From: Candidatus Bathyarchaeota archaeon
GTDB lineage: Archaea > Thermoproteota > Bathyarchaeia > Bathyarchaeales > Bathycorpusculaceae
DNA: 64,000 nucleotides
Assembly: GCA_963826715.1 (NCBI GenBank)
Contig: CAWGYA010000008.1
Span: 896,001-960,000, forward strand
Direction of reading: 5' to 3'
Below, piece by piece: positions 1 through 64,000 of this stretch (positions within the stretch are counted from its first letter, which is position 1; every line of letters starts with the position of its first letter). The translations under genes and the position numbers were made by a program. A model generated the notes under the pieces. The model searched no databases, was not told where the DNA came from, and worked only from the letters and a program-made list of their open reading frames with translations.

Positions 1-990
1 GTCTTTACCGGAGGTGACGATGGCTATGTCTATTGCCTAGATGCTCGCACTGGTGAGTTTTTATGGAAAACCTTTGTGAACGGGGATGTTGAGTACACCT
101 ATGGTTCGTTGGTATTGAAGTCTTCCCCGGCGGTTGTAGGTGGAATCGTTTATGTTGGTTCATTAGATGGTTACTTTTACGCATTGGATGCCGACACTGG
201 AAACATTGTTTGGAGCTACAACACCAATGGTTACATTCTTTCATCACCTGCAGTTTCTGATGGTGCAGTCTACTTTACATCTGAAATACCTGGCACAGGA
301 ATGCTCTACAAACTAGATGCCACCACAGGCAACTTGCTTTGGAGTTTACCCATCGAATATGAGCATCAGTTTACAGGCGGCACCGAAATGATTGGTTCCC
401 CTTCAATTGCGGCTGGCATGGTTTTTGTTCCCGCGGACTTGCGGACCTATTACGGCGTCAACGTTCAAACAGGCGAGGTGGTGTGGACTTTCCGTGAACC
501 TGATGCAGCTGAATTCATTGTTTCCTGCCCCTTATACGTTGACGGTGATCTATATATAATCAACAAATACAGCATAACCACCCTGAACGCCGCCACTGGG
601 CAGATTAACTGGAGCTTCTTTACTGGTGACGAACTCTACACCTCGCTATCTTACGCGGCAGGCAAAATCTATTTGATGACTAGCCAACGCCATATCTTCA
701 TACTCGATGCAGTTGACAAAGGCACAAAACTAGCTAACTACACTACCCCCTCGGGAAGCTGGTCTTCCCCCTCGCTATACGACGGCAAACTTTACATTGG
801 TAACCATGATTGGAACGTCTATTGTTTCTCCGAAAATGTTACTTCCTTACCCGTATCGGAGGGCGGAAAGTTGGAAATCGATTTTTATTCAGGTATCATA
901 ATCGTAGTTGTTGTGGCCATTGCAGTGTTGCTGACGGTTTATATCAATCAAATTAGCAAAGAAAAGGAAAAGTCCAAAGCTTTTAGCTAA
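1..990 (+). CDS. PQQ-repeat beta-propeller protein with C-terminal membrane anchor (5' partial)
   Basis: Frame open from base 1 (VFTGGDDGYVYCLDARTGEFLW); repeated SSPAV..G.VY.GS.DG..YALDA.TG..W blades; C-terminal hydrophobic helix plus basic tail. Confidence 0.9.
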   Translation, partial: VFTGGDDGYVYCLDARTGEFLWKTFVNGDVEYTYGSLVLKSSPAVVGGIVYVGSLDGYFYALDADTGNIVWSYNTNGYILSSPAVSDGAVYFTSEIPGTGMLYKLDATTGNLLWSLPIEYEHQFTGGTEMIGSPSIAAGMVFVPADLRTYYGVNVQTGEVVWTFREPDAAEFIVSCPLYVDGDLYIINKYSITTLNAATGQINWSFFTGDELYTSLSYAAGKIYLMTSQRHIFILDAVDKGTKLANYTTPSGSWSSPSLYDGKLYIGNHDWNVYCFSENVTSLPVSEGGKLEIDFYSGIIIVVVVAIAVLLTVYINQISKEKEKSKAFS

Positions 991-1703
991 ACAGCTTTTT
1001 TAAGAAGTACAATTATTGTTGGAGTCTGTGCTGAACCCGTTGCAGCTAATTGCTCTACTTTCTCAGTCGTGAATCGGGGTGTCAGCAACTTCTGTATTTT
1101 TTCAACTGTGTAGAAGTTCATATGAGAATCGTAGTTTAGGCCTGCCATACCCTCTGGTGTTTCGATGATTAGATAACCTTGAGGCTTTAAAGTTCGATAG
1201 GCTTCGTCAATAAAGATTTCTGGTGCCCAGAGATGCTCCAAAACCTCCGAGGCGATAACCAAATCGAATGTTGTATCTGCGAATGCAAGGGTTTCTGCGT
1301 CGCCTGCCATAACTGAGGATACTTTGCATTGGTGTGCGGCAGTAGCGACTGTGGGTAAATCTACTGCAGCGACAAAATGTCCTTTTTTTATGAGGGGTTC
1401 ACTAATTACGCCATCTCCGCAGCCTACATCAAGGATTCTTAGATTACACCCGATGCTGTTGACCATATCCTCGAAGATTTTGAGGCGGTCAAGGTTTAAG
1501 GTGTTAACACTCATGGCTTCGGGATGCGTTTCCATCATCATGATGTGCATGTTCGCATCGTATTTTTGCCATTCGACCCATTTTTGTTTACTTTGTTTAC
1601 GTCGTCCAAAATAAATTTCTCTTGTAATTACCCATTTGAGCTGGTGGGGATGTGTAAGCAGGTATTTGACGCCTGCCATTTGCCTACTTAGTGCCCTACT
1701 CAT
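987..1703 (-). CDS. Class I SAM-dependent methyltransferase
   Basis: ILDVGCGDG motif I, FDLVIASEVLEH, LKPQG; 4 bp downstream of radical SAM gene. Confidence 0.9.
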   Translation of the reverse strand: MSRALSRQMAGVKYLLTHPHQLKWVITREIYFGRRKQSKQKWVEWQKYDANMHIMMMETHPEAMSVNTLNLDRLKIFEDMVNSIGCNLRILDVGCGDGVISEPLIKKGHFVAAVDLPTVATAAHQCKVSSVMAGDAETLAFADTTFDLVIASEVLEHLWAPEIFIDEAYRTLKPQGYLIIETPEGMAGLNYDSHMNFYTVEKIQKLLTPRFTTEKVEQLAATGSAQTPTIIVLLKKAV

Positions 1704-1707
1704 TTCT

Positions 1708-3204
1708 TTATCCCTGTTGCTGTTTGCTTGGGGTGCTGTGTCCGCCAGGGCTTATTTTAGGGTGATATAAATGGCGGATTGCCCATCGGGCGGCGCGGTT
1801 ATTGGCGACGAGGTGGTTGAGAGCGCTGCGTGCCATGATTTGGCTGTAAAAGTCGCCTTTTATTTTTTTGCGTATGTAAAATGAGTAGGAGAGGTAGCGA
1901 TCATAGAATTCTTTTTTGGTCTGGTTGAGTTTTTCCAGCGGCAAAAGGTTGTTTTGGAAGACTTGAGTTTGTTCATGGTAAAGACTCCAGTCTTTGGCTA
2001 GTTCTAAGCCCAGGCTTTTGGTGAAGTCATAGAGCTCTGTGCCTGGATAAGGCACGGCTTCGCACATGTATACATAGTCAGGTTTGGTTTTGTAGATGAA
2101 ATCGATGGTTTGCTGTAGTTGTTCGGGGGTTTCGGTGGGGTAGCCTATGACCAGCGAAATCGCAACAGATATGCCTGCCTCTTTTGCCCACTTGATTGCT
2201 TGGGCGTTTTGCTCTACTGTTGTGCCTTTGCGCATTAAATTCAGAATCTCTTGGTTACCTGACTCTACGCCGAAATGTACCAATTGGCAACCTGCGCTAT
2301 GTAGTTTGGAAAGTAGGTTAGGTGATACTTTATCGACTCTGGTGCGGCAGTCCCACGGTAAATTAAACTTGCGTTTCTTAATTTCATCGCAGATTGCAAT
2401 GGCACGGTTCACATCAAAGGTGAAGGTGTCATCGTAGAAGGCAAATGCGCCGCCGCCAAAATCATCTCGTAACCACTCAAGTTCATCTACGACTTTTATT
2501 GGGCTGCGTCCTCGAAAACCGCGTCCACACATTTTGTAGCCTGCACAAAAGGTGCACTGAAAGGGGCAGCCACGGCTGGTTATTATAGGCAAATATGTTT
2601 TGTTTAGAATTCGGTATTTGCTTACATCAAAGTGTTTATGAGCGGGGTGCGGTAGCAGGTCTATATTTTGTATAAAAGGACGGTCGTTGTTTCGAAGAAC
2701 TTTGTCGTTTTGTTTGTAGGTTATGCCTAAAACTTGGCTAAAGTCATAATTATTGCCGCTTGAAATGAGAGCGGCGAGTTCCAACATGGTCTGTTCGCCT
2801 TCGCTTCGAACCACAATGTCCACATTGTTGCTCTCTTGAAAAGTCTGCTGGTCCATAACAGTAACATGGGGTCCTCCGATCATTGTGACGGCTTTAGGTA
2901 ATGCGGTTTTGGCGGCTTTCAGGATGTTCAGAGCTGGATTGTACGTAAGCGTGGCAGATGTAACGCCGACGATGTCACAATTTAAGCTGCGGAATTTCTC
3001 TTCCAGCTCATGCTGAGTGGGGTGGGTTGTTTGGCAGTCCACGACATCGACGTTGTAGCCTTTCTCTTCAAGCACCGCTGTTAAGTAACTGATCCCTAAT
3101 GGTAGAAAGATGGCTTGCGGCGCCTCCACTGGGTATGGTGGATTTACAAGTGCAACATGCGCCTTCAAAGTTGTTTCCCCGAAATTGGTGATACTCAGAA
3201 ACAC
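1708..3204 (-). CDS. B12-binding (class B) radical SAM protein; true start probably TTG a few codons in
   Basis: LVNPP..PLGISYL, GGPHVT B12 domain; TSRGCPFQCTFC; GVESG. Confidence 0.93.
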   Translation of the reverse strand: MFLSITNFGETTLKAHVALVNPPYPVEAPQAIFLPLGISYLTAVLEEKGYNVDVVDCQTTHPTQHELEEKFRSLNCDIVGVTSATLTYNPALNILKAAKTALPKAVTMIGGPHVTVMDQQTFQESNNVDIVVRSEGEQTMLELAALISSGNNYDFSQVLGITYKQNDKVLRNNDRPFIQNIDLLPHPAHKHFDVSKYRILNKTYLPIITSRGCPFQCTFCAGYKMCGRGFRGRSPIKVVDELEWLRDDFGGGAFAFYDDTFTFDVNRAIAICDEIKKRKFNLPWDCRTRVDKVSPNLLSKLHSAGCQLVHFGVESGNQEILNLMRKGTTVEQNAQAIKWAKEAGISVAISLVIGYPTETPEQLQQTIDFIYKTKPDYVYMCEAVPYPGTELYDFTKSLGLELAKDWSLYHEQTQVFQNNLLPLEKLNQTKKEFYDRYLSYSFYIRKKIKGDFYSQIMARSALNHLVANNRAARWAIRHLYHPKISPGGHSTPSKQQQG

Positions 3205-3306
3205 GGTTGCGCAGTCTATTATGTTTTATGCAAATTGGGCTGTGCTGTCTTAGGTGGGGAAACGGAAGGTTTTTTATGACAAGTCTATAACTAGCGCCAA
3301 TGAAGC

Positions 3307-4875
3307 TTGGAGAATAATGCTTTGTCAGCGGATATTGCCATAATTAATGCAAACATCAAAACCCAAAATCCAACTCAGCCTACCGCCCAAGCTCTAACAA
3401 TTCAAGGAAATCGCATCGTCAGAGTTGGTTCCAACCAACAAATCCGGTCTCAGATCGTCCAAACCACTAAAGTGCTCGACCTCAAAGGGAAAACTGTTGT
3501 GCCCGGTTTTATTGATACGCACATTCATGTAGCTGATTTTGGGCGCTGCCTTATGTGGCTGGACTTAACCCCTGCAAAATCTATCGTTGAACTGCAGAAT
3601 CTTGTTAAAGAGAAAGCAAAAAGCATCCCTGCAGGCAGATGGATTATTGGGCAGGGCTGGAATGAAACGCGATTTCAAGAAAACCGCATGCCCACAGTCA
3701 ACGATTTAGATGAAGTGGCTCCCAGCAACCCTGTTATCCTTTACCGCGAAGCAGCGATGATATGTGTTGTTAATAGCCTGGCAATCAAAAGTGCAGGCAT
3801 AACAGAGCAAACTCCTATCCCTAAATGCGGTGCGATTGATAAAACCGGTAAAGGCATACTATCTGGTATTTTCAGGGATACTGCCACCCAACTTGTATGG
3901 AAAGTTGTTCCAGAACCAACTGAAGATGAGTTATTAGCGGTCACTGCGGCTGCTTGTCAAAAAATCTTTCAAGCAGGCATAACCAGCATTGATTGGCTTG
4001 TTATTTCTGAAGGTGAACTTCCGATAATTCAGCGGTTACATGAGCGTGGGTTGCTATTATTCAGGGTTAACGTGGTTGTTCCAGAGGTGCTTCTAGAAAA
4101 AACTGTTGACATTAAGTCAAATAATCCTGAAGTGCTACGCGTGGGGGGCGCTTTTATTGTCGTAGATGGTTATTTGGATTCTAAAGAAGCAGCCCTGCAG
4201 AAGCCTTATAGTGACGACCCTTTGAACAAAGGGAAAATATTGCTTACCGAAGAAGAGCTTGAAGCTAAGATAAAGCGGGTGATGGATTTTGGAGTTCAAC
4301 CTGTTATCCATGCAATGGGCGATGAAGCTATCGACACAACCTTAAAAGTTATCGAGAAAATGTGTCTCAAAAAAAGCAGTATCCCCTTCAGAATTGAGCA
4401 AGCCGCTGTCTTAAATGAATCCCTAATTAAACGCCTAAAAGCACAATATATCGTGGTTTCCATTCAACCAAAAGTCATAACGACAGAATTCGCCGTTTGG
4501 TCGGCGGATCAGCACCTCGGCAGCCGAGCACGTTTGTTGCATCCGCTTAAAACGCTTCTTAATGAGGGTGTTAGAGTTGCGGCTGGTTCAGACTGCCCCA
4601 TGGAGCCATTGAGCGTATTGCTAGGTATTCAAGAATTGGTTACGCGGGAAAATTACCCAGAGCAGAGACTTAGCGTTGATGAAGCCATACGATTATACAC
4701 ACTTAACGCAGCTTACTGCTCAGGAGATGAAGCCTTCAAAGGTTCGGTTGAAAAGGGAAAAATAGCTGACTTAACAATCTTGTCTGAAAATCTTAACTTG
4801 GTTGCGCCTGATAAAATCGGGACGGTAACTGTTGATTTTGTTATTTTGAATGGGCAAATCATGGTTGTAACCTAG
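3307..4875 (+). CDS. Amidohydrolase family 3 (YtcJ-like) protein
   Basis: PGFIDTHIH, HAMGD, AGSDCP, GSVEKGKIADL motifs. Confidence 0.9.
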   Translation: MENNALSADIAIINANIKTQNPTQPTAQALTIQGNRIVRVGSNQQIRSQIVQTTKVLDLKGKTVVPGFIDTHIHVADFGRCLMWLDLTPAKSIVELQNLVKEKAKSIPAGRWIIGQGWNETRFQENRMPTVNDLDEVAPSNPVILYREAAMICVVNSLAIKSAGITEQTPIPKCGAIDKTGKGILSGIFRDTATQLVWKVVPEPTEDELLAVTAAACQKIFQAGITSIDWLVISEGELPIIQRLHERGLLLFRVNVVVPEVLLEKTVDIKSNNPEVLRVGGAFIVVDGYLDSKEAALQKPYSDDPLNKGKILLTEEELEAKIKRVMDFGVQPVIHAMGDEAIDTTLKVIEKMCLKKSSIPFRIEQAAVLNESLIKRLKAQYIVVSIQPKVITTEFAVWSADQHLGSRARLLHPLKTLLNEGVRVAAGSDCPMEPLSVLLGIQELVTRENYPEQRLSVDEAIRLYTLNAAYCSGDEAFKGSVEKGKIADLTILSENLNLVAPDKIGTVTVDFVILNGQIMVVT

Positions 4876-5006
4876 CAAAATACAGTAGAACTGAACTTTA
4901 GAGATTAGTTTTATTGATGAGGTTTGTAGTCATCAATATAATTGGTCTTTTTAGATAGCTTGTATGATTATCAAAGGGGTCCGCAGCAACAACTTTGCTC
5001 AAAATT

Positions 5007-6467
5007 TTATTTTTTGAGTAACATTTTAATCGTCTTTATTGGGTGCCGTATAGCTCGTAAGCCCTTTTCACGTGTAAATGTTGGGTTAACCATGTTAGCT
5101 CGCATGCACAGCTCCTGTAAATCAGCTGCCGAAAATTCAGGTGTCTCTACCAATGGCTCTGTCGCTGCTAATGCAAAGTCACAGAAGCCTTCCCGCAGAA
5201 AACCTCGGTCCCGCGCTTGCTCAAAGAATGCTGTCCCATAAAGCGGCATAGCTATGCTGAAAATGAATGTATCAGCGCCCATTGCCCTTAGTTTGTATGC
5301 GAATTTTATTGTGTCTTCGATGTCTTGTTTAGTTTCTCCGATTAAACCCATGACAAAAAAGCATCCGACTTTGAGTCCGACTTTTTTGGCGGCAATGACT
5401 GCAGTTTCGACTTTTTGGAGGTCTAGATTCTTTTTAATAATATCGTTTACGACTCGCTGTACACCTGACTCAGGTGCAACGCGGATTTTTCGGCATCCCG
5501 CCGCTTTCATCTTCTGCAATAAAGCCTCATCGAGTGTATCCGCTCTGATGCCGTTGGGGGTAAACCATTCAAAATGTATCTTTCTTTGCACAATTAGATC
5601 GCAAATCTCAACAATTCGTTGCCTATCTACGGTTAGGTTGTCATCGGAGAAATCTACTTGCTTAACCCCAAATACTTTAACGACTTGTTCTAATTCGTCA
5701 ACAACGCTTTTTGGGGTTCGAGGCCGCCACTTTTTACCCCAAACGATGCAGTTAGAGCAGAAGACGCAGTTGTAAGGGCAGCCGCGGCTGGTAATTACTA
5801 TTGTGTAGGGTTTATTGATTTCCCCCCGCAGTGGATTTTTATGAACTGCTTCGCCGTAAACCTTCATGGGTAATAGATGCCTTGCGGGGAATGGTAGTGT
5901 ATCCAAATCCTCAATTGGTGTCCGTTTGCCAGTGAAAACCGCTTTTCCACTATCCTTATAGCCTAAACCGTTGATGACCAGAAAATCGGTTTTCTGTGCC
6001 AACGCCATTACAAGTTCTGACACAGTGTTTTCGGGTTCGCCCACAACCACAAAATCCACGTAGTTATTTTGCAGACACTCCCTTGGCTGTGAAGATGGAT
6101 GTAAGCCAAACAATACAACTACAATTTCTTGGTTGATACTCTTGATTGTGGCTGCAACTTCAAACGCGGTTTTTGACCAGCCTGAAAAGGGAATCTCTAA
6201 AATTGCAACCTGGGGTTTCCATGTTGCGATACGCGCCGCAATAGTTTCTGCACTCAAGCCCACTCGGTATTTGGTTTCGTCAAGCTCCTGTAGATTTTCC
6301 CAACCCTCAGTCGGCGCATCAATTATGGATACCGAGTGATTTTTTTCAAGAACTGCCGCTACAGAAGCGAGCGCAATGGGTGGAAAAACGTTTGGTTTCC
6401 CCCAAGCCTTAGGTTGAATACGAGGTGGATTAATGAGGCAAACACGCATCTGCGGCACTCTTAGCAC
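5007..6467 (-). CDS. B12-binding radical SAM protein
   Basis: LINPP N-terminus; TSRGCPYNCVFC; APESG. Confidence 0.93.
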   Translation of the reverse strand: MLRVPQMRVCLINPPRIQPKAWGKPNVFPPIALASVAAVLEKNHSVSIIDAPTEGWENLQELDETKYRVGLSAETIAARIATWKPQVAILEIPFSGWSKTAFEVAATIKSINQEIVVVLFGLHPSSQPRECLQNNYVDFVVVGEPENTVSELVMALAQKTDFLVINGLGYKDSGKAVFTGKRTPIEDLDTLPFPARHLLPMKVYGEAVHKNPLRGEINKPYTIVITSRGCPYNCVFCSNCIVWGKKWRPRTPKSVVDELEQVVKVFGVKQVDFSDDNLTVDRQRIVEICDLIVQRKIHFEWFTPNGIRADTLDEALLQKMKAAGCRKIRVAPESGVQRVVNDIIKKNLDLQKVETAVIAAKKVGLKVGCFFVMGLIGETKQDIEDTIKFAYKLRAMGADTFIFSIAMPLYGTAFFEQARDRGFLREGFCDFALAATEPLVETPEFSAADLQELCMRANMVNPTFTREKGLRAIRHPIKTIKMLLKK

Positions 6468-6500
6468 ATCTTACTTTGTCTGTGCGATTAAAACTTTGCA

Positions 6501-7532
6501 CTAAATCGGGATCCAAAACAGCCGGACAATCACCAGCACAGCCACACACAATAACCCCCACAGAATAATGGTGACGTCGCGAATGCGTAGTGCCCCTAAG
6601 ATCTTTTCGCCAGTTACTGGTTCTTGGGCATCGCCCAAAATGTATTGTCCCGATTTTTCGAGCTGAATTCGCAGGGCACCTGCAACCGCCGCCATTGGCC
6701 ACCCATGGTTTCGACTGGGTGTTTTTTTGTGATCACGACGAGCCATTTGCCACGCGTTTTTTACATCCATCCGTAGAATCGCCGCTGCCGCAATCATCAA
6801 AATCGCGGTAAGACGTGTGGGAATATAATTTACAAAATTGTCAAGGTTAGCGCTGAACCACCCTAAATTAATATATTCCTTATTCTTGAAGCCTACCATT
6901 CCATCCAGTGTGTTTATTGCTCTAAAAGCGATGGCGCCTGTGACGCCGAAGAGGGCAAACGACATCATCGGCGATAGCTTAAAGTCGATTAGGTTCTCCG
7001 ACATGGATTCAATGACGGCGCTGCCGATTTGGCTTCCGTTAAGTCCCCTTGAGTCGCGCCGAGAGAAATGGCTGTATTTTTTTGCTTCTTCTATATCACT
7101 TGCTTGTATGGCTTTGGCCGCTGCTTTTGCCCAATCTGTTTCTAACCTGATGCAAAGCGTCATCTTTAGCAGCACCACACCAAGCAACGCGTAAACGATT
7201 ATGTTCAGATAAAGGGGTAAAAATGTGTAGATTGCCCAAAGTGTAAAGAAAACTGGCAAAGAAAATGCAGCGATAACCGTTAACCCAAGTAATGCGCCCA
7301 GAAATTTCTCAGAGGCTGCATCAGTGTTTCTGAAGTGGGGCTCGATTTTTCGGGTAAAATTCCCCATCAAAACAGTGGGGTGCAGCTTAAACGCCAATCG
7401 TTCGGGGTAATTGGGTGAGGGGTCGCCTATGACTGCTGCTAACAGCACAGCTATAACCAGCATAACGATGGCGGTAACTATGTTGGTTGGGTTTTGAGTC
7501 AATCCTAAGTAGAGGTCGAGCATCGATTGCAT
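6501..7532 (-). CDS. cbiB: Adenosylcobinamide-phosphate synthase CbiB
   Basis: GDP..HP, IESMSEN, RAINTLDGMVG, LDNFVNYIPTRL, TPSRNHGWPMAAVAGAL; hydrophobic. Confidence 0.92.
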   Translation of the reverse strand: MQSMLDLYLGLTQNPTNIVTAIVMLVIAVLLAAVIGDPSPNYPERLAFKLHPTVLMGNFTRKIEPHFRNTDAASEKFLGALLGLTVIAAFSLPVFFTLWAIYTFLPLYLNIIVYALLGVVLLKMTLCIRLETDWAKAAAKAIQASDIEEAKKYSHFSRRDSRGLNGSQIGSAVIESMSENLIDFKLSPMMSFALFGVTGAIAFRAINTLDGMVGFKNKEYINLGWFSANLDNFVNYIPTRLTAILMIAAAAILRMDVKNAWQMARRDHKKTPSRNHGWPMAAVAGALRIQLEKSGQYILGDAQEPVTGEKILGALRIRDVTIILWGLLCVAVLVIVRLFWIPI

Positions 7533-7892
7533 ACTTGAGTGCTCAGTTTATATCAATTACGGTTTAAAATTGCAAGAGGTTTAGTTGCTGACCAACATTT
7601 GTTCCGTGTTCGATGACCTCTTTATACTTTTCATCGTTATAGTTGCTCTTTTTTTTACACGATCTAACCAACAAAGTAAACTCAATCAAAAGTGACGGCG
7701 ATTCTATTTTTTTAAATAGTTCATTTTTTTAGCGAATCTGTTTCTTAGCAAACTACAAAACTCAGTGATGAAGCGGAATAATCTTTTTCTCTTTAATAGA
7801 AGAAATGACTTGGTGGGGGGTTGCTTCTTCTTCTTTTTTCACATTAATGGGGGGTTATGAGGTTAAAAAAGGATTATTTTAATGGGTTTTTT

Positions 7893-9302
7893 CTAATTTC
7901 TTCTTAGTTTTAATTTTATGTTTGCGATAAAATGCATACCCACAGTTATGGCGGTTGTTAATTTAAAGCGTCTTTTTTTATCCAAAAAGTATGCCCTGCG
8001 AAGGTAATAATGGTGAAAGGCGCCTTCTCTAAGCTTCCCTAGTTCTTTCATGCTCAGTTGGGGTGTTTCAAAGATAGGTCTGGTGGTATCGTATAGGTCG
8101 AAATCGGTTACTCTAAGCCAACCCTTCTCTTTTACTAAATCATACATTGGTGTGCCTGGAAAAGGTGTTGCCACATTGTAAAAACCTACTGTGTCGGGAG
8201 CTACTTTTTCAATAAATTTGATGGTGTCCCACGCGCTTTGTTTGGTTTCCCCTGGAAACCCCAAGATTACGTTGGGTACTGGCTGTAGTCCTACCTCTCG
8301 AACCCAACCTAGTACCTTCATTGTTAACTCAGGTGTGATGCCTTTTTTCATCGCGTCTAAAACTTGTTGGGTTCCTGATTCAACACCGAACCAAACGGAG
8401 ATGCAGCCTGCATCTTTCATCTTCATAAGCAGCTCTTTGGTTAGCATATCTACGCGGGTGCCGCAATTCCACTGAATCTTTAAGCCTCGTTGGTGGATTT
8501 CATTGCAGATGTCTTCTACTTTTTGTTGGTCCACTGTAAATGCATCGTCGCAGAAGGTGAATTTGCTTTTGTTATAGGTTTTATGCAGGTATTCTATCTC
8601 GTCAACTACATTTTTTGCGCCTCGCATACGGTATTTACGACCATGCATACGGACCGTACAGCAAAACTCACACCAATACACGCAACCCCTACTCATCGCC
8701 AAATAAAGAACATCTTCATATTCATTGAATTTCTCCATTGGCCAAAGATGTCTGGCGGGAAATGGTAAACTATCTAAATCTTCAATGTAGGAGCGATCGG
8801 GGTTTCTTAGAATTTTTCCGTCTTTTCTAATTGTTGTACCTAAGACGTTTTGGTAACTTTTGCCTTCTTCTATTCGTTGCGCTAACTCTAGTAATGTGTT
8901 TTCTCCCTCGCGTCTTACAACAATGTCGAGTTCTGGGCATTCCTCGAGTGCATGATCATCCCAAAATGTGACATGAGCTCCTCCTGCGATTGTAATGCAT
9001 TTTGGGTAGACTTCTTTTGCGATTTTTATTAATCTTAAACTGGACTTATATGTTAAAGTCGATGATGTAACTCCGACGATATCGGGTTTGTGCTTGCTAA
9101 TTTCACTCCTAAACTCTTCATCTGAAAGCTTTAGAATTTGGCAGTCAATAACATCAACTTTGAAATTGTTTTTCTCTAAAACTGCACCCAAATATCCTAA
9201 ACCCAAAAGAGCAAAAGGCATATGCATTGCAGCTCCAACAGGCGCTGCTGCATTCACTAGAGTTACGTGAGGTTTCATTCTCTTTTCACTGTTACTTCTC
9301 AA
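7893..9302 (-). CDS. B12-binding radical SAM protein
   Basis: LGLGYLGAVL, GGAHVT; MSRGCVYWCEFC; GVESG; TPFPGT. Confidence 0.93.
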   Translation of the reverse strand: MRSNSEKRMKPHVTLVNAAAPVGAAMHMPFALLGLGYLGAVLEKNNFKVDVIDCQILKLSDEEFRSEISKHKPDIVGVTSSTLTYKSSLRLIKIAKEVYPKCITIAGGAHVTFWDDHALEECPELDIVVRREGENTLLELAQRIEEGKSYQNVLGTTIRKDGKILRNPDRSYIEDLDSLPFPARHLWPMEKFNEYEDVLYLAMSRGCVYWCEFCCTVRMHGRKYRMRGAKNVVDEIEYLHKTYNKSKFTFCDDAFTVDQQKVEDICNEIHQRGLKIQWNCGTRVDMLTKELLMKMKDAGCISVWFGVESGTQQVLDAMKKGITPELTMKVLGWVREVGLQPVPNVILGFPGETKQSAWDTIKFIEKVAPDTVGFYNVATPFPGTPMYDLVKEKGWLRVTDFDLYDTTRPIFETPQLSMKELGKLREGAFHHYYLRRAYFLDKKRRFKLTTAITVGMHFIANIKLKLRRN

Positions 9303-9705
9303 ATTGGCAGGGCTTTGTGCTTAAACATTTCGCCTAGAATCTGAAAAATAGGAAACTACATCCGATTAAAAGAGTATCCCTAAATAATTCTTTAAAGCGC
9401 TATAATTCATTTTCAGTGGATGATGTTTGTGTTTATTTTACATAATTACATGTCTCTTTGAAACGAATATTGCGCCTCTTTCGCATCACTGATGATTGTA
9501 TATTTATCTCGGTGTTATTGAGAGAAAAAAGTTGTAGGTGAATTTTTTGTATTATTAATATTTTTAAATTATTTTTATTGTAAAACATTAATTTTTTTGG
9601 TAATTTTAGGTTACTATGTTGGAAAAAACGTATCTAAAAAGCATAAATCCTAAATAGCTCGGTGCATGGTATTAAGCTTACAAGTTTAAGGAGAAAAATA
9701 AAAAA

Positions 9706-12466
9706 TTGCAAAAACAGTTTTCTAAAAATAAAGCAGCAGCTATTTCGTTCGCAGTATTACTCATTGTTTCAATGAGCGCATCGATGGCACTGATACCAAC
9801 AGTTCAATCACACACACCCCCATGGGACATTGCAACATTCGCTTACATCAACGTTGCACCTAACCCAATCGGTGTAGGTCAACAAGCAAACATTCTGATC
9901 TGGCTCGATAAAACTTTCGATCAATCAATCTCTCTATCTAACGACTATCGTTTCCACAATTACAACCTTACCATAACAAAGCCTGACGGCACTGTAGAGA
10001 CAAAGATTTTTGAATACATTACTGACACAACTTCTTCTCAATACTATGCATATGTACCAGACCAAGTTGGAGTATACACTCTTGACTTTGACTTCCCAGG
10101 ACAAGAATTCAACCAATACAGCCATCCAACAGGATCACAAAACGTTAACGACACTTTCTTACCAAGTCACGCCCAAACGACATTGACAGTTCAGGAAGAA
10201 CAGATACCTAACCCAATAACTAGCTATCCCCTACCTTCTGAGTATTGGACACGCCCAATCTACGGAGAAAACACTGACTGGTGGGCTATCTCGTCAAACT
10301 GGCTAGGAACAGGCGCACCCGGACTACACTACTTGGAGTGGCGCAGGTTTAAACAGATTCCCAGGAGACGCAGTAGGACCACTAACTGGCCACATTATGT
10401 GGACTAAGCCAATTCAAATGGGCGGAGTCGTCGGAGGCAACACAACCACTGCACCAGACCTAAACGGAAATACTTGGTTTGAAGGTTCTGCATACAACCA
10501 ACGATATTCTAATCCAATCATCGTTGCCGGCATGCTAATCTACAACCCACCGGTCTCATACACAGGCTCCAATAGTGGACCAACCACATGCGTTGATCTA
10601 CAAACTGGACAAGTTATCTGGTCACGATCTGATGTACCCGCGATATCATTTGCATATATTTACGACGTTGAAGATCCACAGCAACACGGAGTTTATCCAG
10701 CAATCTTGTTCACCAGCAACTTTGCATCAGCTTATGATGCATATACAGGCGATCATCTCTTTGATGTGAGGAACGTTCCAGGTGGTGGAAGCTTCTTTGG
10801 CCCAGGTGCCGCAGTAGCTCTCGGACCACAAGGTGAACACCTAAGATATGTCTGGACAAACAATGCTGGATTTGGTCAACCTGCAAACTACACATTAGGT
10901 GAATGGAACTCTACCAAGCTTTGGACAGGAGCAGGATTCGCAAACCCAACCAGCACAGGATTATCACCAGTTCCAGATACAACCACGACCAGCACAACAA
11001 CAAACGTTTCATCAACAACCTACGTAAACGGCGCAATGGTGACGACACTTACCCCAACCACAACATCTTCCACATACGTAGATGCAAGCACCTCAACAGG
11101 TACTCACACACGTTATGACTGGATCGTTCAGATGCCAGGTTTCAGTAGCTCACCAACACCCGTTGGAGTAATCCCGGGCGATATTGTCATCTATGAAAAC
11201 GGAACTCTGCCAACTTTAACTACTTCACAATTCGGCACAAACAGCTATACTCCATACACCTACTTCGCTGTTAACCTTGATTCACATCGAGGTGCAGTAG
11301 GTAGCATTCTTTGGATGCATAACTACGACGCTCCTGCAGGCAACATCTCTGTTGCGATAGCCACAATTGATCCAGTAAACCGTGTATTCATTGAAGGATA
11401 CAAAGAAACTATGCAATTCGTTGGATACAGCATGGACACAGGCGCAAAACTATGGACAACCGATGGACAGACTTCACTTGACTACTATGGCAACCCAGCA
11501 CTACCAAACGCTAACGGTATTACTGCTTATGGTAAACTCTACAGCTCTCAATTAGGCGGAATTATGTACTGCTATGATACAGCAACAGGCGCTCTACTTT
11601 GGACATTCGGCAATGGCGACACCCCAGACAACTCTACTAATGCAGGTAGATACAATGCTTATGGTCACTACCCAACCTTCATACAAGCAATCGGCAACGA
11701 TGTCATATACACAGTTACAACCGAACACACAGTTAACACACCAATCTACAAAGGTGCAGTAGCAAGAGGAATCAACGCAACATCCGGCTTACAAATCTGG
11801 GAACTATCCGATTACACTGGTGAATTCTTCACAATGAGCACAGCAATCGCAGATGGCTATTACACATTCTTCAACGGCTATGACAATCAAATCTACGTAG
11901 TTGGTAGAGGACCAAGCGCAACTTCAGTACAAGCACCACTAACTTCAGTAGCAGCAGGCAACCAAGTTGTCATACAAGGATCAGTTGCAGACATCGCTTC
12001 TGGTACACAACAAACTGAGCAAGCAGCTCGTTTCCCACACGGTGTTCCCTTAGCCTCTGATGAGAGCATGAAGGACTGGATGGGTTATGTTTACCAGCAG
12101 AAACCAATGCCAACCGACTTCACAGGCGTAACAGTATCACTATATGCATTAGACCCCAACGGCAACTACATCACCTTAGGTGATGCAACAACAGACGTTT
12201 ACGGAACATTCCACTACACTTGGACAACACCAGACGTTCCAGGAGACTACTCAATCTACGCTTCATTCGCCGGAACTAGAGGTTACTGGCCATCAACAGC
12301 CACAACCGCTATGAACGTCGGAGAAGCACCCGCAACACCAGCACCAACAGAGACACCTCCAGCATCAATGGCTGATCAATACCTCATTCCATCCGTGATC
12401 GCGATCATCGTCGTCATCATAATCGTTGGCGCCTTGATCATGCTCATGCTACGAAGACGACCATAA
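9706..12466 (+). CDS. Large secreted PQQ-like beta-propeller surface protein (~920 aa), split by one frameshift near 10320
   Basis: Signal peptide; 9706..10407 joins the frame of 10397..12466 at GCACCCGGACTAC (GTGAP-DYTTWSGAG...HIMWTK); Thr-rich linker; C-terminal TM plus RRRP. Confidence 0.85.
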
Positions 12467-12490
12467 AACTACCACAAAAAAATCAAAATC

Positions 12491-12508
12491 CCTTTCTTTT
12501 CTTTTTTT
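12491..12508 (+). terminator. Oligo-T archaeal terminator
   Basis: cctttcttttctttttttc about 25 bp after the stop of the surface-protein gene. Confidence 0.5.
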
Positions 12509-12806
12509 CGTTAAATAAATTAATAACAAAATTTATCTGAAAATTTTCTAGCTTTTTCAGAATTATGTATAGCCTCTCAATCTTGATGTATTTATAAAAA
12601 ATTTCGTGTCTAATTTTTTTTGCGATCACAACGTGTTTCGAGAAACCCCAATGTCCAACTCACAAAATGTTTTGCCCAAACAAAGCCTCCTAAAACAACA
12701 AAATAAAATAAAACTAGCCGAAGAGTATTTTCTCTCAAAATTATTTAATCCCTAGATTGCAGCAAAATCCTTCGCCTTGATGTCAATTTAAATTCAATTA
12801 TAAAGC

Positions 12807-13721
12807 TTGAAATTAAGGTTGTATTGGTATTATCCGAATTTCAAACAATATATTAATTTGAAAAACACTCAATACAACAACCTTAACTCAATAAAGGGTA
12901 ACTTCCACTTGCAAATCAACCAAACATTCAGAGAAAAAATACATAAGGCAAACATCGAAGTCCATCGTAACGAAGCCCAATATTATGAGTTACTCCACCC
13001 CGAAGTCTACAGTCGAAAAGAACAGAAACGCATAACCAACAAGCTTACCTCAGTCACAGCACAAATTAGAAATAATAAAAAAAATGCGCTAGATGTTGGA
13101 GCAGGCACCGGTAACCTCACTGGCAAGCTTTTACTGATGGGTTACAATGTGACAGCAACTGATATTTCGCCTGAAATGTGTGAAATTCTACAAAAAAAAT
13201 ATGCCCCCTATCTTCAAAGTAAGTTGGTCGTGATTAATGCCCCCATTGAAGAGCTCAATTTTGACACGAGCAAATTTGACTTAATTTCTTTCTACAGTGT
13301 GCTACATCACCTTCCCGATTATTTGTCGGCGTTACAAAAGGTTTGTAGTTTTCTCAAGAAGGGAGGCGTAGTCTATATCGACCATGAAGCCTCACCAGCC
13401 TATTGGCGCGGGGAGAACAATAGCTTGATTAGCCTCATTAAAGACCTCTATTTCCACTCAAACCCTGTCATAAACAGTTTGTACTTTCAACTCACTGGAC
13501 TCAATGTTCCGTCAATTGATTATACTCTTTCAGATTTTTGGCACAAAAAAGAGCACGCCCTTGACCACAAAGCAATTGAAGAGGTCTTTAAAACCGAAGG
13601 ATTCTACCATTATATTCGAACTGACTACTACCAAACTGCAACATGGATGCCAAATCCTTTATTTCCAATTTATAGGTTACTCTGTAAACCTGAAATGAGT
13701 TACTGGATAGCTAAAAAATAA
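12807..13721 (+). CDS. Class I SAM-dependent methyltransferase (start likely TTG ~12909)
   Basis: ALDVGAGTG, FDLISFYSVLHH, LKKGG. Confidence 0.88.
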   Translation: MKLRLYWYYPNFKQYINLKNTQYNNLNSIKGNFHLQINQTFREKIHKANIEVHRNEAQYYELLHPEVYSRKEQKRITNKLTSVTAQIRNNKKNALDVGAGTGNLTGKLLLMGYNVTATDISPEMCEILQKKYAPYLQSKLVVINAPIEELNFDTSKFDLISFYSVLHHLPDYLSALQKVCSFLKKGGVVYIDHEASPAYWRGENNSLISLIKDLYFHSNPVINSLYFQLTGLNVPSIDYTLSDFWHKKEHALDHKAIEEVFKTEGFYHYIRTDYYQTATWMPNPLFPIYRLLCKPEMSYWIAKK

Positions 13722-13859
13722 TCTTCACTATCAACTATCAGAATTAGGTTTTAAATGAGTGGAGAGTTGCAGCCTGTCGAGTTAATTTTTATCGCTCGGT
13801 TTCCGTTAAAGCTATAAGTCCCGCGGGGCATCAAAGCTAAAATATCTTGAGGCAAAACA

Positions 13860-15278
13860 ATGCCCGCTCAAACTCCACCTCAAAATTCTGCAGAGAAAAT
13901 TACGATTCTGTTGATGACGACTGCACCTCCTGAGGACGGCGCATGGTACTTAGGTAAACGTCTACCGCCTATTGGATTGATGTATGTTGCAGCGGCGCTA
14001 GAGAAATCTGGTTACAATGTGCAAATGCTAGATAATTATCTTATGAAGAAACCAATAGAGGAAGTTAAACAATTAATCAGTAGTCTCAAACCTCAGATCG
14101 TGGGCATAACCTGCGGTTCCGCCACGTATCCACAATGTGTTGAAACCGCCAAGGCTATCAAAGAAGTAAACCCCACTTGCCACATTGTAGTCGGCGGATG
14201 GCATGCCTCTTACATGCCCGACAGTCTCCTAAGTCACCCTGAAATAGACTATGTCGTAATGGGCGAGGGCGAACGCGCCATAGTGCAGCTTGCAAATGCA
14301 ATTTCTAGCGGCAACACAAAACAAGCTGAATCCATTGCAGGAGTAGCCATTCGAACCAGCAAAGGGAACATAAAAAATCCCCCCGTTTATATCGAAAATA
14401 TGGATGAAATCCCTTACCCTGCAAGGCATCTGCTACCGCTTGAACTTTACGACCGTACAATAGAATTCCTGGATGCGAAACCAGCGGATGTTATGAGCAT
14501 CAGTCGAGGCTGTGTGTTTAACTGTGGTTTCTGTGAGACCCGAAAACTATGGGGAAACATCTGCCGCGGCTTTAGCCCAACGCGGGTTCTCGGAGAAATC
14601 GAGGACTTAATGAGTCGATACGGAACACGGGGAATATACTTCATCAATGACAATTTTACACTTAGAAAAGAAAAAACCATCGAACTCTGCAACCTAATGA
14701 TTGAGAAAAAACTAAGCTTGGAGTGGGTTTGCGATACCAGAGTGGACCTCGTCAACGACGAACTCTTGGCGTTAATGAGTAAAGCAGGATGCAAAACCAT
14801 ATGGTTTGGTGTGGAGTCAGCCTCGCCTCAGATTCTCAAACGTATCGGCAGAAACACCAAACCTGAACAAGTGGAAGTCGCCTTTAAACTCTGCAAGAAA
14901 CACCACATCAAAACCGCCTGTAGCTTCATGTTGGGTTTACCTGATGAGACCCTCGCTGACATGGAAGAGTCCCTAAAATTCGCCAAAAAACTTGTTCCCG
15001 ATTGGTGTCAATTCAACACGTTTATCGCCTATCCTGATAGTAAACTCTACAACGAACTCTTAGAAAGCGGGAAATACATCAAACTCGACGAATTCCTCCT
15101 CAGTGTCAAAAGCGATGAATACACCTATGAGATGCTCCAGAATCTTCAGCGACGCTTTTTTAAAGAATTCCACATGACACCCAGACAAATTTACAAGAGG
15201 GTGCGAAGAGAAGGTGTATGGAACTTTGCCAAACGCCGGCTAATAGGTGGCACGCGCAAAACCAGCGGCGTAGCATAG
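13860..15278 (+). CDS. B12-binding radical SAM protein
   Basis: PPIGLMYVAAAL, VVGGWHAS; ISRGCVFNCGFC; GVES. Confidence 0.93.
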   Translation: MPAQTPPQNSAEKITILLMTTAPPEDGAWYLGKRLPPIGLMYVAAALEKSGYNVQMLDNYLMKKPIEEVKQLISSLKPQIVGITCGSATYPQCVETAKAIKEVNPTCHIVVGGWHASYMPDSLLSHPEIDYVVMGEGERAIVQLANAISSGNTKQAESIAGVAIRTSKGNIKNPPVYIENMDEIPYPARHLLPLELYDRTIEFLDAKPADVMSISRGCVFNCGFCETRKLWGNICRGFSPTRVLGEIEDLMSRYGTRGIYFINDNFTLRKEKTIELCNLMIEKKLSLEWVCDTRVDLVNDELLALMSKAGCKTIWFGVESASPQILKRIGRNTKPEQVEVAFKLCKKHHIKTACSFMLGLPDETLADMEESLKFAKKLVPDWCQFNTFIAYPDSKLYNELLESGKYIKLDEFLLSVKSDEYTYEMLQNLQRRFFKEFHMTPRQIYKRVRREGVWNFAKRRLIGGTRKTSGVA

Positions 15279-16370
15279 GTGGCGACCATGAAAAAGAGGC
15301 GGTTGGGCAGAACTAACCTGCAAGTTTCGCAGGTAGGTTTTGGTGGAACATGGATATCTGAGGTGCCCACAGAGGAAGCCACCAGGGTTGTCAGGCATGC
15401 ATATGATTCAGGAATTAACTATTTTGACACTGCAAGATGGGACGGTAACAGTGAAGAGAAGATCGGCGAGGCCCTTCAAGGCAACAGAGACCAATGCGTT
15501 ATCGCCACAAAAACAGGAAGCCGAACCAAGCGGGAATCAATGGACGACTTCAAAGTAAGCTTGAAGAATCTAAAAACCGATCACCTCGATATCATTCAGC
15601 TTCACGGCATAGACGACGAGAAAACTCTATCCAAAGCCATGGGCGCCGACGGCTCACTGCAAACCTGCAAAGAAGCCCGTCGCGAGGGGATAGTGGATTT
15701 TGTCGGCATCACCGGGCACAAACCCCGTGTTTTGGCGAAAGCTGTGGCAACAGGCGAGTTTGACACAGTTTTAGTCCCTCTCAACGTGGTGACAAGACAG
15801 GCGATTGAGGAACTGCTTCCTGTTGCGACGGCACAGGATGTAGGGGTTGTAGCAATGAAACCCTTCTTTGCAAAAACATCTAATTTAATTACTTGTCTAT
15901 ACAAGCCCTCACTTTCGCTTGTTTCCGATAAGTCTGAACTCAAAAAACTGTTGGGTGAATCAATCGATGAACGGATCAAAAGTGCACTTCGGTATGTGCT
16001 TTCACAAAATATTTCAGCTGTTATTCCAGGATTACGAAGTATCCCCGAAGTTGAAACAGCCGCCAAAATCGGCGATCAATACGTAGGTTCAATGTCGGGT
16101 GAGAATGAGCGGTTCAGTTTTGAGTTAGGGAATTACTGCCGCGATTGTGGAGTCTGCATGCCTTGCCCTGAAGGCGTTAACATTCCAGCAGAGTTGCGGT
16201 TTCAAATGCTCAGCGAAGTCTACGGCTTAAGGCAGTGGGCAAAAGAATTATACTCGGGCTTGGACGTCAAGGATCACAAGTGCACAGGTTGTGGGGAATG
16301 CTCGCCTAAATGTCCCTACAAACTACCCATAGAAGAGAAGCTGAAAAAAGCCCGGCGTGACCTACTGTAA
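15279..16370 (+). CDS. Aldo/keto reductase family protein with C-terminal 2x[4Fe-4S] domain
   Basis: RRLGRTNLQVSQVGFG, FDTA, IATK, QLH; CRDCGVCMPCP and CTGCGECSPKCP. Confidence 0.9.
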   Translation: MATMKKRRLGRTNLQVSQVGFGGTWISEVPTEEATRVVRHAYDSGINYFDTARWDGNSEEKIGEALQGNRDQCVIATKTGSRTKRESMDDFKVSLKNLKTDHLDIIQLHGIDDEKTLSKAMGADGSLQTCKEARREGIVDFVGITGHKPRVLAKAVATGEFDTVLVPLNVVTRQAIEELLPVATAQDVGVVAMKPFFAKTSNLITCLYKPSLSLVSDKSELKKLLGESIDERIKSALRYVLSQNISAVIPGLRSIPEVETAAKIGDQYVGSMSGENERFSFELGNYCRDCGVCMPCPEGVNIPAELRFQMLSEVYGLRQWAKELYSGLDVKDHKCTGCGECSPKCPYKLPIEEKLKKARRDLL

Positions 16371-16392
16371 GATAAAGATGAAGAAAAGCAGT

Positions 16393-17517
16393 TTATTGAA
16401 CTATTGCAGGTAATACTCTCTTTATCGTTTCCACAAGTTCGTGGTTATCTTTGGCAGATCGCACTGTTATGCGGAAGTAGCTGTCGTTCATGCCCATGAA
16501 TGTGCAACAATCACGGATGAGAATGCGCTCCTTTGCTAGTAAATCCTTTAGCATAGTTGAAGTGAGTTTGCGGTTCTGGATTTTTACTAGTAAGAAGTTC
16601 GTTGTGGATGGATAAACGTGAAAGCCTCCGATTTCTCTTAGATCGTTGGCGAGGTTAGTTCGATTTTTTGTTATTATCTCCTTTGTGCTTTTGATGAATT
16701 CGATGTCATTGAAAGCTGCAAGTGTAGTTTGACATGCTAAGCCGTTAATGCTCCACGGTTGCCGCATCGTTTCAAGCTTCTCAATGAGATTTGTTGCTGC
16801 GATGGCGTAGCCCAATCGTAAACCCGCCAAACCATAGAATTTTGTAACTGATCGAATCACAAACAGGTTCTCATAGTCTTTAACCAAGCCCACCAAGGTA
16901 TTTCTGTCACCATCAGCTGCGAACTCAATGTAATTCTCGTCTATACTGAAAATTATGTCGCGTTTCTGACAGAACTCCACAAGGTCCAAGACCTCTTCTT
17001 TGTTGTAAAGTCGTCCTGAAGGACTATGTGGATTACATATGCAGAGGATTTTTGTTTCGTCGGTTATTGCTGCTTTGATTTTTTCGGGTTCCAATGCAAA
17101 GTCTTCGGGTAATTGCACAAAAACGGGTTCGCCGCCAACTCGCAGCGCCGCTTTTTCATATTCAGAGAACGAGGGAATTGGAATCAGTGCCTTGAAGTCT
17201 TTTGGTAGACCCTCGGCTATCATGTAGATGAGTTCAATTGAGCCGTTGCCCAAAAGAATGTTTTCTCCGCTTACGCCGTGCCCCACATATTGGGCAATTG
17301 CGTCTTTGAATTCGACGGGGTTAGGGTCTGGGTAGAATTTTATTAGACGCGCATTTTGCTTAACTGCTTCCACCGCTTTGGGTGGTGGCCCCATGAAGTT
17401 TATGGGTCCGCTGAATTCAAGCACTTCTTCTAATGGGATGTTATGTTTTCTGCTAAAACCCCAGATGTCGCCGCCGTGAGTGATGAACCTTCGTTTCTTA
17501 CATGTGCTTGACATCAA
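16393..17517 (-). CDS. cobD: Threonine-phosphate decarboxylase (PLP, class I/II aminotransferase fold)
   Basis: HGGD N-terminus, GNGSIELI, CNPHSPSG, RSVTKFYGLAGLRLGY, ILIRDC; cobamide context. Confidence 0.85.
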   Translation of the reverse strand: MMSSTCKKRRFITHGGDIWGFSRKHNIPLEEVLEFSGPINFMGPPPKAVEAVKQNARLIKFYPDPNPVEFKDAIAQYVGHGVSGENILLGNGSIELIYMIAEGLPKDFKALIPIPSFSEYEKAALRVGGEPVFVQLPEDFALEPEKIKAAITDETKILCICNPHSPSGRLYNKEEVLDLVEFCQKRDIIFSIDENYIEFAADGDRNTLVGLVKDYENLFVIRSVTKFYGLAGLRLGYAIAATNLIEKLETMRQPWSINGLACQTTLAAFNDIEFIKSTKEIITKNRTNLANDLREIGGFHVYPSTTNFLLVKIQNRKLTSTMLKDLLAKERILIRDCCTFMGMNDSYFRITVRSAKDNHELVETIKRVLPAIVQ

Positions 17518-18052
17518 TCTCTTTCTCCAGTAGCTTGTAAAGTTCTTTTTCTGCTTGTAAATCGGCTTTGTAGTGTGCGTTATACAAGTTCACGAGCTTG
17601 TAAAGCCAATACACGATGCCTACACCTAAGGTGAATATTGTTATCAATACATATGTTGTTAACGGTATAGTTTGAGGCATAAAGACCCTGTGAGGCAGTG
17701 TAGCGGCGAGAAAGGCATCTTGATTCTGTTCATGTTTGGACAGATCTCTTGATAGAAGGTAAACAATAATGAACGCTGGTATGATTAGGATTATGCTTGC
17801 CGCCCAAAGTTTAGCATTGCGCGGTTCATAAGGTTGGCTTGGCGGGGGCACTTCTTTACCCTTGCTTTTTAGGTAGGTCGCAACTTGCAGCTCAAGCTCA
17901 GTTTCTCTTTGTAGATGTCTATTTCTGCCATTCACGAGCCGGTAAAACATAGGGAAAAAGGCAATGCCAAACGTGACGACTGCACCCAGAAACCACATGG
18001 AAAACCAGATTTTCCGGTCGACTTGTGCTTTTTGATTTATTTTGGTTTGCAT
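17498..18052 (-). CDS. Membrane protein, DUF4234-like
   Basis: TM segments with ITIFTLGVGIVYWLYK..N.H pattern; overlaps cobD start. Confidence 0.6.
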   Translation of the reverse strand: MQTKINQKAQVDRKIWFSMWFLGAVVTFGIAFFPMFYRLVNGRNRHLQRETELELQVATYLKSKGKEVPPPSQPYEPRNAKLWAASIILIIPAFIIVYLLSRDLSKHEQNQDAFLAATLPHRVFMPQTIPLTTYVLITIFTLGVGIVYWLYKLVNLYNAHYKADLQAEKELYKLLEKEIDVKHM

Positions 18053-18136
18053 GGTGGGTCAAACTGATGTGGTGGATGCTTACAAGTTTGGGGTAGCCAA
18101 ACTTTATAAGGTCTTCCATTGGCTTTCTTAAATAAA

Positions 18137-18840
18137 ATGAGCCCAAGGGAAATGCTGCTCTCCATCATAATTCCCGTCTACAACGAGCAATTAACCATAG
18201 GCAACATCATTGACCGCACCAAAGCCGCATTGGCGCAGCTTGGGGTTCCTTACGAAATCATCGTGGTCGATGACTGCTCCCATGACAAATCGCTTGAAGT
18301 GGCAAAAAAACACAACGGCAAAGGCAAAGTCTACACTTTAAGGGAGCATCTGGGAAAGGGCTACGTGCTCCGCGCTGGGTTTGCTAAAGCCAAAGGCGAT
18401 ATAGTAGTCACTATCGATTCGGACGGGTCTCATCGACCAGAAGAACTCAAAGAAGTTTTAACACCCGTTCTGGAGAATAAGGCAGACCTTGTTATCGGCT
18501 CTCGGTACATGAATCAAAAACCCGTTGCGGCTAAAAACTAAATGCTTTTGGAGTGCGTATGTTCAACTCCTTAATCAAGCTCCTAACTGGAACCGCCACA
18601 ACGGATTCCCAATCAGGCTACCGCGCAATAAAACGGCAAGTCCTTGAAAAACAAAAGTTGTACGCTCGAGAGTACGAAATAGAATCTGAAATGCTGGTTA
18701 AAACTGTTAAGGCAGGTTTTAGGGTATCTGAAGTGCCCATTAGTTTTGAGCAGCGCACCTACGGAACCAGCGGCGTTGACCCACTTTGGGATGGCTCTAA
18801 AATCCTATATTCGATTGTTCTGGCGCATTTTAGGGGATAA
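18137..18840 (+). CDS. GT2 glycosyltransferase (DPM1-like polyprenol-phosphate hexosyltransferase), frameshift at A-run ~18535
   Basis: SIIIPVYNE, VDDCSHD, DSDGSH, GSR; continues in 18553..18840 (TDSQSGYRA, EIESEM). Confidence 0.85.
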
Positions 18841-18844
18841 CAAA

Positions 18845-19829
18845 GTGACTGAGCTTCAAGTGCCCAAAGTTTCAATCATAGTTGCCTCCTACAACAGCCA
18901 AGACACCATTGAAGAATGCCTTAAATCCATCTTGGCACAGAATTACCCAGCCGGCTTTTTTGAAGTCATCGTGATGGATGGCGGCAGCAAAGACAATACC
19001 GTCAAAATCGCCCAGTCGTTCCCAATCAAAGTCCTTTCAATCCCTCTTAACTGCCCAGCCGCCTACAACTACGCCCAAAAAATCGTCGCCCACCCAATCT
19101 TGGGCTTCATCGACGCCGACGCCAAAGTCGAACCCGATTGGTTGAGCAAACTTATTACCCACCTAAATGAGCCTCAGGTGGCAGGGGTAAGCGGCAGCAT
19201 CGAAACATGGAACCGCGAAAATCTTTGGGCAAGAAGCATCGGGTATGAACTCAAAAACCGCTACAGTCGCATAGGAAAATACACAGGCAGAATCGCCACC
19301 ATGAACCTGCTTTTGAAAAAATCTGTCATCGAGGAGGCGGGCGGATGGGACGAGAAGCTTCCAGCCAATATGACACCGATCTTGGATTCCGAATTAGTGC
19401 AAAAGGCTACAAAATCGCATACGAACCTACTGCGGTTTGTTTCCATTTTAATCGTCCAACGATTAAGGCTTTTTATCGGCAGCAGCTACAGTACGGCAAA
19501 AACACCCTTAAACTCTACTTCAAGCATGGGCATTTAGCACGAGGGGACGAAATTACTGACATAGGAATGAACATCCAACCTATCTTACTTCTAGGATAGT
19601 GGCTTTTTTCCTTGCTGGAATAGTTCCATTACTTAGGTTGCTTTGGGGTGTTTCGGGATTAATCTTTTTGGCGATGGTGGTTTACTTTGTTTATTCAGCG
19701 GTGAAGATAGCGGTCAAGTTTCACGACTTAACTGCCATGCGCCTATTGTTGCTTTACTTTGTGAGGGCTGAAGCATGGTTTGACGGCGCCATGATAACCA
19801 CTTTTAGATACCTTGTAGGGAGGGACTGA
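18845..19829 (+). CDS. GT2 glycosyltransferase with C-terminal TM helices, frameshifts at ~19362 and ~19598
   Basis: VSIIVASYN, DGGSKD, FIDAD, GGWDE; YDTDLGFRI in the next frame; TM tail in 19599..19829. Confidence 0.8.
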
Positions 19830-19831
19830 TA

Positions 19832-21027
19832 ATGGCGCACAAGGTCTGCTTTATCTCACCTGAATACTGGCCGCTCACAGGAGGAACAGGTTCCTACGTC
19901 TATTACCTGTCTAATGAATTGCTTAAAAATGGCTATAAACTCTACGTCGTTACAGGCTCAAACCATGCTCAAGACGTCAAAGTCAATCCAAAGTTAGATG
20001 TGTCTTTTCTGAAAATACCCAAGATGCCAATCGTTAAATCCTTCATGCTCGCTGCTAACAGCAGCCGTAAACTAGGTAGCGTTCGAGATACAGCCAACGT
20101 CGACATCACACATCCACAGCTTCCTCTGACACCGAATTTTGCTGTGCCGACAAATTTTGGAAAAGCCCTCGTCTGTACAGTCCATTCCACATGGAAGGGC
20201 GAAGCCGAAGCTATTCGAGGTGAACCCTACAGCCGCCTAAACGCCAACGAAAAGTTCCTTGTGAGTTTTAACCGGTTTTTGCGGTTCTTCGAGGAAGGCA
20301 TGCTTAAAAGGGCGAGAAAAATCATCGCTGTTAGCCACTTCACCAAGTGGGAACTTACAAACTACTACAAAATTCCCCAGAACAAAATACAGGTTATCCA
20401 TAATGGGGTTGACGTTAACAAGTTTAAGCCTGCAGCGGACAAACGCAGGGCCAAGATGGAACTGGGCTTAAACCCCGACGATTTAGCTATAGTGTCCGTG
20501 GGGCGGCTCTATGCACGTAAAGGGCTCTTTACCCTAATCGAATCCATGCCCGCAGTCATCAAACGTTTTCCAACCGCTAAATTCATCATCAGCGGCAAAG
20601 GACAAAACGATGAAATGCACAAACTCAACGCCCACGCTGAGCGCTTAGGAGTCAGAGGCAACATAGTCTTCACAGGCTACACTCCCGACCGAGAACTGCC
20701 AAAACTCTACCAAGCCGCAGACGTCTTCGCTTTTAGCACCTTCTATGAGCATCACCCGTTTGCTGTGTTGGAAGCGTTGGCAACGGGCTTGCCTGTGGTC
20801 ACCACCACTGTGGGAGGTATTCCCGAAACCATCGACAGCGGCAAAAACGGTTTTCTGTGAACCTTTCAATTCCAAGCAGTTTAGCGAAAAAATCTTGTAC
20901 CTGCTAGAAACATCCAGCGGGGGCAGCGGAAATGGGTGCCAAAGCGCGGAAGACGGTTGTGGAGCAACTGGATTGGCGTATAGTCGTCAAAGACGCCATG
21001 AAAGTCTATGATGACGCGCTAAGATAA
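19832..21027 (+). CDS. GT4 glycosyltransferase, frameshifts at ~20856 and ~20912
   Basis: IHNGVD, VGRL..RKG, LEALATGLPVV; C-terminus VEQLDWRIVVKDAMKVYDDALR* ends at 21027. Confidence 0.85.
20970..21027 (+). repeat. Direct repeat copy 1 (3' end of GT4 gene)
   Basis: ggattggcgtatagtcgtcaaaga identical (24 bp) to 21758..21781, similarity continues to the stop. Confidence 0.9.
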
Positions 21028-21105
21028 TCGCCGTTTTTAGGCTCTTCATCAGCAGATTCTCATCAATCTTTAAAAAGGTAACAACCCAACTTTATCTCGA
21101 TACAA

Positions 21106-21399
21106 ATGCCAACAGTGGAGAAGTTAAAAGCGATTTTGGGTTTACATAAAGAAAATTTAAAGAAGAATTATAAGGTCAAAGAAATCGGTATTTTTGGGTC
21201 TTACGTTCGGCATGAGCAGAAAAAGAAAAGCGATCTATGCGTTTTGGTTACCTTTTGTGAAACAATTGACCTCTTCACGTTTGTTGAGCTTGAAAACTAT
21301 TTGAGCGATATTTTAGGGGTTAAAGTTGACCTTGTTATGAAAGATGGGATTAAACCTCGCCTCAAAGAGAGGATTTTAAGCGAGGCTGTTTACGTTTGA
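21106..21399 (+). CDS. MNT (minimal nucleotidyltransferase) antitoxin
   Basis: GIFGSYVR..Q...SDLCVLV, LGVKVDLV, ILSEAVYV. Confidence 0.9.
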   Translation: MPTVEKLKAILGLHKENLKKNYKVKEIGIFGSYVRHEQKKKSDLCVLVTFCETIDLFTFVELENYLSDILGVKVDLVMKDGIKPRLKERILSEAVYV

Positions 21400-21738
21400 G
21401 AGACTTTCAAGTCTATATTGAGGACATAATTGACGCATTAAACAGCATAGTAAGCATACACTAAAGGGCTCACCTATGAGGGATTCGTTAACGATAGAAA
21501 AACCGTTGATGCAGTAATAAGAAACTTTGAGATTATCGGTGAAGCAGCTAAACAAGTTCCCCTTTCAATTCGAGAATTGTACTCCAAAGTGCCTTGGAGG
21601 GATATGGCTGGAATGCGCGACAAGCTAATACATGGCTATTTTGGGATTCAGTTAGATGTTGTTTGGAAAACTATCAAAGAGCGTTTGCCGCCACTTCGGC
21701 TTTTACTGCTTGACGCTTTAGCAGATATGAAGAAATAA
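21396..21738 (+). pseudogene. HEPN/DUF86 RNase toxin, frameshifted near 21450
   Basis: TTG overlaps MNT stop; RDFQVYIEDI..., then DAVIRNFEIIGEAAK, VPWRDMAGMRDKLIHGYFG (Rx4H). Confidence 0.85.
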
Positions 21739-21757
21739 GCTTCGTGGAGACGCAGTC

Positions 21758-21815
21758 GGATTGGCGTATAGTCGTCAAAGAAGCAATGAAAGTCTACGAC
21801 CAAGCCCTCAGCTAA
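21758..21815 (+). repeat. Direct repeat copy 2: orphan diverged GT4 3' end
   Basis: Encodes DWRIVVKEAMKVYDQALS*, homologous to the GT4 C-terminus. Confidence 0.9.
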
Positions 21816-21946
21816 AGTTGTCTGAGGTTCAGCATTATTTAAAAGGTAAATGATTAACTATATTTCGACTATCTGTGTTGCGACCTGTACATTTTTTTTA
21901 AGCTTAATAGGAAAATAGGCTTTAGAGTGTTTCAAGGGAATTCAAT

Positions 21947-22522
21947 TTGGCGCATGAACTCCAAGCACTTATTCAACGGCTAAAACCAATCGTGTTTGTA
22001 TACATTTTCAAAGACGAAACTCCTGCAAGAATAGATCGCTTCTTGGACGTAGGCGCAACTTTGAAGCTGGTTGGTGGCTTTGAGGCTCTCACTTTTTGGT
22101 TCCGATGGGATCATGACTAGGAAGGTGATGGCATAGAGGACTGGGAACCGGTCACCTATATTATGAGCGGAGAAAAAGTTGTTGATATTCAGACACGTAC
22201 TCATTGGCGGATTGTTCGCTGGTTGAGTGACGATCCTGTTTTGGATGGTGAACGAGCGATTCTTTATTTTAGTAAACATGGCCATGCCCCATACATGCAA
22301 GTCAAAGCGAATGTTGGCTGGCTAAAAAGTGCTTTTGACAAGACCATCATAGGGTACGCGATACCTGATTTCCTTGAAGTAATGGCTGAAGAAGCTGGTT
22401 ATTTGGAAATAAGTAATTATGATGTAATACCTAACCGTGAAGCTCCACGCACGTCACGAGCAATGACAGGTGTCACTATTCTTGGCAAAAAATTCTTTGC
22501 GCAATGCTTCAAAAAGCCCTAG
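21947..22522 (+). pseudogene. Hypothetical protein (NPP1/Vps62-like motifs) with in-frame TAG at 22118
   Basis: Continuous frame from TTG 21947 through TAG at codon 58 into ORF 22163..22522; DWEPV and HGHA motifs. Confidence 0.55.
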
Positions 22523-22639
22523 AATGCGTAGCTTAGTTTTTTTGCGTTTTGTACCTTTTCAGCAGCTCGTCGATTGAGTCAGTGTCTTTGCTTTCATTTA
22601 GAACCTGATATCCAACAACCCAGTTCTTGAGTGATTCTT

Positions 22640-23207
22640 CTATTTTTGTGAAATGTCTCGTCTAATGACCTCTGGAGCTTTGCCATCAGTAACCTCTAAA
22701 GCCTTGAACATATAAGCAAATCCCGTTGATAGAGGAGCATCTGGATGCATCTTAACCCATTTCTCAACGGTATCAGTCGTTGCAAGCAATTCATCTATGA
22801 GGTCTTCCTTTCCCAGGGATTGTTTGCTTGCATTGTCAAGTTTGCCAAGAATAAACGTGCTAAAAGTTAAAGAATCGTAATTTAGCGCCCTCTCATAGGG
22901 GTCTTCAATATTATCCTGCAATCTTGACTATTTTGTCGAGGGACTCTCTCTGAAATTGTTATCCTCAGTCTTGGTAATTGATGTCGTATTTGTTAAAGAC
23001 AGGTCTTAGGTCTCTGAGGTTTCTTTGAGGAATCTCAATTACACAATTCGCCAATTTTCTATGCGGTATTTTAGATAGGATGCCATCGTTGTTTCTACCG
23101 TATAGTTCATTGTGAAATTTGGTCTTATCCTTTGTATTCTTGGAAGAAACTTGATATCTGATTATCACGTTAGCTTTAGTTAGTTTTTCGCAGCCTTCTA
23201 CTTGCAT
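22640..23207 (-). pseudogene. Hypothetical gene(s): N-terminal Cas2/VapD-like small domain plus helical C-terminal part, probably frameshifted
   Basis: ORFs 22965..23207 (IIRYQVS..KTKFHNELYG..G) and 22640..22921 closely spaced on the same strand. Confidence 0.4.
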
Positions 23208-23409
23208 CTTCTTCTACCTGCTTTGCAAGTATAATACTTCTATTAGTTATTATATAATCATTGTGTGGTAATCACAGAAGCAAGGCGCTGTTTTCTCAAT
23301 TACAGTACTTAAGTGGCGATCCCTTAGCCCAGACGCGGTCAAATTTGACAGAAGCATGGTAATAATGTTTAAGGGCATTCTTCCTGCTATGATGTCTGGC
23401 TGGTTGTGT

Positions 23410-25416
23410 TTGAGGGGTAAGTTATGGTCAATTGAGCAGGAGCGGCAACTGCGAGACCTCGTCGCAAAGGGAGTTGGTATTGCCGAGATTTCAGAGTTAT
23501 GGGTAAGACGCGTGTTTCTGTGCGGTCCAAGATGTATCATTTAGGTTTGTCTGTAGTTGATGCAGCAGCACCTTCCCCATCCATTGCTGTATCAGTTGCA
23601 TCAATTGCATCAGTTGCATCAACTCCAAAACCCATAATCGATCAGCCACCCATTGGTCAAGCCCCTTCTCAGGTTCCAATTATAGACCATCAACCCGCTG
23701 CTAGCTCTGCCTCTTTGCCGAGTGAGGATGACGCCTTTACGACTCAACTCAAGGAGAATGCACCTTTGCCTACCATTGAGGAGCAGCTTCATGTTTTGAA
23801 CGCTGCGATAGTAGAATTGCGCAGGCCAGGTATCAGCCGGGCTGAAGTTGCAAGGTACTCAAAGATTATTGATGGTGTAAAAGTTTACAATGACCTGTTC
23901 GCTAAATTTGTCGATTACCGAGGGCTCGAAACTAAAGTCTTGGAGTTAGAAAAACGGCTTGCAGAGAATAAAATCCATAGTGGGCAGAGTCGTCGCAGAT
24001 TCAATGCCAGAGATATCCAATCGCACTGGCAAAACCTGGATGAAGCGTACAGAATTCGCCAGCAAGCCACCCACGCAAAGGTTGAAGCAGTTAAGGGTGA
24101 CACGGCAGCGTTCTTCCAGCAAATCTGCCGTCTAAAACCCTTTGGCTACCAGTTGGAACTCCCAAAACTGTACCGTGAAAACCAGTTTTTGGCGGTTAGG
24201 TGGCCACGGCAGACAGGCAAGAGCACATCGATTGGAGCGTTGCTGCTTCAGGACGCCTATGAGAATGGCGACTTAAGCGTTGCATTCATTGGTCCGAGCT
24301 TTCGCCAAACCAAGCTTAACCTGCGACGTGTGGCGGGATTTTGCCGCAACCTGCCCCTGGGAACCTGCCAAGTGCAGAAAACCAGAATCAGCTTTGAAAA
24401 CGGCTCATTCATCGAAGCCTTCCCCAACAACCCCGACACCACCCGAGGCAACACATTCCACCGCGTCTGGTGGGATGAAGTCAACTTCACCCAAGGCGAC
24501 GACGACCTATACGACGCCCTCCTATACACCCTGGGAACCACAAACGGCAAACTCGTAGCCAGCAGCACCCCATTCAACACCGACTCACTGTTTTGGAGAA
24601 TGTGCAACCACAAAAGATTCGCAAACTATGCAAAACACCACTTTTCCTACGAGGCCGCACTTGAACCAAACGGTCCACTGAATGCGCAGATGATTGAGCG
24701 GATCAAGGAACAGTTTGGGGATGATCCAAGCCGTTGGCGTCGAGAGATGGAGGCTGAGTGGGCTGAAGATGAAGATGTGTGGCTTGCTCAGAGTTTGATT
24801 GTTTCGTGTATTGGCACCAAAAAGAACTGCGGACAAGACCTCGAAGAATACGACACAGAGAAAAGTTGCAGCGGAGAGTTTTTCTTGGGTAGACATCGGT
24901 CAAGTCAGAGACTACACATCACTAAGCATCGTAGAAATGGTGGACGACACGATTTATTTGAGGCATCAAAAACTGTTTCCGCATCCAACCACCCACGCAC
25001 ATGTCTTAGGCTACATCAAGCGTCTGCAGGATCTGTGGGGCGGCTTCCAGAAAATCCGCGTCGACTTCACCCGAGAAGGCCCCAGCCTCATCAAAGACAT
25101 GGAAAACGCAGGCATAGACAACGCTGAAGGCGTCAACTTCAGTGTCCCCCGAAAAAGCGAAATGGCAAGCCTACTAAAACAACGCATGCAAAACCAACAA
25201 CTCCGCTTTCCCCTGCTCACATGGGAGAAACCCTACCGAAGCGACATATGCAGTGAACTCAACGTTGAAAAATACCAACTGCGCAAAGACGGGAACATAG
25301 GATACAGCCACCCCAACGGCACCCACGACGACGTCTTCTGGAGCATAGCATTAGCCGTATACGCAACAACCGACATGGCGCCTGAACCTTTCTTAACAGT
25401 AGTTCCTCGAAGCTAA
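23410..25416 (+). CDS. Large terminase (ATPase + RNase H-like nuclease) with N-terminal HTH/coiled-coil region; frameshifts at ~23495 and ~24890
   Basis: Walker A WPRQTGKST, PSFRQ, RG..FHRVWWDE Walker B, SSTP, RREMEAEW, (G)VDIGQVRD, HDDVFWSIALA; upstream WSIEQERQL...GKTRVSVRSKMYHLGL HTH. Confidence 0.88.
23588..23623 (+). repeat. 9-bp tandem repeat (~4 copies) encoding SVA-SIA-SVA
   Basis: gtatcagtt gcatcaatt gcatcagtt gcatcaac. Confidence 0.7.
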
Positions 25417-25443
25417 AATCAAGTCAGGGCTAATTAATTGAGT

Positions 25444-25467
25444 TGGCGGGGCCGCTGGGATTTGGAC
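25444..25467 (-). other. tRNA 3'-end fragment (att-like scar)
   Basis: Reverse complement GTCCAAATCCCAGCGGCCCCGCCA = T-loop, T-stem, acceptor strand, CCA; no 5' half nearby. Confidence 0.75.
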
Positions 25468-25508
25468 ATGGCTCACAATGGAGAAATCACCCGCACTTCC
25501 CTTTCTTT
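25458..25508. repeat. Imperfect ~50-bp direct repeat copy 1
   Basis: ggatttgRac-N11-tggagaNNtcaYccgcaYttcccttt shared with 29452..29502. Confidence 0.75.
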
Positions 25509-26183
25509 TTATAATTCTAAGGGGATTATTGATAGCAGGTCAGCAAACTCATGTATTATAAAGTCAGGTTGGCTAACGAGCAACTTTGCTTGATAGTCTC
25601 TTGCATGCACGTACGCGGTCTTTCCGTATTTGCACTGTATTGTTCTTATGCCTAATTGCTTTGCGGGAACAATATCTTGCTCTAAATCATCACCGATTGA
25701 GAAGCAATTTGTAGGATCACCAATTTCCTTTAGGGCTAACTGCAAGTGTTTTCCGCATGCTTTGGGTGCTTTAACCATATCTGAAGTTATAATGCAATCA
25801 AAGAATTCAGACATTTTTAGATACTCAATCCTCGGGGTGATTACTTCTTTTACCGCATTGGTCAACAAAAAAATCCCAAAACCGTTTCTGTGGTATTTAG
25901 ATAAGACATTTTTTACCCCCGGAATTAGTTTTATTTGGTTAATTGACAAATCATGAGCTATTTTCCAGTCTATTCCAAATAGCTTTCCATGATATGGATA
26001 ATCATACCAAATCCATGAATCTTCATTCGTTCTTAAAAAGTCAAGATATTTTTCTTGAGCTTCTTTAAAGGGAATCCTTTCTTTTTCAGCAATCTCATTT
26101 TCAATTTTGTTGCACAATGTTTTGTCAAGTGAATACTCATCAGCTAACGTGCCAGTCCAGTCAAAAAGCAAATACTTCTTCAA
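25509..26183 (-). CDS. HAD-superfamily hydrolase
   Basis: FDWTGTL motif I, LTN, K, IGDDLEQDI motif IV. Confidence 0.88.
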   Translation of the reverse strand: MKKYLLFDWTGTLADEYSLDKTLCNKIENEIAEKERIPFKEAQEKYLDFLRTNEDSWIWYDYPYHGKLFGIDWKIAHDLSINQIKLIPGVKNVLSKYHRNGFGIFLLTNAVKEVITPRIEYLKMSEFFDCIITSDMVKAPKACGKHLQLALKEIGDPTNCFSIGDDLEQDIVPAKQLGIRTIQCKYGKTAYVHARDYQAKLLVSQPDFIIHEFADLLSIIPLEL

Positions 26184-26187
26184 GGCT

Positions 26188-28557
26188 TCACTTTCCCTCT
26201 TCTGCCTTTATTTCAATTGAGTCTAGGAATTTCTCAATTGCATCGCAAATACTCTCGATGTTGATGTCTTGATTAGCAGTTGCGACTTGTTTAATTTTGC
26301 CTAAGTACCTCTTGAGATTGGGGACATCATTTTTCTCCGGAGAAATTGTCCTGAAATAACTCCAAATCTTTAGAGAGATTATCGAACTAGGATTTTTCTT
26401 GAGGAGATACTGCTCGTCAATATCCTTTTTGAGAACCTGTTTTATTTCAGACTCGCCGTAGTATTGTTTTTGTATTTTATCATTCGTTGCAGCAGCTTCC
26501 CCTTTGTCCTTTAAGTCCTCGATAAGAAAAAGCACATATTCCTCACAGTATTTCCTGTCGTTTATTGTAGATAAAGCCAAACTGGCAGACCTAAAATAGA
26601 CTGGATTGTATCTCTGCCTATTAGTTACAATATCAATTAATACCTTAGTTAATTCTTCCGATTGGATTCGGAGTTTGCCTATATAATAAAGAACTTCCTG
26701 TAACCTTTCATCGTATTTTAGGAGGTCTTTTTTCTGTTCCTCAATAACATTCTTGAAAGCTACGGCAGCTCTTAAATTAAACTTACCGGGATTTAGCTTC
26801 AAGGTAAAACGGAGTCTTTCCGTTTCCTTGATAAAATGCTGGCTCACTTCGTGAGTTTGAAATACATTCCAAATTTCGGAACAGACACTCTGAGTTTTGT
26901 CGGGATTAAAAACGCAAGAGGCTAAGCTGAAGGCTATAAGATACTCCATAAATGACTTGTGTGAGAAAGTGAATGACCTATCAGTGGCTCGCTTAAGGAT
27001 GGCAAACACGCTAGAATTAAGCATTATATCGGCAACTTTACTTGGTTTCAAAACGATAAATCTCTTTACAGCACAGATTTGTTCTATTTCATTGATAGTT
27101 GTTTGCGCTGCAGCTTTAGATTCATAGTTTTTTTCAGCAATTGCGAGCAACAATTTGAAGCTTTCCTCTTCAAACAATTGCTTATCAAGGTTAAAGACGC
27201 CTGCCTTGCGGCTATGGTCATCGCTGATTTTCCATGTAATGAACTTATAGTATATTTCCGAAAGATTGCCTGATAGACCATCAAGAATTCTAATTTCCGT
27301 CTTGTTGCTTATTTCTAGGTCACAAAGCATTTTAAGAAATAGAGGCCTATTTGGCAGATCTAGAAACTTTTGGGATTCAACCTTTTCAAAAAAATCATTT
27401 ATTTCTTTAGTCTTAAGTGGCTGTTTGGCTAGCAATCCTTCCTTGTATTTTATCCATTGTAGGCTCTTCCAATCTCTTAATTCCACGTAGGTGTGATTCT
27501 TTAGGTCTCCTCCAATCGCTTGAAAGGCATCAAAAAAAGGGTTAAACTCCCTTCTACAAGTGAGTAGAACTACAAACTTGTTTTTGAAAAGGAAATTGAT
27601 AAAATGTTTCAGGACAACAGAGTTGCAGTCAGATTCGTCAATACCATCCAGAATTATTGCCAGTTTTCTATACTGTAGCATTCTCGCTATATTCTTGGTA
27701 AACAGGTCGTCATCTAATGACAACAATGCATTGCTATATCGAGATTTATGTTGAATAAGACATTGTATGATTTCTGCGACAACTTTCTGCGCGAGGTGTT
27801 CACCCTCGAATGTCTCGATTTTTTCATTAGTCAACTCGATAAAAATAGGGTAAATTGCTTCAGGAACCCATTTCTTGAAATATATTTTGCTGATTGTTGT
27901 CTTTCCCATGCCGTAAAAACCTGAACAAATAACGGGTCCATGTAGCACCGCCTTTTTTAGAAATCGCAGGCATCCACCGCTTGAGCAAGAAACATGTATG
28001 TGGCGCCTGCCATGGAAGTAATCAAAATTGTCAACAAAATCCTCTTCGCTAATATCATATGGCCACATTCCACTGATTGTCGATGATTTTTCCTTAAAGT
28101 AATCTTGAAGTTCTGGGTAGGGGTAGTATACATCATACAAGAATCGTGCCGTCTGTGAGCAGCTTTTGATAGTAACTTCCCCGCTTTCATAGTTACCAAA
28201 CAAGTTTGCCATTTTTGCCGTTGGATGGATGTTTGTCAAGAAAACAATGTGTGAACCTGTTAGCTTGTTATCTTTGGCAGTTTTCCACATATTGGGGATA
28301 TCTTCAAGTTTTTTTCTCATATACTCGATATTGCCGCCTGGGCTTTCACCGCCATAAATCTGGAAAAGAATTTCTTTGGATGCAAAATCAATACCCCCAT
28401 CCCTTCCATCCTCTGGCGCCCACAATGTAGGTCCGAATTTCCTAGCTAGAAATGACACTACGAATTTCTCAAAGGGAATGCCGTTTTTCTGGGTGAGGTC
28501 AGACTCAATACGAGCGAGTAACTGCTTGTTTAACTGAGGCGTCTTTTCAACATCCAT
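26188..28557 (-). CDS. NACHT/STAND NTPase with N-terminal restriction-endonuclease-like domain and helical C-terminus
   Basis: FEKFV..DGRDGGIDF..FQIY; Walker A GFYGMGKTT; Walker B IILDGIDE; LTCR; PLFL; FSHKSFMEYL. Confidence 0.85.
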   Translation of the reverse strand: MDVEKTPQLNKQLLARIESDLTQKNGIPFEKFVVSFLARKFGPTLWAPEDGRDGGIDFASKEILFQIYGGESPGGNIEYMRKKLEDIPNMWKTAKDNKLTGSHIVFLTNIHPTAKMANLFGNYESGEVTIKSCSQTARFLYDVYYPYPELQDYFKEKSSTISGMWPYDISEEDFVDNFDYFHGRRHIHVSCSSGGCLRFLKKAVLHGPVICSGFYGMGKTTISKIYFKKWVPEAIYPIFIELTNEKIETFEGEHLAQKVVAEIIQCLIQHKSRYSNALLSLDDDLFTKNIARMLQYRKLAIILDGIDESDCNSVVLKHFINFLFKNKFVVLLTCRREFNPFFDAFQAIGGDLKNHTYVELRDWKSLQWIKYKEGLLAKQPLKTKEINDFFEKVESQKFLDLPNRPLFLKMLCDLEISNKTEIRILDGLSGNLSEIYYKFITWKISDDHSRKAGVFNLDKQLFEEESFKLLLAIAEKNYESKAAAQTTINEIEQICAVKRFIVLKPSKVADIMLNSSVFAILKRATDRSFTFSHKSFMEYLIAFSLASCVFNPDKTQSVCSEIWNVFQTHEVSQHFIKETERLRFTLKLNPGKFNLRAAVAFKNVIEEQKKDLLKYDERLQEVLYYIGKLRIQSEELTKVLIDIVTNRQRYNPVYFRSASLALSTINDRKYCEEYVLFLIEDLKDKGEAAATNDKIQKQYYGESEIKQVLKKDIDEQYLLKKNPSSIISLKIWSYFRTISPEKNDVPNLKRYLGKIKQVATANQDINIESICDAIEKFLDSIEIKAEEGK

Positions 28558-28809
28558 TTAGTGCTTAATCGCAATTAGGGATTTTGCAATTAGATATTGT
28601 GAGCGACAAAAAAGAACATTTCTTTTTTTTCTCGTTGTGTATCATGAGCTCGGTCCTTGTTTATTCTTATTTTTGTCCATTTCAAATGGTTATAGCGGCT
28701 TTCCGAACTAAAATTTTGAGAGTTAACTGTAAAAAAATTTTAAATAAGCGCTAAATATAGTGCTTCAAGTAAGCGCTCAGACACTAAGCGCTGGAGGTGG
28801 AAAGACGAA

Positions 28810-29019
28810 ATGAGTAACGATGAACTAAGAATTGCGGTTTGCTTGGTTTTAGCAGCAGTGTTAGTTTTCCCCAGTTTAGCTTTGATGAACTCTAATCCAT
28901 TGTTTATTCTATCTCTTGGCGTTGGTATTCTTGTTATCATTTATGCATTTAGTCCCGATTTAGCCTCAGAAATTGTTGACGGAATTAAAGAAATAGTAAC
29001 TGCACCTTTCAAAAAGTGA
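28810..29019 (+). CDS. Small two-TM membrane protein
   Basis: ATG start, GGAGG upstream, two hydrophobic helices. Confidence 0.55.
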   Translation: MSNDELRIAVCLVLAAVLVFPSLALMNSNPLFILSLGVGILVIIYAFSPDLASEIVDGIKEIVTAPFKK

Positions 29020-29136
29020 TTTAATTGAATTATTGATTAGTTTCGTGACTTTGATTATGGAGCAATAGCTCTTTTTTCCATTTAAGGTGGGCGGTGCTTG
29101 TACTATATTTTCGCAAATTGTTATTTAGGTTCTTTG

Positions 29137-29379
29137 TCAGAGTTCTTCAAGAGTAATTTCGCTTATTACTTCCGAATACTCTTTTCCGTCAATTCTATTT
29201 CTTTGAAGGAGCTTACGAAAGAAATCATCTATCTCTTTGGCCTTAACCCACTCATTCTCCAAAAATTCGTCTAATGTGCCAGTGAAAGTAAGCCCATTTA
29301 TCGAAACAACTGTATAGGTTCCGTCGCCATTTTGTATTATCTTTTTCCACTGACTTATGACAGGTTCCCCAATATCCAG
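29137..29379 (-). CDS. Hypothetical 80-aa protein (non-canonical CTG start; absent from ORF track)
   Basis: Open frame LDIGEPVISQWKKIIQNGDGTYTVV...EITLEEL*. Confidence 0.35.
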   Translation of the reverse strand: MDIGEPVISQWKKIIQNGDGTYTVVSINGLTFTGTLDEFLENEWVKAKEIDDFFRKLLQRNRIDGKEYSEVISEITLEEL

Positions 29380-29451
29380 GATATATCAAGGTCTATTCAA
29401 AAATTGCCCTAACTGGATTAAACAAACCCTAGCTTAATTTTGGATAGCGAT

Positions 29452-29502
29452 GGATTTGAACTCATGCCAAAGTGGAGATGTCATCCGCATTTCCCTTTTT
29501 TT
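29452..29502. repeat. Imperfect ~50-bp direct repeat copy 2, beginning with reverse T-loop ggatttgaac
   Basis: ggatttgaactcatgccaaagtggagatgtcatccgcatttcccttttt aligns without gaps to 25458..25508. Confidence 0.75.
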
Positions 29503-29546
29503 GAGCTTAGTTTAAAGTTACTTATTTCAATGAATCAACTTGAAAA

Positions 29547-30029
29547 TTAAGAATGGGGTTTTCTTTCTCTTTGTCTTTTAATGCCGATATTTAGTGGTGG
29601 TTTATCCTGATACTCCATTACATAATACTGAATACACTTTGTCTCACGATTGTCAGCTTCTTTTGCACTGCTTAATTCAGTCCAATATACTCTTATGTTC
29701 TTGGCGTTCAGTTTAATTGTATCGGGAAAGTGGTTATCGCGGAAATACCTTCGAAAATTCCAGCCCTCTGAGTGACTATTTCGGTATAAACTCTCATCAA
29801 ATACGTCCCTATGAAATTGCCTTATTCTTCTGTTAAGATTTACCGCTTTGCCGATGCATAATATTCCATCGCTATCTTCTTTTCCATTCAACCTTGGAAA
29901 ACACTTTGGTTTGCCATTTTCTATGTAAATCAGCACGTAGACACCTGAACTTCTTGGAATTTTCTTCAATGATTCCAAGTCTGCGATTTCAGCAGTTTCA
30001 TAATTTATGAGTATTTCATCAAATATCAT
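29547..30029 (-). CDS. GIY-YIG family nuclease
   Basis: PRSSGVY...ILCIGKAVNLNRRI, conserved E, PPLN. Confidence 0.75.
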   Translation of the reverse strand: MIFDEILINYETAEIADLESLKKIPRSSGVYVLIYIENGKPKCFPRLNGKEDSDGILCIGKAVNLNRRIRQFHRDVFDESLYRNSHSEGWNFRRYFRDNHFPDTIKLNAKNIRVYWTELSSAKEADNRETKCIQYYVMEYQDKPPLNIGIKRQRERKPHS

Positions 30030-30050
30030 TGTTTAACACCCTCAAATCCG

Positions 30051-30593
30051 TTAGGTGCAAATGGCGATTCCTTTTGTTAACTCTTCAAGTTCCGATAGTT
30101 CATCGTTTGTAAGTAATCTATAAGTTGTTATCCTACTGTTCTTTAGAGGCAATAGATTGTTTATTGAAGTTTCCAATTGCTTCCACTGTACAATTTTCTT
30201 GGTTTTTCCCTTGGCAAGTTTTGATGTATCTAAAATCTGAATGAAGGTGACGTTTTCATCCATTTCAATCGGTTCATTATTTTTTACGTAATGGATGAAG
30301 TACTTAGCCAATGCTGATGTGAGAAATTTTCCACAAACCTGCGTAGGCTTAACGTTTGACTCTTCAATTTCGACAATTAGCCTAATCTTATCATGTTTAA
30401 GTATCATCATGTCAACGTTACAAAATTCGTTTTCTTTGCTTTTTACAGGGTTGTAAAATAGTGGAATGTGTTGTTTTCCGTCGCAAGCTGGGTCTCGAAG
30501 AAGGGTAAGGTTTGGGTATTTTGAAACAAATTCTTGGAAAGCTCTTCCGATTTTCTTGTGGATAATATTTGCTTCCTTCGGCATAACGGTCAT
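30051..30593 (-). CDS. Hypothetical protein, possible PD-(D/E)xK nuclease
   Basis: NVDMMIL...IVEIEES resembles the D..ExE core; 2 bp after MBL gene. Confidence 0.55.
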   Translation of the reverse strand: MTVMPKEANIIHKKIGRAFQEFVSKYPNLTLLRDPACDGKQHIPLFYNPVKSKENEFCNVDMMILKHDKIRLIVEIEESNVKPTQVCGKFLTSALAKYFIHYVKNNEPIEMDENVTFIQILDTSKLAKGKTKKIVQWKQLETSINNLLPLKNSRITTYRLLTNDELSELEELTKGIAICT

Positions 30594-30595
30594 GA

Positions 30596-31954
30596 CTAAT
30601 TCTCCAATACATACTCTTTTTCATGTTCAATCGTTTGCATGTTGCTGCAAAGAGTTTTGAATAGCTTCTGATTTTCTGTATGGACCGGAAAAGCTCGCTT
30701 GGGCTTAATTTCGTTTACCATTTCCACCAATTGTTCTTTACTCATGTGTCCCGAAGCGTGAACTTGATGGAAGTTCATTTTGAAGTGATTTAGCCAGTTG
30801 TGCATGACTTGGTCTTCGATGTCTTCTTCGCTAAAAGGTTCACTCATGCTATGGATGAATTCGCTTCCAGCTTTCGGCTTTATGTCGATTAATTCGGTGA
30901 ACTGGAAAAAGTCGAGATCCATTATTATTTTGCCTTGATTCTTGCGAACATACTTACAATCAACCATCTTATCCATGAATTTGCGTTCCCAAGGGAAATA
31001 GTCTTTCTCGCTGTATGTTCCTGACTTCTTTTTCTTATAATACACACGAATACAGTCATCTTTGAGCGGGTCTGGAACATCTAAATGCTCGTCACTGAGC
31101 AACTTGGTTAGCAGATAGGCAGTCTTGGGCGTTATGACCATTTTTCTATTATTATTTTTAGCCACTTCGTAGAAACTCTTGAACCTGTCAATGTCTCGGC
31201 TGGCATGCATGGTGAAGACTGCCTTGTCGGTTGCCTTTACGATTTTGTCGCTTATCTGTGCGACTTGCGGCTCAGAGTAGTTCTGTCGTGTTTCTCTTTC
31301 AGCCATTCTGGTTCCCTCGCAGATTAGTGCCTTAGGCTCCGCTTCTTTGGCTTTTTCGATAAAGTTTTCAGTTAGGTCTTTTCTGGGTCCGTGACGCCGT
31401 AAGTCGCCTGTATAGACGATTGTGCCTTCGGAGGCGTGAATAATAAAGCCATATGCAGCTGGAATTGAATGGTCAACCGCAATCGGCTCGACGGTCAAAT
31501 TGCCAATTTTGATTTTATGCCCTGTTCTAAACTTATTGCAAATATGTTCGCCGTAATCTGCAAAGTAACCTGTCTCCTCCATCGACTCCATAAACAGTTT
31601 CGCCCCAACGCCCATACAGACCGGAATACTTGGATCCAAAAACTCAATATGAGTTACGTGGTCAAAATGCGCATGTGAAAGAAAAACACAATCGATTTCA
31701 GGATCAGTATAAGGCAAGTTTGTTGAAGCAAGCATTTCCTTTGAATACAGACCGCTCCGCTTTGGAAGAAGACCAAACTCGAAGTAATCGCCTAAACCAT
31801 TAAGGCCTCTTGGTTGAAGCCAGTTAGTGAAAAACTCTGAGCCAAAAGTGAATGACTGCCCAAAGTCAAGAAAAATTTTGGTACCCTTGTCTTCCAAAAG
31901 TATCTTGTTGCCGCCAATCTCGTTGACGCCGCCATAGAATGTTAACTTAACGAT
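30596..31954 (-). CDS. MBL-fold beta-CASP hydrolase (RNase J-like); homologous N-terminus begins at ATC 31954
   Basis: VKLTFYGGVNEIGGNKILLE; SHAHFDH; VDHSIP; YTGD; HASGH; PVHTE. Confidence 0.88.
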   Translation of the reverse strand: MVKLTFYGGVNEIGGNKILLEDKGTKIFLDFGQSFTFGSEFFTNWLQPRGLNGLGDYFEFGLLPKRSGLYSKEMLASTNLPYTDPEIDCVFLSHAHFDHVTHIEFLDPSIPVCMGVGAKLFMESMEETGYFADYGEHICNKFRTGHKIKIGNLTVEPIAVDHSIPAAYGFIIHASEGTIVYTGDLRRHGPRKDLTENFIEKAKEAEPKALICEGTRMAERETRQNYSEPQVAQISDKIVKATDKAVFTMHASRDIDRFKSFYEVAKNNNRKMVITPKTAYLLTKLLSDEHLDVPDPLKDDCIRVYYKKKKSGTYSEKDYFPWERKFMDKMVDCKYVRKNQGKIIMDLDFFQFTELIDIKPKAGSEFIHSMSEPFSEEDIEDQVMHNWLNHFKMNFHQVHASGHMSKEQLVEMVNEIKPKRAFPVHTENQKLFKTLCSNMQTIEHEKEYVLEN

Positions 31955-32404
31955 GATTAACGCTGCTTAGACATAAGTCAGCGATATCAGCTTATAGAAT
32001 CTTCTAAACTTAATCAAAATAAGGTCAAAATGGTTTGGGGTAAAGATTTCTTGCCTCAAATGAGTTTGACAGGTCTTGTTTAAACCCCGGTCCCAATTTG
32101 AACACTGATAGACTTGGTTCCAATCATCAGAATATAATGAAGTTTGTAAGTTTACCCTTTTTTAGTTTTTATATCTCGCAAAATTGACACTTTCAAATAA
32201 ATTATAGACAAAGGCAGAGTATGAATTAACAATAACAATAAATGAATCAATTCTCCAATCGAAATCAAGGTTGAAATTATCTTAAAGACCAATTAACTGA
32301 TATTAATTTTCGTTAGTGTCTGATTTAATTAATAACCGCTAAGTCTTTATAATAAGTTAGATAATTAACACCACGTATTGAGGTACGGTTCGGGTTTGCT
32401 GGAG

Positions 32405-33062
32405 ATGGCAGAGAAAAAAGTTCTGAAACATGGTATACTCATAGCTATCGAAGGCATAGACGGCGCTGGAAAAACTACCCAATCCCATATGCTAACAGAA
32501 AAACTTAATGAAGAGGGGTATTCTGCTATTTTTTCTCCATGAACCGACCAATGGTCAATGGGGACAAAAGATTCAAAGAATTAGCAAAGAATGAGCGACA
32601 CTGAATACCTGCAGAGGAAGAATTAGATCTCTTCTACAAAGACCGCATTGAAGACGTCGAAAAAAATATAAACCCTAACATTAAGGAGAAAAAAAATTAT
32701 AGTAATAGATATAGGTACTATTATTCAAACATAACATATCAAGGCATAAGAGGGGTAAACCCAGAATAAGTTGAAAGGATAAATGAAAAAATAGCTCCAA
32801 AAACCGCACCTTGTTTTAATTCTTGACATTCCTCCTCAAGAATCATCAAGACGGATCGTTGCTTCTAGAAAGGACGGGCCAAACCATTTTGAGCGAACCG
32901 ACTATTTAGAAAAAGTTCGTAACTTGTTACTGTACAGCATTTTCGTGACAGAGATAATGTCAAAATCATAAATGGTGATTCGGCAACCATTCTGCACAAG
33001 AAGTTTTTGATTCTTTGTGGTTCTTGGTAAAACCAATAGTGCATGAGGCTGAGGAAACTTAG
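32405..33062 (+). pseudogene. tmk: Thymidylate kinase pseudogene
   Basis: IAIEGIDGAGKTTQ P-loop, HEPTNG, RYYYS, PHLVLILD fragments in different frames with several stops. Confidence 0.85.
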
Positions 33063-33327
33063 CGGTGGGCAAGGAAGAACTTGAAAGGCAAATCGCAAAA
33101 GCAGCAGAATCTCAAAGTTCAGGTTCATTGGAGATTAAAAGATTGAAAGAAATTATATGCTTAAATTCCTTTGCACCAAAGGTAAAGATAAATGCGAACC
33201 AGTTTATTGCACCTTTCAAATAACAAATACATGCCCTTTTCTTAGACAAATGGCGTTTTCTCGCAAAGAAATATTCTTTTCATGGATAATTTCAAATGTC
33301 AATAGGTCAATTTCACGGTAACATTTC

Positions 33328-34150
33328 TTAACTCGCTTCAGAGAATTTTATTCCGTACTCCCAAATTAGATTGGCCATATACTTTCCAGATTATATTAGA
33401 TTAATTTTGTTTAATGAACCTATTTTCTCTATAGTTATGTAACCATTTTTGTATCGAGTTTATATAGAATGGACTTGTTTAGATTAATTCAGTTCTTTTG
33501 CTGTATTCTTCGCCTCTCCTCTTTTGATCCAACTGTTTTTTCATCCTGGAAAAGCTCAATTTTTTTGGAAATAAGCAGACGTCAAAATTTACATCAGTAT
33601 TCATTGGTTTGCCTTTAAGAGGAAATGTTTGTTAAGACAATCTTTCCTGGTTCATAAGGGTAGTTTGATTTGAAAGTTCTCAAGCAACATTCCGTCAGGT
33701 TCAACGCAAATACTTATGCCATGTTGTTGTCTTTCTTCGTCATTTCGCGAATATCGATTTGCCCCGACATAGTAGACTTTTTGCGTTATGTGCCATTGCT
33801 GCGAGAGTGGCTACGACTGAAGCCAATCGTTCACCTGCAGACATGTTAACATATGCCAAGACTTATTTGGATTTTTCTTTCAATACCTAGACTAGAAAGG
33901 CTTATTCATTAGCTGTTTAATATCAAATAGGTTGACTTCTTGGACAATGACTTCTATTTTCTTCATTGTCAATTTCTTTTGACTTCGTTTAAGCAACGGA
34001 CTTGCTCCATATTCTCTGCTTTGAAATTTAGGTTCGGAGGTGGCAATCTACTAAGTAAACACGATTAGCGGAGAATTTTTCAAACATTATGACAGCTCTG
34101 TCAATTTCAAAACCCAATAGAATTATATGTACATGCTCTTCAAATTTCAA
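33328..34150 (-). pseudogene. DUF6293 (CARF-like + wHTH) regulator pseudogene
   Basis: HVHIILLGFEIDRA, AYVNMSAGERLASVVATLAAMAH, VYYV, SGKYMA; multiple stops and frameshifts. Confidence 0.75.
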
Positions 34151-34260
34151 AACTTTCATCAACGTTTAAACATCTTAACCATGTTTAATGATAATTAAAC
34201 TTATTTAGTTAAACAACATTTTCTATCTTCAACCTTATAAAGACTTTGGAAGTTAGAAAA

Positions 34261-34684
34261 ATGTGCCCGAAAAACATCGAGGTTGAATTGACCGACCGCG
34301 CAGTAAATCGTGTGAGGGAATGTGGTTGCGACCCACTTGAAATAATTCACTACCTTTATTCTGGTGAGATTGCAAGTTTCTGAGAACTTTCAAGGGTTTG
34401 AAATTTTAGTACCATTCAAAGGAAGATTAACTGGCACATTTGATAAAGGCATATTTGTTGCCGAATCCTTTTTGTCGCTTATCCATCGTGGCAAGTATTA
34501 CAGTTATCATAGTGAATTTTCGAGAAACCAGTTTTTTGTAATAGTCTCTCTTGTTAGAAGAAGTGGATTAAGAAGAATTGTGGTTTCTTGTACTCGTAAA
34601 GTAGAAATATCATTGTCTGAGTTCGGTTTGACGGAATCTGGGAAACCTTCCATTATCCCAATAAGTAGGTACACCGGGGAGTGA
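34261..34684 (+). pseudogene. Hypothetical protein, frameshifted (ATG 34261 to ORF 34364..34684)
   Basis: MCPKNIEVELTDRAVNRVREC.. stops ~34383; overlapping frame continues. Confidence 0.4.
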
Positions 34685-35067
34685 CAATTTTGAACTTAGG
34701 TATCATTTTCACAAAACGCAACTTCTTATTGATTGGTCTCTTAATCACGATAATAAGGGCTGCTGCCGCCTATATTAATTGGCCTGGTTTTTTATCTAAA
34801 ATTAATCCAGACGAAAAGATAGATTTGGCTAATGTCACTTATCCACAAGCCGCATATAGAAGCCAGAATTTGCCAATCTCGATTAACATTATGAATAATG
34901 GCAATTTCGGAAAAGATGTTATGGTCGAAGTTCTTTCATCAAATAGTGATAGAATTATCAATAATACTGGTATTTCTAGTGGGGGGAGCGCAAATCTTTT
35001 GGTTAATTTACCAGTTAAGAGTTGCGGTAACCAGTCTTTCAAAGTCAATGTCTATTGGAAGGCGTAG
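34681..35067 (+). CDS. Membrane-anchored protein with Ig/CARDB-like segment, probably truncated
   Basis: N-terminal TM; ISINIMNNGN and beta-rich pattern. Confidence 0.45.
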   Translation: MTILNLGIIFTKRNFLLIGLLITIIRAAAAYINWPGFLSKINPDEKIDLANVTYPQAAYRSQNLPISINIMNNGNFGKDVMVEVLSSNSDRIINNTGISSGGSANLLVNLPVKSCGNQSFKVNVYWKA

Positions 35068-35073
35068 GAGATA

Positions 35074-36012
35074 TTGACCGATTTGGAAAGTGATCATTTG
35101 CAAACCGCAACTCTGGAAGGAAACCGTTTTTTCATACCTATGGTGCCCCCTCAAATAAAACCTGAAACACTTTTGGCTGTATCGCTTCATACATCTTGGA
35201 TTGGAATTAACCTGTTCCAACTTAAACATTCAAGCTTTTATGAGAAAGCGAAAAGTAAAGGTGTCAGAGACGCCTTTGGAATCAATGATAAAATAAAAAT
35301 ATTCTTGACAACAATTAATGACGACAACTACCTTGTAAATTACTTCAATAAATCTAGTTGGTTTGAAGAATTAAAATCAGACTTGAATGGTTTTAGTGCG
35401 GACATGGTTATGGGACCTGATTGGTTTAGTTACAGAGAGGACTCACCAGAACTCAGAAATCGAAACATAAAAAAAGCAATTGATCTGAACTTAATGTTTA
35501 CATATCAAGAGAATATAATACCAACAATTCGAGGAAATTACTCCCAAGAAATTAAGCGTTTTATAAAACCTTTCAAAGAAATAGGAAAAAATTTGTTTGT
35601 TTTTACTGGCAGAGAATATCTAATTAATCTTGGTGATAGGAAGAGATCAGAATTTGAACTTCTTTCTCTCACATCCAATATCGTTAGAAATGAAAAAGTA
35701 AAATTAATTGTAACTGGCTGTAGCAGTCCAAGGCAACAAGAAAATTTACCTGATGTTTTTGGGTTTTCAGGTCTGGGATGGTTAATCAACGCTAAGAGAA
35801 GAATGTTAATTTCAGGCAAGACTTACCGATGGCTTTCATCACCTATATTTTCTTGCGCAGATCCGGATTGCTGCAATTCAATGAACAAATCTGAATTGGC
35901 GCAATCAAAAAATGACTCGATTCGTGCAATTCATAATTTGAAAGCAATTATTGCTAGACTGAACACGGCAAAACATATGCAACAATCTTGTTTGGGGGAT
36001 TTTGATGGGTAA
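35074..36012 (+). CDS. tRNA-guanine transglycosylase (TGT)/DpdA-like TIM-barrel protein
   Basis: MGPDW, IIPTIRG, LIVTG, FSGLGW..A, C-terminal CADPDCC...AIHNL resembling the TGT Zn site. Confidence 0.5.
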   Translation: MTDLESDHLQTATLEGNRFFIPMVPPQIKPETLLAVSLHTSWIGINLFQLKHSSFYEKAKSKGVRDAFGINDKIKIFLTTINDDNYLVNYFNKSSWFEELKSDLNGFSADMVMGPDWFSYREDSPELRNRNIKKAIDLNLMFTYQENIIPTIRGNYSQEIKRFIKPFKEIGKNLFVFTGREYLINLGDRKRSEFELLSLTSNIVRNEKVKLIVTGCSSPRQQENLPDVFGFSGLGWLINAKRRMLISGKTYRWLSSPIFSCADPDCCNSMNKSELAQSKNDSIRAIHNLKAIIARLNTAKHMQQSCLGDFDG

Positions 36013-36532
36013 CAAAAGCCGCTCAAAACATTATAATCATAAATCTGGTTATGGTGCTCAAGGAACATTTGCCCAAGTGCAATTTCCTCACATGATGCCT
36101 AGATTAAGTCGAACCGATGTTGACTTATTGCTCCCAGTTTTAAAAGAGGTTGGTAAAGTTATTTGCCCACCTGCAGCCATTCCAATAGAAATTTTATACC
36201 AGCTTTATACACATTCAGATGTGATAACAGAAGTAGGTTCTGCAATTAATAGAGGCGATTACAAGGGGGCAGTTATTGCTGCAGGATACCAAATAGTAAA
36301 AGATGTGGTTGGCACAACATTAAGTTCTAGTGCAAATCAATCAGTCGAAAAAGTTGCTTCAAGCGCAGGTGAGATAACTGGCAATGCATTTAAGGATGAA
36401 CAATCGAAAGAGCTTGCGAAAAAAGTTACTGAAGCCTCCGTAAAAGGAGGTGTAGAAGGGATTCAAGACAAAATAATAGATAAAACAATTGATTCCATAA
36501 AGGGATCGATAGAAGGTGAAAGAAGTGAGTAA
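36002..36532 (+). CDS. Hypothetical protein
   Basis: 176-aa ORF overlapping neighbours in operon fashion. Confidence 0.6.
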   Translation: MMGNKSRSKHYNHKSGYGAQGTFAQVQFPHMMPRLSRTDVDLLLPVLKEVGKVICPPAAIPIEILYQLYTHSDVITEVGSAINRGDYKGAVIAAGYQIVKDVVGTTLSSSANQSVEKVASSAGEITGNAFKDEQSKELAKKVTEASVKGGVEGIQDKIIDKTIDSIKGSIEGERSE

Positions 36533-36812
36533 TCAAGCTAAGATTAAACTTATCAAGGATACTGTGATTAAGTCGATTTTATCACAAACTTCCGATAACC
36601 TTGCGAAAAACAGTGTAAGCGAGCAGAAAACTCAGGCTTTATTACGAATAACTGAACTGAAACTTGAGAGAATATTAGACAATTTTGACCAAGCTGACAT
36701 TCTACCTAAAAAGTTCTTATCTCAAGAAGAATTTGAAAGTCATTTACTTACTCTAATTGACTTATCCAAAGAAAGGTTAGTTGAAGACGTAAACCTCGAT
36801 AAGAAACATTAG
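36516..36812 (+). CDS. Hypothetical helical protein
   Basis: 98-aa ORF overlapping the previous gene. Confidence 0.55.
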   Translation: MKEVSNQAKIKLIKDTVIKSILSQTSDNLAKNSVSEQKTQALLRITELKLERILDNFDQADILPKKFLSQEEFESHLLTLIDLSKERLVEDVNLDKKH

Positions 36813-37075
36813 CGGATATTGTTCTTGAGATTTGGAGAAAAGATGTTGAAAAAATTAATAGTTTCTTTTAAATAATCTTTGAACGTCAATTGAAAATATT
36901 GAATCATCAAAAAAGTTGCGCTTTTTTTAGTTATCATATTTTCTATGGCCTTCAGAACATAAGTAAAAGGAGTAGTGAGGTTTGTTTAAAAATTTGTTTT
37001 ACTTGTGCAAACAGTTTAAGAAAAGGACTTTCGGTATTGCTTATTTTTACACCAGACGTGTTGTAGTCGTTTTGG

Positions 37076-37186
37076 TATTTCGCCAGAGTTGCACACTCAG
37101 AACAAGAAACTTGCCAATTAATAGAAGCCGGCTTTGAATTCGTATGCGATTTTGGTGTTAACAAGGTTTTCAGAAAACGCAAGTGA
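37076..37186 (+). pseudogene. C-terminal remnant of an archaeal tyrosine integrase
   Basis: YFARVAHSEQETCQLIEAGFEFVCDFGVNKVFRKRK* resembles the C-terminus I recall for Bathyarchaeia integrases; tRNA scar 47 bp downstream. Confidence 0.65.
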
Positions 37187-37233
37187 AATTTGGTGTAGAA
37201 AGTAAACCAAAAAAAATGGAAGGGGATTATTCG

Positions 37234-37257
37234 TAGCGGGCGGGAAGGGATTTGAAC
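37234..37257 (-). other. tRNA 3'-end fragment (att-like scar)
   Basis: Reverse complement GTTCAAATCCCTTCCCGCCCGCTA; no 5' half nearby. Confidence 0.75.
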
Positions 37258-37402
37258 AAAGGACAGCGTGCCCTCAGGCATCTGTCCTAATCCATCATTG
37301 GTAAATGAAGGATAGCGCTTTTCAAAGGATTGGAGATTATTCTGTATGTGGTTGATTGAGGCGTTATTCCGGAGCCAATTGGACCTAAAATATATTCGTT
37401 AG

Positions 37403-38367
37403 TTACCCAATTTCCACAGTTGTACCTCGATAAGCCATTGTGACCTTTTGAAACAGTTTTACAATGTCTAATGAGCAGAAAAGCGCTTTTGTTAGGTACT
37501 CGTGCTGGTAAATCATCATCTGCGCCTTCACGGGCAAATCGATCTGTGGTGGCTCAAAGAATCGGGCAACTGAATCTACTGGTTCCCCTTCAAGTTGGAT
37601 ATCTTCTTCGCGCAGCCCCGTCTTTTTAGCAATATAGGAAAGGTATGTGCCCTTCCAATCAAGCATCATAACTTCGCAGAGATTATGTCTATAGCTAAGG
37701 CATCGTTGCCCGTTAGAATAAGCCCCATGTTTACTGGTTTGCCCTTGGTTGGTCCGTTGCCCTCTATTCCCGTGCGCGCATCCATAATGGTTAGATTGGG
37801 CTTAAAAAGTGTGTAGAGGAGATAGAACACCTCGGGCAGATATGGGTGCAGATAGATTCGGCGGTTGCTGGGGATACAACCGAATAGGTTCTTAATCGCG
37901 CCGCTGTAAGCCATAAACTCATGCGTTTTCATCAATGGTAAATCAACGACAGCGTCAGCGTCAAGGATGGTTTTGGGCAGAAACAGACGCTTCACCGATG
38001 TGCCATTGTGGAATTTGACTTCGACGATTTTGTCCTCGCTGAGGTTAATGGCAGTTCCACCCGCTGCCTCTACCGCTTCCTTCATGCCTGTCTTGTCAAA
38101 TGCATCCCAGCAAGGATAGTTGATGCCGTTGGATTCGCCCACTACCACTTCGCTGTTGCCATCGCGGAGCAAACCGACGAGTTCCCTCATCAGAGCTGGG
38201 CTAGTGACAACACCGGGCAAGTATTTAGGGTGGCTGAGGTTGGGTTTTATGTAGATACATTTTTTGCCTCGGAGTCCTGAATTAGCGACGGCTTCTTTGA
38301 GGATGCTGCTTATGTCCTTTGATGAACGGAAGATTTTTACGGTTTTCTGCTCAGGTATCATTTCCAT
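37403..38367 (-). CDS. DUF362 family protein, split near 37668
   Basis: IKPN, VVTSP, LPLMKTH, GAIKNLFG, H, DA..GIEGNGP, DALAID; 37403..37669 supplies the C-terminus. Confidence 0.85.
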
Positions 38368-39778
38368 TTTTCACTCCCATTAAGCAACCGGGGTCACCGT
38401 TGAGCATGTCTCCGTTGTGGTAAGCTGCAGAGCGGGCTCGGCACCCGCCGCAAATGAACTTGTATTGGCATTTGCCGCAGGAGCCTTTGAGATTGGCTCT
38501 GTTGCGGAATTTGTTGAACAGAGGTGCGTTTAGCCAAACGTCCTGGAACTTCTGTGTTTTCAGGTTCCCAACGTTTACCGGCAAAAATACGCAGGGGCGC
38601 AGGTCGCCTTGTGGAGAAATTGAGCAGTAGAGCCTCCCAGCGCCGCATCCGCCGATGAAGTCACCCAGCGGGACAGCCTTCTTCGTGACCTTGACGGTTT
38701 GCATGTGCGCCAGTGCCATCGTGACTTCGCCTGTACCAGAGTCTCCTTGGCACTGAAGGGCGACACGTGCCAGCTGGGGCGCGGTGGCAAGTATGGTGGT
38801 TTTGCATCCCGCTGACATACGGCTAAGCAGATAGTGCATAACATCTTCTCGTTCTTGAGGAGAGAGATCTTGGTCAAAATGCGCTTTGCCTCTGCCCGTT
38901 GGAATAAAGTTGAAGTAGGTGAAGCGTTCCGCATGTATCTCTTCTGCTAAATCGATAATGGCTGGTAACTCTCCAAAGTTGTTTTTACCAACCGTCGTTG
39001 CAATACACACGCACAAGTCAGCTTCGACGCAGTTTTTTAGACCTGCCACTGCCTTGTCAAAGGTACCGGGGACGCCACGAAAGTCGTCGTGTGTTTTGGC
39101 TGAAGCGCCGTCTATGCTTACATCGATGTAGTTGACTCTTGCTTCTTTGATTTTTCGCACGTTTTCTTTTGTGAGTAGCGTGCCATTAGATGCAAGTGAA
39201 ACGTAGAGTCCACGATCAGCGGCATGTCGCGCGACTTGGAAGAAGTCTTTTCGAGTTAAGGGTTCTCCGCCGCTGAATGCCAGAGCAGTTACCTGAGCAT
39301 CTGCCAATTGGTCAACAACAGCGAGGGCTTCCTCTGTGGTCAACTCCTCCTTTTCAACATTGCCGCTATTACTATAGCAATGCTTGCATTGCAGATTGCA
39401 TTTATGAGTAAAATCCCAAACCACCAGGAACGGTGCAGTAAGTGACATAGGTTTTCTAATGCCAAAATGGGCAAACGACTCAACCAAGTTAAGAACTGCG
39501 TTCCGCGCATAGGGGTCAGTTAGGAGCTTCTCGACTTTTGCCCGTTTAAAACCTAATGCTCTGCGCAGAAATTCTATCCAAAACGCAATAATCTGCGAAT
39601 AGAGGTTGTTGCATTTTCTGCATTTCTTATCAGGGTTGCCCCCATAATCATCCAGCGCCGCCTCCAGAACAGTTCTGCTGCAGGCAGGGCATTTTTTGAG
39701 TGATAGCTGGAGCATCCGCTTGGTCATGGGCATGGAGACGATGGCGTTCCAGAACGTGTCATGGCTTAGGATACTCAT
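38351..39778 (-). CDS. Radical SAM/SPASM protein with N-terminal Cys pairs; candidate GMGT synthase (Gms)-like
   Basis: CPAC..CRKC; APFLVVWDFTHKCNLQCKHCY; FIGGCGAGR; CGKCQYKFICGGCRAR..GDPGC. Confidence 0.85.
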   Translation of the reverse strand: MSILSHDTFWNAIVSMPMTKRMLQLSLKKCPACSRTVLEAALDDYGGNPDKKCRKCNNLYSQIIAFWIEFLRRALGFKRAKVEKLLTDPYARNAVLNLVESFAHFGIRKPMSLTAPFLVVWDFTHKCNLQCKHCYSNSGNVEKEELTTEEALAVVDQLADAQVTALAFSGGEPLTRKDFFQVARHAADRGLYVSLASNGTLLTKENVRKIKEARVNYIDVSIDGASAKTHDDFRGVPGTFDKAVAGLKNCVEADLCVCIATTVGKNNFGELPAIIDLAEEIHAERFTYFNFIPTGRGKAHFDQDLSPQEREDVMHYLLSRMSAGCKTTILATAPQLARVALQCQGDSGTGEVTMALAHMQTVKVTKKAVPLGDFIGGCGAGRLYCSISPQGDLRPCVFLPVNVGNLKTQKFQDVWLNAPLFNKFRNRANLKGSCGKCQYKFICGGCRARSAAYHNGDMLNGDPGCLMGVKNGNDT

Positions 39779-40083
39779 GGTGTGCTCCGAATTTAGTTTG
39801 AATGTTAATTGGGCACTTAAGGGTGCTTAAAGATTTCTCTAAAAACGCTTAGTAGTAAAATTCATGAATATTGCTAAAGAAAAATCACTTCGCCAATTGA
39901 AGCGCAAAATAAACCGCTAAATCTACAAAGTTGCAGGTATGTAACCCTCAAAGTCTAATTACACAACTTAGAGTAACTTCTATCACCACTAAACAATCAC
40001 AAAGACCCGAAATCTCCTGTGATACAATTGCCCACTGTATAATTAAGGAGGGTTAGAGAAATTCGAACGTAAGAGCGCAAAGT

Positions 40084-40719
40084 TTAGGGCTCGTTTTTTT
40101 GCATAATATGCTTGGCTATCTCCAAGTCCTCCATGGTGTTCACGTTGAGAACAACTTCGCTTTCCTCAGTGATTAATGCAGCCGTTTCCACTTTGCCTTC
40201 GCCCAGAACCTTTGCTCCGTTTATGACGTTGATGCCTGAAACTGCGTACCACACACCTCGATACTCGTCGGTACTGGAAATCGACAATCCCAAGCTTAGT
40301 CGCTTCTTGATGGGCACAAATACTGCTAGAAAGTCTTTGCCGCAAACCTCAAACTCACCCACAATCCTATCCAAAACCGCGCCGGTAATCCCGGGAACGT
40401 CAGAAGGCATCGTTAGTACTGGACCCATCCAACCCAGTTTAGACACAGCCTGTTTTAAATCATCATGGTAACCTTTCGCATCAGTATGAATGAATTTCCA
40501 GCCCATGTTGCGGCAGTGGTTTTCAGTTTTAGGCGTATTTGTGCTTGTTATGATGTAGAACTCGGAAACCTTATTGGAAGACAAAACGGCCTCAGCTACC
40601 CAATCCAGTAGTGGTTTACCCAAAAACGGCAACATCGGTTTCTCTGTACGCGCCCCCATTCTGCTGCCTTTACCACCAGCCATAATCAAAGCAGGAACTA
40701 TCAAATTGCCCATCCCCAA
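40084..40719 (-). CDS. cobY: GTP:adenosylcobinamide-phosphate guanylyltransferase (copy 1)
   Basis: ALIMAGGKGSRM..EKP, TPKT, GY..DL, PSD, NVNT..DL; overlaps cobS. Confidence 0.82.
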   Translation of the reverse strand: MGMGNLIVPALIMAGGKGSRMGARTEKPMLPFLGKPLLDWVAEAVLSSNKVSEFYIITSTNTPKTENHCRNMGWKFIHTDAKGYHDDLKQAVSKLGWMGPVLTMPSDVPGITGAVLDRIVGEFEVCGKDFLAVFVPIKKRLSLGLSISSTDEYRGVWYAVSGINVINGAKVLGEGKVETAALITEESEVVLNVNTMEDLEIAKHIMQKNEP

Positions 40720-41534
40720 AGCACCAAAGCAAACAGAACCAGCGTCACCATCCTCGCTACCTCATTGGTGGCTCCAATCATGTCACCTGAAACTCCGCCG
40801 AATACAACGTTGGAAACTTTATTCATCACCAACGCCACTGGAAAGCTAACAAACACCAAGCAAACCGCAAAAAAACCCAAAATCGTGTTTCCTGTTATAT
40901 AAAACATAAAAAACGCAATTATGACCGAAAATATGTATGCGGCTGTGTTGAGGGGTTTTTTGGCTTTTGCAAGAAAAATCGAGCCTAAACCCTTATGTGA
41001 AGGTTTTCCAACCCAGACAATCGTCACCATAGAGAGCTTCGCGGTAACTTCAGCCAAAATAATAGCTGCAAACCCAAACGTTGGATTAACCAAACACAAA
41101 CCCACAACAGCCAGCATCTCCACACCCATGGCCAAAACCGCGCCTGCATAGCTAACTGTCCAAGCATGCGCCTTCATTTTACGGTCATGCACGTTGCGTA
41201 AGCCAATTGCGTTGCCGAGGTCAATTAAGCCATCAAAATGCTGCAAGCCCGTGAGCGCCAGAAGAAGCGCAATCGTCATAGCTGCTGGAATCGCTGATGC
41301 AAGAACCGTAGGTAAAGAAACATAGACATTGACTATGTTAAACAGAAAACCCACGATTGCACTTGATAACACAAAATATAAACCGCCAAGCAATCCGATG
41401 AAACCCCCAATTAACGGAAAAAGCCACATATTCTCAGCAGTTGTAAAAATAAAATCCTCTTTTCCTCCAACTGGGATAATGGTTAGGAAAGACAGCAAAT
41501 CCCTAAAAGTTTTTATAGCTTTCATCGGCGACAT
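40701..41534 (-). CDS. cobS: Cobamide synthase (copy 1, divergent)
   Basis: LSFLTIIP, FPLIG, LTGLQHFDGLIDLG, FGGVSGDMIGATNE. Confidence 0.85.
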   Translation of the reverse strand: MSPMKAIKTFRDLLSFLTIIPVGGKEDFIFTTAENMWLFPLIGGFIGLLGGLYFVLSSAIVGFLFNIVNVYVSLPTVLASAIPAAMTIALLLALTGLQHFDGLIDLGNAIGLRNVHDRKMKAHAWTVSYAGAVLAMGVEMLAVVGLCLVNPTFGFAAIILAEVTAKLSMVTIVWVGKPSHKGLGSIFLAKAKKPLNTAAYIFSVIIAFFMFYITGNTILGFFAVCLVFVSFPVALVMNKVSNVVFGGVSGDMIGATNEVARMVTLVLFALVLWGWAI

Positions 41535-41584
41535 ATACCTACAAACTTTGCCAAAAGAGAATATAGGCTTTGTCGTGACTCGGG

Positions 41585-42520
41585 ATGGCTGACCTTAAAA
41601 ACAAAAATGTAATGGTGACTGGAGGAGCAGGCTTCATAGGATATCACCTCTGCAGTAAACTCTCGCAGTTAACAAATAACTTGTCGATTTATGATAATCT
41701 CTCTAGTGGCAAAATCGAAAATGTTAAAGATGTTCCAGTCGCCCATTTCATTCAAGGAGATATCTTAGACCAGAAAACTCTCAATGGTACCCCAAAACAG
41801 GATTTGATCTATCACTTAGCCGCGCAAGTTGTGGTACCATATTCCATGGAGAATCCACTAATTGATTTCGAAACAAACGCCAAAGGAACAGTGTGTGTCC
41901 TCGAGAAAGCACGTAAAGACGACGCCAAAGTTGTGTTTGCGTCAAGCGCCGCAGTTTATGGCAACCCGACACAGCTTCCAACAGCCGAAGAATACGGCTT
42001 TCACCCCTTCTCATGCTACGGCTTATCCAAAGTTGTGGGCGAAGAATACTGTCAGATGTATCGAGAACAATACGGTCTCGACATTGTGGTCGCGCGGTTC
42101 GCTAACGTCTATGGGTTGCGCTGTCATGGGGTTATTCACGACTTCCTTGAAAAACTTGCCCGAGATCCAAACAAATTGGAAATCATTGGCACAGGACAAC
42201 AAGCACGGGATCTGGTACATGTTTCAGATGTGGTTGATTTGTTGATTACAGTAGGTTCTTTAGAGTCAACTAACGGTAAAACCTATAATGTAGGTTACGG
42301 CAAAACAACCAAAATTATCGACTTAGCCAAAATGATGCTAAAAATACTTAACCTGCAAAACAAAACAATCGTCACAACTACTGGTGTGTCTTGGCAAGGA
42401 GACATTCAGACAATATGGTTCGATAACAGTAAAGCAAAGCGAGAACTAGGTTGGAACCCTAAAGTAACTTTGGAAGAGAGCATAAAAGAAGTCATTGCTG
42501 ACAGGAATCTGCCAGCATGA
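41585..42520 (+). CDS. NAD-dependent nucleotide-sugar epimerase/dehydratase
   Basis: VTGGAGFIG, HLAA, SSAAVYG, YGLSK, RFANVYG. Confidence 0.92.
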   Translation: MADLKNKNVMVTGGAGFIGYHLCSKLSQLTNNLSIYDNLSSGKIENVKDVPVAHFIQGDILDQKTLNGTPKQDLIYHLAAQVVVPYSMENPLIDFETNAKGTVCVLEKARKDDAKVVFASSAAVYGNPTQLPTAEEYGFHPFSCYGLSKVVGEEYCQMYREQYGLDIVVARFANVYGLRCHGVIHDFLEKLARDPNKLEIIGTGQQARDLVHVSDVVDLLITVGSLESTNGKTYNVGYGKTTKIIDLAKMMLKILNLQNKTIVTTTGVSWQGDIQTIWFDNSKAKRELGWNPKVTLEESIKEVIADRNLPA

Positions 42521-43419
42521 CCGATTCCTCGCTGACACGAGGGTTAATTGCTCTTCTACGTTTACCTTATTGGCTTATGACTGGCGGATTAGCGGTCCTA
42601 ACATCGTTTGCTATACTTAAAGGAAATTTTGTCGACATCCAAACAACGTTGGGTCCTCTAAGTGTTGTCACGGTGGCTCTTTTGACGTTCTTTTCGCTTT
42701 CTTTCATTGCATCCGGCGGGTTTGCTATTAATGATTATTATGACCGTGACAGTGATGCAGTCATTAAACCGAAGCGCCCAATACCATCAGGTGCACTTTC
42801 CTACAAGCAAGCAATCACTGTTTCAGCTGTTTTTTTTGCGTTAGGGTTAAGCATGGCGTTTCTTATCAACTGGTTAAGCTTCACAATTATAGCTATTGAC
42901 TCACTATTGCTTTTGGTATATTCATTTTTGATTAAGAGGAAGTCTGGTTTTGCAGCAAACCTGTTAATGGGTGTATTAACTGGTACAGCGTTTATTTACG
43001 GGCAGGCAACTTCAACTGGCACAATAAGCTTAGTTTCATTAAGTCTTTATCCAATTGCCTTCGGCACTATTGGAGGTAACATATTGCGAGACATATTTAG
43101 TGTGGAGGGCGACGCCAAAGTTGGATACCCCACTTTGCCCCAGAAAATCGGTAACATGAGTGCCGCCAAAGTCGGCGGATTTTTCTTTCTATTAACTGGA
43201 GTTCTAGCACCCTTGCCTTATTTAATAGGTGAATTCACGGTTTATTATCTGCCTTTAATCCTGCTTTGGAGCATACTGCTAATCTACTCCGCAATAAGGT
43301 TATTCACATCTGCATCAACTGTTGCTAGCATCCGTAAATATGAGCGTATCGTGACAATGTCAATGATGTTACTACCTCTGGCTCTGATAGTTGAAGCCAT
43401 TGTGGGATGGTTAATGTGA
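42517..43419 (+). CDS. Digeranylgeranylglyceryl-phosphate synthase (UbiA family)
   Basis: INDYYDRDSDAVIKPKRPIPSG, RDIFSVEGD..GYPTLP; multi-TM. Confidence 0.82.
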   Translation: MTDSSLTRGLIALLRLPYWLMTGGLAVLTSFAILKGNFVDIQTTLGPLSVVTVALLTFFSLSFIASGGFAINDYYDRDSDAVIKPKRPIPSGALSYKQAITVSAVFFALGLSMAFLINWLSFTIIAIDSLLLLVYSFLIKRKSGFAANLLMGVLTGTAFIYGQATSTGTISLVSLSLYPIAFGTIGGNILRDIFSVEGDAKVGYPTLPQKIGNMSAAKVGGFFFLLTGVLAPLPYLIGEFTVYYLPLILLWSILLIYSAIRLFTSASTVASIRKYERIVTMSMMLLPLALIVEAIVGWLM

Positions 43420-44882
43420 GCGAAACAAAAAGCATCTGCCCAGAGTGCCAAAAGAAAATCGATGCTCAACTTACCAATGTCAACGGCAAAATCCAAATTT
43501 CCAAACAATGCCCCGAACACGGCGATTTTAAAGCTACCCACTGGCAAAGTAAGCCTATCTTCAGTCACATGCAAAAATATGACCAGTTCCAGTACCTCGG
43601 CGACCTTAATGCGCCCAAAAACCCCGATGGCTGCCCCTACGTTTGTGAGACCTGCCAAAACCACGCATCTGGAACTGTAATTGGTGTTATTGATGTAACG
43701 AAGCGATGCAATTTCCGTTGCGCGGTGTGCTTTTCAACTTTTCCTGACCAGGAAGAGGACTATGAACCCACCAAAGAAGCCTTAATTGATATGCTTGAGT
43801 TTGCGGCCAAGGCTAATCCCAAACCACCAGCGATTCTTTTTTCAGGAGGTGAGCCGCTTGAGCGGGAGGACATGCCTGAAATCATCGCAGCTGCCCACAA
43901 ACTTAAATTTATGACGATTCTAGCAACCAACGGCACCCATTTGGTTACAGACGAAGGATTAGCCCGGAAGCTCAAAGATAACGGATTAAATATCGTTTAC
44001 CTTTCTTTCGACAGTTTTCATGAAGAATTCAACAAAAAAGTTCGTGGGCGACCATTAGTAGATATCAAGTTTAAAGCTATCGAGGTTTGCCGCAAGCATG
44101 ATATGGAAATCATCCTTGTCAATACGCTGATGAAAAGCCTCAACGATAGTGAAGTTGGAGACATGATTCGTTTTGCAGCTAAAAATACTGATATTGTGCG
44201 TGGTTTAATCTTTCAGCCAATTGCCTTTACAGGTCGTGCCACTGAGAATCCTTTTCGCGAAAACTTCCGTGAATGGAGTTTCGCAGAAGACGTTGAAAAG
44301 CAGACCAATGGTGAAATCAAAAGCACCGATCTATTTCCAATGTCAGTTATGACTTCGCCCATTAAAATTATGCGTAAATTCATGATGAAACCGTGGCCGC
44401 TTTTCAGTTGTAGTCCCCAGTGTGGCATTGTAAATTGGATCTACGTTTCTAAAGAGGGCAAGATGTTTCCAATTAACCGCTTCGTGAATTTTGATCGTTT
44501 CTTCAGTTACATCCGCAAAACTGCTGAGGGTGCTGAGTCAAAGGGGAAATTGGCATTGCTTTCTTCCCTGTTTATGGGTTCGATGTTGTCAATGAATATG
44601 CTACTTGTAACCCGCGAGGTCGGTACCTTCACCCTAATAAAGAGCATAATGCGGATGCATCTTTCACCTTCATATCAATCGTTAGGTAAAATTCGAAGAA
44701 GAATTTTCCTTTTAGGTTGCATGGCGTTTATGGATAGCTACAACTTTGATGTGAATCGTGTGCGTCGATGCGTAGTGCATTACATTACTCCTGATAAGAA
44801 AATTATTCCCTTCTGCGCCTATAATAACGTGCATCGAGTTGCTATCGAAAAAGCTTATGCAATGAAACGAAAGAAAGCTTAA
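43407..44882 (+). CDS. tes: Tetraether lipid synthase (Tes/GDGT-MAS) homolog
   Basis: SICPEC..CPEHG, CPYVCETCQNH, CNFRCAVCF, FQPIAFTGR, CSPQCG, MAFMD.YNFD..R..RCVVHY..PD..IIPFCAYN. Confidence 0.85.
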   Translation: MVNVSETKSICPECQKKIDAQLTNVNGKIQISKQCPEHGDFKATHWQSKPIFSHMQKYDQFQYLGDLNAPKNPDGCPYVCETCQNHASGTVIGVIDVTKRCNFRCAVCFSTFPDQEEDYEPTKEALIDMLEFAAKANPKPPAILFSGGEPLEREDMPEIIAAAHKLKFMTILATNGTHLVTDEGLARKLKDNGLNIVYLSFDSFHEEFNKKVRGRPLVDIKFKAIEVCRKHDMEIILVNTLMKSLNDSEVGDMIRFAAKNTDIVRGLIFQPIAFTGRATENPFRENFREWSFAEDVEKQTNGEIKSTDLFPMSVMTSPIKIMRKFMMKPWPLFSCSPQCGIVNWIYVSKEGKMFPINRFVNFDRFFSYIRKTAEGAESKGKLALLSSLFMGSMLSMNMLLVTREVGTFTLIKSIMRMHLSPSYQSLGKIRRRIFLLGCMAFMDSYNFDVNRVRRCVVHYITPDKKIIPFCAYNNVHRVAIEKAYAMKRKKA

Positions 44883-45424
44883 GAACAAGTTCATATTGTT
44901 GCGCTTCCCATTCTGATTATAGCATTGTTATCTGAGTCCGTCCGAGGTAGAAGGGTCCATTGTACACCGTGTTATTTTCATATAATGCATTGTGCCATAC
45001 TTCAAATTGCAGGGTAGAGTTATCTAAAGCGTAGTTTCCCTGCTCGGGCATAAACGTTGCCTCGCCAGCAATCTCAAGCACGTTAGAATCGTTTATCATT
45101 GAATTTCTGAGTCTCTTAACAACCAGTAACCGTCATCTAAGGCAGGGGTGTAACAATTGATATTGGCGTCAGCTTGATTAACAAAAAATGTTACAGCGAG
45201 AATACCTATGCAGGCTAAAGCAATTGAAATATGACTGAATTTAGCCATAGTTATCGCTTGATATAACATAGTTTTTCTCCTTTATCTTGTTTTAGGAAAT
45301 TTGTTAAATATTTTATTTGTTGACAAAAATTAATTCGAGTGTATAGTTCTCGATTGAGTGTTGTTGAACTACATAGTCAATTATTTAATTAGAATCGTTT
45401 AGGAGGTTGCATCCATAGTCAACT

Positions 45425-45925
45425 TCAAACAACCTCTATGTCTAATATACAATTGTTATATCCTGTAAACTCCAACGATCCATCCCCGTTAACAAGATAC
45501 AACTCGAAAACAACCGTATAACTACCCACAGCATTTTCTGTGAGTGTGATCCTATGTTGTTGGTGTGATCCGTCGACCAAACTCAGATCATAGGTGTCCA
45601 CGGGGGTTATGTCTACGGGGGACCCTTTGTAAACCTGGGTGATCTTGGTTTGAACCTGATAGTTATGGCTGCTGGTACCGCCCATATGGTTCTCAACTGT
45701 AATATAGACGCTAAAGGTGCTGTTTTGGTTGTGAACTAGTGTGTGGGGGTAGTCTACGGCTTGATTGTTTGCGTCTAAAATTGAGAGGGTATTGTAAGGT
45801 TCGGGTTGGGGTCTATAAATCAGGTAGTATCCCGCAATAGTTGAAGCTACAATAATAAGAGCAATGAAAACGGCGACTGCATAGCCGACTTCATCGCTTA
45901 AACCGATTCGCTTTCCAATGTGCAT
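45425..45925 (-). CDS. DUF1616-like membrane-anchored protein
   Basis: TM helix then EPYNTLSILD..A.DYP, VENHMG, VVFELY. Confidence 0.7.
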   Translation of the reverse strand: MHIGKRIGLSDEVGYAVAVFIALIIVASTIAGYYLIYRPQPEPYNTLSILDANNQAVDYPHTLVHNQNSTFSVYITVENHMGGTSSHNYQVQTKITQVYKGSPVDITPVDTYDLSLVDGSHQQHRITLTENAVGSYTVVFELYLVNGDGSLEFTGYNNCILDIEVV

Positions 45926-46628
45926 AACAGACCCTAAACGTTTTAGCATCCAAAAACCCCTTAAATATAGTGGTAAAAATCCTGATCCCCGACTGAAAAG
46001 GTTTAAGTTTGGTTTTACCGTATGTTCGAGGCTTGTAAGTTGTGGGTATTTCCGCCATATTATACCCTTCTCTTGCGAATTGTATGAGCATCTCTGTAGC
46101 AAATGGCATATCTGTTTCTTTGAACTTTACACTATCATATTTTTTGCGGTCGATTGCTCGAAAACCAGATTGTGTGTCACTGAGGAATTGACTATAGAAA
46201 AAGTCGTAGGTGAAAGTGATAGCTTTGTTACCAATAAAGTTGAGAAACCCCATAGCCTTGTTAGGATCATACATGCGAGTCGCTAAAACCAGGTCCGCGT
46301 CTTTCTCGATTAAACGGCTGACGAGGCGATCGATGTGTTTGAACTCGTAAGTACCATCAGCATCAACCATGATAAGTATGTTTCCCTTTGCGTTTTTCAT
46401 ACCTGTCCTTAGTGCAATTCCATATCCGCGCCTCGGTTCAATAATTAAACGACATTTACCAGTTTGGTTAACCAATTCTATGGTTCCATCTGTTGAGTTG
46501 CTGTCCACGATGATGATTTCTTTGGGGTAACTCACATGCCTATCGATAGTGTTTATAGCTTCCAGTATGGTACCCGCTTCGTTTAAGGTTGGAATCACGA
46601 CCGAGACCATTTCAACTTTTGATGTCAT
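45891..46628 (-). CDS. GT2 glycosyltransferase (DPM1-like)
   Basis: VSVVIPTLNE, DSNSTDGT, RGYG, DADGTY, DTQSGFRA. Confidence 0.9.
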   Translation of the reverse strand: MTSKVEMVSVVIPTLNEAGTILEAINTIDRHVSYPKEIIIVDSNSTDGTIELVNQTGKCRLIIEPRRGYGIALRTGMKNAKGNILIMVDADGTYEFKHIDRLVSRLIEKDADLVLATRMYDPNKAMGFLNFIGNKAITFTYDFFYSQFLSDTQSGFRAIDRKKYDSVKFKETDMPFATEMLIQFAREGYNMAEIPTTYKPRTYGKTKLKPFQSGIRIFTTIFKGFLDAKTFRVCYAHWKANRFKR

Positions 46629-46673
46629 CAGCTAACTTCCAGCTTAAAGGGCTATATTGTTTCCGCATCGAGG

Positions 46674-47831
46674 TTAAATAAGTCCTTCGTATATTTCAAG
46701 TAACTTTTCAACGTTTGAATCCCAGCTAAATTGTTCCTCAACCCGGGCTCGTAACTCAGTAGAGCGAGAAGAGAAATCTCCATCTATAAACTCCAAAATT
46801 GCCTCAGCAAGTCGATGTGGCTGGTTGGGTGGAACCAGTTTGCCATAGCCTGCAAGTAAGATTTCTTTAATACCGCCTACGTCGGTTGCTACTACTGGGA
46901 GTCCGCATGCCATAGCTTCCATCGCCACCAGCGGTAATCCTTCACCTGACTTAGAAGGTAACACAAATAGGTCTGCCAAGTTATAGTATACTGGCAAATC
47001 CGCGTCGCTGACAAATCCTGTTATCTTAAAGTTTGATTCTATACCCAACTGTGCCACAGCTAATTTTACACTATCAAGGTCAGGTCCTTTTCCGACAGCA
47101 ACGAACACGATTCTTGGGTTCTTTTGTATAGCGATTCTGGCGCAGTCCAGCAACGTATCTATTCCGTTCTTATAAACAAGCCTTCGAACAGTCAAAATCA
47201 CCAATGCATTGCTAGAAATACCAAGTTTACGCCGCATTTCTTCACGTTTACTATACAGAGGCTTGAATCGAGCTAAATCTACACCATTATAAATGACTTT
47301 CACTTTGCTCGGTTTTGCACCTAGCCGCAGCACGTAGTCTTTAGTGGAATTGCTTATGGCTATAATTTTGTCGGCGGAGTTCAGGTTTTGTTTTCCTACT
47401 GATAAATCGTTTAGTCGTTCAACCTGATCAAAGATGTTGTTGTATTCAATGAAAGTGTTGTGTTGGGTTAGAACAAAGGGTTTGCCATAGAATTTAGCAA
47501 GCTTGCCTGCTACAAGCGAGGTCAGGTAGGGGTGTCCATGTGCATGGATGAGTTGGCTGGATTTAATAGCCTTATCAAACGTTCCAAAACTTGTAGCTGT
47601 GGGAATCGAGTAGGGAATACCCAGTCGAAAGCCAGTGTTGAGAGATTCATAGCATTCAACAGGCACTCCATCAATGATGTAACTTTTAGGTGTGCCTATA
47701 CGGTTGGTAACTACGGTTGGAGCGTAGTTTTTATGAAGTAGACGTTTACTCTGTTCATTAGTCACCTTCTCAATACCACCGACGTGCGGCAGAAAAGTGT
47801 GGGTGATTATGCAGAGCCGAGTTCGAACCAT
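46674..47831 (-). CDS. GT4 glycosyltransferase
   Basis: GGIE, IYNGVD, RRLVYKNG, EGLPLVAMEAMACGLPVV. Confidence 0.92.
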   Translation of the reverse strand: MVRTRLCIITHTFLPHVGGIEKVTNEQSKRLLHKNYAPTVVTNRIGTPKSYIIDGVPVECYESLNTGFRLGIPYSIPTATSFGTFDKAIKSSQLIHAHGHPYLTSLVAGKLAKFYGKPFVLTQHNTFIEYNNIFDQVERLNDLSVGKQNLNSADKIIAISNSTKDYVLRLGAKPSKVKVIYNGVDLARFKPLYSKREEMRRKLGISSNALVILTVRRLVYKNGIDTLLDCARIAIQKNPRIVFVAVGKGPDLDSVKLAVAQLGIESNFKITGFVSDADLPVYYNLADLFVLPSKSGEGLPLVAMEAMACGLPVVATDVGGIKEILLAGYGKLVPPNQPHRLAEAILEFIDGDFSSRSTELRARVEEQFSWDSNVEKLLEIYEGLI

Positions 47832-47891
47832 TCGGAACCAACGCTTAAACCCTCAACCGCGATAGTATTATAATTTGCGGAAAAATGTAAA

Positions 47892-48371
47892 CTATGTTGG
47901 TGTCCCTGTATCTTTGAGTGATTTGGTGTAAACATTCGAAGATGCACCCGCTACCAAGGCACCAATGGCGTCATTTGTCAAAGGAGGCAGCTCTTTTAAG
48001 ATGCCCGGTTTAGCTTGGTCGAAACGAACAAACTCAAACATACCTCTTGATCCGCCGATGTAGGTGGCGATTGCTATGCCGATGAGTTCGTCAGCAACAA
48101 GCCCCGGTCTGCCCATGAAACGTTCAACCGTTAGACCTGGAATACGCCCGTTTTCAGCTTCTTGTTGAGCCTGGAAGGCGGCGACAATGAGAGTGGAGAT
48201 ATTAACATCAGTTAAAATGTCAAGGAATTCTTCTTTAAGAAGCGCAGTGGCTTTTTCTGCATTTTCAATGCCTGGATGAGGTACATACATTTCAAGTGCA
48301 CTGTCGATTAGACTTTGGAGGGTTATTCCTCTCTTCTCGAGATATTCAAGCATTGGTGGGTTGATTATCAT
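47892..48371 (-). CDS. cobZ: Alpha-ribazole-phosphate phosphatase, PgpA-fold archaeal CobZ
   Basis: DVNI..LI, LVADELIGIAIA.YIGG..G.FEFVRFD..KPGIL, DAIGAL; divergent from cobT operon. Confidence 0.75.
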   Translation of the reverse strand: MIINPPMLEYLEKRGITLQSLIDSALEMYVPHPGIENAEKATALLKEEFLDILTDVNISTLIVAAFQAQQEAENGRIPGLTVERFMGRPGLVADELIGIAIATYIGGSRGMFEFVRFDQAKPGILKELPPLTNDAIGALVAGASSNVYTKSLKDTGTPT

Positions 48372-48804
48372 CTTGACCTTGGTTTTTACTGGTGAAGAAT
48401 GGTTTAAAGTTTTGCACAGGTTTACTTGTTTGATTTTAAGTGACATTTAGGCAGTAATTGGAATTTTTGGTTGATTTTATCTTGTTATATGCGCTCTTAC
48501 TTATTCTTAGGAAAGTTTTAAGACAGGATAGCTCAAGTTTATTGATTGTGATCTTTTGGTTTTTTTCTTTATTTATTATCCTAAATATTGATGTTGCTTG
48601 ATTGATTTGAGAATTTTTCCGTAAGCCTTATATTAAATATGTTGGATAAACCAACCAACGTTCGGGTGATGATTTGCTAAACATAAAGAAAACCGCTAAT
48701 CCTTCGAGCAAAGTTTTATCAGCAGCTTTATTAACTAAATGTTTGGCGAGAAAAACCTTATTTTACTGTTTAACTGTTTATAATCCATCAGGAGGAAAAA
48801 ATAG

Positions 48805-49473
48805 GTGAAAGTTGTTGCTTCATGGAGCGGCGGCAAAGATAGTTGCTACGCTTTCTACCTTGCTATCCAACAAGGTCACCAGGTACTCAGCCTAATTACT
48901 ATGATGATGAGCAAAGAGAAATCTAACTTCCATATGATACCCACAGGCATCATAGATGCTCAAGCAGAGGTAATGGGCGTTCCGTTAATTAAGAAAAACA
49001 CCTCAGCAAATACCTACGAGGATGATTTTAAAGCAATGCTCTCTGAATGCAAAGCAATGGGCGCCGAGGGTCTAGTAACAGGCGATATCTATGAGGTAGC
49101 CGGGCATGAAGAAGGCTGGTTGAGCCGAATTTGCAATGAAGTAGGTTTAGTTCCAGTAAAGCCTTTATGGATGGGTGATACTAAACAGATTTACCTCGAT
49201 TACCTTAAAACAGGCTTTAAAGCAACAGTTGTCCGCACCAATAAAGTCCTTAGTCTCGCTTGGTTGGGACGCGTTTTGGATCGCGAATTCTATGACGATA
49301 TTTTGGCCATGGGCGGAGTGGATGTATGCGGGGAAGGCGGAGAATACCATACTGTAATAACTGACGGACCTAACTTTACCTCTAAAATTGAACTGTTGGA
49401 AACCGAAAAGCAAAGATTAGAGAACGGCTTTGGATATTTGGAAATCAAGAAGTGGAATGTAACCCCCAAATAG
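48805..49473 (+). CDS. Diphthine-ammonia ligase family PP-loop ATPase
   Basis: SWSGGKDS, GDI, PLW, CGEGGEYHTVI.DGP. Confidence 0.88.
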   Translation: MKVVASWSGGKDSCYAFYLAIQQGHQVLSLITMMMSKEKSNFHMIPTGIIDAQAEVMGVPLIKKNTSANTYEDDFKAMLSECKAMGAEGLVTGDIYEVAGHEEGWLSRICNEVGLVPVKPLWMGDTKQIYLDYLKTGFKATVVRTNKVLSLAWLGRVLDREFYDDILAMGGVDVCGEGGEYHTVITDGPNFTSKIELLETEKQRLENGFGYLEIKKWNVTPK

Positions 49474-49484
49474 CGTGACCCGCC

Positions 49485-50573
49485 ATGGATGTTATAATTG
49501 CCAATAATGCGTTGAAAGCAAAAGCCTTCTTAGATGAAATTGAAGGAAAAAATCCCTTATTCATAGTTACAATCGCCACAACTGAAACCGCCAAAATCCC
49601 AGGTTTATCAGCTGCTGGTGCAAACCCCGACTTTACCGATTTTACCCCACCCGCAGATGCTGAGCTGTTGCTATTAGGCAAATGCAAAAGTATACAGGGC
49701 GTTCCAATTACCCCCGACGGTATCCCCACCCCTGCGCTCATTACGACTTCTGCTCTACATCTAGCCGACATACCAGTGCTGGTAGTTAACGGCGGAGTTA
49801 AAGTTAAGCCCCAAATCCCCTATATTGACCTTAGTGGAAGCTCAGGACGCGATATTCGAAGTGGGGACAGTGTCGACAATGTAGAAGAAGTCATTGAACG
49901 CGCAAAAGTCGTTGGTGAACAATTAGCTAAGGTGGCAGATTATCTTGTTATCGGTGAGAGCGTTCCTGGTGGAACAACTACAGCATTAGGCGTATTGATG
50001 GCGTTGGGTGTTGATGCGCAGGGCAAAGTAAGCAGCACGCTGCCAAAAAACCCGCATAGTTTGAAAGCTGAGGTAGTTGCAACTGGATTAAAAGCAGCAG
50101 GCGGAAAATTCGGTAGCCTAAAAAGTGACCCCATTAAGGCTGTTTCTGCAGTCGGCGACCCTATGATGGCGGCGTTGGTAGGTCTAGTTATCGGCGGCGC
50201 ACGTCAGGCTCCTGTGCTGATGGCTGGCGGAACACAGATGACAGCGGTTTTAGCAGTAATTAACGCTCTTAGCCCTGAATCATTATGTAATGTTGCAGTA
50301 GGTACCACTCGCTGGGTGACCAAAGACAAATCCTCTGATATCTGCGGCATAATCAAACAATTCTGCGATGTTCCTGTATTGGCAGCTGACCTAGATTTCG
50401 GTCCTTCACAGTATCCAGGTCTGCAAATCTATGAAACCGGTCTCGTCAAAGAGGGCGTAGGCGCAGGTGGAGCATCAATCGCAGCGATGGCCAAGACCGG
50501 TGGCGCGATTGACAAACAAATTCTTCTTAAGGAGATAGAGCGTAACTATGCCTCACTGATGCAGATAAAGTGA
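49485..50573 (+). CDS. cobT: Nicotinate-nucleotide-dependent base phosphoribosyltransferase (archaeal CobT)
   Basis: TETAKIPGLSAAG, TP.ADAE, PTPALIT, GESVPGGTTTA, AGGTQM, YE.G.VKEGVGAGG. Confidence 0.9.
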   Translation: MDVIIANNALKAKAFLDEIEGKNPLFIVTIATTETAKIPGLSAAGANPDFTDFTPPADAELLLLGKCKSIQGVPITPDGIPTPALITTSALHLADIPVLVVNGGVKVKPQIPYIDLSGSSGRDIRSGDSVDNVEEVIERAKVVGEQLAKVADYLVIGESVPGGTTTALGVLMALGVDAQGKVSSTLPKNPHSLKAEVVATGLKAAGGKFGSLKSDPIKAVSAVGDPMMAALVGLVIGGARQAPVLMAGGTQMTAVLAVINALSPESLCNVAVGTTRWVTKDKSSDICGIIKQFCDVPVLAADLDFGPSQYPGLQIYETGLVKEGVGAGGASIAAMAKTGGAIDKQILLKEIERNYASLMQIK

Positions 50574-50580
50574 GACGCCC

Positions 50581-51360
50581 GTGGTACTTCAAAAGTTAAA
50601 GAACCTGCTATCTTTCCTAACAGTTTTCCCAGTCACCATGGACGAGAACCTACTGACTGACTGCGCACGCAATATGTGGGCTTTCCCACTTGTTGGAGCA
50701 TTTTTAGGTTTACTGGCAGGCTTGTTTGGCTGGGTCACAATTCAGTTTTTGCCAAGTATTGTGGTCGGCGGCTTAGTTCTGGGGCTGCTACTTTTGATGA
50801 CTGGCCTACATCATACGGATGGGTTGCTTGATTTTGGAGACGGTATTATGGTGCATGGTACCCCGGCAAAAAAGATAGAAGTCATGCATGATCAACTTAC
50901 AGGTGCAGGAGCAATCGGTTTAGGCCTAATTACTTATCTAACCACAGCTTTTGCTTTTGCCTCGCTAAGTAATAATGTAATTTATTATGGTTTTAGCATG
51001 CCATTGATTTTTCCCGCCGTGTTAGTTGTTGAGATGTCTGCAAAATTGTCAATGGTAGTGGCGGCGTGGGCAGGAAAATCCGTTCATGAAGGGATGAACT
51101 CAGCATTCCTTCAAGTCATGCACGGTAGAGGTGGTAACTGGCGGCTTTTCGCAGCACTTGTGATCTCTTTTGGAATCGCAGTTCTATTGCTTGGATGGGC
51201 GGGTATATTCACTGTTTTGGTCTCTGTAATCACGGGTTTAGTTATGGTTGCTATTGCACATAGAAACTTTGGTGGAGTCACCGGCGATGTTTTCGGAGCC
51301 ACAAACGAATTGTCGCGGATGGTCGCCATAATTATGCTTTTGGCGGTGGCACTATGGTAG
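50581..51360 (+). CDS. cobS: Cobamide synthase (copy 2)
   Basis: LSFLTVFP, TGLHHTDGLLDFGDG, MHD..TGAG, FGGVTGDVFGATNE. Confidence 0.92.
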   Translation: MVLQKLKNLLSFLTVFPVTMDENLLTDCARNMWAFPLVGAFLGLLAGLFGWVTIQFLPSIVVGGLVLGLLLLMTGLHHTDGLLDFGDGIMVHGTPAKKIEVMHDQLTGAGAIGLGLITYLTTAFAFASLSNNVIYYGFSMPLIFPAVLVVEMSAKLSMVVAAWAGKSVHEGMNSAFLQVMHGRGGNWRLFAALVISFGIAVLLLGWAGIFTVLVSVITGLVMVAIAHRNFGGVTGDVFGATNELSRMVAIIMLLAVALW

Positions 51361-51968
51361 TTGCGCTGGTTATGGCAGGTGGCAGAGGGACACGGATGAA
51401 GTTGCCCATGGAGAAACCGCTCATACCTGTCTGTGGAAAACCTGTAATTGAATATGTGCTCGCCGCGTTGAGCACTTCCCAAAAAATTGACGACATAATC
51501 GTTGCCACAACTATATCCACACCAAAAACCACCACGCTCATGAAGCAGCTTGGTGTAAAAGTAATAGAAACGCCAGGTATAGATTATGTTTCAGATATGG
51601 GTTTCACGGTTCAGACGCAAAAACTAGGCGTTTTCTTGGCGATAGCTGCTGATTTACCTTTGGTGAAGCCTGAAATGATTGATGCTGTTTTGGAACGTTA
51701 TGAGCGCTGTGGCAAACCCGCTTTGACAGTTGCTGTGCCGTTGGAAACCAAGTCTAAATTGGGCATGTGCATCGAGTACAGTTTTAAAGCTGACGATAAA
51801 GAAGTGGTGCCCGTGGGAATAAACGTTATCGACGGAAGTAAACGCTATGGCGATGAATGGCTTGACCAAGACATATACCTCATGCACGATGAGGAACTAG
51901 CGGTTAACATCAACACGGTCGCGGAGCTTAAGTTAGCTGAAAAGATGATGTCAAAATCAAGCTGCTAA
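51354..51968 (+). CDS. cobY: GTP:adenosylcobinamide-phosphate guanylyltransferase (copy 2)
   Basis: ALVMAGGRGTRM..EKP, ETPG.DYVSD, ADLP, VGINV, NINT. Confidence 0.88.
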   Translation: MVVALVMAGGRGTRMKLPMEKPLIPVCGKPVIEYVLAALSTSQKIDDIIVATTISTPKTTTLMKQLGVKVIETPGIDYVSDMGFTVQTQKLGVFLAIAADLPLVKPEMIDAVLERYERCGKPALTVAVPLETKSKLGMCIEYSFKADDKEVVPVGINVIDGSKRYGDEWLDQDIYLMHDEELAVNINTVAELKLAEKMMSKSSC

Positions 51969-52077
51969 TGGCTTGGAAAATGTCACTATTGTCTTCTTAT
52001 ATCCGGGTTTTGCCTATACCTCAATTGTTCTGAATAAATATGATAAGATAGAAAATATGATGCCCACGATAGAGCGT

Positions 52078-52959
52078 TTAATACTCGTTTTTAATTGCTT
52101 TACTCTCTGCAACCTCTCTGAGTGTCTCCTTCATTCTTCGAGCATCCACGTCTAGAAAAGGCGACTCGCAAATCATAATTGGGTGCATGCCGAAATCAAG
52201 AATCACCTCCGCCAGCAAACGAAACTCTGGACCGAATTCTGGTTCATCGAGGGTGTGATGTTTTTTTTCTCCCTGTAAGGTGTACTCGATTTTTGAGAAG
52301 TGGCAGTGCATGTTCCGAAGTATTTCGGTGCCGAGTTCCCGCTCGACTTTCTCGGCGATAGCTTGCATATCCTCTTTCTTCTTGAATGCCCCCTGATGTA
52401 GCGCATGCAGATGCCCCCAGTCGATAACAAGTTGGGTGTCTTCGACTTGTTTGTTGATAGTTATAATTTCGTCTATGGTGCCGATTTGGAATTTTCTACC
52501 CATGGTTTCAGGTCCAAGCTTGACTTTAAGCCCACGCGCTTTCATTTCCTCACTTACTTCCTTGAGCGCCTCTATACAGGTTTTCAAGGCGTAATCTTTC
52601 TCGAATTTTCCATAGAAGCCCGTATGGAACACCATCACGTAGGCCCCCATCCAGTCGGCGGCGGTAGCGCAGGCTAAGAGCCGCTGTTTGCTGGCTTCTA
52701 CTACCTCGTGTTTGCCTGACAGGTTTACGAAGTAGCTACCATGCATGCTGAGGCGTACATCGTTTTTCTTTGCTTCTTCGCCAAGTTTAACCGCATCCGC
52801 CTGTTTAATCTGAGGTTTAGCTCCCCACCTTACGGCCTGATACTCAAATGCATCTAGTCCTTCCTCATGGAGCAGCCTTGGGGTGTCAAGTGTGGTTGCG
52901 CCTAACAAACGAAACATCGGCGGAACGCCAGCCGGTCCAAAACGAGTACGCTTAGACAT
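52078..52959 (-). CDS. nfo: Endonuclease IV (AP endonuclease family 2)
   Basis: RFGPAG, HGSYFVNL, FHTGFY, PETMG, DWGH, HCHFS..EKKH, ICESP. Confidence 0.88.
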   Translation of the reverse strand: MSKRTRFGPAGVPPMFRLLGATTLDTPRLLHEEGLDAFEYQAVRWGAKPQIKQADAVKLGEEAKKNDVRLSMHGSYFVNLSGKHEVVEASKQRLLACATAADWMGAYVMVFHTGFYGKFEKDYALKTCIEALKEVSEEMKARGLKVKLGPETMGRKFQIGTIDEIITINKQVEDTQLVIDWGHLHALHQGAFKKKEDMQAIAEKVERELGTEILRNMHCHFSKIEYTLQGEKKHHTLDEPEFGPEFRLLAEVILDFGMHPIMICESPFLDVDARRMKETLREVAESKAIKNEY

Positions 52960-53005
52960 TAAATCCCTTGTTTTAGGTTGCTTTGTTTACGATTAAGGCT
53001 TTCTC

Positions 53006-53788
53006 TTAAAGTAAGCTAACTATTGTTGGAACATGCACGAAGAGGTATGTGTAGATTACCGTTGTTAAAATCATCCCAGCTATCACCAGTAGTGCATAGT
53101 CACCCCTATGGAGTCGCAGCGCATAGAGGTTGGTGCGTTTTTTGCTTGCCCCCCATGCCCGAGACTCCATCGCCTCTGCCAATTCGAGGCTTCTGCGAAT
53201 AGCACTCACAATCAAAGGAATGAGGACCGGTATGTAGTTGCGAATGCGCTTAAGCAAGCTGCCCTTCTCAAGTTCCAATCCTCGGGCCTTCTGGGCGTCC
53301 ATAATCGTTTGGGCTTCCTCCGCCAAAACCGGCACAAACCGGACAGCCGTGGTGAAGGCGAACGCGAATTCGTAGGGCACCCTTGACTGTTCTAATGCCA
53401 GCCCAAGATGATCCGGGGAAGTTGTGAGGAAGAAGACACTGAAGGATTCTACCAGTACCACAAAGCGTAGCGTCATACCCGCAGCAAATTCAATGTCTGC
53501 CGGTGGTAACGTGTAGCCTTTGGTGAAGAATGTGGTTAGCAAATTGATGCCGAATATGAAAGCAGCTAGAAACGCGGCACCTCTAAGCGACCGCAGCCAC
53601 TGTCGCTGTACGCGCGCCAATAAAACAAATGGCAGCTGAATAATGAAGAGAATTACTAATGGAATAACATGGTTGAACATTATGGCGGCGATGAAGATGA
53701 TGATGACATAGATGAATTTTATGCGGGGGTCAAGGTTGTGTATGGGTGAGGAGACTTTACGGAATTTTAAGCCGTCAAAAACACTCAT
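53006..53788 (-). CDS. ecfT: ECF transporter T component
   Basis: LDPRIK, AQKARG, AMESRAW. Confidence 0.92.
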   Translation of the reverse strand: MSVFDGLKFRKVSSPIHNLDPRIKFIYVIIIFIAAIMFNHVIPLVILFIIQLPFVLLARVQRQWLRSLRGAAFLAAFIFGINLLTTFFTKGYTLPPADIEFAAGMTLRFVVLVESFSVFFLTTSPDHLGLALEQSRVPYEFAFAFTTAVRFVPVLAEEAQTIMDAQKARGLELEKGSLLKRIRNYIPVLIPLIVSAIRRSLELAEAMESRAWGASKKRTNLYALRLHRGDYALLVIAGMILTTVIYTYLFVHVPTIVSLL

Positions 53789-54609
53789 TTGCCCCGTCTC
53801 TCCATGGCTTTAAGCAACAATGCTTTTGCTTCATAAATATCGATGACGTCTTTAGGCAACCCCAAAGATGAAAGCAGCGTGAAAACCTGTGCTATCTGAG
53901 GAAGCACAATCGAGGATAACTCTAGCATATTAGGATCGGTTAAGATTTTGCAGCCCAACCCGTCCGCTACAATTTTGCCCTCCTTCATAAGCACAACGCG
54001 GGGATTGCATTCCGCCACAAACTCCACATCATGCGTCACGGTGACAACGGTTTTACCTTGGGTTTGCATCTGAATAATGAACTGTCGGAGTTTCTCTTTC
54101 TGTTCATGATCTTGTCCAATAGTGGGCTCATCTAAAATCAGCGTATTGGGGTCCCACGCCAATACCGATGCCAAAGCCACTCGTTTGCGTTCGCCACCGC
54201 TGAGCAGAAACGGTGAAGTCTTCCGGTACTGGCTTAGTGAGAGTAGATTCAGCGCCCACGTTACCCGCTCCTCGATAATTTTGGATTCGAAACCAAAATT
54301 TTTTAGAGCGAACGAGATTTCTTCCTCTACAGTTTCGCTGAAGAGTTGGTGGTCAGGGTTCTGGAAAACAAAGCCTACGTTGCGCGCTAAGGTTGCAACG
54401 CTGGATTTGGTGGTTTCCACTCCATTAATTTTAACCTTACCCTGTGACGGCTTAAGTAATCCATTGAAATGCTTGACGAAGGTAGATTTGCCTGCGCCAT
54501 TCTCCCCCATTATAGCAACGAATTCCCCGTCTTTAATTTTGAGTGAGACACCTTTTAGGGCTTCGATTTTGTTCGGGTAGCTGTAATGGATGTTTTCAGC
54601 TTCAATCAT
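53785..54609 (-). CDS. ecfA2: ECF transporter ATPase
   Basis: GENGAGKST, FQNPDHQLF, LSGGE, DEPT. Confidence 0.92.
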   Translation of the reverse strand: MIEAENIHYSYPNKIEALKGVSLKIKDGEFVAIMGENGAGKSTFVKHFNGLLKPSQGKVKINGVETTKSSVATLARNVGFVFQNPDHQLFSETVEEEISFALKNFGFESKIIEERVTWALNLLSLSQYRKTSPFLLSGGERKRVALASVLAWDPNTLILDEPTIGQDHEQKEKLRQFIIQMQTQGKTVVTVTHDVEFVAECNPRVVLMKEGKIVADGLGCKILTDPNMLELSSIVLPQIAQVFTLLSSLGLPKDVIDIYEAKALLLKAMERRGK

Positions 54610-55475
54610 TTGAGGGTTAGCGCCTCCAATAGTTGATCAGCCAATTCCTCGCTAGATAGAGGTGTTCGCTCACCGAGGTTCCAACCCTCCTTTTTGAGCA
54701 TCTGAAAGAGTAGGGTAGGTTTGGGGATACCAACTCCAATTAATCTTGTTTCTTCATTGTTCAATATTTGCCTTGGGTCGCCTTCAAAACGCACCATACC
54801 CTGATCCATGACAATGAGGTGATTGGTGTACTTCGCCGTCAAGTCAAGTCGATGCTCCACCAAAATCACAGTTATACCATGTTCTTTGTTGAGTTTGTGG
54901 ATGACTTCAAAAATCCTTTCGGCGCTAAGTGGATCCAGAAAAGAGGTAGGTTCATCAAGTACTATGATTTCGGGTTCCATTGCCAACACCGCTGCAATCG
55001 CTACGCGTTGCTGTTGCCCTCCGCTGATTTCATGAGGTGAACGCTCACGAATGTCGTAAATGCCTGTTTGCTTTAGTGCCCAATCAACTTTCTTACGCAT
55101 CTCAGCTCTGGGGGTGCTGACGTTTTCTAAACCAAATGCCACATCCTTCTCAATGGAGAGCGCGAAAAGCTGATTTTCAGGGTTCTGGAACACAAGCCCG
55201 ACATGCTTTGCCATCTCGTAGGTGTGGTTGTCGAGGGTGTTTATGCCCGCAACTTTGATTTCACCTTTGATTTCACCCTGGTAAAAATGTGGTACCAATC
55301 CGTTGAATGTTCGGCACAAAGTGGTTTTTCCACAGCCGCTTGGACCAGTGATGAGCACAAACTCCCCCTTCTCTACCTTAATGGACACATTAGAAATTGA
55401 TGGTTTGGATGCGCCAGGGTAGGTGTAAGTGAGGTTTTTGGTTTCAATTATAGCCATGATTTTGAGCCCACTCAC
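54606..55475 (-). CDS. ecfA1: ECF transporter ATPase
   Basis: GPSGCGKTT, FQNPENQ, ISGGQQQR, DEPTSFLDP. Confidence 0.92.
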   Translation of the reverse strand: MSGLKIMAIIETKNLTYTYPGASKPSISNVSIKVEKGEFVLITGPSGCGKTTLCRTFNGLVPHFYQGEIKGEIKVAGINTLDNHTYEMAKHVGLVFQNPENQLFALSIEKDVAFGLENVSTPRAEMRKKVDWALKQTGIYDIRERSPHEISGGQQQRVAIAAVLAMEPEIIVLDEPTSFLDPLSAERIFEVIHKLNKEHGITVILVEHRLDLTAKYTNHLIVMDQGMVRFEGDPRQILNNEETRLIGVGIPKPTLLFQMLKKEGWNLGERTPLSSEELADQLLEALTLK

Positions 55476-55508
55476 CTTAAGCGTTACGGTTTGCTCATTT
55501 AAGCGTAG

Positions 55509-56504
55509 CTACTCAGTTTTGATTATTTTCTGTCTCAAAAGTTTAAGGCACATTTTGAGTGCATCTTGTATTTCGCCTTTGCCGCTTACCCCTGCTGCCA
55601 TCGCATGACCGCCCCCGACTCCTTGTAGATACTCTCCAAGTGGGGTAGCGACATCCACACCGAGGTGTACACCCGTTCCCTCATTAAACTGCCTTATGCT
55701 TCGCAAACTAATCTCAACCTTCCCGTTTTTCTTACCTGCCACTGCCGACATATGTGCCCCCAAATCCACTAACGCTTTAGCTGCAGGCGCCTGATAAGCA
55801 CTAACGTGAGACAGTGCAATTATCCAACCTTCCAGTTTCATAATTTTTGCACGTTTGCACGCTTTAAGCTTGGCTACACGCTCTGATAGGTCAATAGGTA
55901 AAGCGAACTGGGCGAGCGTTTGCTGCGCATCGATGCCTTCCACAACCAGCTTAGCTATGATCTCAAAAGTGGGAGAGTTCGCTAAAGCGAAATGTCGCGT
56001 ATCAAAAGCGATGCCTACGAAGAGTGCTTTGGCTTCGTTGAGGGTGGGTTTTACGTCGGCCTCCGCAAATAGGCGATAGATAAGTTCGCAGTTCGCCGCC
56101 GCTTTTTCATCGACGAGGCAAAACTCGCAGATTTGCATTGTTTCACGATTTGGGGCATGATGGTCAATTATGAATTTTGGGGCAGGAGACCTCTTTATGA
56201 CATCGGCTACTTCATCTAGCTGTTCGATAGTGTTCATGTCAAGAAGAATGATGACTTCGGCGGATTCTATGTTTGGTTTGAGGTTCACGGCTATTGGCAT
56301 GTTCTCCAAGAGAGCCTTCGAGGGTTTGTTGATCCCCTGCGGGCAACCAATCTCAACAACAATGTTAGGTAGAAACCGCTTAAGCAGCCCCTGCAAACCA
56401 TACGCTGAGCAAATTGCATCTGCGTCAGCACTGCGATGACAAAGCAAAAGTACAAAACCTGCCTGCCGCTGCTCAATATTCTGGATTAATTCTTTAAAGC
56501 TCAT
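55509..56504 (-). CDS. DHH/DHHA1 phosphoesterase
   Basis: H..ADADA, IIDHH, DT..F, GGGH..AAG. Confidence 0.9.
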   Translation of the reverse strand: MSFKELIQNIEQRQAGFVLLLCHRSADADAICSAYGLQGLLKRFLPNIVVEIGCPQGINKPSKALLENMPIAVNLKPNIESAEVIILLDMNTIEQLDEVADVIKRSPAPKFIIDHHAPNRETMQICEFCLVDEKAAANCELIYRLFAEADVKPTLNEAKALFVGIAFDTRHFALANSPTFEIIAKLVVEGIDAQQTLAQFALPIDLSERVAKLKACKRAKIMKLEGWIIALSHVSAYQAPAAKALVDLGAHMSAVAGKKNGKVEISLRSIRQFNEGTGVHLGVDVATPLGEYLQGVGGGHAMAAGVSGKGEIQDALKMCLKLLRQKIIKTE

Positions 56505-56791
56505 TTTATCTTTCTCAAAAAACTTTCAATTGCACGGTGAGCAGCATCCACAGCTTCCTTAACCAATATTTCCACTTTAACATCGTTTTCTGCTTTTGTG
56601 AGCTGAAGATTGATTTCAACGGTGACATTAACGGGTTTGGCACCATCGGCTTCAATGCTGATGTCTAATTGCTCGATGTTTTTGTTTGAGACCTTCGACA
56701 GTATGTATTTTTGAGCTTCAGCTTCAGCAGTTTGACATAAAAGTTCGATTTGCTCGGTGGTTAGCTCAGGAAAACCCAGCTCAACCATCAA
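56501..56791 (-). CDS. DUF3194 family protein
   Basis: GFPELT.EQIE..C..AE; archaeal position after prefoldin beta. Confidence 0.7.
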   Translation of the reverse strand: MMVELGFPELTTEQIELLCQTAEAEAQKYILSKVSNKNIEQLDISIEADGAKPVNVTVEINLQLTKAENDVKVEILVKEAVDAAHRAIESFLRKIK

Positions 56792-56805
56792 GCATACACT
56801 CTATT

Positions 56806-57198
56806 TTAAGAAAGGGATTGACCTGAAACTGGGCTGAGGTCTTCCTGAAGTTTAGTTTGAGCTTCCTTTACTTGACTTCGTATGCGTTCTTCTTGGCGTG
56901 CAATAACTGTGCTGCGAGTGCCCAAAAGCTCTTTACGCTCAGTCAAATCCTCAGAAACCTTGACCTTATCAGCTTTTACAAGAAGTGAGCCCACTGCTTT
57001 GTAGATAACTGCGTCAGAGGTAGTTTTTTCGAGTTCAGCTAAGGTTTGCTCTACTTCATTTTTCTCCATTTCAACCTGCTGTTTTTGTGCTAGAATTGAC
57101 TGCAGGGTTTGCTGTAGCTGCTGGAGTCTTAGAAGCCTTTCTTGAACGTTAGGCGGTAACTTGGATATATCATCACTCAATTTTATTCCTTCCAGCAC
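56806..57198 (-). CDS. pfdB: Prefoldin subunit beta (start likely TTG ~57180)
   Basis: LPPNVQ..L..LQQLQQ, IYKAVGSLLVK coiled coils. Confidence 0.92.
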   Translation of the reverse strand: MLEGIKLSDDISKLPPNVQERLLRLQQLQQTLQSILAQKQQVEMEKNEVEQTLAELEKTTSDAVIYKAVGSLLVKADKVKVSEDLTERKELLGTRSTVIARQEERIRSQVKEAQTKLQEDLSPVSGQSLS

Positions 57199-57607
57199 AG
57201 AAATGAGATGCTCCCTATATTAAGTATTTCCGACTCCTGCATCTTATAAAGCAAGAAATAAACCCGATGAATCTCATAAGTAGACATCTTCATACTTGAA
57301 TTTGGTTTAGATGTAAACTGGTTTCTCAAAATTATTAACAAATTAACGAAATTTTAAGCAAGCTTCTCCATGATCTTATACGTCAAGATTTCTCATCCGG
57401 GAAAACTCTAAATGACGTCGTTTGTGTTTGCTATAATTCACTCATATTTTTGGATCAAAACCAGTCCTTTAAGGTAGGCTTAACTCGATTGATCTTTATA
57501 CTTGACATCTCAGGCAAAAAATGTCCTTTCACCAGGGAGGTTACCTAAAACTCTCCTTCTCTTAATTTTTATATCTGATTCGGTTTTGCCCAAATTAAAC
57601 GTTTTTT

Positions 57608-58075
57608 TTGAAAGCAAGTATACTGAAAAACTACTTGTTCTTGTATGAAGTCTTTTTAAGTAGTTGCCGCATAACCAAAAGCCAGAGGGAGAAGCATTTG
57701 GAACGTGCTAATATCGTCAAAGAGGAAATTCAGCAGCAGGACACACGCTTTCTTGCTGTTTATGTGGAGTCCAAAAACAGCGTTATGATTATGCTAAGCG
57801 AAAAGGAAGACAAACTAGGCACTTTAGCAATCGCTGTTCCCAAACCTAGGGATACTATGGGTCAAGTTACCTCTTCAGTGTTGCTGGGCGATAAAAATAT
57901 TATTTCTGCTCGTATGTTCTCAGAGTACGTGGCAACAAAAAAAGGCAAAATAGCTATTGTCTCTGTTTACCTTGATCGTATCAACGAAATTCAATCACAG
58001 GAGTTCTTCATGCACTTAATAGATAAGGTGCTAAAGGGCGACAGCAATAGTCAAAAAGAATCTACACCAATCTAA
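57608..58075 (+). CDS. Conserved hypothetical protein (start likely TTG ~57698)
   Basis: Open frame with KLGTLAIAVP...SSVLLG; alpha/beta pattern. Confidence 0.6.
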   Translation: MKASILKNYLFLYEVFLSSCRITKSQREKHLERANIVKEEIQQQDTRFLAVYVESKNSVMIMLSEKEDKLGTLAIAVPKPRDTMGQVTSSVLLGDKNIISARMFSEYVATKKGKIAIVSVYLDRINEIQSQEFFMHLIDKVLKGDSNSQKESTPI

Positions 58076-58515
58076 TTTTTATTCTTGAAACCCTCAAATA
58101 CGCTTCTCAGATTATAACTGCTAACTTCAAAGCGATTTTCTCCATTTTATATGATGTTGCCCAATCGTATTGACCAGAAATCTCCAATTGTCTGCTGGAA
58201 AGAAACCTACAATTCAAGAGCTCCAGGGGAATAAACTCAGCGGTTGAGTTCTATGACTATGCGAATAAGTCTTTTTAGTAGCGGTTATGACATACAAAAC
58301 CTAGGAAACGTTACTCTTTCCGTATTTCTGCAACATCAAATATCAATGTAGAGGTAAAGGTGAAAAAAAATTTGCTTCCCGTAATATTTAGCGAAAACAC
58401 CCGGGAACAAGAGACATGAGGAAATCAAATTCTACCAAAAACACCTTTTATTAATAGGGAAGAAACAAATATCGGTAAATACATCTCAGTGGTTGCTAAA
58501 AAGTAGGCGTTCCAA

Positions 58516-59571
58516 CTGCATACCCTCCTCCTAAAAGTTGATTCAGAAAATCCTGAGTCAAATATTATCGAAAAGGCAGCAGAAATAATTAGGAATGGTG
58601 GGTTAGTTGCGTTTCCTACTGAGACTGTTTACGGTTTGGGCGCAAATGCGCTTGAAGGAGACGCCGTTTTACGACTCTTTGACGCGAAGCGACGTCCTTT
58701 GGATAATCCTCCTATTGTTCATATAGCCCATGTCGTTGATGTTTTACCGTTGGTTCTGGAGGTGCCCAAAAAGGCTGAATTGCTTATGCGTCGGTTTTGG
58801 CCAGGTCCACTGACACTTGTGTTTAAGCATTCTGCACAGGTGCCAGATGTAACCGTTGCGGGCTTAGACACAATAGCAGTTCGTATGCCTAAACATCCAG
58901 TCACGCTTGCCTTGATTAAAGAAAGTGGGTGTCCAATCGCCGCGCCCAGCGCGAATCTTGCAGGTAAACCAAGTCCAACAACTGCGACTCACGTTTTTGA
59001 GGATCTTAACGGTCGTATAGACGCCATCATAGACGGTGGAAATACCGAAATTGGGGTAGAATCCACAGTTGTAGACCTCAGCTCTGACCCACCAATGTTG
59101 TTACGCCCTGGCGGGACATCCTTCGAAGCTTTACGGAAGGTGCTCCCTGAGTTGCAGCTGCATCCGTTCGTTGAGGCGGAAGCAGAGTTGCCGCTGGAAA
59201 AAAACCGTTCACCAGGCATGAAACATAAGCATTATGCTCCGAAAGCCCAAGTGGTTTTGGTGGGGGGTAATTTGGAGGCGATGGTTAAAAAAATTACGGA
59301 ATTATCCGAATCGTACAGATGTAAAGGCACCAAAGTAGGCGTTCTCGCTACCGACGAAACCCTGTCTTCACATAAAGCCGACATTGTTAAGTCAATGGGC
59401 AGCAGACATAACCTCGCATCAGTAGCGCAGAACCTGTTTCGTTTACTGCGTGAAATTGATGTAGCGGGCGTTGATATTATCATCGCTGAAAGTGTGCCTT
59501 TAGATGGTTTAGGTTTAGCGATAGTGAATCGACTTCGCAAAGCCTCGGGCTACAATATAATTAAAGCTTAG
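58516..59571 (+). CDS. sua5: Threonylcarbamoyl-AMP synthase Sua5 (probable CTG start at 58516)
   Basis: In-frame upstream GGLVAFPTETVYGLGANA; NP..VH, PGPLT, APSAN, PGMK..HYAP, NRL.KA. Confidence 0.92.
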   Translation: MHTLLLKVDSENPESNIIEKAAEIIRNGGLVAFPTETVYGLGANALEGDAVLRLFDAKRRPLDNPPIVHIAHVVDVLPLVLEVPKKAELLMRRFWPGPLTLVFKHSAQVPDVTVAGLDTIAVRMPKHPVTLALIKESGCPIAAPSANLAGKPSPTTATHVFEDLNGRIDAIIDGGNTEIGVESTVVDLSSDPPMLLRPGGTSFEALRKVLPELQLHPFVEAEAELPLEKNRSPGMKHKHYAPKAQVVLVGGNLEAMVKKITELSESYRCKGTKVGVLATDETLSSHKADIVKSMGSRHNLASVAQNLFRLLREIDVAGVDIIIAESVPLDGLGLAIVNRLRKASGYNIIKA

Positions 59572-59851
59572 TTTACTTCCGAGAGAAGTCAGAATTCTCT
59601 CATTCATTAATTAGCTATCATCAAAGTTTCAGCTGCACGAAATAATGCTTTTGGCATCAGAAAAGACGCCCAATAGACAATCTCAGCACCATTGAATAAG
59701 ACTAGAAAGATAGAAGTTTGAAATCAAGGCAAGTTCTTTTTTCCATTGAATGTGTTGGTCTAAGTATGTTTTTATTGTAAAGATGCTTAGAAAAATTTAT
59801 ATTCGAAGTCTTGATTGTTCAATTCCAGTTTATACTTAAAAATCTGGAATA

Positions 59852-61537
59852 TTGGTGAAAATTATGTCTCAAGGTGGAGGAAACATCCCCGTTCTAGTAC
59901 TAAAAGAAGGTACAGGTAGAAGTACTGGCCGCGAAGCTCTAAAAAACAACATCATGGCTGCGAAAATCGTTGCTGAATCCGTGAAATCAACGCTTGGTCC
60001 ATGTGGTATGGATAAGATGCTGGTCAATAGCATGGGTGACGTTGCTATAACCAACGACGGTGCAACCATCATGAAAGAACTTGATGTACAGCATCCAGCA
60101 GCAAAGATGCTAGTGGAAGTTGCTAAGGCACAGGATAATGAAGTCGGCGATGGAACGACAACTGCAGTTATTTTGGCAGGTGAACTTCTGGCAAAAGCCG
60201 AAGGGTTACTTGACAAAAACGTTCACCCGACCGTTATAATAGAAGGCTACAAGAAAGCAAGTGAAGAAGCCCAGAAAATCTTGCAGACAATCGCTTTGCC
60301 AGTTGCATTCGAAGATGACAAAGCCCTACAGGAAGTCGCAATGACCTCTATCTCAAGCAAAAGCATCAATGTAGCCGAAGATCACTTTGCAAAAATTATA
60401 GTGGATTCCGTAAAGCAGGTTTCTGAGAAAGTTGAAGGGAAATACATCGCAGACATTGACTTAATTAAAATCGTTAAAAAACATGGTCAAAGCCTTGATG
60501 AAACTGAACTGGTCAAAGGCATGGTTATCGACAAAGAAGTCGCTAGCTCCGGCATGCCAAAACTCGTTGATGGAGCAAAAATCGCGCTTCTCAATGCCAA
60601 ACTGGAAATCGAGAAAACCGAGTTCGACGCCAAAATTAACATCGAAAGTCCAGACCAGATGAAAATGTTCCTCGACGAAGAAGAACGTATGCTAAAAGAT
60701 ATGGTTACCTCAATTACCAAGTCAGGTGCTAACGTGGTCTTCTGCGAAAAAGGCATCGACGATATGGCACTTCATTTCCTCGGCAAAGCTGGTGTACTCG
60801 CAGTGAAAAGCGTAAGCAGTAGCGATATGGAGAAACTCTCCAAAGCCACAGGTGCCATGATAGTCGCAAGCGTTAAGGAACTTCATGCAGATGCACTGGG
60901 AAAAGCAAAGCGTGTTGAAGAAGTTAAAATTGGTGATGATAAACTCATCTACATACGTGACTGCAAAAACCCGAAAGCAGTAACTATTGTTATCCGTGGC
61001 GCATCAAACCATGTTATCGACGAGGCAGAACGTAGTCTACATGACGGCTTATGTGTCGTTCGCAACGTCATTGAAGATGGCAAAATCGTTGCAGGTGGCG
61101 GCTCGCCTGAAGCTGAACTCTCAAAGAAGCTCCGCGCCTTCGCGGTTAAAGTCGGAGGACGTGAACAACTGGCAGTTGAAGCCTTTGCAGAAGCAGTTGA
61201 AGAGATCCCGCTAACCCTTGCTGAGAATGCTGGTCTTGACCCCATAGACATCATGGTTGCACTCCGCGCCCAGCATGAGAAAGCAGGCAGTACAACCTTC
61301 GGCATAGACGTTAGCACAGGCAAAATCGTTGACATGTGCCCCAAAAAGATCGTTGAACCACTTCGTGTGAAACTGCAAGTTATAAAATCAGCTACAGAAG
61401 CCACCAATATGATTCTGAAAATTGATGACCTGATAAGCATCAAAGGCGGCAGTAAAATGCCTCCAATGCCCCCAGGAGGAATGGGCGGAATGGGAGGTAT
61501 GGGTGGCATGGGCGGTATGGGCGGAATGCCTTACTAA
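59852..61537 (+). CDS. ths: Thermosome (group II chaperonin) subunit
   Basis: [24 protein letters not shown]-terminal GGM repeats. Confidence 0.97.
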
Positions 61538-61546
61538 GCCACCAAA

Positions 61547-61571
61547 ATTTCTTTTATTTATTTTTGTTTTT
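61547..61571 (+). terminator. Oligo-T terminator after thermosome
   Basis: tttcttttatttatttttgttttt. Confidence 0.5.
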
Positions 61572-61651
61572 AGAATTGGAATTCAACGCTAAGACCTTCT
61601 TTTTTCAAAGTCGTTATAGCCGTAAACTTATATTCTCACATAGCGACAATA

Positions 61652-62398
61652 TTGGGTATCTCCGAGGCATCTGTTATGAAGCATCTGAAAATAACAGCAT
61701 TTGACCTTCCAGACGCATGGTTCAAAACGTTACGCAGCATCTGGAGAGACGGCGACATTTTTCGAGTGGGCTTCGGTTCAGAGGAAACCGAAACAAAAAA
61801 ACTCAACCTGTCAATTGAGATATCACACCCCGAAAACCGTCCCCTCGTCAGCGATAAGGCACCCTGCGACTTCAAATACGTGCAGGGCTATGCGCTAGAA
61901 TACTTGTGGTGTGGCGATAAGCAAGAGCAGGAAACCTACACCTACGGCAGCCGCCTCAACCATCCCGTGAATCAAGTGGAAGAAGCTGTAAAACGGTATG
62001 CGGAGGAACAGCGGGATCGCCAAGTAACAATGGTCATTCGGTTGCCCACTGATATAAAAAAGTTCGATGAAAACAACCATAAAAGCGAACCCCCATGCCT
62101 TAGCCTTATTGACACAGAAATCATGGATGAGCAAATGCATTTAACCTGCTACTTCCGAAGCTGGGATGCGTTCGGAGGGTTGCCGGCTAACATTGCTGGG
62201 TTGCAGCTCTTCAATGAGGCATTCGTTTCAGAGATTAATGAACGGGGTAACCTGTCACTTAAGACGGGCAAGCTAGTTTTTCACTCAAAAAACTGCCATA
62301 TCTATGAGCGGCAATATGGGCTTGTTAATGAACTACTGGAGCCAAAGGACAGTGCCAAAACAACCCGGTTAGCAAAAGCTCTAAAGGAAACAAGTTAA
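61652..62398 (+). CDS. thyA: Thymidylate synthase (archaeal ThyA-type)
   Basis: YTYG.RL, PPCL, FRSWD, PANI, HIYE. Confidence 0.85.
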   Translation: MGISEASVMKHLKITAFDLPDAWFKTLRSIWRDGDIFRVGFGSEETETKKLNLSIEISHPENRPLVSDKAPCDFKYVQGYALEYLWCGDKQEQETYTYGSRLNHPVNQVEEAVKRYAEEQRDRQVTMVIRLPTDIKKFDENNHKSEPPCLSLIDTEIMDEQMHLTCYFRSWDAFGGLPANIAGLQLFNEAFVSEINERGNLSLKTGKLVFHSKNCHIYERQYGLVNELLEPKDSAKTTRLAKALKETS

Positions 62399-63795
62399 TC
62401 TACTGTTTTTTTAGTTGGGTACCTCAGTTTTTTCCATGCGGTCATGCCACCCAATACGTTACTTGTGCCTTTAAACCCGGCGCGTTCAAGGATGCTGAGC
62501 GCTATGCTACTTCTGTTCCCCACTGAGCACGTAACTGCAAGGGGCGTTTCTTTGGATATGGACTGGCTTTTTTCTGGCAATTCATAGAAGCTTATAAGTT
62601 TCGCACCTGCGATGTACCCATCCTGTGACCATTCACGGGGATCTCGAACATCCAAAAGTGAAATTTGGTTTTTTTCCATCTTATCTCGAAGTTCAGTGAC
62701 GTTTATAGTGCAAAAATTTTGGAAAGGTTTACCTGCTTCCTGCCATGCATCAATGCCTCCGCACAGGTAACCAATGATGTTATCAAATCCCAGCCTATAG
62801 AACCTTACTGCTGCTGTACTATTGTCTTCTGCTTTTTCATGTACAAAAATGACGCGTTGAGATGGGTCCATGAGCCATCCTGGATAAACACTGGTTCCTC
62901 CTAGCCACATGCTAAGTGAATTTGGAATGTGCGAACCCGCAAAAGCGTTTGGACGTCGTGTATCGACCACAATAATATTTTGTTGTTGCATTTCGTCTTC
63001 AAACTCGGATAGTGGTAGTGGCTCAGGATAATTGGGCTTACATAGCAATGGTGGACCGTTGAGATTGTATTCTTCGATTTGCTTGAAGTAGCGTGGCACA
63101 GCCAACCTCTCACTCATGGATTTTTTGACGAATTCTTTTTTACTCAATCTCAGGTAAGGATTAGTTATTTTTTCGTAGCCAATCGTTGTAGGTTCAATAC
63201 CCGTGATCTCCCCACCGCAGATGCTGCCTGCACCATGTGCGGGATAAACGAGCACTCCGCCATCAAGCTTTAGTAGCCTTTCTTGGAGACAACTATAGAG
63301 GTCTTCAGCTTGAGCTGCCCACTTATCTCTTCCGTAAAGATCCACTCGCCCTACTGAGCCCGAAAATAATGTATCCCCGGTGAAAACCATTTTTGCTTCC
63401 TCTCTCTCGAAGACGAGATAGCAAACAGACTCGTTAGTATGTCCGGGTGTGTAAATAACCTTAATTTTGAGGTTACCCAAGTTTAACGTGTCGCCGTCGG
63501 CTAGGTTATTTTCACCGTACCTGAAGGGTAACTCTTTGCTATGCCCAATCTGGGCTCCAGTCATATTCTGCAGCTCAAGTGAACCCACGACATAGTCCTC
63601 GTTTCTATGTGTCTCCAAGATATACTTGATTTTGGTACAGTCTTTAGATGCGAGTTCAGTGTAGATTTCGCAGTCTCGGCGGGGATCAATTACAACAGCT
63701 TCACCATTGCTTGCAAGGTAGTAGCTGTTGTGGGCTAAGCCCTCGGATTTCACTGTGTTAAGCATCATTTTCATCACCAATAGTCTTTTCCCCAA
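62395..63795 (-). CDS. MBL-fold hydrolase with two rhodanese domains
   Basis: ETHRNEDY, TPGHT, TGDTLF, PAHGAGS, DTR..F...HIP, CSVGNRS. Confidence 0.9.
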   Translation of the reverse strand: MGKRLLVMKMMLNTVKSEGLAHNSYYLASNGEAVVIDPRRDCEIYTELASKDCTKIKYILETHRNEDYVVGSLELQNMTGAQIGHSKELPFRYGENNLADGDTLNLGNLKIKVIYTPGHTNESVCYLVFEREEAKMVFTGDTLFSGSVGRVDLYGRDKWAAQAEDLYSCLQERLLKLDGGVLVYPAHGAGSICGGEITGIEPTTIGYEKITNPYLRLSKKEFVKKSMSERLAVPRYFKQIEEYNLNGPPLLCKPNYPEPLPLSEFEDEMQQQNIIVVDTRRPNAFAGSHIPNSLSMWLGGTSVYPGWLMDPSQRVIFVHEKAEDNSTAAVRFYRLGFDNIIGYLCGGIDAWQEAGKPFQNFCTINVTELRDKMEKNQISLLDVRDPREWSQDGYIAGAKLISFYELPEKSQSISKETPLAVTCSVGNRSSIALSILERAGFKGTSNVLGGMTAWKKLRYPTKKTVD

Positions 63796-64000
63796 AGAAT
63801 TCTCTTTTGTTGTTCGATATACTTTTTGTTACAGATTGCACGACTTTAACGGCGCTCAAATACTTGCTTTTCATTTGAGCACCAAATGAGCGGTTGTAAA
63901 TCATTTTTGGATATTTGTTGAAGTAGTAAACGATGCTCTTTTTTTCGATTAAGCTAATTTCTATGGGAAAGTTGTTTAGTCTAAGGTTTAGTTGGGTTTG

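What the first reader, a model, noticed from the sequence alone, without database searches (positions are those of the whole stretch)
987..51968. Tetraether-lipid tailoring supercluster with its own cobamide supply
Seen: epimerase-DGGGP synthase-tes operon, a SPASM rSAM, four B12-binding rSAMs, two SAM methyltransferases and five glycosyltransferases. These are interleaved with cbiB, cobD, cobT, cobZ and two cobS-cobY pairs, contiguous once the island is removed. Known: Tes makes GDGTs; B12-binding rSAMs (Grs, Gmm) cyclise or methylate them; butanetriol tetraethers are attributed to Bathyarchaeia. Inference: this locus builds, methylates and glycosylates tetraether lipids and supplies the cofactor. 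It may contain the glycerol-backbone C-methylase for BDGT/PDGT.
Basis: partly seen in the sequence, partly recalled or inferred. Interest (0 to 1): 0.85.

Follow-up and report, generated by a model that had tools for sequence, protein, structure and literature searches.

The report
Bathyarchaeal tetraether and cobamide gene neighbourhood
A soil or peat archaeon keeps its membrane-spanning-lipid synthase genes beside the genes that finish vitamin B12-type cofactors and near four B12-dependent enzymes of unknown substrate, which makes those enzymes reasonable but unproven candidates for new lipid modifications.

Summary
The gene list is correct. The 16.6-kb "island" is a real insertion: in 49 of 49 related genomes that hold both flanking genes, the gap between them is under 2.5 kb.

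The organism is a Bathy-6-type Bathyarchaeon. The core is real lipid biology:
- An epimerase, a DGGGP-synthase-like UbiA and Tes form one operon, and Tes passes NCBI's curated cut-off.
- The "SPASM rSAM" has the architecture of Gms, the enzyme that cross-links GDGTs into GMGTs.

The cobamide genes cover only the last steps, not corrin synthesis. The cobS1-cobY pair sits back to back with the tes operon in 76 of 76 relatives.

The main claim is unproven. The four B12-rSAMs fit no curated family. Their operon partners are cbiB, methyltransferases and a reductase, not lipid genes. None lies within 10 kb of tes in 54 of 54 full loci. I could not compare them with Grs, Gmm or Ted.

The BDGT idea is weak, because published BDGT producers belong to another Bathyarchaeial genus. 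Two of the five glycosyltransferases carry frameshifts, and several resemble protein-glycosylation enzymes.

Verdict: partly supported, with moderate interest.

The parts
987..1703 (-). MT1, class I SAM methyltransferase, 4 nt downstream of B12r1
   Evidence: Pfam Methyltransf_11 5.8e-21; no NCBIfam cut-off reached; gap
1708..3204 (-). B12r1, B12-binding radical SAM enzyme (498 aa), subfamily unknown
   Evidence: PF02310 85.1 bits and PF04055 90.8 bits. Best NCBIfam hits are BchE 230 (cut-off 481) and HpnJ 220 (cut-off 578)
3307..4875 (+). Amidohydro_3 metal-dependent hydrolase, role unknown
   Evidence: PF07969 1.1e-87
5007..6467 (-). B12r2, B12-binding radical SAM enzyme (486 aa), 33 nt downstream of cbiB
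   Evidence: Pfam; best NCBIfam hit Sden_1168 P-methyltransferase 204.7, below the 575 cut-off; gap
6501..7532 (-). cbiB, adenosylcobinamide-phosphate synthase
   Evidence: TIGR00380 237.9, above the 165.9 cut-off
7893..9302 (-). B12r3, B12-binding radical SAM enzyme (469 aa)
   Evidence: Pfam; HpnJ 221 and BchE 220, both below cut-offs. An 86% orthologue lies 1.8 kb beyond tes in L010. A 50% relative lies next to cbiB-cobY-cobS1 in L035
12807..13721 (+). MT2, class I SAM methyltransferase, upstream of B12r4
   Evidence: Pfam Methyltransf_11 4e-19; best NCBIfam hit CpaM-like 60 bits, below the 180 cut-off
13860..15278 (+). B12r4, B12-binding radical SAM enzyme (472 aa)
   Evidence: Pfam; BchE 209 and lipid/ladderane-type TIGR04072 148 (cut-off 360). 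The pair with the AKR-ferredoxin gene is kept in L046
15279..16370 (+). Aldo-keto reductase fused to a 4Fe-4S ferredoxin domain (AKR-ferredoxin), abutting B12r4 with a 0-nt gap
   Evidence: PF00248 1.5e-30 and Fer4_9; gap
16393..17517 (-). cobD, threonine-phosphate decarboxylase type
   Evidence: TIGR01140 287.7 against a cut-off of 290.55
17498..18052 (-). Unknown 184-aa probable membrane protein, overlapping the cobD start
   Evidence: Only weak Pfam hits; found in 30 of 80 loci
18119..18840 (+). GT2a, family 2 glycosyltransferase of polyprenyl-phosphate sugar synthase type, with a frameshift near 18533-18541
   Evidence: Pfam; translations; 1-nt deletion relative to L015 and L006
18746..19537 (+). 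GT2b, family 2 glycosyltransferase
   Evidence: PF00535 1.4e-27
19832..21027 (+). GT4a, family 4 glycosyltransferase with two frameshifts (about 20857 and about 20911)
   Evidence: Pfam
21028..37665 (.). Inserted low-GC island. It holds an MNT-HepT toxin-antitoxin pair, a frameshifted large terminase, a HAD hydrolase, a STAND NTPase, a metallo-beta-lactamase (MBL) hydrolase and a TGT-like gene. It is not part of the cluster
   Evidence: GC; Pfam, PHROGs and PADLOC; absent at this site in 49 of 49 comparable loci
37666..38367 (-). DUF362 protein, overlapping the end of the Gms-like gene by 17 nt
   Evidence: PF04015 3e-49; found with the SPASM gene in 58 loci
38351..39778 (-). Gms-like radical SAM/SPASM enzyme (probable GMGT synthase)
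   Evidence: The AhbD model matches only residues 118-466 (303.5 bits, below the 500 cut-off). The 117-aa N-terminal domain is conserved and carries CxxC...CxxC. 44% identity to a 467-aa Methanocaldococcus protein. Groups with long-N forms in the tree. AF2 pLDDT 87.7
40084..40719 (-). cobY1, MobA-like nucleotidyltransferase of the CobY type
   Evidence: TIGR00454 124.4, below the 174.7 cut-off; 32% identity to cobY2
40701..41534 (-). cobS1, a divergent CobS paralogue
   Evidence: TIGR00317 107.9 against a cut-off of 110; 33% identity to cobS2; separate clade
41535..41584 (.). 50-nt divergent spacer between cobS1 and the epimerase gene, with a central TATA-like element
   Evidence: The spacer is 38-39 nt in 27 of 56 loci and 47-48 nt in 11 of 56, and its sequence is conserved
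41585..42520 (+). NAD-dependent sugar-nucleotide epimerase/dehydratase (GalE-like)
   Evidence: Pfam; best solved relative is the archaeal GalE-like 3ICP at 1.6e-53
42517..43419 (+). UbiA prenyltransferase, DGGGP-synthase-like
   Evidence: PF01040; 6M31 DGGGP synthase 1.6e-30; below NCBIfam cut-offs
43407..44882 (+). tes, tetraether lipid synthase
   Evidence: NF045702 460.1, above the 450 cut-off; 7TOL 4.5e-111
45425..46102 (-). DUF1616-like membrane protein (start uncertain; the ORF overlaps GT2c by 212 nt)
   Evidence: PF07760 4.5e-10
45891..46628 (-). GT2c, glycosyltransferase of the AglJ / dolichyl-phosphate hexose transferase type
   Evidence: TIGR04182 153.7, below the 325 cut-off, and NF041391 111.4, below the 375 cut-off
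46674..47831 (-). GT4b, family 4 glycosyltransferase
   Evidence: PF00534 4.2e-42
47892..48446 (-). cobZ / PgpA-like phosphatase, first gene of the cobZ-GT4b-GT2c-DUF1616 run
   Evidence: TIGR03161 135.5, below the 152.5 cut-off; weak PgpA hit
48805..49473 (+). Dph6-like ATP pyrophosphatase, 11 nt upstream of cobT
   Evidence: PF01902 2.4e-49; TIGR03679 139, below the 197 cut-off
49485..50573 (+). cobT, archaeal type
   Evidence: TIGR00303 399.2, above the 240 cut-off
50581..51360 (+). cobS2, canonical CobS
   Evidence: TIGR00317 152.1, above the 110 cut-off
51354..51968 (+). cobY2
   Evidence: TIGR00454 143.6, below the 174.7 cut-off
53006..55475 (-). CbiQ/EcfT-type permease plus two ABC ATPases (ECF-type transporter module).
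   Evidence: Pfam; found in 22-34 of 80 loci

Best explanation
This is a chromosomal neighbourhood conserved in one lineage of Bathy-6-type Bathyarchaeia. It is built from separate operons, not from one pathway cluster.

(1) Epimerase, DGGGP-synthase-like UbiA and Tes make diether lipids and couple them into GDGT tetraethers.

(2) A Gms-like radical SAM/SPASM enzyme, co-transcribed with a DUF362 protein, most likely cross-links the two biphytanyl chains to give GMGTs.

(3) Two paralogous cobS-cobY pairs, with cbiB, cobD, cobT and cobZ, carry out only the last steps of cobamide assembly: attachment of the aminopropanol linker and the nucleotide loop. An ECF-type transporter module lies just downstream. 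The locus therefore finishes or salvages corrinoids and does not make them from scratch.

(4) Four class-B (cobamide-dependent) radical SAM enzymes of no known subfamily each have their own partner: a SAM methyltransferase, cbiB, or an aldo-keto reductase-ferredoxin fusion (AKR-ferredoxin). They consume that cofactor. Their substrate is not shown. By precedent (Grs, Gmm, Cgm, Pgm, Ted), modification of isoprenoid chains is the leading guess for at least one of them.

(5) The glycosyltransferase operons make either glycolipid head groups or surface and protein glycans.

Shown here: gene identities, operon structure, the island insertion, and synteny. Inferred: GMGT synthesis, supply of cofactor to the rSAMs, and any lipid role of the B12-rSAMs.
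For: - Tes is above the curated cut-off and matches solved GDGT-MAS over its full length.
- UbiA's nearest solved relative is DGGGP synthase.
- Start and stop codons overlap by 4 and 13 nt within the operon.
- Epimerase and UbiA lie upstream of tes in 76 of 76 loci with room for them. A cobS1-type gene lies divergently within 400 nt of the epimerase gene in 76 of 76, across a conserved 38-50-nt spacer.
- Gms-like evidence. The AhbD-like core starts at residue 118. This matches the published Gms description, an AhbD homologue with a ~100-aa N-terminal extension that is abundant in Bathyarchaeota and peat (PMC11214058, section 5 and passages). The extension is conserved in reps 30-47% identical. 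The protein is 44% identical to a 467-aa Methanocaldococcus protein. A core-only tree places it among 30 long-N forms with SH-aLRT 85. The AF2 model has pLDDT 87.7 with a six-helix N-domain.
- Cobamide genes: cbiB, cobT and cobS2 are above their cut-offs. In L035 the order cobS1-cobY-cbiB-B12-rSAM runs on one strand.
- All four B12-rSAMs pass both Pfam domains.
- A CarS-like CDP-archaeol synthase sits upstream in a cluster of 10 rearranged loci.
Against: - All 80 loci come from close relatives (Tes 82-91% identical). The shared order may be inherited rather than selected.
- Blocks move or invert in L004, L008, L011, L013, L016, L021 and L064.
- No B12-rSAM lies within 10 kb of tes in 54 of 54 full loci.
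- Tes itself needs no cobamide (recalled from the GDGT-MAS structure paper, not read here).
- The Gms-like protein could not be compared with the characterised Thermococcus Gms.
- The nearest folds in the PDB are RiPP maturases that carry N-terminal recognition domains.
- cobS1, cobD, cobZ and both cobY fall below curated cut-offs.
Confidence: 0.55

Rival explanations
1. The locus is one functional supercluster that builds, methylates and glycosylates tetraethers and supplies the cofactor. One B12-rSAM is the glycerol-backbone C-methylase that makes BDGT/PDGT.
For: - Tes, a Gms-like enzyme, four B12-rSAMs and cobamide genes lie in one 35-kb stretch once the island is removed.
- Three rearranged relatives still keep a B12-rSAM beside the cluster: L010, L035 and L046.
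- Known lipid tailoring enzymes are B12-rSAMs, and no BDGT enzyme is named in the texts I saw. These are 10.1101/2025.10.20.683597 (abstract, sections 9-10, passages) and PMC13459092 (passages: 0 mentions of BDGT). Searches.
Against: - BDGTs are described as specific to the marine genus Baizosediminiarchaeum. Bathy-6/5bb are soil forms (PMC12694404 passages).
- The rSAMs reach no family cut-off and share operons with cbiB, methyltransferase and AKR-ferredoxin genes.
- None lies within 10 kb of tes in 54 of 54 full loci.
- Three of the four are shorter than the >=495-500 aa limits the authors used for Cgm and Ted searches.
Confidence: 0.1
2. A cobamide-centred reading. The B12-rSAMs and the two SAM methyltransferases tailor the corrinoid or its lower ligand in the manner of BzaC/D/E, or they act on some other non-lipid substrate. 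They sit here because of cbiB, cobD, cobT and cobS, not because of tes.
For: - cbiB lies between B12r3 and B12r2, with a 33-nt gap to B12r2.
- L035 carries cobS1-cobY-cbiB-B12-rSAM on one strand.
- MT2's best NCBIfam hit is a corrinoid-protein-associated methyltransferase, at 60 bits.
- BzaD is among the hits at 90-141 bits.
- The nearest solved full-length relative, QCMT (9CCB), methylates a protein rather than a lipid.
Against: - BzaD scores are far below the 450 cut-off and lower than the BchE and HpnJ scores.
- No ThiC-like bzaA/B/F gene is in the window.
Confidence: 0.25
3. The epimerase and the five glycosyltransferases serve protein or S-layer glycosylation, not lipid head groups.
For: - GT2c's best hits are AglJ (153.7 bits) and dolichyl-phosphate hexose transferase. 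GT2a hits ArnC- and AglJ-type enzymes.
- A DUF1616 membrane protein is in the same operon.
- L036 has an STT3/AglB gene about 9 kb beyond tes, and other relatives have DegT aminotransferases.
- Pairs of secreted beta-propeller genes recur around the cluster.
Against: - The epimerase is translationally coupled to UbiA and Tes in 76 of 76 loci.
- All GT scores are below curated cut-offs.
- GT4 enzymes also include glycolipid synthases (hits to MGlcDAG synthase at 54-61 bits).
Confidence: 0.4
4. The SPASM enzyme is not Gms. It is instead a heme/siroheme-type AhbD/NirJ enzyme or a peptide (RiPP) maturase.
For: - Its best curated hits are AhbD, NirJ2 and TIGR04053.
- The best folds are SkfB, SuiB and CteB, which carry N-terminal peptide-recognition domains.
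Against: - It is below every curated cut-off.
- AhbD proper lacks the N-terminal domain (PMC11214058 section 5).
- No ahb or nir genes and no precursor-peptide gene were noticed beside it.
- Its position near tes is kept in 61 of 80 loci.
Confidence: 0.2

Closest known systems
The gms-grs-gmm cluster of Thermococcus guaymasensis (Garcia et al. 2024, PMC11214058; sections 5 and 14 and passages read)
   Same: An AhbD-like rSAM/SPASM enzyme with an extra N-terminal domain lies near B12-binding radical SAM genes in an archaeon that makes tetraethers.
   Different: Here the B12-rSAMs are 8-26 kb from the Gms-like gene once the island is removed. No grs was recognised. Cobamide genes and tes itself are interleaved. 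Kinship of the rSAMs to Gmm or Grs was not tested.
The ted-hgs-grs locus of Ca. Bathyarchaeota B1_G15 (Garcia et al. 2025 preprint, 10.1101/2025.10.20.683597; abstract and sections 9-10 read)
   Same: A Bathyarchaeial B12-rSAM that acts on GDGT tails. It shows that such enzymes in this class can do chemistry other than methylation.
   Different: Ted overlaps an AttH-like hydratase gene. No AttH-like gene is in the window or in the 40 ORF-cluster representatives scanned, out of 110 clusters from the loci. Ted searches used a >=500 aa limit, and the window's enzymes are 469-498 aa.
Archaeal cobamide nucleotide-loop assembly genes (cbiB, cobD, cobY, cobS, cobT, cobZ)
   Same: The same enzyme families in the expected pairings: cobT-cobS2-cobY2 in one operon, and cbiB and cobD nearby.
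   Different: There is a second, anciently diverged cobS-cobY pair (33% and 32% identity). It is fixed back to back with the tes operon. In 13 relatives the cobS1-type gene is paired with a cobY2-type gene.
Bacterial hopanoid (hpn) clusters with the B12-rSAMs HpnJ, HpnR and HpnP
   Same: Class-B radical SAM enzymes tailor an isoprenoid lipid and are encoded near the lipid's core synthase. HpnJ and HpnR are among the best NCBIfam hits.
   Different: The scores (64-221 bits) are far below the cut-offs of 578 and 650. The organism is an archaeon and the lipid is different.

Membership tests
Tes / GDGT-MAS tetraether synthase | Score at or above the curated equivalog cut-off (NF045702) | tested here: met
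   460.1 bits against a cut-off of 450, covering profile positions 2-485 of 486
Tes / GDGT-MAS tetraether synthase | Full-length similarity to the solved enzyme, including the N-terminal zinc ribbon | tested here: met
   7TOL E 4.5e-111, residues 6-486 against 24-506; PF23545 zinc ribbon 1.5e-15
Tes / GDGT-MAS tetraether synthase | Couples two diether lipids into GDGT | not testable with these tools
   Needs expression and LC-MS
Gms (GMGT synthase) | AhbD-like radical SAM/SPASM core that is not AhbD proper | tested here: met
   AhbD model 303.5 bits, below the 500 cut-off, over residues 118-466. The rSAM and SPASM cysteines are invariant in 25 sequences
Gms (GMGT synthase) | About 100-aa N-terminal domain (COG4001) forming a lipid pocket | tested here: inconclusive
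   A 117-aa extension is present. It is conserved across reps 30-47% identical and carries CxxC...CxxC. The model shows six helices at pLDDT about 70-88. No COG library was available, and no pocket analysis was done
Gms (GMGT synthase) | E <= 1e-80 to Thermococcus guaymasensis Gms and length >= 400 aa (the authors' criteria) | not testable with these tools
   The length criterion is met (475 aa). No Tg-Gms sequence could be obtained. The nearest named relative is a 467-aa Methanocaldococcus protein at 44% identity, E 7e-123
Gms (GMGT synthase) | Clade separate from AhbD | tested here: inconclusive
   Core-only tree of 64 rows. The window protein sits in a group of 30 long-N and 2 short forms with SH-aLRT 85, and most short AhbD/NirJ-like forms lie outside. 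Three rows without CX3CX2C were dropped. No characterised Gms or AhbD was in the tree
Grs / Gmm / Cgm / Pgm / Ted lipid-tailoring B12-rSAMs | B12-binding domain plus radical SAM domain | tested here: met
   All four pass both Pfam cut-offs
Grs / Gmm / Cgm / Pgm / Ted lipid-tailoring B12-rSAMs | Sequence kinship to a characterised member | not testable with these tools
   No reference sequence was available.
Grs / Gmm / Cgm / Pgm / Ted lipid-tailoring B12-rSAMs | Length above the 495-500 aa limits used in the authors' Cgm and Ted searches | tested here: not met
   469, 472 and 486 aa; B12r1 at 498 aa is borderline. This is a search setting, not a strict family trait
Grs / Gmm / Cgm / Pgm / Ted lipid-tailoring B12-rSAMs | Close linkage to another lipid gene (grs, gms, attH or tes) | tested here: inconclusive
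   3 of 80 loci have a B12-rSAM within 10 kb of tes, and 0 of 54 full loci do. The usual gene order places them just beyond the flank
BzaD/BzaE lower-ligand B12-rSAMs | TIGR04385 cut-off, and a ThiC-like bzaA/B/F gene nearby | tested here: not met
   90-141 bits against a cut-off of 450. No ThiC-like gene is in the window
DGGGP synthase | Curated cut-offs (PRK12882/12883/12884) | tested here: not met
   157, 113 and 164 bits against 296, 353 and 269. Even so, the nearest solved structure is DGGGP synthase 6M31 at 1.6e-30, so it works like one without being a proven member
Cobamide nucleotide-loop assembly set | Each enzyme above its curated cut-off | tested here: inconclusive
   Met for cbiB, cobT and cobS2. 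Marginal for cobD and cobS1. Not met for cobZ, cobY1 and cobY2
Complete cobamide biosynthesis | Corrin-ring genes, cbiP and an adenosyltransferase present | tested here: not met
   None is among the 56 window ORFs scanned. The rest of the genome was not available

The most novel reading that the evidence does not exclude
At least one B12-rSAM here, working with its methyltransferase or reductase partner, is a tetraether-modifying enzyme with a new specificity. Possible chemistries include backbone or chain C-methylation, desaturation or cyclisation. The cell times cofactor completion to lipid synthesis through the shared 38-50-nt bidirectional promoter between cobS1-cobY and epimerase-UbiA-tes, which is kept in 76 of 76 relatives. 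A bolder variant is that the diverged CobS1, a membrane enzyme that forms phosphodiester bonds, has itself been recruited to lipid head-group chemistry.
Probability: 0.12. Interest if true: 0.8.

Novelty: new variant of a known kind. Interest (0 to 1): 0.5.

Why it matters
Bathyarchaeia are among the most abundant archaea in soils, peat and sediments, and their tetraether lipids are used as environmental and palaeoclimate markers. Only a handful of tailoring enzymes are known (Grs, Gms, Gmm, Cgm, Pgm, Ted, Hgs). In the texts I could see, the enzyme that makes butanetriol tetraethers is still unnamed.

This locus offers four things:
- A compact, conserved set of candidates to express beside Tes.
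- A probable Gms in the soil and peat lineage, which bears on the source of GMGTs in peat.
- A fixed, apparently co-regulated pairing of a cobamide-finishing operon with the tetraether synthase operon. My searches turned up no description of this pairing.
- A caution that nearness alone does not assign the B12-rSAMs to lipids.

Tried and rejected
1. Comparison of the four B12-rSAMs with GrsA/B, Gmm, Cgm, Pgm and Ted. No reference sequences could be obtained, so this was left undone.

2. The listing of cluster members on 10 distant Gms-like reps, to learn their organisms.

3. Homologue searches for the Gms-like protein. Searches with the single sequence and with a 25-sequence profile were swamped by Bathyarchaeial near-copies and gave no functional names. 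A third search from the thermophile-like rep P0256 gave only two named relatives, both Methanocaldococcus.

4. ESM Atlas. The window protein is not held and the machine was busy. Homologue P0056 gave look-alike clusters in Bathyarchaeota, Methanobacteriota and Thermoproteota. That is only a lead.

Its 10-kb flank stops at cobD, so synteny of the B12-rSAM block could not be read in the standard arrangement.

6. Dong et al. 2025 (Nat Microbiol), on BDGT-making Bathyarchaeia, is not held. It is known here only through citing passages. Its supplements, and those of the bioRxiv preprint, may name candidate genes that I could not see.

7. Supplement search of PMC11214058 for the MAGs in my loci found nothing usable.

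8. No tRNA genes, no Rfam matches and no att-like long direct repeat at the island ends. No integrase domain matched among the island ORFs scanned. The way the island inserted is therefore unknown.

9. Idea that cobS1/cobY1 form a dedicated lipid pair. It is weakened because 13 relatives pair cobS1 with a cobY2-type gene and L035 links them to cbiB.

10. RiPP-maturase reading of the SPASM enzyme. It is kept only as a minor rival.

11. blastn of the frameshift regions returned nothing on the first run. It was rerun on longer, upper-cased stretches with the low-complexity filter off and a looser E-value limit.

Full report
**What is there.**

Left block, 987-17,517:
- MT1 and B12r1, 4 nt apart.
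- An Amidohydro_3 hydrolase.
- B12r3, cbiB and B12r2 (cbiB to B12r2 gap 33 nt).
- Two secreted-type genes (233 aa, and a 689-aa PQQ-like beta-propeller).
- MT2, B12r4 and an aldo-keto reductase-ferredoxin fusion (AKR-ferredoxin), with a 0-nt gap between the last two.
- unk184 and cobD, which overlap by 20 nt.

Three glycosyltransferase genes follow at 18,119-21,027, and then a low-GC stretch.

Right block, 37,666-51,968:
- DUF362 and the SPASM rSAM, overlapping by 17 nt.
- cobY1 and cobS1, overlapping by 19 nt.
- A 50-nt divergent spacer.
- Epimerase, UbiA and Tes, overlapping by 4 and 13 nt.
- DUF1616, GT2c, GT4b and cobZ on the minus strand.
- The Dph6-like gene, cobT, cobS2 and cobY2.

The four B12-rSAMs all pass the Pfam cut-offs for both domains. 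They are 27-39% identical to the first of them and keep CxxxCxxC. They are old paralogues, not recent copies.

**Whose genome, and is the order conserved.** A scan of genome contigs with Tes found 108 relatives, of which the best 80 were kept.
- 78 titles name Bathyarchaeota/Bathyarchaeia, Ca. Bathycorpusculum, Nitrososphaerota, Thermoproteota or 'uncultured archaeon'. Several isolate names carry 'Bathy6'.
- Two are titled as bacteria (L058, L062) yet carry the same archaeal genes.
- Tes is 82-91% identical throughout, so all of these are close kin.

I ran tblastn of 48 window proteins against the loci, counting hits with coverage > 0.4 and identity >= 50%. Counts out of 80 loci:

| Gene | Loci | Gene | Loci |
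|---|---|---|---|
| Tes | 80 | cobZ | 48 |
| epimerase | 79 | Dph6-like | 44 |
| UbiA | 78 | cobT | 41 |
| cobS1 | 76 | cobS2 | 40 |
| GT2c | 64 | GT2a | 39 |
| GT4b | 64 | GT2b | 39 |
| cobY1 | 62 | cobD | 18 (at the edge of the flank) |
| SPASM | 61 | B12r4 | 1 |
| DUF362 | 58 | cbiB | 1 |
| cobY2 | 53 | AKR | 1 |
| GT4a | 50 | | |

The usual order equals the window without its island. The blocks behave as units. The cobD-to-SPASM block is inverted or moved in L004, L008, L011, L013, L016, L021 and L064. What never breaks is the order cobS1-type gene, spacer, epimerase, UbiA, Tes: 76 of 76 loci with room for it.

**The island.**
- GC is 0.35-0.40 across about 26-38 kb.
- The GT4a-DUF362 gap is 16,638 nt here. 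In relatives it is <=700 nt in 38 of 49 loci, 700-2500 nt in 11 of 49, and never larger.
- It holds an MNT-HepT toxin-antitoxin pair whose HepT carries stop codons, a large terminase with a 2-nt deletion, a HAD hydrolase, a 789-aa STAND NTPase, a metallo-beta-lactamase (MBL) hydrolase and a TGT-like gene.
- No integrase domain matched among the island ORFs scanned, no tRNA gene was found, and there is no long flanking repeat.
- The same terminase lies at the same site in L002 at 91% identity, and as fragments in L069. MNT lies there in 8 loci.

**The lipid core.**
- Tes scores 460.1 bits against a cut-off of 450 and matches solved GDGT-MAS at 4.5e-111 end to end.
- UbiA's nearest solved structure is DGGGP synthase at 1.6e-30. 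The next is chlorophyll synthase at 7e-13. UbiA stays below the NCBIfam DGGGPS cut-offs.
- The epimerase is GalE-like.

*The SPASM rSAM.* Curated models match only residues 118-466 (AhbD 303.5 bits, below the 500 cut-off). Garcia et al. 2024 (PMC11214058; sections 5 and 14 and passages read) describe Gms, the GMGT synthase, as an AhbD homologue with a ~100-aa N-terminal extension. They count 188 Bathyarchaeotal homologues and report many peat sequences. Evidence gathered here:
- A library-wide phmmer search shows many 440-510-aa proteins aligned from residue ~10-35 onward at 30-47% identity. Forms of 330-390 aa align only from ~115.
- In 25 aligned long forms, C30, C53 and C56 of a CxxC...CxxC motif are nearly invariant.
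- The window protein is 44% identical (E 7e-123) to a 467-aa Methanocaldococcus protein.
- In a tree of the core alone it sits with 30 long-N forms at SH-aLRT 85. Three rows were dropped.
- AlphaFold2 with that alignment gives pLDDT 87.7, pTM 0.89 and a six-helix N-domain.
- Foldseek finds SPASM enzymes that carry N-terminal recognition domains: SkfB, SuiB and CteB.

I rate 'Gms-like, probably a GMGT synthase' at about 0.65. The decisive comparison with the Thermococcus enzyme could not be made.

**The cobamide genes.**
- cbiB, cobT and cobS2 pass their curated cut-offs. cobD and cobS1 miss by 3 and 2 bits. cobZ and both cobY are best hits below their cut-offs.
- Together the genes cover the linker and nucleotide-loop steps only. 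No ring-synthesis genes, cbiP or adenosyltransferase are among the 56 ORFs scanned.
- A CbiQ/EcfT gene plus two ABC ATPases lie just downstream.
- The two cobS genes are 33% identical and the two cobY genes 32%.
- In trees of the locus copies, cobS genes next to the epimerase and cobS genes next to cobT form two clades split by a branch of 1.15 substitutions per site with support 100. cobY also splits in two. However, 13 genomes pair a cobS1-type gene with a cobY2-type gene.
- L035 carries cobS1-cobY-cbiB-B12-rSAM on one strand.

These last two points argue that the tes-adjacent pair is still a cobamide pair. The spacer between cobS1 and the epimerase gene is 38-39 nt in 27 of 56 loci and 47-48 nt in 11 of 56. 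It has a conserved central AATATAG-type element. I read this as a possible shared bidirectional promoter. That is an inference.

**The B12-rSAMs.**
- Their best curated hits are BchE, HpnJ, ApyD, PhpK and Sden_1168 at 150-230 bits. All are far below cut-offs of 481-750.
- The best solved relatives of their joint profile are AprD4, QCMT (9CCB, identified through PMC12931638 passages), OxsB and TokK.
- With tblastn at E 1e-3, B12-rSAM genes appear within the fetched flanks in 3 of 80 loci:
  - L010: an MT1-like gene and an 86% B12r3 orthologue just beyond tes.
  - L035: described above.
  - L046: a 64% B12r4 orthologue with its AKR partner, beyond cobZ.
- None appears in the 54 loci with full 10-kb flanks. 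In the standard order B12r4 would lie about 11.4 kb from tes, so this is a blind spot and not a negative result.
- Pfam scans of 40 representatives, out of 110 clusters of otherwise unmatched locus ORFs, found CarS (a cluster of 10 loci), a GGR-like gene, STT3, DegT and housekeeping genes. They found no further B12-rSAM and no AttH.

**Literature.** Known tailoring enzymes are Grs, Gms, Gmm, Cgm, Pgm, Ted and Hgs (preprint 10.1101/2025.10.20.683597; abstract, sections 9-10 and passages read).
- That preprint mentions BDGTs only as backbone-methylated lipids and names no enzyme.
- The 2024 paper notes that many Bathyarchaeota carry several 'Gmm2'-clade homologues of unknown function. The window's enzymes may or may not belong to that clade.
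- Searches for butanetriol + radical SAM + tetraether (7 papers) and for Bathyarchaeia + BDGT + biosynthesis (5 papers) showed no identified BDGT enzyme in their listings.
- A 2026 review of lipid rSAMs has no mention of BDGT (passages).
- A 2025 review calls BDGTs specific to the marine genus Baizosediminiarchaeum and places subgroups 6/5bb in soils (passages).
- The primary paper (Dong et al. 2025) is not held.
- That the extra backbone carbon comes from a methyl donor is recalled from Coffinet et al. 2020, which I did not read here.

**Glycosyltransferases.**
- GT2a and GT4a carry indels relative to their orthologues, at or near homopolymers. The terminase carries an indel too. Split hits are also common in the related long-contig MAGs. 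Assembly error is therefore as likely as decay.
- GT2a and GT2c resemble polyprenyl-phosphate sugar synthases.
- cobZ, a PgpA-like phosphatase, heads the GT4b-GT2c-DUF1616 run.

**Verdict.** The locus contains a true tetraether core, probably with a GMGT synthase, embedded among genes that finish cobamide, and the arrangement is conserved in this lineage. The link from the four B12-rSAMs to lipids, and above all to BDGT, remains a hypothesis.

- Novelty: a new variant of a known kind of lipid-tailoring neighbourhood.
- Interest: 0.5.

Noticed in passing
window 41535-41584; loci L001-L080 at about 8.1-8.2 kb: The divergent spacer between cobS1 and the epimerase gene is only 38-50 nt. Its sequence is conserved, with a central AATATAG-like element. 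It looks like a shared bidirectional promoter for leaderless transcripts.
   Followed up: partly
window 21106-21815: An MNT (PADLOC PDC-S09) and HepT toxin-antitoxin pair, in which HepT carries stop codons. It is flanked by a 58-nt, 84% identical duplicate of the GT4a 3' end (20970-21027 and 21758-21815). MNT sits at the same site in 8 of 80 relatives.
   Followed up: partly
window 23499-25416; L002 636-2243; L069 3139-3619: A lone large-terminase gene with a 2-nt deletion. The same gene (91% identity) sits at the same site in L002, and fragments of it in L069. Against sequenced phages it shows only 25-28% identity to T4-like terminases. It is a decayed provirus remnant or a hotspot cargo.
   Followed up: partly
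window 26188-36532: The island cargo looks defence-like: a 789-aa STAND/NB-ARC-like NTPase, an MBL/beta-CASP-like hydrolase, a TGT (DpdA-like) hit at 35074-36009, and several ORFs with no family.
   Followed up: partly
window 18533, 20857, 20911, 24889: Four small indels relative to orthologues, at or near homopolymer runs. They break GT2a, GT4a and the terminase. Sequencing error and real pseudogenes cannot be told apart here.
   Followed up: partly
window 9706-12466; also L008, L009, L019, L030, L047, L078: A gene pair made of a 233-aa protein with an N-terminal membrane segment and a large PQQ-like beta-propeller protein. In relatives it recurs at different positions in and around the cluster, sometimes twice. 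It may be a mobile or duplicating surface-protein cassette.
   Followed up: no
window 37666-38367: A DUF362 protein is co-transcribed with the Gms-like enzyme (17-nt overlap). The pair is kept in 58 loci. It may be an accessory or redox partner. I saw no mention of it in the Gms paper passages.
   Followed up: no
L058 and L062: Two records titled as bacteria (Ca. Acidoferrum, Limnocylindrales) carry the archaeal epimerase-UbiA-tes cluster at 81-83% Tes identity. These are probably mis-binned contigs.
   Followed up: no
L033 1226-1819 and 9 other loci: A CarS-like CDP-archaeol synthase lies about 5 kb upstream of cobY-cobS1 in the relatives whose upstream block is replaced by housekeeping genes (XPD helicase, a RadA-like gene, CLP1).
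   Followed up: partly
window 47892-48446: 'cobZ' is below its curated cut-off and belongs to the PgpA phosphatase fold. It heads an operon of two glycosyltransferases, not cob genes. Its real substrate is open: alpha-ribazole phosphate or a lipid or sugar phosphate.
   Followed up: no
window 48805-49473: A Dph6-like ATP pyrophosphatase, below the diphthine-ammonia ligase cut-off, sits 11 nt upstream of cobT and travels with cobT-cobS2-cobY2 in 44 loci. It may have an unrecognised role in the cobamide pathway.
   Followed up: no

Follow-up and report, generated by a model that had tools for sequence, protein, structure and literature searches.

Among the closest described systems is the terminase holoenzyme of head-tailed viruses (T4 gp17-type), whose large subunit (TerL) shares its ATPase domain, probably its nuclease domain too, and the motifs of both with the TerL of the cassette reported here, and in which a small helix-turn-helix (HTH) gene lies directly upstream of TerL and overlaps it. 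The same pair is found in 80 Bathyarchaeia-type viral contigs. The cassette departs from the viral arrangement in lying between cellular genes with no linked portal, capsid or tail gene, and its small subunit matches no solved small terminase (TerS). Known phage satellites additionally encode an integrase and functions for replication and regulation, and many of them encode capsid proteins. PICIs (with TerS) and cf-PICIs (with TerS and TerL) may offer an analogy to the cassette as we propose it, being chromosomal, dependent on helper virions and able to redirect packaging; cf-PICIs are reported to carry terminase genes (PMC10085698; 10.1101/2025.02.11.637232). The cassette differs from PICI-like satellites in comprising two genes in about 2 kb, and the insertion in the sister species G011 lacks an integrase/att plus replication and regulation set. 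The literature that we searched describes no such satellite for archaeal head-tailed viruses.

Lateral transduction from integrated prophages (PMC8575938, PMC8575950 and PMC12829572) would be a further analogy: packaging would begin in place, at a pac site in the chromosome, and proceed in one direction into adjacent host DNA, as proposed here; variable islands lie downstream of TerL at two of our loci. A laterally transducing prophage is complete and provides every component, whereas here only the terminase is resident. Domestication of defective prophage genes is a general phenomenon in bacteria, and the cassette resembles domesticated genes and gene transfer agents (GTAs) in being virus-derived, vertically inherited and under purifying selection. 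In GTAs the host retains and controls the genes for head and tail, whereas no host-retained head or tail cluster lacking its own TerL was found in the genome of the window (G000). Bathyarchaeia are an abundant, uncultured archaeal class of soils and sediments, and their head-tailed viruses and proviruses share with our locus the host class and hallmark genes (TerL, major capsid protein [MCP], tail), in complete elements. The available portions of the reports on them (10.1101/2023.08.24.554615; PMC11697101) present complete viruses and a 46.8-kb provirus, and no lone terminase pairs. An integrated Caudoviricetes provirus requires linked major capsid, portal and tail genes, which are absent at the window locus. 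Literature searches on stand-alone terminases of archaea, on proviruses of Bathyarchaeia and on the domestication of defective prophages likewise turned up no account of lone TerS-TerL pairs, although supplementary tables of the Bathyarchaeia virus papers may list some.

The window is the whole stretch of DNA analysed, 64,000 nucleotides in length, and the features of the locus are collected in Table 1. The sister species G002, G059, G011 and G067 carry the orthologous cassette.

Table 1. Features of the terminase locus and its flanks (window coordinates)
Feature	Position	Strand	Remarks
Left host flank, GT4 glycosyltransferase gene	19832..21026	+	split by indels found only in G000, at ~20857 and ~20911
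First inserted segment, MNT nucleotidyltransferase (21106-21399) and small ORFs	21030..23309		
Conserved terminase cassette (small gene, TerL, tRNA-like fragment)	23310..25467	+	2.16 kb; 93-96% identity with orthologs
Small gene (TerS-like): Myb/GcrA-like HTH, low-complexity linker, helical hairpin	23404..23971	+	
TerL 5' part, ATPase domain, frame 0	23959..24889	+	Walker A RQTGKS, Walker B VWWDE
TerL 3' part, RNase H-like nuclease domain, frame 1	24890..25416	+	
tRNA-Arg 3'-end-like fragment, att-like scar	25443..25464	-	21/22 bases to tRNA-Arg(GCG)
Low-GC island next to scar	25468..37400		GC 0.35-0.39; absent in G011
Right host flank, 87-aa ORF and 233-aa gene	37403..38367	-	faces GT4 gene directly in empty-site genomes

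An earlier note on this DNA had read 23410-25416 as a TerL fused in frame to an upstream HTH and coiled-coil region. As assembled, the stretch is broken rather than a clean fusion. There is no single open frame, and the HTH, the coil with the ATPase, and the nuclease fall in three frame segments: frame 1 carries the HTH half (23272-23544) and, further on, the nuclease (24799-25416), and frame 0 carries the linker, coil and ATPase (23436-25127). What stands of the in-frame claim is that the coil and the ATPase share a frame, and they do so through a 1-nt deletion at about 23962, specific to G000, by which the assembled small gene continues into TerL; its stop would otherwise be the TAA at 23969-23971. 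The small gene itself passes from frame 1 to frame 0 at about 23492, and a G000-only gap of 2 nt (CT) at about 24889 divides the ATPase from the nuclease. No uninterrupted TerL coding frame is therefore present as assembled; all four orthologs are intact at 486 aa, with a TTG start equivalent to 23959. Altogether, four deletions (at about 23403, 23492, 23962 and 24889) are seen in G000 only, relative to all four orthologs.

The breaks were compared with contigs from four public sequencing runs (X1-X4); no public run contained more than 28% of the sampled words. At 23492, every covering contig of all four runs has an extra T, which contradicts the gap in the window; this includes run X2, the seven contigs of which show no other differences from the window. 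At 24889, an X2 contig ends with seven unaligned letters, and the additional CT is present in X1, X3 and X4. Since otherwise identical short-read contigs carry the base missing at 23492, we read the frame breaks as consensus deletions in this assembly, and the in-frame junction between the small gene and TerL as probably another. Host GT2 and GT4 genes nearby are also split by G000-only indels (five deletions and two insertions in 4.6 kb). These indels look local, because genome-wide ORF coverage in G000 (0.76-0.83) is not clearly worse than that in its relatives (0.72-0.93). Furthermore, the upstream region is a separate gene, overlapping TerL in another frame, in all four orthologs, in three paralogs of G000 and in the viral contigs.

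If the assembly were nevertheless correct, the locus would hold a true HTH-coil-TerL fusion (should only the 23962 gap be real) or a fresh pseudogene (should all gaps be real). Several base differences from the orthologs accompany the gap around 23962, the same-strain (X2) contigs leave parts of the stretch uncovered and do not span 23403 or 23962, and by arithmetic the restoration of the bases at 23492 and 24889 gives one 670-codon frame over 23410-25416. We consider a correct assembly improbable, as the two gaps that can be checked in identical contigs are contradicted (23492) or truncated (24889) there, the deletions are of the same type as those splitting the adjacent host genes, and no fusion is seen in the four orthologs, the three paralogs, the 80 viral contigs or the best 120 database homologs, the longest of which has 504 aa. 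The locus thus probably consists of two genes, encoding an HTH/helical protein of about 195 aa and a T4-type TerL of 486 aa, rather than a fusion.

The TerL assignment rests on several matches. Pfam Terminase_6N was found on the ORF at 23499-25127 (E = 5.9e-12, 46.1 bits, cut-off 22), Terminase_6C on the ORF at 24799-25416 slightly below its cut-off (E = 4.3e-4, 20.7 bits against 22.6), and the PHROG family phrog_2 (TerL) matched with E = 6.5e-24. A profile of 20 family members matched the ATPase of T4/RB49 gp17 (E = 1e-18), with the Walker A (GKS), Walker B (DE) and C-motif (TTP/STP) aligned. K82 and E168 are invariant among the 20 aligned TerLs, as are D307, D364 and D452-D453, which we take to be the catalytic residues of the nuclease; the nuclease part is covered by PHROG TerL models in an intact paralog. 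The motifs of both domains, described before as intact, are accordingly conserved. Among TerLs of isolate phages, the best match with at least 80% query coverage is only 23.6% identical, and all 788 matching records are below 60% identity.

The small protein of the orthologs has 193-206 aa, is of HTH/helical type and is encoded by a separate gene, which overlaps the TerL start in all genomic copies; in the viral contigs, tblastn detected the small gene before TerL in 74 of 80. A TerS-like HTH and helical region had been suspected upstream of TerL, and it is present there as a gene of its own. The AF2 model (pLDDT 68.9) has an HTH at residues 23-60, disorder at 61-120 and a helical hairpin at 122-204. 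Structure comparisons pair the HTH with the DNA-binding domain of GcrA (Z 7.2 over 48 aa) and, in a generic match, with the HTH of the Tc3 transposase (Z 6.6 over 46 aa); for the helical hairpin they give only generic coiled coils. No TerS family in Pfam or PHROG matches the small protein, nor does any solved TerS match it significantly in sequence or fold; its matches are confined to the HTH. Foldseek lists 44RR gp16 only at rank 47 (E = 2.8), a protein atlas gives Terminase_5 at 0.79 as a lead, and a complex prediction pairing TerL and the small protein's helical half scored 0.00, without a verdict. We take the small protein to be a putative small-terminase equivalent.

Seven species (G013, G057, G056, G043, G076, G010 and G061) have an empty site, with the GT4 gene facing the right-flank gene, and compared with these the insertion starts directly after the GT4 stop codon. 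The 233-aa right-flank gene is presumably DUF362-like. In G002, G059, G011 and G067, the cassette occupies the same site with the same end points, at the identity listed in Table 1; their flanking host genes are only about 75-79% identical. In G011 the insertion totals 2.57 kb, with two genes and two tRNA-like fragments, and host genes abut it on both sides. The segment preceding the cassette in the window is common only to G002 and, in part, G059; it is absent from G011 and G067, where the cassette directly adjoins the GT4 gene. Between G000 and G002, dS is 0.03-0.04 in this segment versus 0.21 for TerL. On the other side, the orthologs and environmental contigs all lose homology to the window at the tRNA-like fragment (25443-25464). 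Among the products of the low-GC island that follows are a HAD hydrolase, an MBL-fold hydrolase and a 789-aa NB-ARC/NACHT-like ATPase. G059 has about 10 kb of other inserted DNA at the same point, and at both ortholog loci inserts of 3-12 kb lie directly after the TerL stop. G060 retains the small gene only, and the small gene of G059 is frameshifted.

The window had been described as lacking portal, capsid and tail genes, and this was confirmed: none of 60 scanned ORFs (of 62 with at least 80 aa, leaving out TerL and its antisense ORF) matches PHROG head, connector or tail families, and a tblastn search with 33 proteins from a related provirus region (provirus B) finds only the small gene and TerL. 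The orphan state in the window is genuine. The tRNA scar noted 27 bp past the TerL stop was likewise found (Table 1). ARAGORN detects no tRNA gene in the window and Rfam nothing in 20500-26000; among 28 loci, ARAGORN finds no tRNA gene adjoining TerL, save a tRNA-Gly about 0.9 kb off at L043. The tRNA-like fragment was considered as a hallmark of lone pairs and rejected: a strict pattern places it behind TerL in no more than 3 of 22 solo rows, and behind ABC in 2 of 53 viral rows, and given this rarity it is local to the window locus and L052. A repeat resembling TAAG(T/A)TAA occurs at the junctions and is too short to trust.

The same gene pair was then compared between chromosomes and viruses. 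Of 133 viral matches the best 80, all IMG/VR contigs, were used; their gene string is tail (fiber), p148, p80, small gene, TerL and ABC/GNAT, and ABC follows TerL in 70 of the 72 with at least 500 nt downstream. The chromosomal loci sampled comprise the small gene and TerL only in 13 of 20 cases, so the homologs do not always lie in proviruses. Such solo pairs lack viral-string neighbours and lie between housekeeping genes at no fewer than nine different sites; at 11 lone-pair loci, none of 70 scanned flanking ORFs (of 106) matches a virion family, and no integrase was found among those scanned. DNA homology between solos at different sites is limited to the two genes. When 109 TerLs were placed in one tree, 4 label changes accounted for the 21 solos, whereas shuffled labels required 19.5 on average and none of 500 shuffles went as low; two clades of 11 and 8 rows are solo-only (SH-aLRT 100 and 99). 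These clades could reflect unsampled viral relatives, the best 80 of 133 matches having been used. A promoter-like leader of about 80 nt with a TTTATAAG box is common to five solos of one clade whose neighbours all differ; in the viruses the small gene overlaps p80 instead. In-frame stops occur in three of the eight rows of the window's clade, one each (L043, L046 and L048). Some copies are disrupted by a stop or frameshift at TerL residues 249-316, and the clustering of such disruptions in the ATPase-nuclease linker may mark viable split forms.

Selection was estimated within two sets of orthologs. Among G002, G059, G011 and G067, ω is 0.048-0.092 for TerL (dS 0.09-0.19) and 0.16-0.64 for the small gene. 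The G000 branch of TerL has 26 synonymous and 8 non-synonymous changes and no stops (pN/pS 0.08), and the window copy therefore does not evolve neutrally. At this locus, the cassette has a far lower dS (0.09-0.25) than several of its flanking genes (from 0.6 up to saturation), so part of its divergence may be older than the orphan state or, by way of recent transfer or recombination, have arisen outside it. At a second locus, four species share the order primase-GINS-exosortase, small gene and TerL, then PIN. TerL is intact there in G008, G073 and G068, and in G055 its frame has one stop close to the 5' end (about query residue 9), ahead of a start codon that could be used instead. The TerL ω at the second locus (0.047-0.072, dS 0.45-0.75) is as low as that of the adjacent primase (0.08-0.09) and GINS (0.06-0.08) genes, the flanks having dS of 0.7-1.0. 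Between non-orthologous solos synonymous sites are saturated, and their dN/dS is thus uninformative on recent relaxation.

Taken together, the pair is best explained as belonging to a lineage of terminase cassettes that stand alone in this Bathyarchaeia genus and are kept intact by purifying selection, and the solo cassettes as descendants of the packaging module (small-TerL-ABC/GNAT) found in head-tailed viruses of the genus, with every virion gene lost. Our leading reading, to which we give even odds, is that such a cassette is functional and relies on capsids that related viruses provide, whether it acts as a satellite or interferes with them. We infer the packaging mechanism as a whole. 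The small protein would bind a site in or near its own gene and recruit TerL, which would cut there; TerL, having no capsid of its own, would dock on procapsids from a related resident or infecting virus and pump DNA rightward, through the TerL gene into the adjoining island. The cassette and its neighbours could then spread in a satellite-like manner or by lateral transduction, while the virus would lose capsids. It is a more speculative thought, and one we consider less likely than not, that the promoter-small-TerL cassettes of about 2 kb represent an undescribed archaeal minimal element, made up of a terminase alone, that commandeers the capsids of related viruses to package itself and the island next to it, at once the smallest possible satellite and an antiviral capsid thief. 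The earlier note had offered a minimal satellite, a domesticated motor and a proviral relic; the relic fits worst, and the other two both remain candidates.

A host defence or addiction cassette without packaging, working as an abortive-infection, interference or toxin-antitoxin-like pair that cuts incoming or replicating viral DNA or jams the viral terminase or portal, and kept by host selection or addiction, would also account for a compact cassette in which a small DNA-binding gene overlaps a larger nuclease gene, for several divergent copies in one genome, and for vertical inheritance with ω down at the housekeeping level. Genes of conflict systems are neighbours in the window (MNT and the NACHT-like ATPase) and elsewhere (two PIN at L047, PIN at L050, RHH at L052), and Dnd and PDC-S11 adjoin copy B, a paralogous copy of G000. 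This link is anecdotal, however, concerning few of 11 loci and carrying no statistics, neither the TerL nor the small protein of copy B has a match among the PADLOC models, and all motor and nuclease motifs are kept, although a decoy or toxin would not need them. We judge a defence role unlikely.

The cassettes might instead be decaying stubs left after provirus deletion, their low ω stemming mostly from time spent in viruses and recent transfer. These proviruses end with the small-TerL(-ABC) module, which would on that account survive deletion most often; consistently, TerL (with ABC) is terminal in most of the best 80 of 133 viral contigs. Other partial modules in G000 (a tail module ending right after p80 at C5:82884, with the small-TerL-ABC copy C 22.6 kb beyond its end), the stops or frameshifts in some solos and the low cassette dS at the window locus point the same way. 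At the second locus, however, four species carry the same solo insertion with dS near that of the flanks and a similarly low ω, and on the G000 branch pN/pS is low as well. The identical two-gene subset recurs without ABC and p80, and the solo-only clades and the leader absent from viruses speak against independent truncations. Such a stub is in our view improbable.

Least of all do we credit a self-mobile, terminase-derived transposon in which the TerL nuclease and the HTH protein move the cassette: the ~2-kb cassettes do sit at many unrelated intergenic sites without a recombinase, form solo-only clades and have a Tc3-like HTH, but that match is generic, the ends of the 2.57-kb insertion and of five solos of one clade show no terminal inverted repeats, convincing direct repeats, consistent target duplication or conserved ends beyond the genes and the 80-nt leader, and G000 holds no near-identical copies, its paralogs being 48-80% identical.

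If the lone pairs are functional, as the stand-alone cassette reading has it, the packaging enzyme alone would be a unit of selection apart from virion genes, and Bathyarchaeia would have a new route of gene flow, a new virus-host conflict, or both. The locus also carries two warnings: what looks like a fusion or a frameshift in a long-contig MAG can be a consensus deletion, and TerL alone is an unsafe provirus marker in this Bathyarchaeia group.

Copy B lies inside a Bathyarchaeia virus-type cluster; copy D, also in G000, is frameshifted, and no ortholog closer than 76% was found among 60 genus genomes. G010 and G022 have full-length TerL copies and no MCP match, both being fragmented MAGs; a resident helper may be missing from them. 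Both MCP clusters of G000 have their own TerL. The one at C5:162-177 kb was considered as a split GTA without TerL and set aside, as it carries its own divergent TerL and an integrase.

The earlier note had read 23410-25416 as one gene, a large terminase (TerL) fused to an upstream HTH and coiled-coil region. An ORF listing and a stop-to-stop reading show that no single frame stays open across the interval and place the pieces in different frames (see the table): the mechanical listing gives two separate ORFs carrying a T4-type terminase ATPase domain and a nuclease domain, and the stop-to-stop reading adds a third piece with the first half of the HTH. The net length is divisible by three, which is why a reader working without tools took the interval for a single gene. 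Judged by its motifs, the pair of small HTH/helical gene and TerL (the cassette) appears catalytically complete.

When 60 genomes of the genus were searched at the DNA level, the cassette was matched in four other species (G002, G059, G011 and G067), with 93-96% identity and at the equivalent chromosomal site. In the five-way alignment, bases are absent from the window only: one each at about 23403, 23492 and 23962, and two (CT) at 24889. Those bases are present in the orthologs, where the small protein (193-206 aa) has a gene of its own and TerL is intact at 486 aa, its TTG start overlapping the end of the small gene; the G059 small gene has a frameshift of its own. The HTH split is due to the gap at 23492, the apparent fusion to that at 23962 and the separation of ATPase from nuclease to that at 24889; the gap at 23403 lies 5' of the likely start. 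Contigs from four public runs (X1-X4) were compared with the window. The seven from X2 show no other differences from it, and one has an extra T at 23492 while a second ends at 24889 with seven letters unaligned. In X1, X3 and X4 every contig spanning 23492 has the extra base, and contigs supply the missing CT at 24889 as well as a G at 23962. Host glycosyltransferase genes just 5' are split by like genome-specific indels (five deletions and two insertions in 4.6 kb), and ORF statistics of G000, the window's own genome, gave no hint of a genome-wide problem. From these comparisons, the breaks in the window cassette are probably local consensus errors. Less probably, the strain carries a true in-frame HTH-TerL fusion; X2 contigs reach 23492 and 24889 but not 23403 or 23962. 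No fusion occurs among the four orthologs, three paralogs, 80 viral contigs or 120 best database homologs (longest 504 aa), and the fusion proposed earlier is probably two genes. Local consensus error, in a region that varies between strains, likewise seems to account for the breaks at 18073-20911.

Features of the window and of related loci (window positions unless a contig or locus is named)
Feature	Coordinates	Remarks
Glycosyltransferase genes (GT2, GT2, GT4)	18073-20911	three genes broken by 1-2 nt G000-only indels; G011 orthologs intact
MNT-gene segment	21030-23309	left of cassette
Cassette	23310-25467
HTH	23272-23544 (first half)	frame 1
Linker, coil and ATPase	23499-25127	frame 0; 542 aa; Pfam Terminase_6N E 5.9e-12, PHROG phrog_2 E 6.5e-24
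Nuclease	24799-25416	frame 1; 205 aa; Terminase_6C E 4.3e-4, slightly under Pfam cut-off
tRNA scar	25443-25464	opposite strand
Low-GC island	25468-37400	11.8 kb; adjoins tRNA scar; HAD hydrolase, 789-aa NB-ARC/NACHT-like ATPase, MBL/RMMBL hydrolase, unknown ORFs, 160-aa ORF possibly GIY-YIG-like
Convergent gene	37403-38367
tRNA-3'-end-like fragments, G011	L037:8270-8293 and 8521-8544	251 nt apart, 3' of cassette; no tRNA gene near
tRNA-3'-end-like fragment, G000	C7:151977-151998	isolated, far edge of copy B cluster; no tRNA gene near
ABC-ATPase/GNAT genes	L008:10744-12192 (-); L009:9358-10800 (+)	480 aa; GNAT-like C-terminal part; PHROGs 293 and 11143
Tail module, p463' to p80	C5:76579-82884	stops 8 nt before host sensor-kinase gene
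Copy C (small-TerL-ABC)	C5:105489-108791	22.6 kb beyond tail module, same strand, similar divergence
Second provirus type	C5:150001-189238 (L162, L163); C7:152001-177000 (L012)
Dnd genes flanking copy B cluster	L008:3543-9692; L011:7895-9202	DndA-like, DndB, DndC, DndD, DndE; DUF4268/PDC-S11 protein
Linker-disrupted TerL, G014	G014:C1:822662-824069
Locus with insert at TerL 3' end	G068:C1:2101619-2110385	3.7 kb; about 24-nt duplicated stretch flanking (query 3582-3605)

The claim that TerL stands without virion genes was borne out: none of 60 window ORFs matches a PHROG head, connector or tail family, and tblastn of related provirus proteins against the window matched the small gene and TerL and nothing else. 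The site is empty in seven species (G013, G057, G056, G043, G076, G010 and G061), where the GT4 gene lies directly opposite the equivalent of the convergent gene. In G011 the insertion totals 2.57 kb, comprising the two genes and about 400 bp with two tRNA-3'-like fragments; in the window it spans ~21030-37400, expanded by two additional inserts, the MNT-gene segment and the low-GC island. The insertion without virion genes and the orphan state of TerL are both genuine. No integrase was recognised in the low-GC island, and in G059 this point is occupied by a different insert of about 10 kb. The predicted tRNA scar is present 27 bp past the stop, with 21 of 22 bases equal to the 3' end of tRNA-Arg(GCG), as a fragment only, at which ARAGORN and Rfam gave no match; such fragments are not general among cassettes. 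The small protein could not be assigned to any TerS family on record. The DNA-binding domains of GcrA and Tc3 are similar to its HTH, and generic coiled coils are the sole matches of its C-terminal hairpin.

The pair occurs four times in G000, with protein identities of 48-80%. Copy B (contig C7) lies last in a cluster of head-tail virus genes that includes an HK97-type capsid protein and scaffold, neck and tail genes, and in which no portal gene was recognised. The gene after TerL in copies B and C encodes a 480-aa ABC-ATPase/GNAT protein (ABC), absent from lone pairs. Frameshifts occur in copy D, for which no close ortholog was found in 60 genus genomes, and in the small gene of copy C; these could again be assembly errors. 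Across 80 IMG/VR contigs with this TerL, gene order is constant (...MCP...tail...fiber-p148-p80-small-TerL-ABC). The small gene was detected in 74 of the 80, ABC is present in 70 of 72 continuing for at least 500 nt, and the contig usually ends at TerL (with ABC). Isolate phages are distant (best full-length TerL match 23.6% identity). On contig C5, a tail module ends at p80 with copy C lying apart, which makes the p80/small junction a recurrent breakpoint, as at the left edge of lone pairs.

The TerL family was found in 21 of 24 sampled genus genomes, often in several copies, and the corresponding capsid protein in 10. Among 20 loci fetched around the best full-length TerL matches, 13 have the small gene and TerL only, five are preceded by a viral structural string, one reads p148-p80-TerL-ABC and one (L051) has a structural cluster 11 kb off in opposite orientation. 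At 11 lone-pair loci, 70 of 106 flanking ORFs were scanned with Pfam: no virion gene or integrase was among the 70, and the recognisable ones are all cellular or conflict genes (Mrp/Nuo subunits, ribosomal proteins, primase, GINS, P-type ATPase, CheB/CheR kinases, UbiD, ABC transporters and PIN toxins). Between lone pairs at different sites, DNA similarity is limited to the two genes.

In a tree of 109 TerLs (88 from viral context, 21 solo), the solo copies require only four label changes, where shuffled labels average 19.5. Two clades made up of solos alone, one of 11 rows (SH-aLRT 100) and one of 8 rows (SH-aLRT 99), take in most of them, and a smaller tree is concordant. The window group lies in the 8-row clade, sister to viral contigs retaining p148 and ABC. 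By neighbouring genes, the 11-row clade occupies at least six different sites and the 8-row clade at least three; the window pair belongs to solo-only lineages found at many sites. Five members of the 11-row clade, with neighbours all different, share a leader of ~80 nt 5' of the start codon that contains a TTTATAAG box; the ATG of the viral small gene overlaps the p80 stop. This shared non-viral leader argues that the ancestor of those copies was already solo.

Among the window orthologs, TerL shows dS of 0.09-0.19 and ω of 0.048-0.092, and the small gene ω of 0.16-0.64. Flanking genes are a mosaic (dS 0.1 to saturated), and between species the cassette is much closer than several neighbours, which is probably due to recent exchange. 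A cleaner selection test is offered by a second, independent ortholog group (G008, G073, G068 and G055), a lone pair between primase-GINS-exosortase and PIN genes. Its TerL is intact in the first three, and in G055 the frame has one stop near the 5' end (about query residue 9), ahead of a later codon that could serve as the start. TerL dS is 0.45-0.75 and ω 0.047-0.072, compared with dS 0.72-0.79 and ω 0.08-0.09 for the adjoining primase and ω 0.06-0.08 for GINS; thus, a virion-less terminase has been constrained as tightly as replication genes across species-level divergence. These rates show that purifying selection maintains the pair, at two loci independent of each other. An old pseudogene reading of the window TerL does not fit its branch, with 26 synonymous and 8 non-synonymous changes, no stop and pN/pS of 0.08.

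The preferred reading is that the pair works as a terminase dependent on procapsids from another source; related head-tailed viruses are frequent in the genus, with one such cluster in G000. In pac-type phages, packaging normally begins at the small-subunit binding site and proceeds with the direction of transcription. In this direction, packaging would take along the cassette and downstream DNA, and variable inserts of 3-12 kb lie on the downstream side at both ortholog loci. Such behaviour would be like that of satellites or lateral transduction. Packaging by the cassette would cost the virus capsids. A pure defence or addiction role is a rival reading, with conflict genes among the neighbours. 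A slowly dying stub is another: of the eight rows in the clade of the window, three have a single in-frame stop apiece, and G060 retains the small gene alone; the low ω speaks against it. Self-transposition is a third, in accord with the many sites; neither an integrase nor inverted repeats were seen in the cassette, nor any clear duplication of the target.

Terminase-bearing satellites in bacteria, lateral transduction and the domestication of prophage genes are already known, and the cassette is best grouped with viral packaging genes of a domesticated or satellite-like kind. From Bathyarchaeia, complete head-tailed viruses and proviruses have already been described (10.1101/2023.08.24.554615, PMC11697101). 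In the literature searched, supplements apart, we found no account of lone small-TerL cassettes in archaea.

Several further observations were made. TerL disruptions are concentrated in the ATPase-nuclease linker, residues about 249-316 in copy B numbering (L043, L046, L048, G014, the window at about 24889 and L010 at about 10270). They include in-frame stops at 249, 265 and 290 in three solos, frameshifts near 277 (copy D) and 298 (window) and a split at about 313-319; each copy has a single disruption with the rest of the frame open. Possible reasons for this clustering are tolerance of split forms, recoding or chance. Further copies are interrupted at about 98 and about 215. Loci L044 (G023) and L048 (G001) have common flanking homology (PMT-type mannosyltransferase upstream) with TerLs in different sub-clades, suggesting that the pair was replaced there or inserted more than once. 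Compared with L047, G068 has an insert at the TerL 3' end and G073 one of 3 kb in the same place; this end seems to be a favoured target of insertions. A second provirus type in G000 has the order ABC-GNAT, divergent TerL (Terminase_6N E 1.9e-5), MCP, tail, AEP primase and tyrosine integrase, interrupted by host-like sensor-kinase genes. The copy B cluster is flanked by a full Dnd phosphorothioation set, and a second DndB-like gene occupies the expected portal position.

Follow-up and report, generated by a model that had tools for sequence, protein, structure and literature searches.

The window, that is the whole 64 kb stretch of DNA analysed here, carries a series of ORFs, tRNA-like ends and an integrase remnant between the end of a host glycosyltransferase (GT4) gene and a convergent gene at 37403-37669 (Table 1). 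Relatives are coded G###, with G000 denoting the genome of the window and C5 and C8 its contigs; the genus set comprises 120 genomes, this genome and 119 others. Because the GT4 gene abuts the gene at 37403-37669 in 6 of the 10 relatives' loci examined, with no tRNA between them, the entire segment 21030-37402 is, judged from sequence comparison, an insertion between two convergent host genes. The G+C content is 0.35-0.37 within the island vs 0.44-0.51 outside. At its left lies a terminase module, whose large subunit is frameshifted in the window and forms a single 486-aa ORF in G011. Identity to G011 reaches 93.5% in the terminase module and 91.6% in the segment termed X, compared to 76-82% in the flanking host genes. 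X is missing from the empty sites of relatives and is itself inserted DNA.

Table 1. Features of the inserted region and its left edge (positions in the window).
Feature	Position	Strand	Remarks
3' end of host glycosyltransferase (GT4) gene	20941..21029	+	Left edge of all inserted DNA; G011 homology reaches 21029
Terminase module: small GcrA/HTH-like ORF and large terminase subunit	23310..25416	+	Pfam Terminase_6N, Terminase_6C; PHROG terminase
S1, target side of putative attR: displaced pseudo-tRNA-Pro(GGG) 3' end, T-loop to acceptor 3' strand	25425..25467	-	
S1, element side of putative attR: family-A arm	25468..25511	-	Held-out model R2, E 9.4e-8; alignments A6, A7
Cargo 1: HAD hydrolase and 789-aa STAND/NACHT-like NTPase	25509..28557	-	Pfam, Atlas neighbours
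S2, internal attR-type site: family-A arm, T-loop core and 13 nt	29441..29503	-	Model R2, E 2.6e-8
Cargo 2: two ORFs of unknown family and RNase J-like beta-CASP / MBL hydrolase	29547..31897	-	
S3	32096..32116	-	Not family-A; no match with models R1 or R2
Cargo 3: decayed stretch, then five ORFs	32369..36812	+	
TGT-like ORF in Cargo 3	35074-36012	+	PADLOC match, E 1.1e-8
Fifth ATTTGAAC match	35652..35659	+	Inside TGT-like ORF; chance; neither arm nor tRNA-like end
Integrase remnant: last 36-39 codons and stop	37080..37187	+	
S5, element side of putative attL: tRNA-Arg(CCU)-type 3' end and T-loop	37229..37257	-	Probably came in on incoming attP
X: 5' two-thirds of pseudo-tRNA-Pro(GGG) target (37258-37345) and flank	37258..37402	-	Aligns with unbroken G090/G111 site

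A sequence-only reading of this DNA had proposed an array of tRNA T-loop scars with ATTTGRAC cores in one orientation. Its four positions (25460, 29454, 32096 and 37250, all on the + strand) are correct, but the list omitted a further match on this strand, at 35652 inside an ORF. The 8-mer is not enriched in the window (5 observed vs 8.22 expected; 91 of 100 shuffles gave at least 5), and therefore the signal lies in the context and not in the motif. Three of the four sites, S1, S2 and S5, are real recombination junctions. That no intact tRNA is present holds, since ARAGORN called none in the window and Rfam none at gathering score, although the 5' two-thirds of a tRNA-Pro-like sequence, in degenerate form, immediately adjoin S5 on its right.

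The units between the sites hold 2-5 ORFs each, with 34364-36812 on the + strand and the others on the - strand. Cargo 1 has a G+C content of 0.37 and no DNA match outside G000 among the matches listed for the 120 genomes, and the hydrolase gene of Cargo 2 has relatives that are 66-87% identical in other genus genomes (among the matches listed). The decayed stretch of Cargo 3 contains fragments that resemble thymidylate kinase by eye only. A description of these units as defence cassettes finds some backing in the STAND/NACHT-like NTPase and in the TGT-like PADLOC match, but 12 of the 13 proteins scanned with PADLOC had no match, and the evidence for a defensive nature of the cargo is thin.

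A pseudo-tRNA target split at the T-loop

In G090 and G111 the terminase module is followed by one continuous degenerate tRNA-Pro(GGG)-like sequence, an unoccupied site; the copy of G111 scores 25.7 bits with the Rfam tRNA model, under the gathering score of 29. X and S1 of the window align to the two halves of this sequence and meet at the T-loop. Since the unbroken target is split into S1 and X, and the 11.8 kb between them is of low G+C, S1 and S5 are best read as attR and attL of a single insertion at the T-loop. From the T-loop onward, S1 has 2 mismatches in 22 nt to the tRNA-Pro(GGG) or tRNA-Arg(GCG/CCG) of this genome, and its core bears a T-to-C change. S5 likewise shows 2 mismatches in 22 nt to the tRNA at C8:1160462, of which the anticodon loop reads Arg-CCU, and the G011 homologue of S5 is identical to the tRNA-Arg(CCU) 3' end of this genome. 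Matching the scars to the tRNAs of the genome, as had been suggested, thus bears out two clear tRNA 3' ends with different acceptors and confirms that the tRNA-type ends in the array differ from one another.

Up to base 25467 the window is 93.5% identical to G011; from the next base onward the similarity is no more than noise. In 8 of 8 relatives carrying the core, homology breaks directly after GGGATTTGAAC, followed by at least 5 different right-hand partners, and the change of content that the sequence-only reading had expected at the cores falls, for S1, exactly there. These breakpoints support the T-loop as crossover core, although for the exact crossover we only infer a position within the 7-nt T-loop. 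Element and target are identical only over ~13 nt around the T-loop, GGGTTCAAATCCC, and therefore the integration would be non-cognate. As the 3' end that came in is that of another tRNA, none was regenerated: no intact tRNA is called at attL, which is a chimera of the pseudo-tRNA-Pro 5' part and the Arg(CCU) 3' end. At least three kinds of ends are found joined to the pseudo-tRNA 5' part, namely Pro (G090, G111), Arg(CCU) (G000, G011) and Ala-like (G002). A capture of cassettes from different tRNA loci is not what these data describe, because there is one pseudo-tRNA-Pro target and the differing ends would have arrived on the attP of the incoming elements.

The integrase remnant and the family-A arm

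The integrase tail that had been noticed beside the last core exists as a C-terminus of 36-39 codons, but there is no resident integrase gene: no other integrase pieces were found in the window, and the stretch from 20 to 40 kb of the window contains no integrase ORF, nor does one adjoin it. Of 36 residues of the remnant, 31 match a copy beside tRNA-Arg(CCU) at C8:1160633. It aligns to the C-terminus of full-length integrases of 365-438 aa, and these relatives match PF00589 at 2.7e-20. Integrases of this family have a Phage_integrase fold, an N-terminal zinc ribbon and a C-terminal ...GFE(Y/F)V...FRKRK motif. Half of the integrase tail matches (8/16) sit in ORFs of <300 aa, which is visible integrase decay. 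In family-A elements the own integrase adjoins the own attP. The S5 end and the integrase tail together match a small element beside tRNA-Arg(CCU), C8:1160571-1162831, that consists of tRNA, integrase remnant, family-A arm and a 25-nt repeat of the tRNA 3' end. The stop of the remnant at 37187 lies 41 nt outside the tRNA-like end, which starts at 37229, and a like layout is present at C8:1160594/1160633.

The arms of S1 and S2 (~45-51 nt) are identical at 37 of 51 positions, in agreement with a shared arm of ~50 bp as first proposed. Model R2, which was derived from 10 sites in other parts of the genome with S1 and S2 held out, recovers only these two sites in the 64 kb (E-values in Table 1), the next-best match having an E-value of 0.14. 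The arm is the ordinary element-side arm of attR in tRNA-integrated elements: of 12 aligned arm sites, 7 are paired with a 3' end found in the tRNA-Phe, Leu, Arg(CCU) or Cys of this genome. Among these 7 is a tandem pair located 22 kb from tRNA-Leu, a tRNA adjoined by a full 438-aa integrase. The arm motif recurs widely, as the sequence-only reading had asked one to check, with 606 matches of the arm model in 99 of the 120 genus genomes, and a second cluster is found in this genome at C5:136-156 kb. Four of five loci inspected in other genomes have same-strand clusters of arm sites at 0.8-5 kb spacing with differing post-core sequences, and no integrase was detected in the 9-14 kb searched for each array. 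Four other genomes each have three family-A sites within 2.5-5 kb of one another, with no integrase detected between them, and for these close triple sites simple decay is the less comfortable explanation. In a tally of ~14 inspected sites, the gene upstream was mostly oriented toward the arm.

The remaining two sites fare differently. S2 is a family-A site, but its sequence after the core matches no tRNA of this genome and none in the 119 other genus genomes (0/119 at 2 mismatches or fewer). S3 has no arm and is not a family-A site. Here the window parts from G093 after 32116, 13 nt right of the core noted earlier; on the G093 side, a 294-aa ORF that weakly matches Phage_integr_3 has a T-arm-like sequence at its start.

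Discussion

We consider it probable, on the comparisons made here, that the region preserves several integrative mobile elements as a fossil stack, with their attachment sites surviving as the scars. What carries this reading is a target in two halves, breakpoints exact to the base, a family of arms, a remnant of an integrase, and sites that are empty in relatives. Such tandem accretion of integrase-carrying elements is the usual build-up of archaeal islands and not a new integron-like machine. In a first step, a small terminase module with a degenerate tRNA-Pro(GGG)-like sequence would already have been present between the convergent host genes. A family-A element, with its integrase gene ~40-55 nt from an attP made of arm, T-arm core and tRNA 3' end, would then have recombined with the T-loop of the pseudo-tRNA. 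The incoming attP was probably of the tRNA-Arg(CCU) type and had the ~13 nt of GGGTTCAAATCCC in common with the target. The predicted products are S5 as attL (pseudo-tRNA 5' part, core, Arg-type 3' end, integrase) and S1 as attR (arm, core, displaced Pro-type 3' end). S2 may be the attR of a second family member that was stacked likewise, although the order of events at this site is inferred. Later the integrases would have decayed and the cargo been trapped.

Several observations sit against the stack. No intact integrase is left, and activity is not tied to a gene of the window. For the bases that follow the S2 core no tRNA match was found, and the integrase remnant predicted just left of S2 by the stacking model is not seen in 28558-29430. 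In G002 the S5-type site is broken within the core by a non-family-A junction.

A more far-reaching alternative, which seems unlikely to us, is that the near-universal T-arm core nearly suffices for family-A integrases, and that integrase-less units of arm and core are mobilised in trans. Any tRNA-like scar would therefore be a safe landing site. Units of this sort would be akin to cis-mobilisable elements that are stacked with ICEs or, in a loose sense, to integron cassettes. On this account tRNA-like scars and MGE-borne pseudo-tRNAs would be harmless landing pads, arrays of short, often integrase-less units would grow and turn over genus-wide, and at least 8 species would share a mobile pad in the form of the pseudo-tRNA-Pro module linked to the terminase. 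The non-cognate ends at S5 and S1, the three or more different ends on one pseudo-tRNA 5' part, the wide distribution of the arm, the integrase-less clusters in 4 of 5 other loci and at C5, and the orientation of the upstream genes are in line with it. However, no integrase-less unit was found in two contexts, sites with cognate ends are plain attR of integrase-bearing elements, integrase decay is visible, and the other arrays were searched for integrases over only 9-14 kb each. If true, tRNA mimicry would here underlie the accretion of cassettes, in a system somewhat integron-like yet no integron.

An integrase presumably made the joints. A joining without integrase, through illegitimate or short-homology recombination where two T-arms are identical over 13 nt, is far less probable: GGGTTCAAATCCC is indeed the sole sequence common to the partners and no active integrase is present, but the products are exactly reciprocal, at the start of the family's attP/attB identity, one target core served as breakpoint for at least 5 partners in 8 relatives, and the integrase tail is in canonical place and orientation. 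Least tenable and largely refuted is the integron-like accretion system of the sequence-only reading, in which a resident tyrosine recombinase would collect promoterless defence cassettes at a fixed site with T-loop cores as attC; four same-orientation cores in intergenic gaps, unit boundaries at cores in relatives and a weak score of family integrases to the integron-integrase model (72.8 bits, cut-off 265) speak for it, whereas there is neither a resident integrase gene nor an attI-like site but only an element-borne tail, the arm and core have no conserved hairpin (0 predicted pairs by RNAalifold, 12 sites, one strand, RNA parameters), units of 2-5 genes lie on both strands, one of them opposite to the others, S3 is outside the family, and the integron-integrase score falls far short of its cut-off and is exceeded by that of the archaeal XerA model (92.8 bits), which does not reach its own cut-off of 220 either.

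Under the preferred reading of a fossil stack, the window itself is an ordinary decayed genomic island. It appears to provide a base-exact case of non-cognate archaeal integration, in which an Arg-type attP met a Pro-type tRNA mimic over ~13 bases, with the unoccupied site still present in sister species. The arm sequence model marks integrated-element ends in most genomes of the genus and helps to delimit islands in uncultured archaea. Were a relaxed T-arm specificity general, it would explain why mixed-end arrays accumulate at scars rather than at functional tRNA genes.

Comparison with known systems

Integrons use the platform integrase IntI, an attI site, folded single-strand attC sites and mostly single-ORF promoterless cassettes in one orientation. 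The island has same-orientation sites between cargo units and, presumably, tyrosine recombinase chemistry in common with them, but has no platform integrase and no folded attC, and consists of multi-gene units with one integrase per element. SSV-type ('suicidal') integrases carry attP inside the integrase ORF, and integration splits the gene. Archaeal tRNA gene targets and gene capture are shared features, but here the integrase stop lies outside the tRNA-like end, and an ORF layout like that of the SSV type is seen only in G093. In the accretion-mobilisation of ICE/CIME in streptococci, integrase-less att-flanked elements are stacked with integrase-bearing ones at att scars. This stacking by site-specific recombination is similar to our locus, while the system is bacterial and its att sites lie in the 3' end of a protein gene.

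Integration of genomic islands and proviruses into tRNA genes by tyrosine integrases, with a T-stem/T-loop sublocation class, was reportedly described by Williams in 2002. In the portion of the Islander report drawn on here, islands with a T-stem-region attP and displaced 3' fragment are the largest class (1836 of 3919), and 125 tandems are recorded (PMC4383910). These islands resemble ours in the displaced 3' tRNA fragment at the far end, empty sites and tandems, and they have an integrase by the other end, where the window has the C-terminal remnant (PMC4383910, same portion). They differ in that the target here is a degenerate tRNA-like sequence on another insertion and not a working host tRNA, and that the incoming 3' end comes from a different tRNA with none regenerated. 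The available text of the review 'Archaeal tyrosine recombinases' does not name the zinc-ribbon integrase family with its arm, nor does it contain the word 'Bathyarchaeota' (PMC8371274). The same text describes archaeal elements that integrate in tandem, use secondary att sites and become captured once the integrase is lost, and the tandem and captured elements of Sulfolobales, Thaumarchaeota and Methanococcales are like the present island in their stacking at one locus, their secondary sites and their trapped cargo (PMC8371274).

A probable stack of insertions next to a glycosyltransferase gene

Two of the T-loop sites in this DNA bound a single 11.8-kb insertion into a pseudo-tRNA-Pro, S5 being its attL and S1 its attR. 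About 20 kb next to the radical-SAM gene was fetched from 10 genomes of the genus (G numbers; fetched loci carry L numbers). In six of them (G023, G001, G012, G022, G008, G010) the glycosyltransferase gene runs toward the host gene at 37403-37669 with practically no spacer and without a tRNA between them, and hence the entire stretch 21030-37402 is inserted DNA. G014 carries a small insert at the same spot with a nucleotidyltransferase (NTP_transf_2, 6.9e-20; L020 16948-17271), which marks this junction as a hot spot for unrelated insertions. G002 holds >17 kb of other DNA at the site, and the contig of G015 stops short of the informative region. The insert of G011 is 2.6 kb long, with the terminase module followed by homologues of S1 and S5 206 bp apart. 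The G+C content is 0.35-0.37 across 26-37 kb, compared with 0.44-0.51 on both flanks.

The terminase module (2.2 kb; 23310-25467; L015 15030-17194) comprises a GcrA/HTH-like small ORF and the large terminase. It lies directly after the glycosyltransferase stop in G115, G086, G111, G011 and G090; G002 and G125 also carry it, on fetched loci that do not extend to the glycosyltransferase gene. Its identity of 92-95%, against 76-82% for the flanking host genes, suggests that it may have spread recently between species. The terminase gene is frameshifted in the window, contigs of three public runs have 2 extra bases after 24889, and G011 has a single 486-aa ORF. The 3'-terminal 57-90 nt of the glycosyltransferase gene are duplicated (20941-21029 and 21743-21815, 788 bp apart, 84% identical) and single in relatives; this looks like the att duplication of another element targeting the 3' end of that protein gene.

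Features of the inserted region and its flanks, with identity to the relative G011
Feature	Position	Strand	Identity to G011
Host-type genes (radical-SAM, cobalamin, glycosyltransferase)	up to 21.0 kb; again from 37.4 kb		
Terminase large subunit	23.5-25.4 kb		
Terminase module	up to 25467 (final S1-core base)		93.5%
S1	25425-25511		
Sequence beyond the S1 core	from the base after 25467 onward		noise
HAD hydrolase and 789-aa STAND-type NTPase	between S1 and S2		
S2	29441-29503		
Two unknown ORFs and RNase J-like beta-CASP hydrolase	next after the HAD/STAND unit		
S3	32096-32116		
Decayed stretch, then five ORFs including one TGT-like	beyond the beta-CASP unit	+ (ORFs)	
Integrase tail			67.9%
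S5 (identity: end plus core)	37229-37257		92.0%
X, the segment right of S5	37258-37402		91.6%
Host gene	37403-37669		81.7%
Host DUF362 gene			76.1%

The sequence-only reading had described the cargo as defence cassettes. Support for this comes down to the STAND protein, which has weak NB-ARC/NPHP3_N matches and NACHT/nSTAND neighbours in a protein atlas (a lead only), and to the TGT-like protein, the single PADLOC match among 13 proteins scanned; the other 12 had none. By eye in ORF translations, three out-of-frame fragments at 32369-32970, with a GIDGAGKTT P-loop first and other segments after it, resemble thymidylate kinase and look like an island pseudogene.

Cores and tRNA ends

The core ATTTGRAC occurs five times in the 64-kb window, always on the + strand (25460, 29454, 32096, 35652 and 37250). 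Four of these positions and their common orientation had been read correctly, and the one at 35652 was unlisted. The 8-mer alone is no signal because shuffles give as many or more (8.2 expected against 5 observed; at least five in 91 of 100 shuffles). An intact tRNA is indeed lacking in the 64 kb, with zero calls by ARAGORN and by Rfam at gathering score, and the two proposed tRNA 3' ends do differ. Read on the - strand, S1 is ...GTCCAAATCCCAGCGGCCCCGCCA, a tRNA 3' end starting at the T-loop with 2 mismatches in 22 nt to tRNA-Pro(GGG) or tRNA-Arg(GCG/CCG) of the source genome. S5 reads GTTCAAATCCCTTCCCGCCCGC and has 2 mismatches to the tRNA at C8:1160462. ARAGORN labels the latter Val, yet its anticodon loop, CUCCUAA, is that of Arg-CCU. 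The call (C8:1160462-1160594; L002 5463-5595) is a tRNA-Val(cac) with an intron, and a ~50-nt insertion lies in the D-arm region; this insertion is a non-canonical intron, of a sort not handled properly by standard callers. The shared arm of S1 and S2, previously put at ~50 bp, spans 51 nt with 37 identical positions. The 13 nt following the S2 core match no tRNA of the source genome, and at up to 2 mismatches they match none in the 119 other genomes of the genus, which leaves the S2 end with no cognate tRNA among these genomes.

Family-A attachment sites and their integrases

As had been seen from the sequence, an integrase tail lies beside the last core: its terminal 36 codons end 41 bases from S5 and converge on it. 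Searched with tblastn, the 38-residue tail gives 16 matches in the source genome (E up to 0.013, self included), half of which (8/16) lie in ORFs of 312-438 aa. A CxxC...CxxC zinc ribbon opens the longest of these family-A integrases. The copy that was tested has a Phage_integrase match (2.7e-20), its closest solved relative is archaeal XerA (4a8e, 5.5e-17), and its NCBIfam matches are all under their cut-offs. Several copies adjoin tRNA genes (Leu, Pro, Cys, Phe, Arg-CCU). When extra copies of every tRNA's last 22 nt were sought across the genome, displaced ends of tRNA-Phe (3), Leu (2), Arg-CCU (1) and Cys (1) were recovered; 5' of every such fragment, as at S1 and S2, lie an A-rich tract, CGGGTGAnnTCnCC, ~12 nt and then G TTCRAAT CC. 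The tRNA-Leu locus is ordered as tRNA, full 438-aa integrase at C8:455053-456369, 22 kb element, arm and Leu fragment, with a 1.7-kb remnant and a second arm plus Leu fragment on the distal side. At tRNA-Arg(CCU), 2.26 kb take in the tRNA, then an integrase tail, the arm and finally the end of the tRNA repeated over 25 nt. From these two layouts, the arm is the element-side arm of attR in family A. A held-out arm model, built from 10 sites with S1 and S2 excluded and applied unfiltered to the entire window, finds S2 (E 2.6e-8) and S1 (E 9.4e-8), with the next match at E 0.14. It meets S5 via the 11-nt core only (E 2.5), and neither S3 nor 35652 is among its matches.

Other identities of the arm were rejected. 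An RNA gene, split tRNA, tRNA intron or C/D-box RNA found no match at the Rfam gathering score (just 4 chance-level matches at E up to 5). Pairings spotted by eye are inconsistent across copies and there is no consensus fold. Coding arms do not fit S1/S2 differences that include compensating indels and, by eye, are not codon-like, and IS200/IS605-type ends do not fit copies that are arranged as direct repeats rather than as terminal structures, with no transposase in the neighbourhood. Partial matches to the arm without T-loop core (model positions ~3-39) occur at C2:37210, C8:606417, C8:475457, C2:536217, C5:150471 and elsewhere in the source genome, and thus the arm can occur apart from the core. 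One idea is that the arm might hold the oligo-T terminator of the integrase gene on the opposite strand.

The break at the S1 core and the probable course of the insertion

Whether module boundaries coincide with the cores can be read from relatives, and at the S1 core they do so precisely. In all eight relatives that have this core, homology to the window ends exactly after GGGATTTGAAC, and the sequence beyond differs: G011, G002 and G086 have a degenerate arm and an integrase tail; G115 and G125 have a second arm family, the partner of tRNA-Pro(GGG) fragments on contig C7 of the source genome; G104 has another sequence; and G090 and G111 continue straight into a tRNA-like 5' part. The continuous sequence of the latter two has the T-arm CTGGG TTCAAAT CCCAG and, partly by eye, a partial D-arm similar to tRNA-Pro(GGG) of the source genome, an unpaired acceptor stem and, in G090, the anticodon loop CTGGGGC. 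ARAGORN calls no tRNA at this site, and the G111 copy reaches 25.7 bits in Rfam against a threshold of 29. In a joint alignment, X is the 5' part and S1 the 3' part of this continuous sequence, and they meet at the T-loop.

The target pseudo-tRNA-Pro was itself part of DNA that had been inserted earlier. The element that came in was of the tRNA-Arg(CCU) kind; its end and its integrase tail (31/36 residues) have their counterparts in the small element beside the genuine tRNA-Arg(CCU). Target and attP have only GGGTTCAAATCCC in common; therefore the crossover must have fallen within or directly beside the 7-nt T-loop, and a working tRNA could not be restored. We infer that an integrase made the S1/S5 joint, since the products are exactly reciprocal, the tail is in canonical position and the core has been reused by different partners. 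Between these two cores G011, G002 and G086 carry another occupant, most of which has been deleted, and in G002 a further ~19 kb is inserted within the S5-type core, with an Ala-like end beside X. The pseudo-tRNA has thus been a recurrent target. S2 is consistent with a second family-A element that would have been stacked in the customary manner, by integrating into attL of the first; the integrase remnant predicted left of S2 was not found. The array is a fossil: the S1 core has a T-to-C change, S5 has two changes, the integrase is down to 36 codons and the terminase, intact in G011, is frameshifted. Among public-run contigs (0.24 of the sampled words were present in the best run), one X3 contig joins 25464 to 37395 with a shorter side of 34 nt, and one X1 contig runs from 25464 into a family-B-like arm; no contig showed a circular junction, and contigs cannot reveal rare forms.

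S3, listed earlier as a scar of the same kind, has no arm-model match and is rejected as a family-A site. G093 shares 31502-32116 with the window at 89% identity, and the two diverge 13 nt right of the ATTTGRAC match at a T-arm-like sequence. In G093 this sequence, GGACTTGAACCCCCGACC, forms the opening codons of a 294-aa ORF (L053 2108-2992) that has a weak, sub-threshold match (E 0.0016) to the archaeal phage integrase family and no relative in the source genome. An SSV-type integrase would be expected to look like this, with att inside its own gene.

Clusters elsewhere and alternative readings

The arm motif is widespread: at a limit of E 1e-5 the model gives 606 matches, spread over 99 of the 120 genomes searched in the genus, and several form same-strand clusters. 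Five loci from other genomes were fetched, four of which (G093, G046, G095, G016) have three strong sites within 2.5-5 kb and differing post-core sequences. Neither tblastn (E<1e-4) nor Pfam found an integrase in these four clusters (19 ORFs over the five loci), and among the genes carried are those for PQQ-type beta-propeller proteins, DDE transposases and an Mrr-like nuclease. Family-A sites are often found immediately 3' of large PQQ-type beta-propeller genes (L068, L069, L070, L072; G093, G046, G107, G016), and in G107 and G016 they come in pairs spaced by 95-170 nt, of which the second copy breaks off ahead of the core. The source genome has a same-strand cluster on contig C5 (~136200-155650; L073) at 136212, 148985, 151539 and 155571, and a further copy at 150471 consists of the arm alone; the post-core sequences differ, only the last site (155571) is a tRNA-Cys end, and the 20 kb fetched (134000-153900, stopping short of that site) gave no integrase. 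These clusters may be decayed stacks like that of the window. Alternatively, units without integrase could have been moved in trans by family-A integrases of relaxed specificity that need little beyond the T-arm core; we regard this as unlikely and favor the fossil stack. An integron-like system, as first proposed, fares worst: the window has no resident integrase and nothing attI-like, its units hold 2-5 genes with one unit on the other strand, and the arm, which does not fold as an attC-like site would, is the normal attR arm of elements with their own integrase.

Comparison with known systems

In a full-text literature search and in the works cited in this section, there was no description of the arm or the integrase family for Bathyarchaeia-type genomes. 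For archaea, tandem integration, secondary att sites and capture following integrase loss appear in excerpts of a published account (PMC8371274). Displaced 3' tRNA fragments from the T-stem region are, in the excerpted Islander work, the commonest class of island end, and tandem arrays are recorded there (PMC4383910). The array described here is of the same kind as these T-stem-class islands. It is uncommon in that the joint is non-cognate, that a second mobile module bears the pseudo-tRNA target, and that the states before and after insertion are documented with unusual clarity.
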